Below are positions 1 through 64,000 of a DNA stretch of 64,000 bases, in pieces (the stretch's first letter is position 1; each line of letters starts with the position of its first letter). A program made the translations under genes and the position numbers. The stretch lies in assembly GCF_009914755.1 (NCBI RefSeq), contig NC_060926.1. One strand, written 5' to 3'. The stretch comes from the human T2T-CHM13v2.0 reference genome, Homo sapiens. The notes beneath the pieces are model-generated. The model saw only the letters and a list, made by a program, of their open reading frames with translations, made no database searches and was not told the origin of the DNA.

Positions 1-229
1 TGGCTCACTGCAACCTCCGACTCACTGGTTCAAGTGATTCTCCTGCCTCAGCCTCCCAAGTAGCTGGGATTACAGGCACGCACCACCATGCTCAGCTAAT
101 TTTTGTATTTTTAGTAGAGACAGGGTTTCTTCATGTTGGCCAGGGTGGTCTCTATCTCCTGTTCTCATGATCTGCCTGCCTTGGCCTCCCAAAGTGCTGG
201 GATTACAGTCGTGAACCACTGCGCCTGGT
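1..229 (-). mobile_element. Alu (partial, window edge)
   Basis: Alu consensus in antisense. Confidence 0.95.
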
Positions 230-257
230 CAGTTCTTCTTTTTTTAATAGGGGGATT

Positions 258-412
258 ATGAACAAATTATTTAGTCTCTAATATAGGCTTCATCTTTCTT
301 ATGGGGATAATAATACCTGTGTAAACTGGATTACATAAGGATTAAATAAGATAAAATATAAAGTATCAAGCGTAAAGTCAGAAAAAATATAAGTTCAATT
401 AATTTCAGTTTT
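258..412 (+). mobile_element. MIR fragment
   Basis: atggggataataatacct...aggattaaataagat MIR core. Confidence 0.55.
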
Positions 413-821
413 TTTCTTTCTTTTCCCAGATAGTTCATTTTGATAGGTTTACTCTGGCTTAGTTTTTTTTCTTTTGTTTTGTTTTGTAAATATACTTCTA
501 AGAGAACCCTCTAAATCATCCAAATGTCTTTTTAAAATTTTAATATTGTAAATCTGGTTATTATACATCAATAGTCTTTACTATCAGAAGAAAAAATAGA
601 GCCACAATAAATTTTGGCTCACGATCTGTTTATACCAATATGTTCACATGGTTAAATCACAAGAAATCATCAAATTAATATATTGTTGATGTTGCCTTTA
701 ATGTTTTACATATTCACATTTTTCATTTTCTTCTTGTGTACCCATTATCTTTGATTTTGACAACTTAAACCGGAAAGGTACAAAGATGATACGAAGCTGT
801 GGGTAAGAGAGTCATAGAGTC

Positions 822-1112
<291 letters not shown>

Positions 1113-1835
1113 AAGAGATTCATAGAGTCACACTCCGGGCAAGGATGAGAGAGCCAACCAAAAGCTGAGATGTCTCTCTCTCATACACATCCCATATACT
1201 GACTGAGGCCATAGATTGTGCTCCAGGCATGCACACACCAGAAAAGCTACAAGGATGCAAATATATAACAGGCTTACTATGCATTTTGTGCCAGAGAATG
1301 TCAGGGCAGCCAGCCAGTATATAGTTGTCTCTAAGTGACCTGTCTACAGGGTCTCATTTTGTTGGGGGTGAAATTATTTCCTTCTTTCGAAAGCCTGCAA
1401 GGAAAGCAAAGAAACTTCTGGTCTGATGGTGACTGCCAAATACTTTGTGGGTGAGAAAGAAAGCGAGATCCATGCATCCTCACCACTGGGAAGTCATTTC
1501 TGGCAGGATGCAGTTAATTTATTGCTTGAAGAAATGATCAATAAAAATGGCAGAACTTGAGCTGCTCTTGCTTGGAGGCAGGTAGTGTGTTAAAGCTCAC
1601 TGGGCAGGTCAGGCAACCGAGGCTCCATTGACTTAAGAGACTTGCTTGAGGTTATAGAATTTGTGAAGATGAGCGGTGGGGCCTGGCTCCAATGTGCTGC
1701 TCTTCCAAATGTACCATGATATATAGCAGCTTTCTCCTTAGACATGAGTCCCTGTTCTTTGAGCACATTAGGTCTGAAAAATTCCATCTTAGATTGGCAC
1801 AGAGAGGGGAAAATCAGAATGAAAAGTATTACTCT

Positions 1836-2127
1836 TTTTTTATTTTTTGAGACGGAGTCTCGCTCTGTCGCCAGGCTGGAGTGCAGTGGCGCGATCTCGG
1901 CTCCCTGCAACCTCTGACTCCCTGGTTCAAACGATTCTCCTGCCTCAGCCTCCTGAGTAGCTGGGATTACAGGCACATGCCACCACGTCCAGCTAATTTT
2001 TGTATTTTTATTAGAGACGGGGTTTCACCCTGTTGGCCAGGATGGTCTTGATCTCTTGACCTCATGATCCACCAGCCTTGGCCTCCCAGAGAGCTGGGAT
2101 TACAGGCATGAGCCACTGTGCCTGGCT
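1836..2127 (-). mobile_element. AluS (AluSc-like)
   Basis: Full dimer; TSD gaaaagtattactct / gaaaatcattactct. Confidence 0.95.
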
Positions 2128-2589
2128 GAAAATCATTACTCTTATGACATGCATTGGAGAAAAGAAGCCATTGTAGTTGATGTTATGTGTGAAGACAGCC
2201 AAATCTTCTCTGGGGCAAGGAATGCCCACTAGCCAGTTAATCCTTCTCCACTTTTCTTCAAAGAGAGGGAGGGGGAATCTAGAAACCGATTCAAGGGATT
2301 GGCACCTACTGAACCAGTTTAGCGGGAAGGGGCATTCTGCTTGCCTAAGCTGAATTCCAGTGCACGTGATTTCACTTGGGTGGTGTCTTTGCTGTCACTT
2401 CTCCCTTTACAGGCCTAACCTCAAAACATTCCCTTACCGACCCCTCTCCCCTAAGCAAAATACACAGGCAAAAGGTTTTTGTTGTTACTATACAGGCAAA
2501 TTATTATTATACAGGTGATATCACAGGCAAAATGTTTTTGTTGTTATTATACCCAGCATCATATAACGGAAGGATGGTGTGTGAATCCA

Positions 2590-2927
2590 CTCTGAGGTGA
2601 CCTCACAGATGCCCCTTCAGGACCTGGAAGGGGAATTACCCTTGGCCAAGGCCACACTCCTCTCTGGAGGCAGCCCCCATCAATGGCTGGTCCTGGAAGG
2701 AAGAAGGATAAAAGGCAGCCCCAGGCAGTTCAGAGCTCCCTGTATAATTGGCCGAGACTGCATCTACATCATAGTTCAGCGCCTCCTCTCCCTGCCTGTC
2801 TGTCCTGCCCCAGCTCCCTCACAGGTGCCTGCTTCTGAGAAGATCCTCCTAACCACTCCCGGTAGAAACCTTCCACATGCAAATGTCATCATCTTAGGGT
2901 CTGTTTCCCAGGGAATGTGACCCGCAG
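2590..2927 (+). mobile_element. ERVL LTR (LTR16-like)
   Basis: 3' end catgcaaat...cttagggtctgtttcccagggaa resembles the LTR16 terminus. Confidence 0.5.
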
Positions 2928-3043
2928 CAGAAGGTAATTTGGGTAGTGCTACATGCTACTTTGTAACAAGCTCATTTTTACTAATTACGGCATGAGTAGG
3001 TGGTGCTTGAACTCAGCAGGGACAGATAAATAGTTTTGATTCA

Positions 3044-3412
<369 letters not shown>

Positions 3413-3434
3413 CTATATCTGCAGGAATTTGATG

Positions 3435-3628
3435 GAAGTTCCTCTGCCCCCAGCCATGGCAGTGCTGGACCATAGCCCTCAGCATGGAGAGCATGGAAGG
3501 CAGGAGCAGAGCGGAGGTGGCTTCCTGTGGGCAGCTTGTGCCTGAGGGTGACTGAAGAAGGCCCGATTCTTTGTCCTAAACACATCATTGTGTACATTGC
3601 TGCACCTTCCCATGGCGGGGCTGGAGTT
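3435..3628 (-). pseudogene. Candidate decayed dynein heavy chain exon (AAA5-AAA6 linker region)
   Basis: MGRCSNVHNDV ... KLPQE ... LSMLRAM (with frameshifts) vs recalled DNAH9 MEEFSNLDRDI...KLPQEW...LCMLRAM. Position is collinear with the upstream relics. Confidence 0.4.
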
Positions 3629-3779
3629 TGGGGGAAATGAAGTGGAGAGGAGCCCAGGAGTGTTCTGCTGGGCAGCTTCCTACCTGTGGAAGATGGCATA
3701 AAGAGTGGGGGGACATTCTGTCCCTCACAGATAGCAATTCCCTTAGGAGATTGTATCTCTTTCTTGGGAATTCGGTCCT

Positions 3780-3945
3780 CAGCAAATTGATTTCACAGAT
3801 ATTATTAAGTGCCTATTCAATGACATACATTATTTTGGGGGATTCAGAAATGAACAAAACAGGCAAAATCCCTGCTCTCATGGAGGTTACAATCTAGTGG
3901 GAAACACAGAGAGTAAATGAGAAAAGCAAGTAAAATATGTTGGGG
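3780..3945 (-). mobile_element. L2 fragment
   Basis: aaaatccctgctctcatggag...atctagtggg L2 motif. Confidence 0.6.
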
Positions 3946-4540
3946 GATGGATAGCTATCAGTGATCTATTACAACCCCAAAGTGGGAAAGAGGAAATGAG
4001 GAATTATGAGGAATGGCATCAAAAAGGGACACAATAAAAGCCTCCATCTGTTTGGGTAGAATAGGGAATAGGGAGTTAATATTTGCCACTCAAACTGTGC
4101 TTCAATTTCAGTTGTCCTTTCTGCTGACACTTGTAACACACTTCTCTCTCCCAGCTCCCCTACATCCAAATCCTGCAAGACCCTTATTGCTTTTGTGAAC
4201 TTGAGCTCTCTCTGCAACCCTCTAGCCCATCCTCTGTAGGCTCAGTCACAGTTAATGACCTTGACTGTAGCCTTGAAGATACGGACATTCCAGGTGCTCT
4301 GCCCTGGCAGGAGTTCAGCATTCCTTTCTGTCCACAGTTTTGCTCTTTGGCCTACTTCAGTGCTGATCCAGCTGGCTGTGACTCCCCACCAGATGTGAAG
4401 GGACTTGCACCACCTGAATCTGGTTAGAAGCTGGCTCACATAGCCAGGCTTGTAGTTTCAGCTTTGCTACTGTCATGTGAACCCTGGGCCAGAAGATTCT
4501 GTTGACACCTGGAAACTAGGAATGGTTTGGCGGTGTCCTG

Positions 4541-5110
4541 ATATGGTGGATATTTATTGTTTTGTGTTTCTGGTACTCCTACTACTTTCTGGGAATAACA
4601 CTCCCTTTATTTGGGGGAGCTGTTCTTGCTACCCAATGTGAACCAAATGAGTAATTTGTATTTTACATGACCCCACTTGTCTGTACAAAGTGTTTGATCC
4701 AAAGGTAGGCCCCTGGCCAAGCTGAGCTAATCATGGGAGCCCCTGTTCTGGCCACAGTGACATGTGTCTAATGCATGACTCAGAACACACCAATCACTCC
4801 CCTGGGATTTCAACAACTAAACCTGCGGGGAGAAAACGTTTTTCCCTTGAGGAAAAGCTGGCAGATATAAGCCAGTAGCTGTAGCAGCCATGTCTGACTT
4901 CTGTGAGAAAACCAAGCCGTGGTTAGGGGAGAAGAAAGCCGATCCACAGAGAGAGGCAGAGACAAGAGAGTCGGAGAGAGTCTGAGTCCCCGGCTCCAGG
5001 TGTCTCAGTCACGCTCCTGCTCTTCAGGGACTTAGGTCAGTACATTCCAATTTTTTCCTTACCTAGGTCAAGTAGGTCAGGTCAGATTCCAGTCATGACT
5101 ATTAAACATT
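4541..5110 (+). mobile_element. Old ERVL LTR (LTR33-like)
   Basis: Start tatggtggatatt...ttctgggaataacactccc and the LTR33-like 3' end. Confidence 0.45.
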
Positions 5111-5207
5111 GAGTCATGGCAACTATATTTGGGAAGACCCAGAGGGTTCAAGTGAGCATCCCCATGTCTTCTACCTGCCCATCTTTGGAAGATTACTTCT
5201 TCCATGA

Positions 5208-5517
<310 letters not shown>

Positions 5518-5900
5518 CCTCCTCCTTCCTTCCTTCGTTCCCACATAGCGCTTCGGTTCTGCTTCTCTCATGGTACTAGTAATCCTTAGTGTACTTGCTG
5601 GTTTAACCATTTGTCCCCACCAAGAAGGTAGAAATTGGTTCTTATTCTTATTCGTATTCTCTAAGTTGGGCATGGAGATGCTTAGTATGTGTTTGTTGGA
5701 TGAAAGGATAAACAGATAGATGGATGGATAAGTATCATTACCATTAAGTGGGTGCCTCTGTGTGTCAATCCTTTAATAAAGATGTCAAAAGCCCAGAGAC
5801 TCTCTGGGGACTGAATTAATTCTGGGGCTTTGGAGGGGTTCTGAAAAGGCCTGGGGAATGTGAATTCCCCTGGAACTACTCTGGAGTTGCCACAGGGTGA

Positions 5901-6293
<393 letters not shown>

Positions 6294-6604
6294 GAGTAGT
6301 GTTTCTTCTGAGGCTTAGGATGCCAGCTTGGGGAACTCCAAACTTGGGCATTATGTGGTGGCAAAGCACCTCAATCCACAGAGACACCCAACATTGCCAT
6401 GGCAAGTTAGACATAGCAGGGAAGACTGGGCTTTCCCTGATTTGCTCTTGAGTTCTCACTTTTCCCTCCAAACCTCCCAGAAGGGACTGGGGCTCCATTC
6501 CCTGGGGTCATTCGTAGCCACACTGCCTCTCCTTAGCCATTTTCTCTTAGCACAGTCATTCTTACTGGTATAAGTGTTTCCCCAAACTGCTTCCTTGATC
6601 TTAA

Positions 6605-6626
6605 TCTCTCTGTCTCTCTGTCTCTG

Positions 6627-6661
<35 letters not shown>

Positions 6662-6684
6662 GTCACACACACACACACACACAC
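6605..6684. repeat. Compound (TC/TCTG)n-(CA)n microsatellite
   Basis: Directly visible. Confidence 0.9.
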
Positions 6685-7477
6685 CATTTATGGCATTAGC
6701 TACTTTCTACCTGGCATTTTAGTCATTCTTTTCCATGGAGACTATGTGTTTTTTGAGGACAACTACTGTATTTTCTTCATCTTTGCAGCCCCTAGGGTGC
6801 TCAGCACAGTGCCCGAAAGAAACGGAGTTACATGTTTTTGAATAAACTCTCTGTTCTCACATTTAGGTTTCTCTAATTGCTTTAATTCAGGTTATCTACA
6901 TAGGTTTCTACATAGGGATTCTCTTAAGAATATATTGTGAACAGCTCTCTTTTGCTGATATGGACGTTTCTCCAAATTTATTTTTCATGCTGACAGATTG
7001 TTTTCTGGTCTGAATGTACTGCCATTTATTTTCCCAATTCCCTAGTGCTGGAGCTTCTGGGTGCATCCAACATTTATAATTATTAACTGTGCTGCTGCGA
7101 GCCACCTTGCTAGACCTTTGTGTAATCCATCTTTGCTTTCTTAGGATAAATTCTTAGAATGGAATCTACATTTTAAAATCTTTTGACATGTCCTGACAAA
7201 CACCGTTCCCCATAGCCTTCAATGTGGGCAGCTTTTATAGCTTTCCTCATAGCCATTATTCCATCAATAGGTAACATTGACAGACTTCAGCGAATGGAAT
7301 CCTCCAGCCCTTTACCCTGATCCTTTCTCCGAGTTACATATTTTGTGGTTTCAAGACCATCTTGAAATCATTGAGAAACAAAGACACAGGAAAAGTTTTT
7401 TAAAGCGAGGAAAAGTAGAAAAACCTTTAGAGGTCTTCACAGGGATAGCATAGAAACCATGTAGTTGATATTTTGTC

Positions 7478-8200
7478 TTTTTATTTATTTTATTTATTTT
7501 TTAAAAGTGCTTCCTTTTTAATGAAATAAATTCAAAAGATGTACAGTCAGGCTCAAGTAGTGCAGTTCACAAGCATGGGAGAAACAAACAAAACAACGAA
7601 GTTCAGGATGGTCAGAGCAGAGTTAACCCAGGATGAGGCTGCACTTGCCACCAGGGGGATTTCCTATGGATGGTCCTGGGGCCAGGGCCACGGGGCTCAG
7701 CACAGGTGCAGCAGGTGCAGGCTTCTCTTCCCTCGGCCCCAGGCTGCCTTGCAAGTCTGTGTCCACATTTTCATGAATGTCACCTTCTCCCTTCAGATCT
7801 AAGAATCTGCAGAGTTTGCTTCAGAAGCGTTCCTTCCCTGCAGTCCGGATGACTCCAAGTCTTCTCCGCCACCTCTAGACTTGGCACCTGCCAATGTGGC
7901 CCAAGAAGGTGGATTTTCTTCAGGTGTCCCAAAGATACTAGAGGACATTTTGTTCTTTCTCACAGGTTGTTCTGTTGGTTCATCAAAACCCAATGAAAAA
8001 TTGGATCCACCACCCAGCAGCCGCAAAACCCGGGAGCTATTCCTGCTGTTGGGGTTAACACCCTTGAAGGTAGTGGTGGTGGTCATGGCGCAGAGGAGCA
8101 AGTTAGGCTGGCGTGGAAGCAGAATGCTGACAAGGTCGGACCGAGGGGCACAGGGAGGCTCCATACCCCACAGACTGGCCCCCGCTGGGGGAGTCTCCTG
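7478..8200 (-). pseudogene. JPT1P1: Processed pseudogene of JPT1 (HN1, Jupiter microtubule-associated homolog 1)
   Basis: Intronless [47 protein letters not shown] from ATG 8086. CDS-equivalent 8086-7623 is 464 nt versus 465 for the 154-aa parent: a 1-nt deletion near 7805 gives a stop at 7799-7801. 5'UTR, 3'UTR with ATTAAA and a poly(A) remnant (7478-7502) are present. The pseudogene symbol is from recollection, not verified. Confidence 0.95.
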
Positions 8201-9402
8201 CCCACGTTAGCTTTTCAAATGCTATTTGGAATATGTTTATTATGTCTCTTTAAATGTTATTTCGAAATGATACTTATTACTACCTAAGATGTAAATAACT
8301 CATCCTAGGTCAAAAACGGCATGGTTAGTGGGCTTCAAACATAATCTCTTCTGTACGGCTTTTTAAATATGGGACACCATGGCTATTCAGTTAGGTCCCT
8401 TGCTGGTGAGTCAGGCAGCCAATACCATCAGAAGCTGACCACATACGTGCCCCCCATGGAAGCTTCTGTAGCACAACCATGTGAGGCAAGCCTTGGACAC
8501 GACGTCCCTGTGCCCAGTTGACTCACAGCTCCACTTATCTCTGCATGAGATCAAAATACAAATGCCAAAATTTCACTTCCCCAATTTTCTATTTTTGCTA
8601 ATTGCCTCCACCTTGTTCTTTTTCTTTATATCCTATGCATGTTTGACATTTTAAAAAGGTGTTTTTAGCTCTGAATTTAAGCAAACTGGCCCACAGATCT
8701 CCCCAGTGAGTAGCAGACTCTGAGTTAATATTCACGGTGTCCTAAATGTTAACACTGCTTGGTTTTGCCTTGTTGCCTTTGCCTTGGCCCCAGCTAGTTT
8801 TAAATTGTGTTTACACAATTTTACAGAGTTACTTGCGTTTTTTCTTTAATGAGTCATGATATCTAGTATCAAGTTCAGTTTGGTCGGCTGTTTCACTACT
8901 ATTCTGTACATAAGACAGTTAAATTATAATGTTAATTTAAAAGACAGAGAATCTATAGTAGGTATATATTTGAACAGGAGAACACTTTTCTGCCAGACCT
9001 GAGGACCTTCTGGGCTTTATCTTCTAGAATATCTTCTTTTGTAAAGAAGAGAAAATAAATCTCTGGAACTACTGGGGAACATCTTTCATTCTGGTTTTTT
9101 AAAATGTTTGCTTCTTTAATCCCCTGTGATTGAGAAGGCATAGAGGACTGCCAACTGAAGTGGAGGGGACCAATCACAAGGTGTACAGCATGCTTACTTC
9201 AAAACGGCTCTGAGAAACAAGGCAACGATTCCTTATCAACACTGACATAATAAAGGCAGTTGGCTCCAAGTATACGTGGGAGTAAAGGACTGTCCTTTAT
9301 ATGTTGATCACTACTATTTGTATTGTCATTCTTGGCTGTGAAGACTATTAATAGACATTTCTGTCAAGATGATATTTTCTTAGAGCCTTTTCTATTTTCT
9401 TA

Positions 9403-9729
<327 letters not shown>

Positions 9730-12701
9730 AGAAAAATAGATGAGCAATGTTGGTATATCCCAAATGTTCCCAATTCATCACTCTGGTGTTCATATCACAC
9801 TCATCTGAGACCCCATGTTGTCTGTCCAGCCTTGTAATTTCCACATCTGTCTCCTGCTTGTTTATTGCCTGATCCAGTTGTCCAGTCCTGGACCACAACC
9901 CTGCTCTTCCCCCTGTCGCAGCTGGTGTCCGGCTCTGTCCCTCTTTGTCCTGCTTCCTCCTGAATGTGGTGGACACAGACACTTCCCACAGTCCCCCTGT
10001 GGAAGTTGATAACAGGCTGTAATTTTTGAGGGTTTGGGAGTAGCAGAAGTGAATTAAACCCCAGGGACCAGAACTGCAGGCAGGACTGCTCTCAGCATCT
10101 GGCTCTCCATCATCACAGGGATACCCACCTGAGTACCATTCTTTCTAGACTGTCAGCAGCCATTCTTCCCCTTACACGTAGCACGGTTATGTTTCCCGCC
10201 CTGGGGTCCAGAGCCCATCTCTTACAGATCAGGAGAAATGAAAAGATTCTTCAACCAGATTTGCCTCCTCATTCCCTGCATAAGAATTGCTCTCTTCCCA
10301 AGATTATGGTTACTTGAGTTACATTTATTTCTTTTAGCAGAGCCCCATCCCTGGAACCTTCCTCTTTGTCATCTAAAAGATGCTAGAATTCAATGGTTTG
10401 ATGTCATATATTTCCCAAAGTTTGGGTTAGTTGCTCAGGTTGGAATTTTTTGTCAAAGGGTCAAGGTTGGGATTCGGCAATCCTAGTCTTCCAGTGTGAG
10501 GGCACTTCCAGAGAGGACAACAGGGCCTGTCTGGAGTCTGTGTTGTCTAAACCCAGATTTAGTAAGGGAACATTTTTCCTAAGGAAAACCTAATTTGCAG
10601 AAGCATAGGTCCCATTAAAAGCCTTACCCAACTGACATTGCTGAAAAAGACACTTAACTTCCCAGTTAGAATTATTTGCATTCTGGTCTTTCCCAGAAAG
10701 AGGAGAACATGCTATACATTTGCACATCTCTGAGTGATGGGTCTGGAAGTGGGTACCGGCAGGGCTAGACAAGAGGCTTATCTCCCACTACACTATAGCA
10801 ATGATTTCCCAAATGCAAGCCAAAAAAGGTTCTGTGACTCAAATTAATATGAAAACTACTGAGATAACAAGATGTTTTTCAACTCAAATAGGCCTAAAGG
10901 ACTTTATTTTGCTCTGTACATTATATGTCTCTGAGAAGGGGATGATATTATGAGTTTCTTAAACTTTCTGACCATTTAACTCTCTCTCTCCTCCACAGAG
11001 AATTACTCTTCTAAAATTCTAGTCAAGATTGGATGGATAAAGACCCATTTGCCTTCCTTGGTTAAGGACACTTAGTTTACAACCCAAAGATAAAAATAAT
11101 TACCATGACTATACTTAGAATTATATTTCTAGCCTGCCCAAGGGGATAGAGAGAAATCCCAGAAATCCTGTGACCTGGCAGCATTTGCAGCCTGAAACAA
11201 TCTGTTCTATTCCAGATGGTTTTGCCCTGTGAGCCCATGCAGCATGGCCTACTGCAGCCTCTATGGTCTCTGCTTTCCTTCCTTGTTCTTTCGCTCGCTC
11301 CATTCTTTCTCAACTTGAGAGGTTCAGGCAAGATCCCTTAATTTCTGTACATGTCCGTTAGGGAGTTTTCCCCTCTCTTTCCTATTACTTCAGATGCTGA
11401 GAGCAGTCCTGCCTGCAGTTCCAGTCCCTGGGGTTTAATCCACTTCTGCTGCTTCCAAACACTCAAAAGTTACAGCCTGTTCTCAACTTCCACAAGGGGA
11501 ATGTGGGAAGTGTTCTGCATTTACTGCATTAAAAAATAGGTTCTCCATAAGCTTTTTGAGGGACAACTCTGTCACTATTCAGACTTGAGAAGATTTCAGT
11601 TTTTTTTGGTGAGGCAATAGTGTGACGTCTGGTTTCTGGGAATAATTACACAGAGTAATATATTAGTAGTCAATGATTCATTTATGCAAAATATAAAAAT
11701 ACAGACATTGTCATGTTACAAATGTTAATATTTAATACCTCCTTCAGTATTTCTGCAATCATCCATCATTCTTAGTTGATGAATCTTCTATTTTTTCCAT
11801 AAACTTTCTTTCTTGGTGAAAGGTACTTGTTTTGCCGTATAGCTCAAGTTAATTCTATATCAAGAAGGCATATGCTACCCAAAGTGCTGTTTCTAACTGC
11901 AGATGCCTTTCTTTAACCTTTTGGAGATCTGTAGAATGACTTATCTTCAAGAAATGTGAATGCAGAAGTAATGCAAGAGAACCTATCTATGTTAACTGAA
12001 AAGTTAGGGTGTAGAGTCCCAGTTTACTCTAATACATGTGCTCTCAAAATGTACACACATGCATACACAAGTGTTTTATTTTAAGATGTGGGAAAACAAG
12101 ACACCTACCAGAAAAGCTGAATGAGATATATTCATCTTAGGAGGCTACAATGGACAAGACCGAGAGTCAAATGGATAACTCATCAATCAGATTATTGACC
12201 TTCTCTGTCACGATGTTGATGAGTTCCATCTACAGCCTTGTTTGGGTTGGGATTAAAGATGAAGAACTGTTGTGGGGAAGAAAGAGACAGAAAGGTTGTA
12301 GGACAGTCAGTGAATAGATTTCCCCTAGAGTAAACTCATTGTTCACACAAACATTTTGATCTACTATTATATGGTCAACTTGAAGAAGAATTAATGTTTT
12401 TTGTCTTGAATGTACAAAACTAATCTGTAAAGAAAGAGAACAACAAAGACTTTATTGTAGTTACTTGTCATTTCCTTAGTGGTTTTATTTCTAAAACTTG
12501 CCAGTGACAGAGACCTAGTCAGAACAAAGGAGTTTAGACTCCATTGCCAGAAGGAAACAGGAGGTGGTGGAAGATTAGAGGGTGGGAATTTCCCAGTTGC
12601 TGAAAAGAGAGAACGCAACACACTTCAGATTTCTCAGTATTGGTAGTAGTTATTTTGTATGTGTGTGCTCCTGGAGCACCTTATCAAAATCTCCAATATA
12701 A

Positions 12702-13049
<348 letters not shown>

Positions 13050-13239
13050 TCAGATACATTTATGAACAATCAGGTCACACCAAAAGACTTAATGCAGAAA
13101 TTTATAGGCCTAGAAAATCTCAAGTTTTCTTCCCTATGGGACTGTGAACTCTTATAATACTATGAAGACATACCATAGGAGAGGTGTGGCTGAACACAGT
13201 AGGTGGTAAAGAGGCAATAATGAAAAGAATATGACCTCT

Positions 13240-13800
13240 GTATTGGTTTCTAAATCAATAGGGGTGATTTAAAATGGTGATTTAAATCCACAGGTGTTTG
13301 CTTTTCTTATATAAGAAGAAGTCTGGAGATAGACAGAGTCTGGATGTTGCTTCAGCAGCCCCATATATATCTAGGAGTCTCAGCCTTTCCTTCTTGGTGG
13401 CAAGATGGCTCCTGCAGCACCAGCCATCACATCCACATTCAAGGTAGTGCCAGGGCTTTACCTACAGTTGTCCCTGATACTTATTCATTCATTTTTTCTT
13501 TCATCAAATATTTTCTGAACACCTGCTATGTGCCAGATAATAAACTAGGCACTGCGAATAGAAAGATGCTCCAGCCAAGATGTAGAAAAGGGGACATCAT
13601 ATGTTTTTGTTCTTATGAGGAAAGCAAAAGCCTTCTTTGGAACCTTCTACAGGCTTCCTTTATGTTTCATAGACAAGAAATTCATACCTGCCTCCTTGTA
13701 ATTCAATCACGGGTAAAAGGTAATTGGAAGATTGAAGCCTTAGAACAATCATAACTCATTTTCTGAGGCTGGGGGAGGGGCTACCCTTCCCTAAACCATA
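13240..13800 (-). mobile_element. MLT1 (MaLR LTR) interrupted by an L2 3' fragment (~13480-13565)
   Basis: caagatggctcctgcagcaccagccatcacatccacattc MLT1J/K-like motif; tcattcatt...tgtgccaga L2 end. Confidence 0.5.
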
Positions 13801-13847
13801 TGACAGTCATAATCCTGGACTTTACACGCAATTGCTACCCCTACTGC

Positions 13848-14200
13848 TCATTCATTCATCTATTCAACAAATGTTATTGAACACCTGCTGTCTGCCAGGT
13901 ACAAGTTAGGCACTGAGAATACTAAGATGCATATGACCAGGAGTTCCCAGACTGCTGGAGAATGAAAGCAATGAAAACAAATCATTGTAAAGCAATGTGA
14001 TAAGATGTAGTAAGGTGATATTGGGAGTGGAGAAAAGCCCACAAGTACTTATGAATTTCTCAACCAGAGAATATGGGGTAGATTGAGATAAATGACGCCT
14101 GCATAGAAGAGAGGGTATTACAGCAGGCCCTTGAGGAGAAACGGGATTTCACAGAGCACAGATGGGTTGAAGGTAGAAGGGAGGCAGTGAGGGACTCAGG
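13848..14200 (-). mobile_element. L2 3' end
   Basis: tcattcattcatctattcaacaaatgttattgaacacctgc. Confidence 0.65.
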
Positions 14201-15548
14201 AGGCTCTGATCTAGTTGCAATTTATCATAGGGTGCTGGGAGTATTTATTTCCCCATGGAATTCAGTGATTTCCTCTTGTCTGTATGTTGACTTCCCATGC
14301 CACTGATTCAAGGGCTGTGAAGCAGAGTAGTGGGTACAGGGGAAGGCTGATTCTACTTTGGAGACTTCTCTCTGGGCAAAAATGTCTTCCATTAAAATTA
14401 TAATCTCTTTATCCTTTCCCTAATCCTGCCAAACTAAGAGATAGGAGAGTTAACGTTGTCCGTCTGGTCCAGAAAGATCTAACCTTTCAAAGCATCAGAG
14501 GGGAAGGGGCACGATTCCCCTCATTGTTCATGCTACGTTTCTAACATGTCACCCTCACTTTAGCAACTTTAATGGCATGACAAGGCATACAGGAGCGCCG
14601 TCTGGTCATGCAAAGAGCTTTCCAGCTGCAAGCTCCATTTTTCCCAAAAAAGGGAAAGCCTGAAGTTCCCCAATACATTCATGAGGGGGCTTCAGAGGAG
14701 GAGGGGCCCAGGGTCTGTCTGCATTTTAGAGAAGTCCAAACATGCCAGACAAGGAAGACATCCATGGTCCCCCAGCTGCTAATCCACAAAAGGCCGGGTT
14801 GGTCTTCTTTATAAACCTAATCCTCCCGTCCACAGTGATTAGGTGTCTGAGGACACTCTGCATCAGAAGCACCGGGTTCTTTCTGAATCAGTCGATGAGC
14901 CAATACCCAGCAATCCCTTTAGAAAGCAGGGGGTTATGACATCTGACCTTAGAGAAACCAGATGACATAATCCAACCCTATACAACTCTATTTTGGGTCT
15001 CACTAATCACAATCCCCTATTGAGGGAGAGGGGTCTACTATCTTAGGATGTGTCTAGGGAGATAGGAAGAGATGACCTCTGGAAGCTTTATTTTGACTTA
15101 AAAATATTGTAGCTTAAAAAATATTCTTGATCCCTTTAAAAAGTAAATTAAATGTGGTTTGGGGAGGTGTGTCTTGAATTGGATTAAATATTGGATGTTG
15201 TAGCCCGCCAGGATAATGCTGAAACTAAGGCCACACATGCTCTGTCTGAGCTAAAAGAAGGGATGCCAAGTGCACCAGTAATGTCCTCAGCAGCAGAGGT
15301 TCCAGATGCCTGGCAACCTGCTGGGCAGAGAATTCAGAGGCACCAGCTCTTCCCACTATTACATGAATTACATCTGCAAACTGAATACATGAAGATGAAC
15401 AAAATCCTGTATCATTCTAAGTTCTACAGATTTATTTGTCCAAAATTTAAATAGGAAAATGGAAAATAATAATGAATGAATATTTCTAGAAATCCAGATT
15501 GATAAATTACAGACAATGAAGAACATTTTCTACTAGAATAGTCTTTTT

Positions 15549-15880
15549 GGCTGGGCATGGTGGCTCATGCCTGTAATCCCAGTGCTTTGGAAGGCTGAGG
15601 TGGGAGGATCCCTAAGGGGAGACCATCACTTGAGCCCAGGAGTTTGAGATCAGCCTGGGCAACATAGTGAGACTTTGTCTCTGCAAATAATTTAAAAAAT
15701 TAGCTGGTGGTGGTGGTGCATGCCTGTGGTCCCAGCTACTCAGGAGGCTGAGGCAGGAGGAGCACCTGAGCCCAGGAGGTTGAGGCTGCAGTGAGCCGAG
15801 ATAATGCACTCCAGCCTGGGTGATGAAGCAAGACCCTGTCTCAAAACAGCAACAGCAGCAGCAACAACAACAACAACACA
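15549..15880 (+). mobile_element. AluJ with a small internal insertion and (CAG/CAA) tail
   Basis: Full dimer; extra cctaaggggagacc in the left arm. Confidence 0.93.
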
Positions 15881-15994
15881 ATTTTGATTTTGTGTAAGTT
15901 GTAAGTTGTGTAAGTTATTTCATGCCCTAAAATGGAAACATTTTACATTTTATTGTTTAATTATATACATTTGGCATATTAGGAAAAGTGATTA

Positions 15995-16930
<936 letters not shown>

Positions 16931-17571
16931 GGAAGGAGGGTCCCACAGATATTTGATATTTATTCTCCTAGGTTTTATCTTATTCTTGTCACATTATATC
17001 CTGTCTCCTTTCCTCTCAGTTTTTAGCAGTCTAGCTGAAGTAGGAGCCTGGCATTCAGTGCAAGAGTAAGGGAGATATCTACCTTCTACGCTCTTCAACT
17101 TAGAAATTATAAAAAGGAGAAAGATTATCTAAAAGGTAATTGAAACAATTTGTACCTTTTAAAAGAAGTACTTAATAAATCTTTTCTGCACATATAAGAA
17201 GATACGTGGAATTTACTATAAGACAGATAATTGGATCATCGTGAGGGTAGGTATTAATGGGAATGGCAATGAACGGGGGATGGGGATGATGAGGTTATTA
17301 CCTCTCCCTACAAAGCTGGACCTTGATGACAGTGTTGGAGTGATATTTTGTTGCACATTTTCACTATTAGACCATCTCTGTTAAACCCACCCTTGGTACC
17401 CACTTTGCCAAGAACAAACTGTAAGACCTTGGGGCAAATCATTTCACCTTTTGAACCCTTAGGCCCACATTGTCATATGGGGAAGTTATCACCTGCTTTT
17501 TACTAGTTTTAGTGCATCACTGACAGATGCTCATGAAATTTGTGTGTGATGCTGCATTGAAAAGGGGAGAA

Positions 17572-17895
17572 CAGATGTACAACCTCTTAGCCACTATTCT
17601 GGAATAAAAAAAAATTCTAAAAACTGGAAGTTATTGCATAACTCCCTTGGCAGCCAAACATGGCATGACCTAATATGAGGCCACTGATCATTTTTCTTTA
17701 TCCCATTTAATATAAACATCTATATATTTAGCTGCAGAAATGTGAATGTTTGATTGTGGATTGCTGCCCAGAGTACAATGGGGACATTATGTAATATATG
17801 ACATATGTACTGGGTTATAATTCTAAATTCCTGACATTTCTGAATTCTGAAACCCATCTGGTGCAAAGGAATTCAGATAAGAGGCTGTGGGTCTT
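17572..17895 (-). mobile_element. TcMar-Tigger MITE (MER46C-like)
   Basis: ttctgaattctgaaacccatctgg...cagataagaggctgtgggtct terminus and a degenerate matching TIR at 17572. Confidence 0.55.
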
Positions 17896-19811
17896 TATTT
17901 CTAGATATCATTATTATTTCCCTGCCATGAAGTAGGACTTTTCTCAAATCTTTCTAAAACCACAGCCACTAACATTTTTCCTTCCTTTTCAGAGAGTCAC
18001 AGCAAATTTCTTATTCATGTTTTCACTTATAGAATCGTCTCAAAATTCTTCAATGTCAGAGCTAAAGGGTGTATGGGAACCATTGTTCTAGTTATCAGAT
18101 GGGTGAATTAGGGCCCGAAGCATGTATTGAGGAGGCCATTCCATGGCAGAGAGGTGTCCAGATAATGCGAAAAGCCACCTGAGTCCCATACCCACGTTCC
18201 ACCTTCTAGAGTGTGCAGCCTCCGTTCCTAGTTGGTAATCTCTTCCCTGCAATTAAATTCATTTGATGGTGCATCTTAAATCAACTTTAATTGGACACTT
18301 GCTGTGCTTTAAAAATACTACTTTTCCTTGTCTATGTAAGTTTCTTTGCACGCTATCACTTTTTTTTTTAAGCAGAAGAATTTGTATGTGTAGTATGTGT
18401 GTGTGTGTGTGTTAGAGTAAAACAGTCTGTAAAATTATTATCTGGAGGCAAGAGTTCTTTTTCCAGTTACTTGGTTAACTTTACCTGTTGATAGCCTGGG
18501 ACACATTGTAAATATTTTTCAACCCCATGTAAAGAACTATCTTAATTAAGTGCAATGCATCCTTTAGAACTTCAATGAGCTGTAAAATCAGCTCTTCACC
18601 TTCAAATGCCTGATATAGCTAATTTCACGCGATATGCCAGCAACAGGCAGCCATAAGGTAGAAACCAGAACAGAGTGCTAGAAATAGAGACAAAAGTTTT
18701 ATGTTGCTTTAAACAACAAAACAAGACAAAAAACAACTTTCCCTCTTTACTCTCAGTTTTATATGGCAAACTGGGTATCATTTGACCTCTGACTTTTATT
18801 CCTCTTATTTTGTATTCCAGATGATTCTGGGTACAAATAACAGAAGCACAAAAAAGGCTACTCTGATTAATAATTTTTGCTTTCTAAAGAATGTATGCAT
18901 CAAAATGTGGGTGGAAATTTAAAGGCCACAGTAGACCTATTAGCACTGTATGTTCACTGGAGGAGGATTGATTGGAGCTAACTGCATGAGTTATGCGTAG
19001 AACATTATCCTTGAGTGGAGTTATATGTATGTCCTGAATATTATGCTTTGTTACAGTTTATTGGCCTTGATTCTACTTGTGAGGCCAGAGTATATTGCTC
19101 AGTTTTAGGGGAGCATTAACTATTTCAATCTGCCCTGATGAATCATAAAGCAAGGAAATAGACAGCACTGGATTTTTCTGGATTTTTACGTACACATTAG
19201 GACCCACTGCTTGAGTCTCTAGGGGCCTTTATGCATTCAGAAATCCCCAAATGACAAGGTGAAATCATGCCTAGGTGACAGTAGCCAATAGGTCCCAGAC
19301 AAATCTTCAATCAATCACATCCAGCTGGAAACAAAACTCCTTCCCAATAAAATATTCCCAGCTAAGGTTTGAGTCAAGAAGAGAATCTTGCATTCAAACT
19401 AGGATGCCCCTCTGCTCACATTTTGCAAAGGTACTTCCATTTCCCACAGATCATTTTTTTTTTAAACAGACTCAGGTATTCTAGCCGGGATGGTTTTGAA
19501 AGCATAACGTGCTGTCTGTTGTCTAGAAAGATGATGTGCGTGCCCCACTGCCAGAAGGGCATGCTCTTTGAATTGCTTTTGCTGCAGTGGGAAAAGGAGT
19601 TTCTCTAATTCATCCACACATTCTCTTCTATTGTCTCTGGGCCTGTGGAGGCCCCTAGTGAAGACTGGGGAACACGAAATAAGGCTGCGGCTCCTTGGAG
19701 AGGTTCCTGGGGGCAGAGATTTGGGTGGCTCTCGAGAAATAGCAGAATGTTCAAGGAAGAACAATCTGGAGAAACTGGGATAGGTAAGAAGCTGCACAAT
19801 CATGTTTACAT

Positions 19812-20117
19812 GTTTTTGGTTTTGTTTTTGTATTTTAGAAACAGGGTCTTGCTCTGTCTCTCAGGCAGGATTGCAGTGGTGCAATATCAACTCACTGCAG
19901 CCTTGACCTCTGGGCTCAGGTAATCCTTCCTCCTCAGCCTCCCAGCGGCTGGGACTACAAGCGTGCACCACCATGCCTGGCTAACTTTTTGATTTTTTGT
20001 AGAGACAGGGTCTCACTTTGTTTCCCAGGCTGGTCTTGAACTTCTGGGCTCAAGTGATCCTCCCACCTCGGCCTCTCAAAATGTTGGGATTACAGGCATG
20101 AGCCACTGTGCCCAGCC
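19812..20117 (-). mobile_element. AluJ
   Basis: TSD cacaatcatgttta / cacaatcatgctta. Confidence 0.95.
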
Positions 20118-20781
20118 CACAATCATGCTTAAATTTTGTTTCTTTTCTCACTCAAGTATTAGGATTATCATTCATCTTAAACATACACTACTCCTTTATT
20201 AGCAATTTTATCTTTTGTTCCTATGAAGAGTCCATTTTGCATTTTGCTAAAGGTACTCTGATTTTACTTCATATATTTGTTACTCCTTCATACTGGAAAC
20301 TGGAGGATGAGGTGAAATGAATTCAGGGAGGACAAGAGTTGGAGAAACCTGAAATCTCAACATAAGCACAAGACCCCTTCCATCTCTGCTCCACCCACTC
20401 TTTCCTTTGGGAGTCTGAAGTATGGAGAATGTTCTGTGAAAAACCAAGAGCAGAATAACAATAGAAGCTGATTTGTTTCCATGTTCAAATCTGATGTTAA
20501 TGGTGAAGAGGCAAGCTATACTTCCATCTATATCTCCCAAGGAGCATACTTCCCTCTAAAATACAGAGCCTGTGTCTTAAAATGTAAGGATGGGATCCCT
20601 GCAGGTACAATGGGCATCACTTGCATATACTTTGTATATATTTGCATAAAACTGCATGCTAAGATTAAGTGACTTTAATTCCATGTTTATAGAATAAAAT
20701 CAAACAAATTGATACTGCAGCCAACTACAATACCCACCAGCTTCAATATCAGGAAAAATATATATAAAGTACACAGTAGAC

Positions 20782-21079
<298 letters not shown>

Positions 21080-21727
21080 CACAGTCGACTTTTAAATGAG
21101 CTAATTTGATTATATCACCACAAAGACCTTTGAGCAGAAAGAAAAAGAAAATCCGGCTAATTTCATACTAGTGACTCAAAATGGCGGGTTGCTAAAAATA
21201 ACAGATTTCTCCAAAATGCACGCGAGAAGCTATATTTGGGCAACTGCAAGAAATGTATAGTATGGAAAGTAGGGTTAAGGTGTTTGCTCTTTTATATTGT
21301 ATGCTGGAGAAGAGTGAAATCCTCACTTTTCAGTGGGCAGTTTCATCATTTAAAAAGATATGCACACAATACACTTACAGCAAATAACCATCTCCAGACA
21401 AATTCTGTTATGGCCTCTTTGCGTCCCTGTCCATGTTCAGTAGAATGGAACATTAGGTCATAATTGTGGGGGCAGCAGCTCTTTGGTTTGGCTACCACGG
21501 TGAAATGGGTGTGGCAAGGGACCTCGTTTCTGGACTTTGCAGAGTGAATTGGGGCAGTACCATGCAGACATCTCTGGTTTGCTCCTGGGTCGAAAGGCCT
21601 TGTGCGACCCTGCTCGTTGCCCCTGCTTCAAACCCCCTGTCATTTTCACAATGGGTCTAAGGGTCATGGGGATGCAGTGCTTGCCAAGAGCACTCAGTTA
21701 AGAGCAAGGAAGGGAGAATCATAACCA

Positions 21728-22135
21728 TATCCGTTTCCGAGGAAACAAGATGCCATAACAAAGTGCCACAAACTGGGTGGCTTAGACCAGCAGAAGTCTG
21801 GATTCAAGGTGTGGGCAGAGCCTTGCTTCCTGTGAAGGTCCTGGGAAGGATCGTTCGGTCCTCTGTCCTAGCTTCTGGTAGCCCCTTGTCTTGGCAGCAT
21901 GACTTCAATCTTCACATCGCCTTCTCCCAGTGTGTCTGTCTCTGTGCCCAAAATTGCCCTTTTTCCAAGCACACCTTATTGGTCATATTGGATTAGGGGC
22001 CCACCTTCCTCCAACGTGAGCTCATCTTAACTCATTCCATCAGCAATGACCTTAGATCCAAATACGACCTCATTCTCAAGTACTGTTAGTTCCCTCAATG
22101 TACGCCTTTTTGGGGACACAATTCAACCCATAGCA
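21728..22135 (-). mobile_element. MLT1B/C MaLR LTR
   Basis: gccataacaaagtgccacaaactgggtggctta ... ggggacacaattcaacccatagca. Confidence 0.85.
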
Positions 22136-22165
22136 CTCATCAAGTAGATGTCCTGTGGGTTTAAC

Positions 22166-22331
22166 CTTCATTCTGACTTGTATGACTGCCCTGGGCTGTT
22201 TCCAGTTTCTCCAGTGGGAAAGTGCTCCCAAGGAAATTACCTTGCACAGAGGAAAGGCAGATGAAGAACTCATCTCCTAGCTGAATTTTCAACTCGATTT
22301 TCAAATCATTTTCCTTCTTGGTGAGCACAGA
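22166..22331 (-). pseudogene. Decayed dynein heavy chain exon (AAA5 buttress/strut coiled coil)
   Basis: SVLTKKENDLKIELKIQLGDEFFICLSSVQGNFLGSTFPLEKLETA vs recalled DNAH11 [45 protein letters not shown] and DNAH9 [43 protein letters not shown]. Acceptor tttattgctgtttcaa| has AG>AA; frameshift near the 3' end; donor AAG|gttaaa. Confidence 0.8.
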
Positions 22332-23489
22332 TTGAAACAGCAATAAAGACTTTTCAAACTTACAATGTCAGTCTTGTCAACAGAGAAAGCATGCATCACT
22401 GCCCTTCCAACTTGATCATCTCAAGGAGTTTCACTGATTTCACGGCTTCTGTAATTCAATCCCCAGTCAGCTATCCAAAGGGAAATAAAGTGTTATTTTG
22501 CCTTATTGTTGACATGGCTATAGGAAACTAGAGAAATAACTGTTTGTAGAGTTATTTGGAATTAGTGGACCAGGATTAATACCTATTAGGAAACTGGCAT
22601 AAAAGCAACTCGCTCAGAGAGCAGAGAAAGCCCAGCTGGTGGGTGGGAGGTCCCATGGCAACTCCTGTCCCAGGGGAGCAATTTTGCTTTTTACTTTGGT
22701 GACATCATATAAATTCAAAGTGACAAACTTCTCTTAAGGACTTTCCAAATTATTTACCCTCTATTAAGAGCTTAGCTCTCCTCTCATTACTTGTAGAAAT
22801 CATTTAAAGTGATCTCAAACCAGATTTCAAACTGTTATTGAGGACTTGAAAGCTGATAAGAAAAATCACTTAAAGTTTCCAATAACTTGTTTATACCTCT
22901 TATTTCCTTATACCCTTGCACAACTGACCAAAAATAAAAAAGAAAGTGGAAAAAATGGCTACACACATCAAAAAATAATGATAATAAAAGCAAAAAGTAA
23001 CCAGATTAGAGAGATTATATTAGGAAGATAAGGGCAAAAAGGACTATGAGAAAGGTGGAAGGGGTAGGGGAGCAGGAAACAGAGGTAAAAGAATGTTAGA
23101 AAACAGAGACCTATTACTGAATAAGAGATGATTCCATTTCAGAACCATAACCAAAATATGAGAAGTACTAGTCATATCTCAAGTCTTTGCTCACCATGAA
23201 GTCACTCTTTGTAAACATATCCTCAAGGGAAGAAAAGCAATCTAGTACGGCCAACCACTAATCCACAGACTCTGTAATCCAGAATATTAATCCCTAATCC
23301 AGAACACTGTGTGTGTTGGTAGTGGGGAAGGGTTATTCAACAAGGACAACCATATGGATGTATGGGAATTAAGGGTCATAATCCCAAGGAATATGTTGTA
23401 CCTTCAAGGGGCTTATAGTCTGTGTCACTGAACACTGGAAAATAAGTGGCATCCAGCTAGATCCAATGTTTGCTTTTTAGTCACTGTAT

Positions 23490-23935
23490 TCTAATCTGGA
23501 GGCCTGGGCTTCCAGTCTCTTTCAGATTGTTGGCAGAATTCTGTTCCTTGCGGCTGCAGGACTGAGGTCCTTGTTCCCTTTCTGGCTGTCAGCTTGGGGC
23601 TGTTTTCACCTCCTGGAGACTGCCCACATTCCCCACCACTTGGCTTCCTGCATCTTCAAAATTCACACATGGTGAAGTTGAATCCCCCTTGGGCTCTCAA
23701 CCTGACTTGATCCTCTTTTGCAACTAGCCAGAGAAAATCCTCTACTTTTAAAGGGCTCATATAATTATGTCAGGCCCGCTGGGATAATCTTCCTATCTTA
23801 AGGTCAACTGGCTTGGGACCTTAATTACATTTGCAAAAATCCTTTCATGGCAGTGTTTGATTGAATAACTGGGAGAAGGAGTGTGTACTGCAGGCTGAGT
23901 ATCTGGAAAGCTATCTTTGAATTTTGCCTACCATG
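23490..23935 (-). mobile_element. MLT1D-like MaLR LTR
   Basis: ttgttggcagaattctgttccttgcggctg...aattttgcctacca. Confidence 0.8.
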
Positions 23936-24084
23936 GCTTCCTTCTTACATTAGTGGTACTTCTGCTGAAACAGCAACAAGCCAATTTGCTATTTGTATAG
24001 AAATGTCTCTCTAAAAAGCAGAAGGCTGCAATAACATTGCATGATGTATTTTTCAAGATGAATATAGTACTCTTAAAAATCATT

Positions 24085-24400
24085 GGTCTGGGTGTTGTGG
24101 CTAACAACTGTAATCCTAGGACTTTGAGAGGCCAAGGCAGGTGGATCAGTTGAGCCCAAGAGTTTGAGATCAGCCTGCGCAATATGGCAAAACTCCATCT
24201 CCGCACACACACAAAAAATTAGCTGGGCATGGTGGCGTGTGGCTGTGGCTGTAGCTCTAGTCCCAGCTACTAGGAAGGCTGAGGTGGGAGGATCACCTGA
24301 GCCTGGGAGGTTGATGCTGCCGTGAGCTGTGATCATGCCACTGCACTCTAGCCTGGGTGACAGAGTGAGACCTTGTCTCAAAAATAAAAATAAAAATAAA
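24085..24400 (+). mobile_element. AluJ
   Basis: Full dimer, (AAAAAT)n tail. Confidence 0.93.
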
Positions 24401-24462
24401 AAAATCGCCGTACTATTTACAAAAACAGTTCTTAATACTTTTGCATTAAAAGGGTGACTTTA

Positions 24463-24515
24463 GTGCTCACTTTGGCAGCACATATATTAAAATTGGAATG
24501 ATACAGAGATCAGCA
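24463..24515 (+). pseudogene. 3'-truncated U6 snRNA retrocopy
   Basis: gtgctcactttggcagcacatatattaaaattggaatgatacagaga matches the U6 5' end. TSD aaaagggtgacttta 24448-24462 / aaaaggctgacttta 24546-24560. Confidence 0.9.
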
Positions 24516-24798
24516 ATTTCAGTTAAATAAGAAAAAAATTTTTTTAAAAGGCTGACTTTAAAACCAGAGTTCAGACATTAAAACCCAAGGTTCAGGGAGC
24601 TGAGAGTGGGTGATCCCTGTATAGAGGCCAGTTCTTAGTAGGAATTACATGGCTCTGTGTGGTCCCACTGTCAGGCAAGCTTCACCCAATTTGCTCACTG
24701 AAAAGACAAACTAACACGATCATTTTGGTTTTGAATCTGAATTTTGTAGCAACAACATATACTATCAAGACTCAACTTTTGCTAGCACAATAATCTTA

Positions 24799-24865
24799 TT
24801 TTATTTTACTTTAAGTTCCGGGACACACGTGCAGAATATGCAGGTTTGCTACACAGGTAAATAGG
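24799..24865 (-). mobile_element. Severely 5'-truncated L1PA 3' end
   Basis: ttttactttaagttccgggacacacgtgcagaatatgcaggtttgctacacaggta; TSD tagcacaataatctta / tagcacaatagtctta. Confidence 0.85.
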
Positions 24866-25059
24866 TAGCACAATAGTCTTAGAAATAGAAACTAAAATAA
24901 GTAAATGAAATAAAAGCTCTTTACAAAATATTATGGAAAATATTGCAAATCACAAAGGCCAGAATAAAAACAACCTCTAATTATACTACCCAGAGTTAAC
25001 CACTGTTAACGTTTTGGCTTTTTGTTTCAGTCTTTTTTTTCCTCTCTTCTACATAAACA

Positions 25060-25775
25060 TGTTTATTAGTCATAGGCCAATCAGGAGACAGAAACCACAC
25101 AGTAATTTGAACAGGGAAAATTTATTATAAATAATTGTTAACTATAACGTAGGCCTAACTAGGAAGGTGAAAACAATGCTCTAAACAATATCCTAGGGCT
25201 GAGGATGAAAATCGGGAGGAACCACTTTGAAGGAGGTCCTTTTCCCCACGACGGATTCAGACAGTGAGGGAAAAGAGATTCTCAGCTCCATTGAATGGTG
25301 GAGCTCTCCTGGCTGCCTGAGACAGAACTGGTGCATGGTTGCAGGGAAAAGGGGGAACATATGTCTGCAGGGCAGGTCCTCAGAGACAGCCAGGGCACAA
25401 AGAGTCATCTTGTTGGCAGGACAGATAGAGGCCCGGGGTGAGTGGTGTCTCTGTTGGGGGTCACCGGCTGGGGCTCTCTGAGAACTTGCAGAGAAACTGC
25501 ATGCTCTGGGTGTGTGGCAGGGGCAGAGGCTTCTGGCAGTGGTGCGCTAGGAGCAAGTAGAAAAACAACGGCCGTCCGACGGACGTCCGGGAACCTTGGG
25601 CGGGGCTAGTGGGGTAGCTTCTTCCTCCTGCAATGTCTCTCCTGCGCCCTCTACCGACAAGCTAAACCTCATTCTCGCTGCAAAGGAAAAAATGCTTGAA
25701 GGGTACAGCCTATGAAAGCAAAACAGGTCATGAAAGTAGATTTGGAGGTGAGAGGCAATGTACTACTAAACTGAG
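25060..25775 (-). mobile_element. ERVL LTR (LTR41/LTR52-like)
   Basis: aatcaggagacagaaaccacacagtaatttgaacaggg ... gatttggaggtgagaggcaat. Confidence 0.65.
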
Positions 25776-25801
25776 ATCACAACATGTATCTTATTTTGTA
25801 A

Positions 25802-26198
<397 letters not shown>

Positions 26199-26869
26199 TA
26201 CAATATAATTTTTAACAGGTGTATGATAATTTATATAATGGATGACCCTAACTTTTTTAGCCAGTATTCAGTTTTGGGCCATTGAGGTTATTTCCACTTT
26301 ATAGCTATTATAAACAGTGCTGTAACAAATATTCTAGTGGTGAATGCTTGCCATATTTGTATTTCCTTAGGATAAAGTCCTAGCAATGGGATTCCTGGAT
26401 TGAAGAACATATATACTCTTAATATTTTTATTCATGTTCTGAGATTTCCCCGCCAAAAGACAGCAGTATATTTTAAAGCAACGAGTCTTAGTAACATCTC
26501 TACATTTTATTTTTAAAATTTGTACTAATTTTACCAGCATACTAATTAAATGAATTTCATGATGGTAATAAAATAGTCTTGGAGAAAACAATTCTCAAAA
26601 CAACATTTAATAATGAATTATACCAAAGAATTATTTAAAATGATAATGAAGTGGCTATTAGTACAATACCAAAGAGAGAGAAATGAACAGAACTTACAAA
26701 TGCAGACACTGATTATTCCAAAATAAATTTTAAACTGTAAACACAGAGCTTATTGTAACAGACCATTTTTTTACAGGAACAGTTAATAGTTTGCTTTAAA
26801 ATAATTATCTTTTTAAAAAATCGTAGTAATTAGATTTACTCTTAACTCAGAAAAATGCAGTAGAAAAAA

Positions 26870-27070
26870 TACTAGAAAGAAAAACAGAATGAAATGAGAA
26901 AGGAAAAGAGGGAAGGAAGGAAGGACAAGAAGACAGGAAGATTTTTCCGAAAGAGGCAGGAAGGAGAGTGTATTGAAGAAAAGAAGAAAAACTAGAAGGA
27001 AAGAAAATATGAAAGAGTATATGAATAGAGCAGAAGCAAAAAAAAAAGAAAAAAAAAAAAGGGAAAAGAA
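26870..27070. repeat. GA/A-rich low-complexity tract
   Basis: Directly visible purine tract. Confidence 0.8.
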
Positions 27071-27169
27071 ACATTTTAAAGCAAATTCCACCTCCAGAAT
27101 GGTAATATTTAATGGGCTAACTATCAAAACATTTTTAAGTACTAAGAACACACAACTTAAGAAAGAAAG

Positions 27170-27364
27170 ACATACTTGTAGGAAATAAGCCTTAATTGTC
27201 CAATTTGCCAGAGAAGCAGAGATGGCAGTGTTTCTGTGACACTTACGTGGTTGGCTTCTGTCATCATGGAAGTAAGTACAGAAGCACATGCATTTCCACA
27301 TGGCTACAGAATCCCCAACGCTTCGTTTTGCTATAGGATGCCTCCAAATAAATGGCACAAGTAT
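27170..27364 (-). pseudogene. Decayed dynein heavy chain exon (AWxNEGLPxDxxSxENA motif entering AAA5)
   Basis: ILVPFIWRHPIAKRSVGDSVAMW ... LP*DR ... TE/NTAISASLANW (with frameshifts) vs recalled [44 protein letters not shown]. Collinear with the two exons upstream. Confidence 0.58.
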
Positions 27365-27427
27365 TTCCACAAAGAAGGTTTGGAGTAGACACATTGAGCA
27401 TTTCCACCATGGGGTGGTAGAATTTAC

Positions 27428-27598
27428 TTGACGGGTTAGTTATGGCAATGTGGTTTCTCAACAGGCTGCATGGGGGTCTGGCTTGCAAAGGAGCTCGCAT
27501 ATAAAGTGAAAGCTGCTCAGGAGAGCCAGGTCTCCCCACAGGCGTCCTGTGTTCACAGTCCTCGTAAATGTTCTCTGGAGGCCACAGATTCATTATGT
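27428..27598 (-). pseudogene. Decayed dynein heavy chain exon, next after 28889-29023
   Basis: Reads CGETWLS*AAFTLYASSFASQ vs recalled DNAH11 [20 protein letters not shown]. Preceded by a pyrimidine tract (ttttctgtctgttgctctaccttttcc) without a good AG; ends at caa|gtaaat. ~171 nt, with in-frame stops. Confidence 0.6.
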
Positions 27599-27799
27599 CG
27601 GAAAAGGTAGAGCAACAGACAGAAAATGCTGGCAGAGGTCCAGCCCTCTGTGGGCTTCGAGTGTGGTATTGCCTAGAGTTTGTTCCTACAGGTATTTTTG
27701 CATAAAGACCTCTGTCTGAGGAAGTGAGTCTAAGACAGCAGAGCTCAGGACGGTCTTTTAGAGTATTGGGTGCCCACGACTCTTTTGAAAGAAGTCCAT

Positions 27800-29700
27800 T
27801 GATACTCCTCTACTATTTCCCCCGATCTATTTGAGAGCCAGCAAACTGATTTGATAAAACAGTGATAGATTTGTCAGATTAAGATAGTAATTTGCTTCCA
27901 TTAATTTGAGAGGCATCAGTGTCTCACAGTGAGAAGAAATATGGCCACCCTGGTGGGATACATTTAAATTCATTAAATTTTCTGGCTTTCATCTGAGACA
28001 CTGAGACTTTTTCTTCTCAGCCCATAAATCCTTTCAGTTTTTACTTCAAATGGCACCAAACAAGCACTCATCAATTTATATTTTAAATTCTCCTAACAAT
28101 ATCCAGTTGGATAAATCTGTTTAATTAGCAGTGGGTTGATGCTTTCTTGGCCCACTCTACGTCCAGTTACCAAAATAAAAGAAAGGCATGGAAAGCTGCT
28201 GGTTGCAAAAAAACATGCCTCCTACAATGGCAGGGAACAAGAAGAGACATTCTCCCAACACATGTTAACCCAGGGAAAAAATTTGAATATATACAAAAGA
28301 TGAAATTAACAATAGATGAATGGCAAATGAGAAAGCTGCCAGTGACCAGACTTTCTCAGGAGCCAACCTTTAACAATATGGATTATTTCGGATAATTCAT
28401 GGTTTGCCACTCTTTATCCTTTGTCTCCTCTGTAATATCCAGGGCACATCTTAGACAGATAATTAGGGCATTATCATATTCCTTAACTAAGTCGGACAAA
28501 TTGCATTGCGCTTCGTGGAAAACCAACCTAGGGCTCTGTCATTAGCATTGTCTAATTGTTCCAAATAAAGTCTTTGCTTTTTTTTATTGCATCAACTTTA
28601 TTTGTCAATACTCAGGAAAGAGCGGCTGTTCCCTTTCCTGTAGGGTTTCGTGAATATGCTAGTCACTAGGTAATCTTACAGTTAATACAGGCCGCAGCAT
28701 GGTAAAATGTAAGAAAATGTAAAGGTCAAAAACATGTTTCTATTATGAAAAAAATGAATGATAATGACATAATTTTTTCAGCTCATCAGGCTCTTTGCTA
28801 AGTGCTGCTGTTATTGCCAGATCAGTAGTGTATAACAAAGAAGTGCTTTCTGCAGCCTGCTTCATTAGTCTGCCCTGTAGGACCTCACCTCCAGACCTTT
28901 CACTAATCTGTTGGCGCGCTCAATAGTCTTGTTAGTTCTATTCACTTCTTCCTGACAGCGGATTTTCTCAGCTGTAGCCCTCCCAGAGGCCGTGGTTAAA
29001 GCAGCCAGGTTTGTGTCTAGTTCCTTTAAATAAAAACAGTGAGAGACAACTTTGGACATTGTCGGAACAAGTAAAAATATCGCCGCAGACTTATTTTATA
29101 TTGCAGAAACTTAAATTATACAGTATGCCCAGAAGTAAACACAATTGCGTTCAGGAGACTGTGCCAATTCACACAATGAGAAGGTGCAGTAGGGAAAATG
29201 TGAAGAAAAGGATATTCGACAGTTTATGTAATTTTTGTTGTTTGTTCAAAACAGCACCGAGGTGGGAAAAAGAACATACAGACAAATTCAAAATCCTAGG
29301 GGGAAATGGAGAATGTCATTTTCCCAGACAAATTACCTGAAGTCATGAAGATTTAATACAATTGATTTTTATGTACCATTAGTGCCAATAACACACTTAA
29401 TACAAAGTGTCCCAAAACATTTTGCATTGAGAGCTGCCGCCAAAATGAAATGTAGGGGAAGCTTTTAAGGTGAGATTTGAAGAGCTGCGGCATATTGGTG
29501 TATTGACTGCTCAGAGGGAGGGAGCCAGGGCTGGGGAGCTGGGGCAGCGTGTGGCAGCAGAACTTCCTGCTGGGGGTGTGATGGGGAAAGGGGGCCAAGG
29601 AGATGGGGCTCTAATTGAGCCAGTTGCAATGGCGGTGGAGCTCACCAGGGATAAGTGGAAAGAATGGGTAGGGAAATGAAGGTTGTGAGTGTACATGTGT
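27800..29700. promoter_or_regulatory. Candidate conserved non-coding/enhancer block overlapping the dynein exon relic
   Basis: No recognisable repeat over ~2 kb, about 20 CpGs in 28380-29640 despite moderate GC, many TAAT/ATTA and ACAAT motifs. Confidence 0.4.
28889..29023 (-). pseudogene. Fossil exon of an unprocessed axonemal dynein heavy chain gene (DNAH11-like, stalk coiled-coil CC2 region)
   Basis: Minus strand: acceptor tgtttttatttaaag|GAA, 45 uninterrupted codons [45 protein letters not shown], donor GAG|gtgagg (phase 0-0). Aligns ungapped to recalled DNAH11 [45 protein letters not shown] (about 31/45 identical), so it is a paralogue and not DNAH11 itself. Confidence 0.9.
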
Positions 29701-29786
29701 TCAAGAGAGTTGGCTGTTTCTTTGGTAGAGGGGGATGGTGAGAAGAGGAAGAATTGGAAAAGAAAAGCCGTGTTTAGGAAGAATCA

Positions 29787-30112
<326 letters not shown>

Positions 30113-30431
30113 AAAAGAACATTTCTTTTTCCTTGTGTGCTTGTTTCTAACTTGCTGCTCTCTTTCAACAAATCATCTGCTCATTTAACATTTGTAAAGA
30201 ACTTCTATGAAGAAAGGAAACTGTTTATGCTCACACAGCATATTGGGAAGGCATTTGTAGACACAGCATTATGTATAATTTTGCTCATGATATTTTAATG
30301 AAAAACATTTAACACTGAAAATAATAGTAAAAATGATGATAACTCTCCCCAGATATGCAACTTAATATGAGCATCTCAAAGTCCCTTTGGGGACTACTGA
30401 GCTGTCATAATAGATAAAACAGACTGTTTTT

Positions 30432-30735
30432 ATTATTTATTTATTATTTTTTGAGATGGGGTCTCACTGGGTCACCCAGGCTGGAGTACAGTGGCAAAAT
30501 CTCAGCTCGTCACAGCCTCAACCTCCCAGGCTCAAGCGATCCTCCCACCTCAGCCTCCAGAGTAGCTGAGACTACAGGCACATGCCACCATGCCTGGCTA
30601 ATTCTTTCATTTCTTATAGAGATGAATCCTTCCTATGTTACCCAGGCTAGTCTCAAACTCCCGGGCTCAAGCGATCCTCCTGCCTTGGCCTCCCAAAGTG
30701 CTGGGATTACAGGTGTGAGGCACCACACCTGGGCC
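30432..30735 (-). mobile_element. AluJ
   Basis: Full dimer; TSD cagactgtttt / cagtctgtttt. Confidence 0.93.
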
Positions 30736-31171
30736 CCATCAGTCTGTTTTATATCTAGGGAAACTGAGGCCAAGTACCTGATAGGAAATGGGAAATAATT
30801 GCTTACGGAACTGAGGAAAGAAATTAAGTCAGTATTCCTTGGGCGTGTGGAATTATTTTTTAGGCTGGCCCTGATCTAGCCACCACTTAAAATTCCTCAA
30901 GCAGTTAACAAGTCCCCCTCCAACCCTCCGCCATTTCTACACCCCTCCCTTCTCCCCAGACAGCTGGCTCTTAGTTGTGCCCCCACAGAACTGAGCTAGA
31001 CCATTAAAACAAATTAGGATGAAGGACCAGATACTGCAAAGTCTATCTAATATGTCTTCAAACTGCACTGATGGCAGCACATCTGGCAAGGTGGGCAATC
31101 TTTCACCAAGAAGAACATCCTTCTCCTTCTAGAACCTTCTGATTAAACAATCTATTAGACAAATAGGCTGC

Positions 31172-31649
31172 TGTATTCCTCTGCAAGGCTGCCATAACAA
31201 AGTACCACAAACTGGGCAGCTTCAACAGCAGAGACCTAATTGTCTCACGGTTCTGGAAGGTTAGAAGTCCAAGATCAAGGTGTTGGCAGAGCTGGTTCCT
31301 TTTGAGGCCCGTGAGGGAAGATCTGCTCCAGGCCTCTTCCGAGCTGCTGGGGGTTTGCTGACAAGCATTGCTGTTCCTTGACTTGTAGAAGCATCACCCT
31401 GACCTCTGCCTTCGTCTTCACGAGGCGTTCTCCTTAGAGAGACAGTGCACGTGTCTGTCTCAAAACTCCCCCTTTTCATAAGGACACCAGTCATATCGGA
31501 TCAGGGCTCATCCCAAGGACCTCATTTCAACTTCTGCTAAAATGTAAAAGTCTATATAAACCCTATCTACAAATACTGTTACATTTTGAGGTACTACAGG
31601 TTAGGACTTCAACACAGAATTTTGAGGGAACATAATTCAACCCCTAACA
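31172..31649 (-). mobile_element. MLT1C-like solo LTR
   Basis: TG...CA termini; near-perfect 5-bp TSD gctgc/gctac. Confidence 0.88.
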
Positions 31650-32030
31650 GCTACCAAGAGCTGGACACAGTGCTATAAACCTGAAGGGGAGGATGGTAAA
31701 AAGATGGATAAGTTGGCCCCTGACCTCACACCCTCACAATTCAGTGAAGGGGTGGGTTGATGTGTACATGAGGGAAAAGAATATCAGTATCAAGGGATTC
31801 ATGGCTCACTGGGGCCCTACTGAGCCCGAGGGACCGAGAAGCCCAGATAATTTCTTCCTGGGAAGAGGGGAGGAGAGTGTAGTGAGCCAGGCTTTTATTT
31901 CAATCCTCCCTGGAATAATGGACCTGAAGGGACAGTGGTCCCCATTCCTCTTGGAATTAGTTGCAGTGGGTGTCCTGCCAGAGAACGGGGGCTTCAATTC
32001 TTACTGCCTCACTGTCAGCCAGTGGGGGTG

Positions 32031-32432
32031 TGTATTCATCTGTTCTTGCATTGCTGTAAACAAATACTTAAGACTGGGTAATTTATAAAGAAAAGAGGTT
32101 TAGGTGGCTCACGGTTCTGCAGGCTGTACAGGAGGCATGTTGGTTTCTGGGGAGGCCATGAGAAACTTTCAATCATGGCAGAAGGCAAAGGAGAAGCAGG
32201 CACATCTTACGCGGCCAGAGGAAGAGGTGTGGGGAGAGAGGTGCCGTATACTTTTTAACAACCGGATCTCATGAGAACTCACTCACTAGACAGTACCAAG
32301 GGGAGATGGTGCTAAACCATTACGAAGGATCCACCCTGTGATCCAGTCACCTCCCATCAGGCCTCACTTCCAGCACTGGGGATTACAATCGAACATGAGA
32401 TTTGGGTGGGGACCCAGATCCAAACCTTACCA
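32031..32432 (-). mobile_element. MSTA/MSTB solo LTR
   Basis: tgtatt...gactgggtaatttataaagaaaagagg...cagatccaaaccttacca; perfect TSD gggtg. Confidence 0.92.
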
Positions 32433-32483
32433 GGGTGACACCTCGTTTGGCAACTAAGGCGGGCCAGTGTGCAGGGCACCTGA

Positions 32484-33030
<547 letters not shown>

Positions 33031-33399
33031 TGGCCCAGATGTTTCTTCAACTGTCTTCCTAGTCTCTAACCGAAGTCCTTCCTGCTGGGCCATTCCCTCC
33101 TACCCTCTCCTCGGTGGGAACGGAGAAGAGCAGGGAACTCGCTGGAACTGCAGGATGCTCTGGAGACGAACCTCTTTACTGACTGTTACCAAATTTCAAA
33201 GATTTTTGTTCAAAAATTATTTGGAAGATTATTTGAGTTTATTTTGGAGGGAAAGGGAAAAGGTGGGAATGGAAAAGAGAAAGGAAAGAAAGAACACAGG
33301 AATTCAGGAATGTAAGGGGGTGGGATGGCCACAGAAGAGAGGGGAGGGGGAGGGCTTGTGCAAGAGCCGCTGAAATCTGAAATCCCTTTCTAGACTTTC

Positions 33400-33996
33400 G
33401 CTATTCTTTTCTCATTCAAATCCGTTCCTCACACCAGCGATCGGGATTACACTACCAAAACACAGGCCATTCCTCCAGCCAGCCCTCTTCCACCTTCCCT
33501 GTCCTCTCTGGGAGAGCGCGGACGCCTTGGCTGGCCACCCTGGGACCTCTGCGGGCTGGCTCCTGTCTACCCCTCCAGCTTCACTCCCCTTCTTTCCTGC
33601 CCTGCCTCTACCCCTGCTTCGCAGAATTACTTTCCATACCGAACCTAAGTCATGCTAGTTCACACCCGAGAATCTTGCAAATGCCGTTTTCTCTATTTAA
33701 CTTTCCAGGCTTCCAAAGTATCTCCTCATTTGAGTATGCCACCTCCTTTGCAAAAGCTTCCCGGAACCCCAGGCAGAGGTCGTCCCATCTCCACCCTCTG
33801 CTGAGTGGTACAGCCTTGTTGCTCATCAGTACAGTACAAACAGCATTATGCTGTCATGACATGCTTCTCCCCCGTCTTCCCCGTGGGACTCCTGTGGGAG
33901 GGAAGCTTTGTCTTAGGCATCTTGGAGGCCCCTGTGCTCAGCACCAGGCCTGGCCACGTAGCAGATGCAGAGTAAACTTCTGCTGAGTGAATGAAT
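33400..33996 (+). mobile_element. L2 fragments
   Basis: Ends cagcaccaggcctggccacgtagcagatgc...gagtgaatgaat. Confidence 0.55.
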
Positions 33997-34448
33997 ATTT
34001 GCAAGGCTTAGAAGAGAGACAGAAAGAAAGAAAAAAGGGAGAGATAAGGCAGAAAGACTAGGTGAGGGGAAGGGAAAGACAGGTGAGGAAGAGCAGGAGC
34101 TTCTGATTCTCTACTCTGAGCGTCCGCCCTCCCCCCATTCCCACTCACTGAATAACTGTGGCCCTCAGGGTTAGCCGTGAGGCACCCCTCTGGGAAGGGG
34201 GGATATGGACACGTAGGATGTAGTGTCCGTGGTCAAGGGCCCCCCAGTCTGGGTAGTATTGCAGGGGTGGCGTGAGGAGGAGGTGATGAGTAAGAGGGCA
34301 ACCAATGAGCAAATCAGTGTTTACTGACAGTCACATGGGGAGAGAGGCAGAGGGTGCAAACACCAAGCCTGCAGGAGTGGAGGATTTTGATAATTGAACA
34401 GGTTTGTTGACCAAGGGTAACGAGTGGAAAGCAAAGAAACAACAGTGG

Positions 34449-34727
34449 GGCTGGGTGCGGTGGCTCACGCCTGTAATCCCAGCACTTTGGGAGGCCGAGG
34501 CACAGGAGATCGAGACCATCCTGGCTAACACGGTGAAATCCCGTCTCCACTAAAAATACAAAAATTAGCCGGGCGTGGTGGCGGGCGCCTGTAGTCCCAG
34601 CTACTCAGGAGGCTGAGGCAGGAGAATGGCGTGAACCCGGTAGGCGGAGCTTGCAGTGAGCCAAGATTGTGCCACTGCACTCCAGCCTGGGCGACAGACG
34701 GAGACTCCGTCTCAACAACAACAAAAA
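34449..34727 (+). mobile_element. AluY with left-arm deletion
   Basis: AluY diagnostics ggctaacacggtg, gaatggcgtgaacccgg, ggagcttgcag; TSD aaagaaacaacagtgg. Confidence 0.93.
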
Positions 34728-34741
34728 AAGAAACAACAGTG

Positions 34742-34839
34742 GGCCAGGCGCGGTGGCTCATACCTGAAATCTCAGCACTTCAGGGGGCTGAGGCGAGACA
34801 ATGTGTTGAGACCCCCATCTCCACAAAAAATAAAAAAAG
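34742..34839 (+). mobile_element. Internally deleted Alu monomer (FLAM-like)
   Basis: ggccaggcgcggtggctca...gagacccccatctccacaaaaaa. Confidence 0.85.
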
Positions 34840-36558
34840 AAGAAACAATAGTAACTGTTAATGTTTTTTAAATTTTATTTTAATTAAGAGTGCCAGAATT
34901 CTAGTAACTATTCATGTTTGATTTGTAGAGGAAAGTCTTTTAAAATAAGTATTTTAACATTTTTTTCCCACATCTGAAACTAACAGAACTTGCAGAGTGT
35001 TTCTTGAGATCTAAATTTTCTGATTCTTTCTAGAATATTTATAAAGATATTTGAGGTATTTGAGATTGGCCAAGAAATATAGGATTTAGCCCCATGAGCA
35101 ATTTCCTAAGGTTGGATATTGTTCATTTTATAGGTTATAAACCTTTTACAGAAAGGTTTATAATTTTATTTTGGAAAATCACTTTCTCTTGTTTTTCATC
35201 CTCCTCGATTCATTTGGGTTTTTGTAAGTGAAGCAAAGGAAGAGCGAGAAAGAGGATCATTTTGAATCCTGTCTTCTACCCTCATTTACGCCCAGGGTCT
35301 GTGTCCCCCCGGGAGAGTTGAACTCTGGTGGCAGAGATGCCCACACTCCCGGTAAAGGCAGCAGCAGCAGCTTTCCCAGCATAGAGAGTAGCGCCGTGAG
35401 CCCACATCACACTGCAGTTTCTTTAGAAGGATTGGAGATTTCAAGCTGGCATGATTTGCTTTTAGGCCCTCTTTTTTGAGTCTGTTTCGTGTAACTATAG
35501 ACTTTTTTGACACTCTGAAAAAAACTGTGCTAAACAGATAAAAGATAATGCCATTATTCCCCCATTTTTCCATGTGGCTGATAACAAGACCTACCCCTTC
35601 CCTTACAGGATGTGCATATCAATGTGATTAATATGAAAAAAAATTAAGAGTCTAAGCCCCTTTCTTTTCCAGCCCCCCCTCTCTTTTTTTTCCTTCCTTC
35701 TTTCTTTCCTTTTTTTTCTTTCTTTTTCAAAGCATTGCCCTTTTCAAAACAAGGGGAGATTCAGTATCGTTCCCGTGCCACAGTGATCCAGTGGTGTCAC
35801 ATCACTATGGCAATTGCTGCCCAGGGCAGGAATGCAGAGCAGCTGTAATTGTGCAACGCCTTATTGCTGGTGCATGTCAATCAGAACCTATGAATTGAGA
35901 AAAATTTGCTCTGTTCATTCTGTTAAATGATGTATCCAATTAAACCTGTTAGAATTCATGATCTTCAGTCAAGGTTAAATGAAAGTAGTTACTCCTGTCA
36001 GCTAGGTGATTAAATGCTGCCTACATCAGGCACATTTATGTGCAAAATTAAAATTTTGGTATAAAGCATGAATCTTTATGCATGCCAGTTAATTATCTTG
36101 CGGTTCCTCCAGTTATTAAATGCCCACTGCATTTCTTCTTAATCATCAGCTTCCTTTCAAAACTTATTTCATACTTCACATTACACCAGATTTCAATGTT
36201 TAAATGAAATGCCTTACCAATGAAAACTTCCTCTTTTTGAGGGCTTGGCTGTACTATGCTACTGAAAATAATCACGATGAACATTTTCTCATTATTATAT
36301 ACAAGTATTTCTAGAAGACAGGTTGACTAATGCCAAGATATTTTGAAAGTGATTCTGTTCAGGCTGGACCAAGGCTTGGTTTTGACCTGGGATTCAGCTT
36401 CCTGCATGCCCCTTTACTTCACCACTGCAGGTGGCCACTGCGTGGTGACTTGCGCTGATTGTAAGGCATTGCTTCTTTTTCCTCTCTCATGTACTTTGAG
36501 TACATACAAAATGAATTCATATGTAATAACAAAATGATTTACATCCAAAATACATTAG

Positions 36559-36846
36559 GGCTGGGTGCAGTGGCTCACGCCTGTAATCTCAGAACTTTGA
36601 GAGGCTGATGTGGGAGGATCACTTGAGGCCTGGAGTCCAACCAGCCTGGGCAACATAGTGAGACCCCGCCATCTCTCCAGAAAATTTTTAAAAAATTGGC
36701 CAGGTGTGATGATGTGCACCTATAGTCCCAGCTACTTGGGAGGCCGAGGCAGGAGCCCAGGAGGTCAAGTCTGTAGTGAACCAAGATAGCACCACTGCAT
36801 TCCAGCCTGAGTGACAGAGCAAGACCTTGTCTCTAAAATAAATATA
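36559..36846 (+). mobile_element. AluJ
   Basis: TSD caaaatacattag. Confidence 0.93.
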
Positions 36847-38906
36847 CAAAATACATTAGAAATAGATAGGGGAAAAGACTTCTTTTCTAAAAAATAAGAC
36901 AAAGACCCGATCATTCAAGTCTCAGGCATACACAAATGTTGCTTCTTCTATTGGGTATAAAAATGAATGAAAACTACAAAGTAGAAATGACATGATTCCA
37001 TAGTACCCATGGTTCCCAAATGCTGCATTATCAGAGCAGTAAGATGTCATGAAACACTCCATCAAATACTTCTCTTAGAAGCATTTCACACTACGAAATC
37101 CACCTTTTTTTGACCTTTTATTTATTTTTACTAAGAAAAACTCAATAATAGTTGCATATAATTAAAAATTTTGCAACACGATTTCCCATACTGATGTTAT
37201 TATTCCAGACATTTATTTCTTTCTGTATGAGGCAGATGATAAGCTTATACATTTTCAAATGTAAAAATAAATTCCTACTATTTAATTGATTTATAATACA
37301 TAATACCAATGGAGCCAATGTAACTGAAATTAATTTCCTTTTTGTTTAATTTTCTGTGTCATGTTTAATAGTTTCACAATCTTTTATAACCACAAAGCAT
37401 TCATGAACCACAAGGAAAATACCTTTAAAGATGAGAGGTTTAAGTCCTCCATTTAGTTATTGCAAATATTTAAATAAAAATACTTCCCACACTAGAAAGT
37501 TATGAAATATTCCTCTTAAATGAACTTGGAAGGGACTGATTTCCATGAAAATGAAAATAAATTTATCAACAAATGAAATGGAAGAAATGTTTTTCGCTGA
37601 ATAATATTAATGAATTAGCCAGTGGTTGGTGACACTGAGCAGCCGCCTATAAGAAAATGTGTTAGAAATTAATCTTCACTGCAAATATGCCCTCAGACAC
37701 ACCCTGTGTCAATAAGGATGTCCTATTATCCTTCCTGATTTTATAGCTCTCGATAATACATACTAATATTCAAATGTCGACATTAAAAAAAAATGGAACT
37801 CTAACACCAAGGGGTTCAAGAAATGATGAAACTTGAGCTCAAGTGAATATACATCCTTTCATTTGTTGCAAAGACCAGACTTATGTGGGTGGGTGGGTGA
37901 CTCTCATCCTGGGGAGGGAGTGGGGCTGTCTGTGTGGCAAAGGTGATTCAGGGAGTCTTAGGGGGCAAGACTACCTCAGAGCCCTCCAGTGACTGTAACC
38001 CTTATCCCAGCCCCAAGAGAGGTGCAGGGTGTAGGTGGCTCCTCAGCTTGTTAATGCTCTTTGCTTCTGATACTAGTGTCCTCTCCTTACTTGCTCCTCA
38101 ATTGTTACTGCTTGGATCCCTCAGTTCTTCCCCATGGAATCCACCCCAGGTCAGATCTCAGCTCTATTCAGAGCTGAGGTAGGATAGAACATTAGAATTG
38201 GAATGAGGGTTGAACTGGGCAGGTGGTCCTGGAGACATCCACTTTTAAGGACTTTTTAAACAGAGTAGAAATGGAAGGGATGGAGTAAATTGTATTTAGG
38301 ATGCATTTCAGGGAGAATAATGTGTCCTGCTGGAAGGAATCTGTTGATGTACCCTTTAGGGTGGGGGAAAGGTTTGGAGAACTCTCTGGTGCGAAGAGCA
38401 TGCTTGAGGTAACCACAAGTGGTGAACAAAGTGCCCCCAAGAAGGGGAGGTCAGCTAAGTTCAAGGCTTTGGTGTTATGCAAAGGACTGTCACAGTGTCC
38501 TCTTATGCGCTTCTCCTATGCAGCCCTCTCTTTTTTTCACTATATGAATGCTGAGTGATTCTTTAAAGGATATTGACTTAAAGTGGTCCCAAGTCATGAC
38601 CCGGGAAGCCCACATGTCTCATTCTGGCTCTTAGGAGGTGGGTTAGGTGGAGTTCTGGCAAAGAGAGGTGTAAGCTGGAGCTCCCCTGAGTTCTGTCTGG
38701 GCTGAGAGGCCAGGGGAGCGGATACACACCACTGTTGGACAAAAACAGTGTGCGGGGTGACACCAGCGGCTAGTGAAGAGCAGAGTGAGCAGATACCTCT
38801 TTAAGTTAATTCTTATAAACTGGCCTTTTTTTTTGTGTCACCATATGTGTATATTATGGATTAGATGTCAGAAAAGCAGTATCTTTCCTGAGAGATTCTT
38901 TTCTCC

Positions 38907-38980
<74 letters not shown>
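38907..38980. repeat. (CTTT)n microsatellite
   Basis: About 18 perfect units. Confidence 0.95.
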
Positions 38981-39007
38981 AAAAATCATTTAGAAACAGG
39001 AACAATT

Positions 39008-39216
39008 TTCTGTTCAAATGGTTGCTGTCCCTAAGTGGCTTAAAAACTCCCAGTGGGAAGGACAACAGCCTCTCTGAGGCAGAGTGGCCTCTGTCTGTGA
39101 GAAATATTCACCTACGGGTATGCTTTTCTGGCTTGCTTTATCGCTGGCTTTGCAACTTGGAGATGTAACGTAGCTTGAAATCAACTGTGTGTTTAGCCCT
39201 GCTTTGGTCAGCCTAC
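39008..39216 (-). pseudogene. Heavily decayed dynein heavy chain exon (stalk CC1)
   Basis: ctag|GTA GGC, then with frameshifts VG..KAGLNTQ..LR..ISKLQSQ.DKASQKSI..QTEATLPQRGC...LGTAT..LNR vs recalled DNAH11 VGDLKARLASQ..LR..ITKIGLQTEKVSREKTI..QTEVFQKQREC...LVAAT..LNR. Correct order relative to the other exons. Confidence 0.5.
39017..39185 (+). repeat. Unique-sequence direct duplication, copy A (copy B at 42211-42380)
   Basis: Manual alignment: 5 substitutions + 1 indel over ~170 bp. Confidence 0.95.
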
Positions 39217-40193
39217 CTAGTGACAGATTGGGCTGTTTTGTAGCCCTGCTGCTTTCCCGGGTCACACAATGCCATGGCAAGTAGAAGGACTGGGTCCGAT
39301 TTAATCAAAGGCTTTTGATTGTACAAAGCTTAGAGCCTCGTTCCAACAGAGAAGCCTCTTCTGGGACAGGGGAAGAAAGGGCTCGGTGTGTAGCACATAC
39401 ACACTAGTTTAAAGCTCCATGCAGAGAGATTGATTCACCTAAATCTGCCTGGCAGCAACATCAGCAGACCACCACTGCTGCACATGGGTCACCCTGGGAA
39501 TGGCAGGAAGCCAGAGGAGGGCCACCACTTCCTTTCAGGGAGCAGCTGTCCGGACAGCATGGTCTGTGGCTCTCACGATCTCACACTGCCGCCATCAGGC
39601 TAGTTAACTTCCAGGTGAGGGTGAATTAAACAAGAACAGGTAGTATCACACCTCGGAGCTGGTACACAGGCTGGCGCACCCTTTTGCACTGTGAGTCAGG
39701 AGGGGAACAACTTCAAAGGCACACACTGGTAGCAGGGAGATCTGTGTTTCTAGCCTGACAGCCTCCTGACCTGAGGTCAGAAAGGAGAGTCAACCAATAG
39801 GTGCCTGCCCCTCCACCCCACTTTTTGTTTTTGCTTAAAATAGAGATAAAAATAATTTCCAGTTTTCAGTCCCTTGGGGTGTACATCAGATGGCTTATAT
39901 AATGCCTATAAAATAAAAACACTAAGACTCTCATTGCCTTTATTGATGTGCTGTGAATAATTTTCCAGCGAATGAGAAGTTTACGTTGAACGTTAAGTAA
40001 AGAAGAAAAAAGCAAAGTCCACCTAAAACAAAGCAGACACTGTAAAATGGACAGCTAGCAACTTTCCCTGGTGGTCTTTGATTCATCTCATGAACTCATG
40101 GTAACCTGCGATGGTATATGTGTGGGGTTATATGGCTTTATGGGCAGACAATCAGTTATTTTAAGACAAGAGGTGCTCAATCTTTATTTATGA

Positions 40194-40676
<483 letters not shown>

Positions 40677-41452
40677 CCCAAATTGCATTTAAACTCAAGA
40701 AAATTACAGTAGATCACTACAGTTTCTTGATGTACTTTCTAAAGGGTTTTCTGTCACTTCGGCCAGGCATGACCTGGTGTAGGGGAGTAGTTCATATTCT
40801 TTCTGTAGGTTTGAACAAACATCAGCATTGGGAAACTGGAAAACAAATTGAATACGGAAGTAAAGGCAGAAGGCTGTTTTAAGGAGAAGAAGCCAGTGCA
40901 CTGGGACGGCTAATAAACACAAGAAAGGACAAAGAATCCACTTCCTGGCTGTTTTCTAGACTAGAAGAGCTCAGCGACACACTCAATTAAAGATCCGGTT
41001 GCTGCTTTCCCTGCGGCACTGTGACAGGGATAACAGAACAGCGTTGTCCCCTGCAGTTTTCTCACACCTATTTATGCCGTTAGGTAGGAGGCGGTTTTTT
41101 GGCCCTAGGAAGTGATGGGGTGGGGGTGAAGGTTTCATGAAGATCTAAGCTGGGGTTCATGTATGAGACAGGAACTATTTGGTAGAATACACGATAGGGT
41201 AGAAGCAGCCTCTCTGCTACCAACTGTATTCCCCCAAGAGTTAAAGAAGATCAAAATAGTTAGAAGTTAGTGACCGTCTCTCCCACAGGGGTTCTACGCT
41301 GTGCCTGTGTCCCGTACACGCAGGTGACAGACCCTTAGGTAAGTTAGCAGCTCTACTTGCCTGGCCTGCAAGGCAGTGCGGAGCTGGGAGTGTAGCCACG
41401 GTGGCCTCTTACTCCTGTGCTGCTTGCGGGCAGCTGGGGCTGAGGCCACCTC

Positions 41453-41576
41453 CCGGAGCATTTTCAGGCCCTGAGAGGACACAGAGGCCTGAAACCTTTT
41501 CCTGCGTGGCCTGCAGCAGTTTAGACCTGTGTCAAGAGCTGTCAGAACTGGGATGTCTTACAACTGGTGTAGGGGA
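41453..41576 (+). repeat. Donor of the inverted copy at 44802-44928
   Basis: Reverse complement matches 44802-44928 (8 substitutions over a 109-bp core). Confidence 0.92.
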
Positions 41577-42210
41577 AGGCAGTCACAGGTACAGGCTGAG
41601 TGCCATGGCTGGAGGCCAGATGGGAACATCACCATGCTGGTGGGTACCAGCAAGAAGAGATGAGGATAGCAAAGAATCAGGCAGGATCCCTACAATTCTG
41701 AAGATGCCCGGTGGACAGATGGAGGCTGAGGACCCGAGGCCTCCCCCGACGGGAGGGAGCATAGATGACATGCCTCCTCTGGGTGAAGGGGAGACTCTAA
41801 CTTTGACCAAATTTACCATGAATCCATTAGGCAAGCTCTGATCTGACTATGTTTCTATGAATTGAAAAACATTTTCCTTTAGAGGACAGAAGGAAGATTT
41901 GAGTTTCTATTGAGACAGATACTCAGTTCAGTTGCAGAAAAGTAAAGAGAGTTACAGTTTCTGAAAACCTGAGTGTGGAGTAAGAAATATTAAGAAATAT
42001 CATACCCATTTCAACACCAATTCAATACTGAATTTTAAACAGATATTTGGAGTAGAAGAGACACAGCCAAATGCTTGAATTTCATTTGAAAACCTTTAAG
42101 ATACATGATTAGCATAGCCTCACAATTGTAATCTGTGTGAGGCTGAATTTATCTCATTTTCCTTTGAACCCTAAATTTAAAAAATTTATTTATTGGTTAA
42201 AATGCCTATT

Positions 42211-42380
42211 AATGGTTGCTGTCCCTAAGTGGTTTCAAAACTCCCAGTGGGAAGGACAACAGCCCTCTCAGAGGCAGAGTGGCCTCTCTCTGTGAGAAAT
42301 ATTCACCTACAGGTATGCTTTTCTGGCTTGCTTTATCGCTGGCTTTGCAACTTGGAGATGTAACGTAGCTTGAAATCAAC
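42211..42380 (+). repeat. Unique-sequence direct duplication, copy B
   Basis: Near-identical to 39017-39185. Confidence 0.95.
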
Positions 42381-42650
42381 CGTATGTGTATTGTATTTAT
42401 ATACATGTGTAGATACAGGGAGGATAAAGTCACATAAAATGTCTTCTTTGACCTCAAAGGGCTTAAAGTTTATTGTTTTGCAAATAGCGTATCGATATTT
42501 TGCTCAACACATTTATGTCATTAGAGTAAAATTAAAGCAAAATGATAAAAAGATCATTGAATGTAAGTAAAATCAGAATCCTAGCTTAGACTTCATGCAT
42601 ATTTAATGTACTACCATTAAATGATGAAGTTCATTAGGAGTTATAAATAC

Positions 42651-42865
42651 GAGAGGCAGCATGGCAGAATTAAGTCCACGAGCTCTGGAGTCAGGCTCCC
42701 TGGGCCTGGATCCACACACTCACTAGCTATGTGGTTTTGGGCAAGTTACTTAACCTCTCTGTCTTTCTGTTACCTCAGTTGTAAAATGGAAATAATAATA
42801 GGACTATGACCTCATAGGGATTATTATGAGATTAAATGAGTTATCATATATAAAACACTTTTAAT
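42651..42865 (+). mobile_element. MIR
   Basis: gggcaagttacttaacctctctg...tgtaaaatggaaataataata core. Confidence 0.85.
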
Positions 42866-44801
42866 AAAAACAACAGATAGAAAGAACACTAGATAATATG
42901 TATGTATTTATGCATCTGTGTAATACATGGCAATGCATGTACTTTTTTAACATGCTCTTTCTTTGCTGTTACCTAAAAGACTATTCTATTCAGTTGATGC
43001 TGTACTGCAGAATATAAATACATCTTTGGAAAGTCTTTTTATTTAATTTAGCAAATGAATTATATTAATCCCATACATTAAAAGAAAGGTGAACCAAATC
43101 ATCCCCTTAATATTGTTTTTGCAGTTTTGCATCCAATATGAAGTCCCACTGTTTGGAAACTGCCACAAACATTAAGAAACATAGACAGTAAAATACTTTT
43201 AAAATGAAGCACCAGATTTAGTTAAATATATGTCTTTTTGAATTAGCTGTGTGATAAGAAGGAGCTGGTTGATAAAGGACAAGAGAAATGCTAAATACGC
43301 ATCATGACAAACAGTGAAAAATTAAGGATTGTAACTAACATTAATTACATTCCAGTAAGATGAATAGGCTGCTCATCATTAATGAGAACATACACCTTTG
43401 TCTAAGTTTCACATCCACCTGTGATGAATGTGCTAATGGGGATAAAATACATCATAGTAACATTTGAATTAACAGCACACTAATAGATTGACATATGAGT
43501 ATGAATAAAGCATTTAATCATAGAAACTATACCACACCCAAGAGCAAATTTTTCCATCTCTCCTACATCACATCCAAGTGAGTGTAGAAAACATTAGAGA
43601 CTTATTTTAAATTATATATTTAAGACACTATCCACATTGTGTAACACTACAGAAAAAAGAATTTACTTATTGCATTCCAATGAACTTCACTAAGGTGAAT
43701 AAAAAGATTCAATCTAACTCTGATGAGATAAAGGGACGTCAAATCCTGTGTTATGCAAGCTGTAGCATTGTGTCTTGTGTATGTGCTGCTGATGAAATGT
43801 TATCAGTTTAATACCAAACATAAAGTGTACTGAGCTAAGGTCAGGCTTCTGTTTTGGGGAGAGTTCTATGAGAAGTCAAATCTATCCTTTTTGTTGCTAT
43901 CTGATATCATTTCTATTGCTATAGACTAGTACCTCATAAATAAGGCAGTGCCACATTATTTTGATGGATGTTGGATTTCTAATATATTAAGTAATATTAT
44001 TTAAAGCTGCACCCACTGTGATTAAATATTCTTGGAGGAGAGCAATTATGCATATATCACAACAATGGGGATAATAAGCATATGTGTATAATCTAAATCC
44101 ATTTCTGGTGAAGATAATAAGCATGCTATGTGATATTTTCAAGCAATCCCAAGATCATGTATAAATCACTTTAGTCTTTATTCTTATTTAAAAATTGTGA
44201 GTCAAAACCATTTCATTGCATAACAATAATAGCTAGAAGCCCTTTGAAAAGTATTATAAACCATCAATCATTTATTCAGCCACTGAGCTCCTATTAGGTC
44301 ATGTACAATGGCAGTGCTCAGATAGGTATGTGGACACTGAAGACAAGGTTTTGGCCCTCGAGGAGCAAATAGACTCACTGTGGAGGACAGAAGTACCAAC
44401 AAGTGTGCTGAAGATCTCAAACACAGACTTAAGCTGTGTGGATCCTAGCATGGAGGGAGGGAATTGCTTGGAGGTAGGGTAATCACTTACAAGAGGATAG
44501 AAGGATATTCTGCGGAAAAAGGATAATTAAAAAATTTTTAATTGACAAATAAAAATTTTATAGATTATGTACAACATGATATTTTAAAATATGTATACAT
44601 TGTGGAATGGTTAACTCAAGCTATTAGCATGCGTTACCTCACATACTTACCATTTTGTGGTGAGAACACTTAAAATGCACTCTCTGCATTTTCAAGAATA
44701 TAATACATTGTTATGAACTACAGTTACCATGTTGCACAATAGATCTCTTGAACATATTCCTCCTATCTAACTGAAATTTTGCATCCTCTGACCAACAGCT
44801 C

Positions 44802-44928
44802 TCCCCTACATCCCAGTTGCAAGACATTCCAGTTCTGCCAGCTCTTGACACAGGTCTAAACTGCTGCGGGCCATGCAGAAAAGGGTTTCAGGCCTCTGTG
44901 TCCTCTCAGGGCCTGGAAATGTGCCCGG
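44802..44928 (-). repeat. Inverted copy of 41453-41576 inserted in L1MA
   Basis: Non-L1 sequence interrupting the L1MA 3'UTR. Confidence 0.92.
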
Positions 44929-45673
44929 CCTGAGTTTGACTTTTTTAGATTCCACATATAAGTGAGATCATGCAGTACTGGCCTTTCTGCTCATGGCCTA
45001 TTTCACCTAAAAAAACGTCCTCACAGTTCATCTGTGTTGATGCAAATGTCAGGCCTTCCTTATTTTATTTTGTTATTTATTTTTTTAACTACTCCCTTGA
45101 AACGGCATGAAACTTCCTTATTTTTTTAAGGTCAAATAGTATTTCATTGTACATAAATGCTACATTTTCTTTATTCATCCACTGTTGAACATTGAGGTTA
45201 ATTTCATATCTTGGTTATTGTGAATAATGCTGCAATAAATATGAGGGTACAGGTATCTCTTGGAGATACTGATTTCATATCCTTTGAATACATTCCCAGT
45301 AGTGCGATCACTGGATCACATGGTAGTTGTATTTTGAATTTTTTGAGGAACCTCCATACTGTTTTCCATAATGGCTGCATTAACTTACATTCCTATCAAC
45401 AGTGTGTGAGGTTTCTTTTTTCTTCACATCCTTAACAAATCTTTTATCTTTTTGATAATAGCCATTCTAACAGGTGTGAGGTGATATGTTATGGTGGCTT
45501 CAATTTGCATTTTGCTGATGATTAGTCACGTCGAACATTTTTTCCTAGACCTTCATCAATTTATGTGTCTTTTGAGAATTGTCTGTTCTCCTTTACCCAT
45601 TTTTTAATTGAGTTATTCAGTTTCTTGCTATTTATTTGTTTGAGTTCCTTATATATTTTGGATATTAAGTTTT

Positions 45674-46056
45674 TGTATTAGTCCATTTTCATGCTGCTGA
45701 TAAAGACATACTTTATCAGCAATTGCCAGCAAGACTGGGCAATTTACAAAAGAAAGAGGTTTACTGGACTTACAGTTCCACATGGCTGGGGAGACCTCAC
45801 AATCATGGCAGAAGGCAAGGAGGAGCAAGTTACATCTTACATGGATGGCAACAGGCAAAGAGAGAGCTTGTGCAGAGAAACTCCCATTTTTAAAACCATC
45901 AGATCTTGTGAGACCCATTCGCTACCACAAGAACAGCATGGGAAAGACCCACTTCCATGATTCAATCATCTCCCACTCGGTCCCTCCCACAACATGTGGG
46001 AATTATGGGAGTTACAAGATGAGATTTGGGTAGGGACACAGAGACAAACCATATCA
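45674..46056 (-). mobile_element. THE1 solo LTR
   Basis: tgtattagtccattttcatgctgctgataaagacata...gggacacagagacaaaccatatca; TSD gtttt. Confidence 0.93.
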
Positions 46057-46174
46057 GTTTTTATCAGATGCGTAGTTTGAAAATATTTTCCCCCATTCTA
46101 TAGGTTGTCTTTTCACGCTGTTGACTGTTTTCTTGATTGTGCAGAAGAATTTTAGTTTGATACAATCCCATTTA

Positions 46175-46541
<367 letters not shown>

Positions 46542-46570
46542 CATCATTGCCCAGACCAATGTCATTGAAC

Positions 46571-46858
46571 TTTTTTTTTGAGACAGGGTCTCATTCTGTG
46601 AAACCAGCCCAGACTAGAGTGCAGTGGTATGATTTTGGCTCACTGCTGCCTCAGCTTCCTAGGCTCAAGTGATTCTCCTGCTTCAGACTCCTGAGTAGCT
46701 GGGATTACAGGCGTGCACCACCATGCCATGCTAATTTTTGTAGAGACAGGGTTTCACCATGTTGCCCAGGCTGGTCTCGAATTCTTGGGCTCAAATGATC
46801 TGCCTTCCTTGGCCTCCCAAAGTGCTGGAATTAGAGACACGAGCCACCGCACCTGGCT
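46571..46858 (-). mobile_element. AluJ
   Basis: Full dimer, antisense. Confidence 0.93.
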
Positions 46859-47894
46859 AGAGCTTTTCTAAAAGGGAAAAATTGGAGTTCATCATGCAGC
46901 TTTTCTTTTTTGCCTCCTTCCTGAGACTTATGCCCAAGGGACTAAAATAAGACCAACATTAAAAGTAGTCTCCTAAAATGTCTTGACCTAGAGGAGCTCA
47001 ACAGTGTAGCCTAAAAACAGAGTGCATCTGAAGTCCTTCATCCACTGGGGGTTACAGGCAAAGTCCATGGGAGTGTGGAACAGACAGAGTGGGAAATTGG
47101 ATATAAAAATCAAATCTACACAAATAATTACAATGAATATATTACAGTAACAGAGGTAAATAAAACATGCTATAGGCAGACAGAAGATAACAATGAATCC
47201 TGTTCTTAACATTTGTAGACATTTTCACAAAGGAGATAATATAAGTTGCACCTTGAAAAAAGGATAGGAGTTCTTCAGATAGAGGAAAGAGGAGAATTCC
47301 TAGTAATGGAAGAGAAGGCACAAGGCCAAGGCCATGGATATTTAGAAGAGGGCAAAGAGTTTGATATGATTGGCATATAGGCTGCATGAAGCTGGAAGTG
47401 AGAGAGATAGGACTGGCTATAAAGTGTAGAGTATATCATTTAAAAATATATATTCTTGTTTTTGAGAGAAAATAATATTCATCTCCGTATCTATAGGAAG
47501 ACAGTTGAGGAAAAACAAAGCAGACTGATTTATTTACCTATTGTATAGTGCCTTTGTTTTTTTCCCAACAAATACATGGAATATTTTCAGCAAACGTATC
47601 AGATTTGAGCTAGTTGCTGAGAATTATCATAGGAAACAAGGGACAGTAGGGACAATGTCTATCCTCCAGAAGCCTGCAGTCTACTGTGGATCAGAAGAAA
47701 ATAGACAAGGAGAGTCAGTCAAAGGAAAAACTTGCTGAAACTATGATGTGGTAGGCCTAGGTGTTACAAGCCACAGTAGGAGAACTTCAGAAGTCTGAAA
47801 GTGAATGACATATGAGGTAAACTTTCTAGAGGAGGAAACATTTAAGTTGACATAAGAAGGATGGTGAAATTGGATAGGGAAAAGTACAGAATTA

Positions 47895-48215
<321 letters not shown>

Positions 48216-48309
48216 TTAAAACAATACATTTCTGAGGTCTTAAATATCTTTCTACTCTCCACCTCATCGATCCCAGTGCCTTACACACAGTGGGCACATT
48301 CCTACTAGT

Positions 48310-49005
48310 CGCAGCTGCTATTGTTGCATTAACAAACCCCTCCAAAACCTAGCCATTTTATTTATGGATTCTATGAATTAGATATTTGACACAGCAGGAA
48401 TGGTTTGTTTCCATTCCATGATATCTGGATCCTCCATGATATTTGAGAAGAAGCCAGGTGTGACCAGATGTCTAAGGGCTGCAATCATCTAACGGTGTCT
48501 TCACTCACACGACTGGGTGATGCTGGCTGTTGGTTGAGGCTTTAGCTGGACTGTCAGCCAGAATATTCACACATTAACTAGCTATTGGAATACCCAGAGG
48601 TGCCCACTGGGTGGCATCCACCTATGTGTTTGTTGATTGGTGTTGGCTATTGGTCAGAGCCTCAGTTGGACTGTCAGCCAAGATAGCTACATGTGATCCT
48701 TCCACATGATCTCTCCACATGAGCTAGCTGGGCTTCCTCATGACATGGCAGCTGGGCTCCAAGAGCAAGTGTCTCAAGATAGCAAGACAAAGTGCTTGGC
48801 ATTTTAATGATCTAGCTTCAGAAGTCACAGAACATTCGTTTCACAGTACTCTGTTTTTCAGGAAGTCATACTCTCTCTGATTCTCAGAAAAGGGACACAG
48901 ACCCCTCCACTTGACAGAGGAGTGTCAAGGTCACGCTGGACACAGGCTGTGTGGGATGGGAGGTATTGCTCTGGCTAGCTTCGGAAAACATGATCCGCTC
49001 TAGCA
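48310..49005 (-). mobile_element. MLT1F/G/H-like MaLR LTR
   Basis: gggcttcctcatgacatggcagctggg...gatctagcttcagaagtcacag motifs. Confidence 0.7.
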
Positions 49006-50269
49006 CTCAACAAGTATCTGTTGAATGAATGAATAACTTGTAAAAATTGTGTTTGAAACTAATGGCAGATAATGAAAGACTAACAGACCTTTTAAAAAGG
49101 AAATTTCTGAGGCCACAGCAATCACTTATTAAGAAGTTGTCTCACTGTGATTTAGACATGTCCATCATGTTAACTACTTAGATCAGCATTTCCAAGAATC
49201 TGTTAGGTAGAATAGTGTTACAGAGAAAAATTTCATAATCAAATAAAATGCACAGAATACTGCATCTATTTGCCCCTGTATCAGTTATCTATTGCTGTGA
49301 AACAAACTACCCCCCAAATCACTGGCTCAAAATAGCCACCATTTTATGGTTCTCGCTTCTGTGGGTCTGGAATTTGGGCAGGACTCAGCAGAGACAGTTC
49401 ATCCCTGCTCCTTGGGCTACTAGGTGGGGTGGTTCCACTGGGGCTAGGCATCTCAGATGGTCTCACACTCACATTTAAAAATTTTTACTTTACCTTTTCT
49501 TCCTGCCCCCTCCCCCAGCCCAGAGTTCCTTTATAGCCTTATTTAAAATCAGTGCTCCAGAGACTACAGAAACGGCATGTATTTAAATTCTGCTTCAATT
49601 GTATTTATCTGGGCATCAGAGGCAACAAATCACCCATGGCAGAGTTAGCTGTGTAATATCAGTCAGTGTTGAGACAATTGTCCCAACTTTGGTTTAAAGC
49701 TGAAGTCCGCAAAAATGGTGTACAGGGCACTCTGTGGGATGTGCAGTGCTGGTTATGCCTTTGCATATGCATGTGGGTGTGCATGCACCCTTTCTTCCCC
49801 CCATACTCATGAGGCGTTCTTAGAATGATGTGATCTCCCCAATCCTTTCATTTTCTTCCTTGAAGGGAACTCAGAGAATGTAGCTTGTGACCTCCCTGTG
49901 CCCTTTTACCAACTCTGCCTTAGAGAGGTGGGATGGCTTATTTGATTGGTCAATTTGAGAAGAATAGCTGGGCTTGCTTGGTTCCTTCTTTCCTTTTGGG
50001 CATGTTGCTCTGCTCCCTCATTGATGTAAGCCCCTCCGGCAGGACCCCTCTGTACTGCTTCCCAGGGCTGAGAGCACAGGACTGCCAGATCTGGAGTTCA
50101 ATGTTAACGTCTACTTTCCTGAAAGGCCTAATGCTCAATGTCTTCCAACTTGGCCTCCATCAATTATAAAGATAACATTTCCATCCCCGTTATTGTTCTT
50201 TTGTTTTATTTCTCAAATTGTTCAGAGCTAGGCTGAAAAGAGGGTGAGTATTGAAGGGACCCCTTTATA

Positions 50270-50470
50270 GATTGAGCATGATGTCTGGGTTCAAAGTCTG
50301 GTTCCTTTTCTTGTTGGAATGGTGACTTTGAGCAAGTAACTTAACTTCTCTGGGGCTCACTTTCCTCCTCTATAAAATGGGAATAATAATAGTACTTATC
50401 AAGTTATTTTGAAGATTAAATAAAAAGCACTGATAATACTGTAAAACAGTCAATACATTTAGCTATTATG
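50270..50470 (+). mobile_element. MIR
   Basis: gtgactttgagcaagtaacttaacttctctgg...tataaaatgggaataataatagtac. Confidence 0.8.
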
Positions 50471-51689
50471 TGTTCATTTATTCATCTACTGATCAAATTA
50501 TATTTTAGGTGGATTTTTCTGCATGCTATGGATAATAAGAGAGAGAGGGTGGCTACATTTGTATCATTTAGAGTTTAGTCGGGAGAGAGGCAGTGAACAA
50601 GTAACTAACCACATACACCATGCACAAGAACATTTCAGAGAGTGATAGATGTTACGGAGTAAAACGCCAGGGGATCAGGTGGGGTGTGGAAAAAGAGTGC
50701 TTTAGCTGGGGTAGTCAGGGAAGGTCTTTCTGTGATTCTCATGCAGTAGCTGTTTAGTTGGCTGAGTGAGGGCCTCAAAGGAGAATGGATGGTTAGTAGC
50801 GAAAAGCAAAACTACCCCTGCAAAGGCAATCTGCAAAGTCTGTAACAGAACATTCTTTTGCTTTCCTCATGAAATTAAATGCTGTCACTTATCTCAAAAC
50901 AGCTGTGGGTGGTTTTGTGCAAAAATTTTGGGATAGTTTCTGGGTTCTTCAGATGGTTTCCTTTGCCTAAGAATGATTTTCGGGGTGTGGGGATTAGTTC
51001 CTTATCAAGATTAACAAGGCATCGAGAGCCATCATATAGTCAGAAAAGGAAGTGCAGAGGGTTTAGTGAAACTTTCAGAGCTCTTCCAAGGACCACAAAT
51101 AGTAACCTAGTAAAATGGGTCAGAGTGTTGGGAGAGTGGCATCATACTCATATAGGTAAGCAGAGAGGTTAACAAAGAGTTAAAGCTAAAATCTCCACAA
51201 GAGGAAGCCGGAGAGGAACACCTTGTTCACCAAGCTGTCCAGCTCCCAACTCAATGGAGGGTAACTCCTGGCTGGCTGAGGTTTAATTTGTCCTGCTGGG
51301 TGTTCACAGTAGAAGCTTCTTGCTTGGCATATGGACATATGGGTCTGTTTACTTTGACTCTGGCTACTGGGTTTGTTGGGGGTACATACCAGTTCCTTGA
51401 TATGGTAGTGCCCCCACTCTCCCTATTACATTGTTTCACCAATTTACAAATCACACTGGCAGATTCTTCTTTAAAGAACATATTAAGAGCATGTGGAGAA
51501 ATGAAAATCTTAATGATCAATATAAGTTATTTAACAAGAGGGCTAATAAAAGACATCCAGGTAATATCCAAATAAGAAAAATGACAAGTAACTCAACAAT
51601 ATGTACTAGAAAGGGCACAGATCTGGGTATTAGCACCTTGGTTCTAGCTCTGCCACCTGTTAGCGGAGCAAGTAAATCGGGAAGAAAAC

Positions 51690-51915
51690 TAAGATTTATT
51701 GGGCACCTACTATGTGACAAATTTTGTGCTAGTAACTTTCTATAAAATATTGCATTTAATCTTTACAACACCTTATAAAATAAGTGTTAATCCTCCCATT
51801 TTATAGATGAGGAAACTGAGGCATGGTGAAATTAAGTGTTCACACAATTAGAAATGGGAGGCCAAGTTTGAAGCTTAGGGCTGTCACATCTACAAGTGGG
51901 CTCTTCCTAGGATAC
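51690..51915 (-). mobile_element. MIR
   Basis: cccattttatagatgaggaaactgaggc. Confidence 0.8.
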
Positions 51916-52099
51916 TATGTTTTCATTAGACTCAATACTGCCTTTGGTTACTTTTACATTTTCCCATGGGGCCATAATGTACACTCTCTAATGCTTTCTT
52001 CTAGTTCTAAAGTTTACTCATGGCTGCCTGAGGTTTTAGTTGAACCTAGAACTACTTCTAGTTCTAAAAATACTCCTCTGAGTATTTTAAAAATATTAA

Positions 52100-52568
52100 T
52101 AATCTGTTGGTTTAAAACACGTTCACAAGTTCTTTGACATTCCCTTAAAAGATAGAGCCTTATTTCCCTCCCCTTGAATGCAGCTGGGCTTAGCAACTTG
52201 CTTCTAATGAATGGAACAAGGTATAAATGGCAGCATGTGATCTTTAAAGCTAGGTTATAAAAGGCAATACTATTGATTCTTCTTTGCTTTTTCTTAGATT
52301 TCTTGTGTTCTGGGAAAGCTGGCCATGCTGTGAGGACACTCAAGCTGCCTAATGAGAGGTGCCTTTGGTGGGGAACCCAGGCCTCTTGTCAACAGCCATG
52401 TGAAGGAACCCCAGTTAAACCCTCACATGAGACTGCATCCTCGGCCAACATCTTGATCATGACCTCATGAATTTCTGACCCACAGAAACTGTGAACTTAT
52501 AAGCAATTGTTTTCTTAATCCACTAAGTTTGGGGTATTTTCTTACACAGCAACAAATAGCCAATACAA
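52100..52568 (+). mobile_element. MLT1E/F-like MaLR LTR
   Basis: atttccctccccttgaatgcagctgggcttag...ctaagtttggggt...cagcaacaaatagccaataca. Confidence 0.75.
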
Positions 52569-54994
52569 TAATAAACGGGCCAGGTATAAAGTCAAACATG
52601 GCCTTTAAAAAAGTGTTATATACTCATTGAAGATATATTAAGGAAATCTGAATGGATTAGTCAAAAAATACAAGGAAAATGAGAAAGAGAAGTTTATAAG
52701 GCCATGTCACACTTTTAGTAGCACCAGTCCCTTAAGTCTAAAGTTTTGGCCTGACAATATTCATGCCTTTTTTGCTGAAAGTTATCAGTAGGATAAGAGA
52801 AGATTTGGCATAAGAGTTTGGGTGAATTCTATCTATTTGTGATTGTCTTTAGTGCTCTGCTCATAGAATACAAATCTCCGGATAAGATGGGAGGAGAGAA
52901 AACTTGATAGTGTTGACTTTCTACCCCACTGCATTCATAAAATCTAGCTAGATTGTATCTGCAATATAGAATATCAGTGTTGGAAGCAACCTCAAGAACC
53001 ATCTAATATTTTCTTTAAGAGATTTAGGAGTGGGAGCACTAAAGTGTAGTGGTTGTCCATAGTCACGGGGCAGGTGGGTGCTTTTCCTGAGACTCCAGGT
53101 GGCTGAATTCCAGAGCAGTCCTTGTGCTTCTACTGGAGGCTGGAGGCTGCTTAGGGTCCAATTGCTGAAGTGACTTCTGTAGGTATATTTATCTGAGCAG
53201 AGGTGACAAAGTGGCTTCCAGTGCTTCTACAGGTTCTCCATACTTCTCTTCTCACACACCTTGCCATGTGTCTTGGGTAGTAAGATTTGCATTTTGTTGG
53301 GAAGCCTCTCCTTTGATCATAAGGAAGCCTAAAAGATCACTGATGTAAGCTAAAAAGAACTCAGATGGGAATTGATGAAAGCAATTCAAATGTTGGAGAA
53401 ACAGCATTGCTCAACAAAATGCTCCAGAGTCACTGATTTTAATGGCTATTTCCTTAGAGAGGGTGGCCTTCTTACTACTGGAGGATTGACTGGTGACATT
53501 CCTAAGAAAGACATTTCTAGAGAAATTCTGAAACTGACTCAAAGAAACACGAGACTTCATTTTCATGGACTTAAAAATAATTTTAACATCAATCATTTAA
53601 TGAAAAAGAAGTAGTGTGAACAGGAAGTAGCACAAAATACAGTGTTGCAGTGGAAGATTGGTGCATGCTGTTGGGAAGCGGAAGCCGAGGAGGTTGTGGA
53701 TGTGGGGAACAAGTACTCTGTAAGGACAGGGAGAGAGTGGTCAGAGGGGCAGAGAACCAAGAGAGCCACTCATCCAAGCAGCCCTAATATGGGCTCTTTT
53801 GAACTGGCGTAGTGCCCCAAACACTAAAGGGGATGAGATGATGAGCTCCAGCTGCTTCTCCCGATGGTGTCTGTCCAACATGGTGATTCTGGGACATGGA
53901 CATTTGCATGCTTACATGTGTGGAGGGCACCCCAAGGCTTATCATCACCCCCAGATCTCCCTGAGGTTTTCTTTACAGGCTGGCATCCCTAGCAGTGCAT
54001 CTGGAGTGACTTTCTGGTTACTGCCCTGGCCTGGAGGCCTGGTTTCCTCCATTAAATTTCACCATCTTATTGCCAACCCAAGGGTATCAGTGCCTATTGG
54101 CTACATTATATGATACTGTCTCTCAGGACCTAATCTGCTAGTCTGCTAAAAAACAAACAACCCCTACCCCCCCCGCAAAAAAAAACAAAAACAAACAAAT
54201 AAAAAAACCCTGCTTAGCCACATCTACTCCCCTGATCAGTGGCTTTCTCCCTGCTCTCCTAACGAAAGTCTTTAGGGTCTTCATTTTCTCCTCTGGCTGA
54301 CACTCTTCCATGCATCCAATTCCTTCTCCATTAAAAGGGATTTAGCAGTGGTCTCTGAAAACATGTCCAGCAGGATGTCCACTTTCAGCTGCAAGAGACT
54401 GTTCTCTTCCTCCAGTTGCTAGTTCTGCCTGTGAAGGCACTGGGCCTCCCTCCGGTCCACACCTCCACTAATCCCTGTCTCTGCTATCCACCGGCCATTT
54501 TCAAACTTCTGGCTTTGTGTTTGTTTTTGTTTTATGAACATTTTCGAGGTTCATAGTGGGAATTCCATAGTCCAGGCCCAGCTCCACCTCCTGGGTTGAC
54601 TGATCAAAGGAATGCAGGTTGGAGAGAGAAGCAGACGTCCAAGGAGGCATCTCCTTGGGACTAAAGATACCCCCAAAGAGGGGCATCTTTGGCTTGATGA
54701 TGGAAAAGCCAATGCTCCCTTCTCCTGACATGTCCCAGAAGCCAGGGTCCAAGCATACCTCAAGACTTCCTGCAAGGACCCCATCCAGGTTCCCATCACC
54801 CACTGTGACCATAGCCTGCCAGCCTTCCTCATGGATTATTCTAATTATTAATTGGGAATAAGCGAAGTGAAGACAAAAGGTCTCCAGAAATGCTGGAGAC
54901 ATTGTTGTTGACTCTTCTCTTACTCTCACACCCACTTTTGGTCTCTCAGCAACTCTTCCTAGCCCTAACTGAAGATTATGTTTATGTATGTGTG

Positions 54995-54998
<4 letters not shown>

Positions 54999-55054
<56 letters not shown>
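54999..55054. repeat. (TA)n microsatellite
   Basis: About 28 perfect units. Confidence 0.95.
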
Positions 55055-55056
<2 letters not shown>

Positions 55057-56669
55057 TAGTGATAAGAGCTATTATATATATAAGAACTAATATATATATC
55101 TCCAAAATTCTGGCACTTTTCACTAAACCCTACCCCACTGCCACCATCTTGGTCAAAGCCACATTTCTCACCTGGATTACTGTAGAATACATTATAGCAA
55201 TACTGCAATTACTAGATTACTTTCTGTAATAGATTATTTTCAACTGACCCCCCACTTGCACCTTTGCTGTCTGTAATCTATTCTCAACACCACGGCAGAA
55301 TGCTCCTGTTGAAAGTAAGCCATTTCTCCGTTCAAAACTTTTCAATGGCTCCCCACCTCACTCAAAGTGAAAGCCCAAGTCCGTTCCGTGACCTACCAGG
55401 CTCTGTGTGTCCTGGCCACGGGGCTGCCCCACACCCCTGTCATTCATGACCATTCTGAGCTCATCTCCTGCCTCTCCCAGACTTTAACTACTCCAGCCAC
55501 ACGTGTCTTCTACTGGTGCTTGAATGAGCAGGCATATTCCCATCTTAAAGCCTGAGACTCCCATAGCTGCACTGGCTCAAATTTCAACCCCTTCAATCCA
55601 ACACTTTCTACCCCGACTCCTTGCTTTACTTTTTCTCCTTAGCTCTTATCCCTATGAAACATGCTGTATATTTAACTCATTTTTCTTGTTTGTTGCTCTT
55701 CTGGTGGACCAAGGGAGAGAAGACGATGGTGTAGACTGAAGAATTTGCAGTGGAGATGACCAGAAGAGTCTGGATTCAGGATAAATTTTTGAAGGTCATG
55801 CTGACAGGGCTTGCTGTGGGGTTGAATGCAGAGTTGAGAGAAAGAAATCCAAGGAGATGACTCTGGTTTTGACCTGAGAAATTGGGTGTATGGTGGTACT
55901 AGGATAGGAAAATAATTTAGGAATGATTTTTTTTGATAGAGAAGATCAATAGCTCAGTTTCAGCCGTGTTAATTTAAGACACCTATTAAACGTACAGAGA
56001 TGTAATAAAGATGTATTTATACATGCAAATCTAAACCTCAGGAAAGAGATCTGGACTAGTAAAATGAATTTGGGCATCATCAACATTTGGATGATATTTG
56101 AAGACATGGGGGCTTTTGGAATCACTAAAGAAAAAAGTGTAGCCAGAGAAGAGACTTATAAAAAAAATTGCTGGAGGAGCTAGTGCTTAAAGATTTAGTT
56201 TAGGAAGGAATAGATGATACAGAAAAGAAGAAACTGTTTCAGGAGCCCAGCTCATGAGAAGGAGAGCAAGCTGGGAAATAGGGCACAAGTTTACCAGAGC
56301 ATGTGACTACAGATATGAATAAGCTTGTGGAATGAAGGTGGGAAGTTGAAATGGTTTTCACATGATTGCATCTATATTTCTGCATGAAATATACGACAAA
56401 GTCTTCGGCTGAAGTTGAGTGGGAGGAGATGTTGGAGATTTGAGGACTGAGGAGAAAGTGTGTAATAGTCATCTTGGGAGTAGGTTAATGAATTTACTAG
56501 GGAAGTTTAGTTGTCAGATAGTGTTGAGTGCTCACTGAAGATTTTTGGTCATAAATTTGAAATGGGTCCTGATAGCCTTGGTTGTGTGACTTTTCTCCAG
56601 CAACATTTAGCCGCTTGGGTATGGGGGTACAGTAAGCGATTAGTTGAGTTGAAGAAGAGTTGGAGTGGG

Positions 56670-56853
56670 GAGAGGGAGAAATGGAGAGTTTCTATTCAAT
56701 GGGTATAGCTGCCATTATGCAAGGTGATCAAGACTGAGAGATCTGCTCTACAACATTGTGCCTGTGGTTAGCATTATTACATTGTATATTTAAAATTTGT
56801 TAATAGCGTAGATTTCATGTTAAGTGTTCTTACCACAATAAAAAAATAAAAAA
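56670..56853 (+). mobile_element. L1MA9/10 3' end
   Basis: gagatctgctctacaacattgtgcct...gttaagtgttcttaccacaataaaaa. Confidence 0.8.
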
Positions 56854-57074
56854 AGACAGGTTCCATATAATATCAAATAACATTAGATTTGGTTGCAGAC
56901 CTGAGAGAAAATTTCTAACTCTGGATATGCATATTAAAAAATAAAAGTAAAAAGCTAAAGAGTAAAAATATAAATAAACCTTCAAATAAAGGTTCAGAAA
57001 AATAAAGCTCTGGAAAGCAGATTTGGATAAATGGACTTTATAAATCAGGAAATAGAATAAAATGTACAATAGAC

Positions 57075-57387
<313 letters not shown>

Positions 57388-58831
57388 TCAGGAAGTGCAG
57401 TCCAGGCAGAATGACAACAGATGCAAGGTAGGCCTGTGGCTAAAGCGAGGTGCCCTGGGTATCTCGGAGGGCTCATACTCTCTGCAAGGGAAGAGTAGTA
57501 AGAGAGGAGGTCAGAGACATGATGGGGGGAAGGGATCAGATTGCATGGAGCATGTGCCAGCTTGAGGAGGGCTTTGCAGGTCATTGCAAAGATTTGGCTT
57601 TTACCTTGTGTAAGATGGGAAGCCACTGGAGGGTCTGGAACAGAGATGAGACATACTCTTAGAAGGAACACTATGCCTGCTGTGTTGAGAGGAGACAGAA
57701 GAGGGACAAGATCGAGGGAGGGAGGCCAGCTGGGAAGCTCTTGCAATAATCCAGGTGAAAGCAGATAGTGACCTACACCTGGCTAGTAGTGCTGGCGATG
57801 GAGAAGAGAATCTGGCCAGAATTTGGATGTGTTGTGAAGGAAGAAGAAGAAGTGTTTGCCAATGGGCTGGAAGTGGGACATGAGGCAGAGAGGAGACAAG
57901 GGAGAGTCTAAGAACTTTGTCCTGAGCAACTGGAAGGTTGGAATAAATATTTACTCAGGTAGAGAAAACTGAGGGGTAGTTAGATTTGGTTTCAAATCAG
58001 GTTTTGGTTTTGTTCATGTCAGGGTTGAGATTCCTTTTAGACTTGAAAGCAGAGGTGTGGAATAAGCAGTTGGCTGTATGAGACTAGAATTCAGGGTTCT
58101 GAGCTCTAGTTCAGTTCTATTTTATACTGAAGTTAAAAAAATTTGAAACTCATCTGAAGCCATGAGACTGCATGAGATCTTTACAGGAATGTGTGTGAAT
58201 AGAGGAGAGAAAAGGCCAACAATACAAGAGGCATACCAATGTTCAGAGGTCAGAGAGATGAGCAAGGAGGTCAGGGAGATGAACAAGGAGAACATGGTGT
58301 CTGGGAGCCAAAGGCTGCAGTTATTGGCAATGGCAGGGTCTAGGTTTCACATGGTCTAGGTCTAGCGAAATAGTGGAACACTAGTTTGAAGATGATATTT
58401 TGCTAGACCTAGACCAACGACCATGTGAGTGAATGGCTGAGGTGGGCTGGAGGAAAAGGTCACTGGAGCAAAGGAGGACAAGGAGGTGAGTCTCGGGATG
58501 TTGGTTGACTCCAAAGTCAATGATGGGGCTTATGGCAGTAAGTCATAAGCTGACATCACCCATGACTCCATGAACCAGGAGGCAGCCAGCACACAGCAAT
58601 GAGAGGCTTGTGAGGCTGCATAGTTTGGTGATTGGCTTCAAAAAAGCTGGGGTTTTTGAAGGAGAAGATCAGACATTTGAGAAGTTACAAGGGGGCACCA
58701 GATGAGCATTTACCCCTCTCCCAGCCTTCAGGTGCTTGGGGAAGAGGAGAGGCAGTCTTTAGCTGAGAGGGCTGCTGGAAGTAGAATCCTCAGAGGACAG
58801 CCTGGCTTCCCTGGGCAGGAAGATACATTTA

Positions 58832-59319
58832 TTTTTAAATTTATTTTTATTTTAAATTTTTTTATTTTAAAATTTTATGGGTACTTAGTAAGTGTATATA
58901 TTTATGGGGTACATGAGATATTTTGATATAAGCATGTAATGCATAATAATCACATCAGAGTAAATGGGGTATCCATCCCTCAAGCATTTATCATTTCTTT
59001 GTGTTATAAACAATCCAATTATACTCTTTTAGCTATTTTAAAATGTACGATAAATTATTGTTGACTGTAGTTATCAAATCCTAGACCTTATTCATTCTAT
59101 CTAACATTTTTGTACTCATTAACCATCCCCACTCCCCTGCTCCGCTATACTTCCCAGCCTCTGTAACCATCATTCTGTCTCCCTGTGTTCAATTGTTTTA
59201 AGTTTTAGCTCCCATGAATGAGTAAGGACATGTGAAGTTTGTCTTTCTGTGCCTGGTTTATTTTGCTTAACATAATGTCCTCCAGTTCCATCATGTTGTT
59301 GTAAATGACAGGATCTCAT
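58832..59319 (-). mobile_element. 5'-truncated L1MA2/3
   Basis: gtgtatatatttatggggtacatgagatattttgata; perfect 15-bp TSD aggaagatacattta (58817-58831 / 59320-59334). Confidence 0.92.
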
Positions 59320-61941
59320 AGGAAGATACATTTAGAAGTGGAAAAAGGTGTAGGAAAGTTTGCTGATCAGTGAGTTCCTAAGGGTGCCATGGAAAAGCTT
59401 GGGAAGAGAGGAGGGTTTGTGTTAGATTAGATAATACCTGTCTGTTGAGAGATGATCTGCTGGTGACCCAGGTTAAAGTGTGTGTTGGGAGGGTGGGTAG
59501 CGGGAAGCAGCCACAAATGGCTGGTATTGGTATGAGGTATTTGAGATTAGTCCAGAGCAGTAAGGGGCAAGATCTCCGGGCAGCTGATCTAGCCTGAGGC
59601 TGGAGACGTCATGGCAGGAGGAAGACAAGATGATTGAAGACCCTCTTGAGGCTGGTCACACCCCATGGGTAGGGTGGTGGAGAGTAGAGTAAATCTCTCT
59701 ATGATAGCTAATTATAATATTGCTATAGTCATCACGGTTGAGGGAAATTTATCAGCAACTAGGCCACAGACTGAGAGAAGTTTATCTGCAACTAGGCCAA
59801 AGACGGATGAATTGCTTTTTGTCCCCACCCACTGACTATCCTAATAATTGTTGACAAACATGAACCAAACTTTTGCTGATAAAAAGAAGAAATATTCAGG
59901 GAAACCTGGAGAAAGAAAGAGGTGAGCATTTTACAAACTTCAGGAAATGGCCAGACCACTCTTTCCTTTAGTTTTCATGGTAACTGTTGGCCAGTAAAGT
60001 AGAGCTGCCCTGGGCTTCTGCGTCTGTCTTATCCCCATCAAGGGTCTACTGAGCGGGGAGATTCTAAAGGCTTATTTGACAACAAAAGGTTGGGATGGCC
60101 AAGAGTTGCTTCTTTTCCGTTTCTTTCCATTTACTTTCATTTTCAAGTCTCGTTCACTATGGCTATAGGACTCTATTGCTCATGAAGGGCAAAGGGGTCC
60201 TTCTCTGTTTTCATCATGTGGGTTTTCAGAAGGGCCCCTGGCCTGGCAGTTAGGAGGTAGGACCCAGTTCTGACTATTTTCCTTACCTCCCTTGTGACCT
60301 GAGCCAGGTCACTCATCCTCTGTAGACCTCAGTCGTTTCACCTGAGGTCCTTTTCACCTCTCACATCCTATGTCTTGAAGTTACTCGAGTCAGCAGGAAG
60401 TGAAGTAGAATCTGCAATGTCTTGGTACAAACTAAGGAGAGAGCACAGGATTTTAATTCAGAATAAGAAACTCGTTATTCACTCTAGGGTTAATCATTTT
60501 ATAGCAACTTGACTAAGTGACATCACTTCTCTGAATCCATTTAAAAATTGTATAAAACAGGTTGATATTTGCACTTTTCTTGGCTTCTTAAGAGAGATTT
60601 TGATACTATAAATAAGATTATTAGTAGGGACAAATATGGAAATGATAAAGATGCTTCCAAAATTCTTACAGGTACCATTAACTGGCATAATATCATTGAT
60701 TGTTGATTGAATTGGCAACCAATCAATCAGTAGTAAGCATCTATTTTTTCCATCAAAGTGTATTTATTGAGGGACAGGATTATGTTGGGGGAATATAGAT
60801 AAAGTAGAATAACATAGTAGTACCTCACAGCTGGGGTCACCGAAATGAGATAACTTGTTTAAGGTCATACACTACTAAGAAGTTAGGATTTGAACTTTGA
60901 TTTGTCTGCCCCAAGGTTGATGATCTTTCTAGTCAACCCCCAGCCCCTTCTCATATTTGTATGTTAAGTAAGTGGCAGGCACTGTGCTAGGAATTAGTGT
61001 TGTCCTGGCAGCATTTGGCACTGGAAATGGGATCTTATTTCAGCCAATCGTTAGTTGTCCCATGAATTAAAACTGGCTGTATTATTTTGATTCTTGGCTT
61101 AGTCTTAGAGCCTTATGATAAGAATTAGAAGCTGACATGACCAACTACAAGGGTTCTTCAGTGAACATTCATGTCCTGCAATAAAATGAGCATCAGGTGG
61201 TCTTTTCTCAGTGGGTGAGTGGTATTCCACATGTTCCTCTCACTGATAGCCTGTGGGAACATGGAAGTTAGAGCGTGAAGTAAAAAGTCAGGACAGCTAC
61301 AGAAAGCCTTGTCTGACCCAAATCTACCCTTATATGGGATATGTGGATATAAATATTCCACATAAATAATGTGCTTGTGTCATTCACTTACTTTTTGCTT
61401 TTTAAGAGAACCAGAATCACTGTGATTCATACTGAAACACAGACACACATGTATCCACACACAAACCCACACTATCATGTGGCCAAATTACCAACTGCCC
61501 AACCTTCATCTGACACTTGTGGAAAGAGAAATATGCGTTGTAGAGAGTTCCCAACTTGAAAGAGTCAATTGGTATAAATACGGGCTTCATGACCTCAAAT
61601 TCGCAGGGTTTATTTCGGGCAAAATTGTCTCTTTTTTATCAAGCAAGAAAGTAGAAAACAGTACAGTGTATCTGTTTAGATTCTGGCGTCTGAGGTCTTT
61701 GTGGACTTGAATGCTGATAGGGCGATAATGCATCTAAACATTTAACCCAAGGGCTGCCAGATAGTAAAATTGTAATTAATTTACTAATTTAATAATTTCT
61801 TGCATCTTCAAGTAGACTAAATAGCTTAATGACTTGGAGTAAACCAACTTAAGAAATTAGTGTCTTCTACTAACTATGGAGTTTTGGGGACAAGGATTCA
61901 TCTTTCTATCTCCAGTGCCTACAGTAGTGCCTGGAAGTGAA

Positions 61942-62700
61942 TTTTTTTTTTTTGTTTCTTATTTAGTTTTCATTTCATAATCACAAACTTAACTCTGCCA
62001 TCTAACTAGGCATGGAAGGGAACAAGGAAAACACGGAACCCAAAGGGAACTGCAGCGAGAGCACAAAGATTCTAGAATACTGCGAGCAGATGGGGTGGAG
62101 GGCTGCTCTCCTGAGCTGCAGAAGGAATGGTCCAGTGGTTAAGATAAAACACAAGTCAAACTTATTCGAGTTGTCCAAAGTCAGGAATGGTGACCTTCTT
62201 GCTGGTCTTGCCATTCCTGGACCCAAAGTGCTCCATGGCCTCCACAATATTCATGCCTTCTTTCACCTTGCCAATGACCACATGCTTGCTATCCAACCAC
62301 TCAGACTTGGCAGTGCAGATGAAAAACTGGGAACCATTTGTGTTGGGTCCAGCATTTGCCATGGACAATATGCCAGGACCTGTATGCTTCAGGATGAAGT
62401 TGTCATCATCAACTTTCTCCCCGTAGATTGACTTGCCACCAGTGCCATTATGGTGTGTGAAGTCACCACCATGACACATAAACCCTGGAATAATTCTGTG
62501 AAAGCAGCAACCCTTGTAACCAAATCTTTTCTCTCCAGTATTCAGAGCACAAAAGTTTTCTGCTGTCTTTGGAAACTTGTCTGCAAACAGCTCAAAAGAG
62601 ATGCGGCCCAAGGACTCACCGTCGACAGAGATGTGGAAGAACACGGTGGGGTTGACCATGGCTGGTAATACAGAGCTCCCGACGGCAGCATCTGCAAAGC
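61942..62700 (-). pseudogene. PPIAP66: Processed retrocopy of PPIA (cyclophilin A), with UTRs and poly(A)
   Basis: Intronless PPIA cDNA copy: 5'UTR gctttgcaga...gccATGG, 3'UTR, poly(T) at 61942-61953 on +, short TSD agtgaat (61936-61942 / 62705-62711). Inserted in an L2 3' end. The numbered symbol is from recollection, not verified. Confidence 0.95.
62162..62659 (-). CDS. Intact 165-aa cyclophilin A-like ORF of the PPIA retrocopy (coding status unknown)
   Basis: Full-length [11 protein letters not shown]...GQLE* with no stop or frameshift; about 21 substitutions vs recalled human PPIA; Kozak GCCATGG. Confidence 0.45.
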
Positions 62701-64000
62701 ACTCAGTGAATGTTTATGGAATAAAGTGGAGTCCTGTTCCCTCAACCTTGCTACTACTGTTTCCCACTTTCATTTTCCAGATAAATTCCCAGACAAGTTA
62801 GGGAGGGATGCTATGGAGAAACATACATTTCTCCAAATCCTTTGGTAGTAGAAAATAACCTTGGACACAGGTCTTCAATGAATTGGTATGTAATTATTCA
62901 ACATCTGAGTCAAAATGCAAACAGTAGCTCCAGTCTACACAGAGTAATCCGAATTAAATATAGCCCATATTTGTTGTGCTGACATCCATGTTGTTGAGAA
63001 CACGCATACATATGATGCAGCTCAAATAACATAGGGAGAACAATGGTTAAAGTCTAAGGCTCTTGGCTGCTCTAATGAGATGGGGAATGGGGAGTTTGGG
63101 CATGGAGGTGCTCATTATGTGAGAGATAATATTTCTATTCAGCATCATAGAGCATCCATTTCAGCCGAGATCTCACTCTGGGAGCTCCTTTTCCGTGCAA
63201 AATATAGAATATACGCATTCAGAGAGAATGCTTAGAGAGAGAGGGGAAAGCTCTAAGCCTGTAACGGTGGGAAAAAAGTCTTTCCTAGCTATAAGTAACT
63301 GGCAGCGATGTACAGTAGAGAACATTAGAGCAAATCTTGTGTTATAAATACAGTTGATAAGCAGACTGTCCTTTACTAGGACTTGAAGCTATTGCAGTCA
63401 GAGACTGAAAATTTCCTTCAAATCCTAATGAGGGCCATGGTACAAGGAAGCTTTGAGGGCTGAGAGCAGTAAAGGGTGCATAAGAGCACTTCACGTGAGC
63501 CTAAATGACAGATATGATAGAGGCCTTGGGTGGGAATCAGACAAGATTATTTCACAGCAGCTTAGGATTTCCATTTGTAGGAAACTGGGAACAGTGAGCA
63601 GAATCCCACCATTCAGCCTTGCTGTATTCACTTAGGCTCAAAATTTGGTGACTTAGAGTTCTTATATATTGTATCAGTCATTCCCCAACAATCCTATTCT
63701 TTAATTTTGTTTTCTTAAATTTTCGTTAAAGAACTATCATCATGTATTCTTACGCTTAAGAGATAAATGCTGAAGTATTTAGAGGCAAAGTGTCAGATGT
63801 TTGTAGATTACTGTCAAGTTGTACACACACAGAGACAAAGCAAATATGATTGCCGTCTTTTGAACTATAATTCTTCTTCTCACTTTTTATATGTTAAAAA
63901 ATCTCATACTAAAAAGTAGAAAGAGAAAACCACATCTGATATTGGTACAGATAGATATCTAGACTAAGTGCACCTCACTTATCTATTTTCATCAAGATTT

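What the first reader, a model, noticed from the sequence alone, without database searches (positions are those of the whole stretch)
1..64000. Synteny hypothesis: the relic is the ohnologue of DNAH11 in a CDCA7-SP3 paralogon
Known: human DNAH11 lies between SP4 and CDCA7L (tail-to-tail with CDCA7L) on 7p15, and SP3 and CDCA7 are their paralogues on 2q31. My unverified recollection places a JPT1 pseudogene and a PPIA pseudogene just distal to CDCA7. Inferred: a minus-strand DNAH11-like gene here would be tail-to-tail with CDCA7, mirroring DNAH11/CDCA7L. That would make it a whole-genome-duplication copy lost in the lineage to humans, and possibly still intact in other vertebrates.
Basis: inference. 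Interest (0 to 1): 0.7.

Follow-up and report, generated by a model that had tools for sequence, protein, structure and literature searches.

The report
Fossil cilia-motor gene beside human SP3
Human chromosome 2 carries the decayed exons of a roughly 500-kb cilia motor (dynein) gene whose closest full-length relatives are in sharks, bony fishes, amphibians and lizards; it is likely the twin of DNAH11 from an early vertebrate genome doubling, and one exon is so well preserved that it may now be a regulatory element.

Summary
The relic is real. At least 20 exon remnants of an axonemal beta dynein heavy chain lie in protein order on the minus strand across about 495 kb between SP3 and CDCA7; three are in the window. 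The order SP3 > relic >< CDCA7 mirrors SP4 > DNAH11 >< CDCA7L. The relic is not a copy of DNAH11. It groups with a second vertebrate clade (dnah9l / DHC4D, often labelled 'DNAH11-like') that is full-length in sharks, bony fishes, amphibians and lizards. I found no full-length member named from mammals, birds, turtles or crocodilians; sheep, pigeon, turtle and alligator gave only scattered-exon predictions. Part of this is in print: Dong et al. (PMC2831330) reported the paralogon and one remnant outside the window, but read it as debris from just after genome duplication. Not found in my searches: the gene-length relic, its identity with dnah9l, and its late, likely repeated, loss. The stalk exon (28889-29023) keeps 38 of 41 constrained residues against 52% for the others, which suggests continuing constraint. 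I could not inspect gene order in other vertebrates.

The parts
1..64000 (-). The whole window lies inside the relic, which runs from window place -37218 to at least 458004. Outside the window: six 3' remnants at -37218..-14034 (aa 3920-4368), eight at 64371..198875 (aa 2460-3222), two AAA1-region remnants at 282249..288148, and a tail remnant at 457843..458004 (likely the one published by Dong et al.). Flanks: CDCA7 zinc-finger exons at -57496..-56495 (+), SP3 large exon at 531193..532560 (-, name recalled).
28889..29023 (-). Stalk (CC2) exon remnant, 135 nt, open frame, AG/GT intact; the best-preserved remnant found
   Evidence: 38 of 41 constrained residues kept; 3' boundary shared with human DNAH11, not DNAH9 or DNAH17
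22191..22337 (-). Exon remnant downstream of the stalk (reference P0020 aa 3612-3659), 25 of 48 identical to the clade majority; starts 27 bp from exon 3 of the predicted lncRNA LOC105373744 on the same strand
50920..51018 (-). Weak exon remnant (aa 3235-3266), in protein order
   Evidence: score 100; 0 of 21 control tiles reach it; no Pfam match
27478..27540 (-). Borderline remnant of the exon after the stalk exon (aa 3388-3407); touches the RefSeq enhancer 27537-27606, and its missing 5' part would lie under it
   Evidence: score 81; 7 of 120 control tiles reach it; enhancer from the hub table
18418..18474 (-). Borderline remnant (aa 3850-3868), in protein order
   Evidence: score 86; 1 of 21 control tiles reaches it

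Best explanation
The window lies inside a decayed, intron-spaced dynein heavy chain gene on the minus strand between SP3 and CDCA7, which groups with dnah9l/DHC4D and is likely the twin of DNAH11 made by the first vertebrate genome doubling. Shown: the remnants, their order and lesions, the mirrored neighbourhood, and the tree position. Inferred: the two genes arose when the SP-DNAH-CDCA7 block was doubled (HoxA- and HoxD-bearing copies, assigned to 1R); both were kept as outer-arm beta heavy chains through sharks, bony fishes, amphibians and lizards; the HoxD-side copy died before the placental radiation and, likely separately, in turtles, crocodilians and birds. It eroded in place instead of being deleted, probably because the interval holds regulatory DNA for SP3 or CDCA7. 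The stalk exon is likely still under constraint at the DNA level, most plausibly as a cis-regulatory element; that function is untested.
For: 17 of 18 strong minus-strand peaks in protein order, 0 of 20000 shuffles, plus 3 more towards SP3. 11 of the 17 carry a stop or frameshift. 47 chosen full-length proteins split into two clades, each running from sharks to lizards, with ten species in both. Relic identity is 47-52% to the dnah9l clade and 37-44% to true DNAH11; at clade-diagnostic columns it has the dnah9l residue 17 times, the DNAH11 residue 5 times, another 19 times. Realigned with each profile, dnah9l scores higher at 16 of 17 remnants, tie at 1. ML tree: relic inside the dnah9l clade (SH-aLRT 100), beside lizards (91.8). 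AU test rejects placement with DNAH11, DNAH9 or DNAH17 (p at most 1.2e-4). The stalk exon ends at the same codon as in DNAH11, not as in DNAH9 or DNAH17. Mirrored gene order on C2 and C7. The paralogon is in print.
Against: Gene order around the intact orthologue was not inspected in any other vertebrate. No lamprey, hagfish, tunicate or amphioxus sequence was in my trees, so the upper age bound rests on the literature. Kollmar states that no dynein duplication is related to a known genome duplication. The relic row was aligned with the dnah9l profile and sits on a long branch (1.13); the AU test used 5000 replicates, under the advised 10000, and did not reject placement with amphibian dnah9l (p 0.107). 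Absence in mammals, birds, turtles and crocodilians rests on the best 120 of 1649 hits and 15 short hits; proteins of 2001-3311 aa were not searched with a dnah9l-type query. Most of window places 204,000-477,000 was searched only with three Pfam models, and PF08393 found nothing there. At four-fold sites the stalk exon matches human DNAH11 at only 4 of 13, so any DNA-level constraint is not shared with DNAH11.
Confidence: 0.88

Rival explanations
1. The DNAH11/dnah9l pair comes from a local or segmental duplication in early chordates or vertebrates, not from a genome doubling.
For: Kollmar's statement that no dynein duplication matches a known genome duplication and that DHC4-beta duplicated at the origin of chordates and after the amphioxus split.
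Against: Both flanking genes are duplicated in the same order and orientation; Dong et al. report that both blocks align to one lamprey region; CDCA7 and CDCA7L share one ohnologue id in the supplement of PMC7530604; the word 'synten' does not occur in Kollmar's main text.
Confidence: 0.06
2. Dong et al.'s reading: a lone exon left when the duplicate was lost soon after the early genome duplications.
For: Published prediction; the tail remnant is among the better-preserved ones.
Against: At least 20 remnants survive; full-length members of the same clade exist from sharks to lizards; the relic branches with tetrapod members; decay of the non-stalk remnants is about 0.3 substitutions per site (rough, biased low). 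Part of their 1.2-kb chain appears to be an Alu-to-Alu match.
Confidence: 0.02
3. A mammalian duplicate of DNAH11, DNAH9 or DNAH17 that later decayed.
For: DNAH11 is the nearest intact human gene (67% over 46 residues of the stalk exon).
Against: AU p at most 1.2e-4 for all such placements; lizard, turtle, pigeon and alligator pieces are 83-97% identical to the stalk exon; third positions against DNAH11 are saturated.
Confidence: 0.01
4. On the stalk exon only: it is kept because it is still spliced into a transcript or short peptide, not because it is a regulatory element.
For: Open 45-codon frame with both splice sites intact; sheep gene predictions use it.
Against: No annotated transcript covers it (hub table); the three changes at constrained columns are radical; the alligator prediction and one unnamed record read it through a frame change.
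Confidence: 0.15

Closest known systems
dnah9l (zebrafish) / DHC4D (Kollmar 2016, PMC5100056) / database 'DNAH11-like'
   Same: Same clade by tree, identity and diagnostic residues; coelacanth and gar members carry the name 'dynein, axonemal, heavy polypeptide 9 like'. Kollmar's Fig. S7 text lists vertebrate DHC4D for Xenopus and six teleosts next to vertebrate DHC4A (topology not visible; equating DHC4D with dnah9l is my inference).
   Different: The human locus is decayed and has no row in the hub's RefSeq table for the window; no mammalian DHC4D label appears among the 28 places in that supplement.
SP3/SP4 'ancient regulatory coding exon' of Dong et al. (PMC2831330)
   Same: Same paralogon, same idea of a lost DNAH11 paralogue; their remnant is likely my most 5' one.
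   Different: One exon about 394 kb beyond the window, read as lost soon after 2R; here a gene-length relic, lost late, with a living orthologue.
Bystander exon erosion creating gene deserts (PMC7530604)
   Same: A large neighbour of a developmental regulator eroded in place, leaving a desert.
   Different: They place most such losses early in vertebrate evolution, list SP3 with OLA1, and have no 'dnah' in the main text (only 2 of 5 'dnah' places in the supplement seen).
Human DNAH11
   Same: Nearest intact human gene; same neighbourhood layout and stalk-exon boundary.
   Different: Separate clade since before sharks; intact.

Membership tests
dnah9l / DHC4D orthologue | Falls inside the clade in a tree with DNAH11, DNAH9, DNAH17 | tested here: met
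dnah9l / DHC4D orthologue | Clade-diagnostic residues | tested here: met
   17 vs 5, 19 other; 16 of 17 remnants by profile score
dnah9l / DHC4D orthologue | Intact gene lies between SP3 and CDCA7 in other vertebrates | not testable with these tools
   no other vertebrate genome offered (no relatives held)
Unitary pseudogene | Disabling lesions | tested here: met
   11 of 17 remnants carry a stop or frameshift; only 765 residues recovered over aa 2460-4368
Unitary pseudogene | No intact copy elsewhere in the human genome | tested here: met
   stalk exon finds only itself and three loci on C7 and C17 (4 of 4 candidates scored)
Unitary pseudogene | Exon-intron layout in place, not a processed copy | tested here: met
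   remnants spread over about 495 kb in order; splice sites at the stalk exon
Vertebrate ohnologue pair (DNAH11 / dnah9l) | Paralogous flanking genes in the same order and orientation | tested here: met
Vertebrate ohnologue pair (DNAH11 / dnah9l) | Split older than sharks vs bony fishes | tested here: met
   both clades hold cartilaginous fishes; Pristiophorus has one of each
Vertebrate ohnologue pair (DNAH11 / dnah9l) | Split younger than tunicates and amphioxus | tested here: inconclusive
   only the label order of Kollmar's figure was readable
Exon-derived regulatory element (stalk exon) | Conservation above the rest of the dead gene | tested here: met
   38 of 41 vs 52%, Fisher p 1.1e-7; heterogeneity p 1.2e-6
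Exon-derived regulatory element (stalk exon) | Constraint independent of reading frame | tested here: inconclusive
   frame changes in two protein predictions; no orthologous DNA available
Exon-derived regulatory element (stalk exon) | Enhancer activity or contact with a target promoter | not testable with these tools
   the annotated enhancer is 1283 bp away, not over this exon

The most novel reading that the evidence does not exclude
A fourth vertebrate outer-arm beta dynein, DNAH11's 1R twin, was lost at least twice in amniotes (mammals; turtles, crocodilians and birds), and each time the same few exons were kept because they double as enhancers in the SP3-CDCA7 landscape. The pigeon prediction keeps four pieces, three of which match human remnants (stalk, 163547, -28860).
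Probability: 0.35. Interest if true: 0.68.

Novelty: new member of a known kind. Interest (0 to 1): 0.5.

Why it matters
It would add a lost cilia motor to the human genome's fossil record and correct two published statements: that this remnant dates from just after the early genome duplications, and that no dynein duplication comes from one. It would tell zebrafish and frog cilia researchers that dnah9l has no working human orthologue and that many fish and shark proteins named 'DNAH11' are this other gene. Zebrafish embryos express dnah9l only in the otic vesicle, so the loss gives a testable handle on how motile cilia of the ear changed in amniotes (speculative). It also names a specific 135-bp candidate regulatory element.

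Tried and rejected
HMMER with a full-length dnah9l-clade profile found six distinct remnants and none in three control orientations, fewer than the frameshift-aware search. A whole-genome search with the 1892-aa lizard protein scored only 25 of 335 candidates and missed the relic, so it says nothing on absence. PF08393 gave no match in the interval. One strong peak (-27205..-27391, A-rich, out of order) was dropped from the chain, and shoulders of strong peaks were masked before counting. A candidate at 63743-63841 was rejected as noise (score 73); one at -13200..-13277 is plausible but not counted. Ancient shared DNA constraint between the stalk exon and DNAH11 was tested and not found. No Rfam match in the window. 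A larger bootstrap tree did not finish; a 24-row tree replaced it. The overlap of surviving exons between human, pigeon and turtle is suggestive only: those proteins were found through the stalk exon, and I ran no test on it. No structure or complex prediction was run: nothing here is expected to fold.
Full report
What is in the sequence. An open reading stretch at 28868-29095 (minus) reads like a dynein stalk, and its 3' part matches DNAH17 and DNAH9 chains in the PDB. A search of the whole genome with PF12777 placed a match at window 28823-29032 among the other dynein loci. The exon is 28889-29023: 135 nt, AG before, GT after, no stop. Its 3' end falls at the same codon as in the C7 gene (DNAH11), whereas the two C17 genes (DNAH9, DNAH17) end the exon about 5 and 6 codons earlier. 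These human gene names are recalled from position.

Extent. I searched chr2:173,850,001-174,114,000 (window plus 200 kb of flanks). tblastn with ten full-length relatives gave nine remnants. A frameshift-aware profile alignment gave 18 independent minus-strand peaks scoring 100 or more, of which 17 run in protein order from window place 198875 to -37218; no shuffle of 20000 exceeded a chain of 11, and the plus strand's best score was 107. Eleven of the 17 have a stop or frameshift. Three lie in the window: 50920-51018 (weak), 28889-29023 and 22191-22337. Two more in the window are borderline: 27478-27540 (7 of 120 control tiles as good) and 18418-18474 (1 of 21). Beyond 174.114 Mb I read only about 22 kb; Pfam searches found three more remnants at C2:174.192, 174.198 and 174.368 Mb, all minus and in order. 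The relic therefore spans at least window places -37218 to 458004, about 495 kb.

Neighbourhood. On C2, CDCA7 exons are at 173.852 Mb (+) and an Sp-type exon at 174.441 Mb (-). On C7 the Sp paralogue is at 21.566 Mb (+), dynein exons run from 21.696 to 22.038 Mb (+), and the CDCA7 paralogue is at 22.039-22.041 Mb (-).

Which gene. The stalk exon's best protein hits were a sheep prediction (93%), lizard (83%), and turtle, pigeon and alligator predictions (84-97%), against 63% for turtle DNAH11 (15 hits of 51 candidates, 98-2000 aa). Full-length relatives of the lizard protein are named 'DNAH11-like', 'DNAH11' or 'heavy polypeptide 9 like' and come from lizards, amphibians, lungfish, coelacanth, ray-finned fishes and cartilaginous fishes; none of the best 120 of 1649 shows a mammal, bird, turtle or crocodilian name (two rows show no species). 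A second search gathered true DNAH11 (best 120 of 1033). I chose 47 of the 236 long proteins to cover the taxa; they form two clades, each from sharks to lizards, with ten species in both. The 765 recovered relic residues are 47-52% identical to the first clade and 37-44% to DNAH11. In a 24-row ML tree with human DNAH9 and DNAH17 exons, the relic sits in the first clade beside lizards; placements with DNAH11, DNAH9, DNAH17 or the outgroup stem are rejected, placement with amphibian members is not. Because the relic was aligned with that clade's profile, I rescored each remnant with both profiles: 16 of 17 favour it, one ties.

Losses. The sheep, pigeon, turtle and alligator hits are short predictions that stitch together exons from far apart in the protein or run into unrelated sequence, as expected for relics, though poor annotation cannot be excluded. 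Human and sheep share one radical change in the stalk exon. The 16 non-stalk remnants keep 52% of constrained residues, roughly 0.3 substitutions per site and biased low; from recall that exceeds the human branch since the placental ancestor, so the loss likely predates it. As lizards keep the gene, relics in mammals and in turtles, crocodilians and birds imply at least two losses (inference). Monotremes, marsupials and snakes are unresolved.

Uneven decay. The stalk exon keeps 38 of 41 constrained residues (Fisher p 1.1e-7 against the rest); the remnants at 186791 and -28860 keep 84% and 78%. The pigeon prediction retains pieces matching the stalk, 163547 and -28860 remnants, plus a fourth, less conserved piece (aa 3532-3625 of the Pogona protein) that I did not compare with the human remnants. 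Frame changes in the alligator prediction and in one unnamed record argue against a protein role; the open frame and intact splice sites in human argue for caution. Against DNAH11 the exon's silent sites are saturated. I favour a cis-regulatory role at about even odds; nothing here tests it.

What is in print. Dong et al. (PMC2831330; passages and section 24 read, supplement unreadable) report the SP3-CDCA7 / SP4-CDCA7L paralogy and one non-coding remnant of a DNAH11 exon, predicted to be left from rediploidization after 2R. My alignment of the DNAH11 tail-exon region with the 174.368 Mb remnant gives a chain of 1184 and 1089 bp, close to their 1195 and 1101 bp, so it is likely the same element; 235 bp of that chain is an Alu-type repeat match and 117 bp the exon. 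Kollmar (PMC5100056; passages, section 19, supplement searches and part 3 of 5) lists vertebrate DHC4D in Xenopus and teleosts and states that no dynein duplication relates to a known genome duplication. PMC6008050 (passages) lists dnah9l as a third zebrafish beta heavy chain, detected in embryos only in the otic vesicle. PMC10972751 (passages) assigns the HoxA/HoxD split to 1R; PMC7269912 (passages) puts both on high-retention alpha segments and warns of prolonged exchange between these chromosomes; linkage of the two blocks to HOXA and HOXD is recalled. PMC7530604 (passages, first supplement hits) describes bystander erosion. Ten full-text searches (listings only unless named above) found no paper linking the human interval to dnah9l or describing the gene-length relic; 'dnah9l' occurs in 4 papers, 3 listed. 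Subscription journals, bioRxiv supplements and Ensembl/GENCODE or UCSC tracks were not seen and may record it.

Verdict. The hypothesis is supported. The kind of thing is known (a unitary pseudogene of an ohnologue), and the paralogon with one remnant is published. The gene-length relic, its identity with dnah9l, the late and likely repeated loss, and the constrained stalk exon were not found in print. Interest 0.5.

Noticed in passing
G000:C12:97534049-97534234 (+) and C12:97804411-97804533 (+) (L041, L042): Two dynein-like pieces, each listed with a stop, 270 kb apart and in protein order, far from any other dynein locus. The second matches single-headed inner-arm chains best (DNAH3, DNAH12). 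Possibly a second lost dynein gene; annotation not checked.
   Followed up: partly
proteins P0028, P0044, P0046-P0048, P0109, P0115, P0242: Many fish and shark proteins named 'dynein axonemal heavy chain 11' fall in the dnah9l clade, while some true DNAH11 proteins of sharks and paddlefish are named 'DNAH11-like'.
   Followed up: partly
L043:563-797 vs L040:3213-3447: The longest aligned block of what appears to be the published 1.2-kb 'ancient' chain is a match between two Alu-type repeats (23-24 hits each in the window).
   Followed up: yes
window 27478-27606: The RefSeq enhancer 27537-27606 lies where the exon after the stalk exon would be; the remnant is borderline.
   Followed up: partly
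window 22364-22470: Exon 3 of the predicted lncRNA LOC105373744 ends 27 bp before the 22191-22337 remnant on the same strand.
   Followed up: no
window 39017-39195 and 42211-42390; 41459-41576 and 44802-44921: Two local duplicates: 180 bp direct at 95%, and 120 bp inverted at 92%; no other copy in the 264 kb searched.
   Followed up: partly
G000:C13:88.566 Mb; C8:43.952, C9:87.558, C6:27.138 Mb: A broken SP3-like copy and three CDCA7-family copies, two with stops, probably processed pseudogenes.
   Followed up: no
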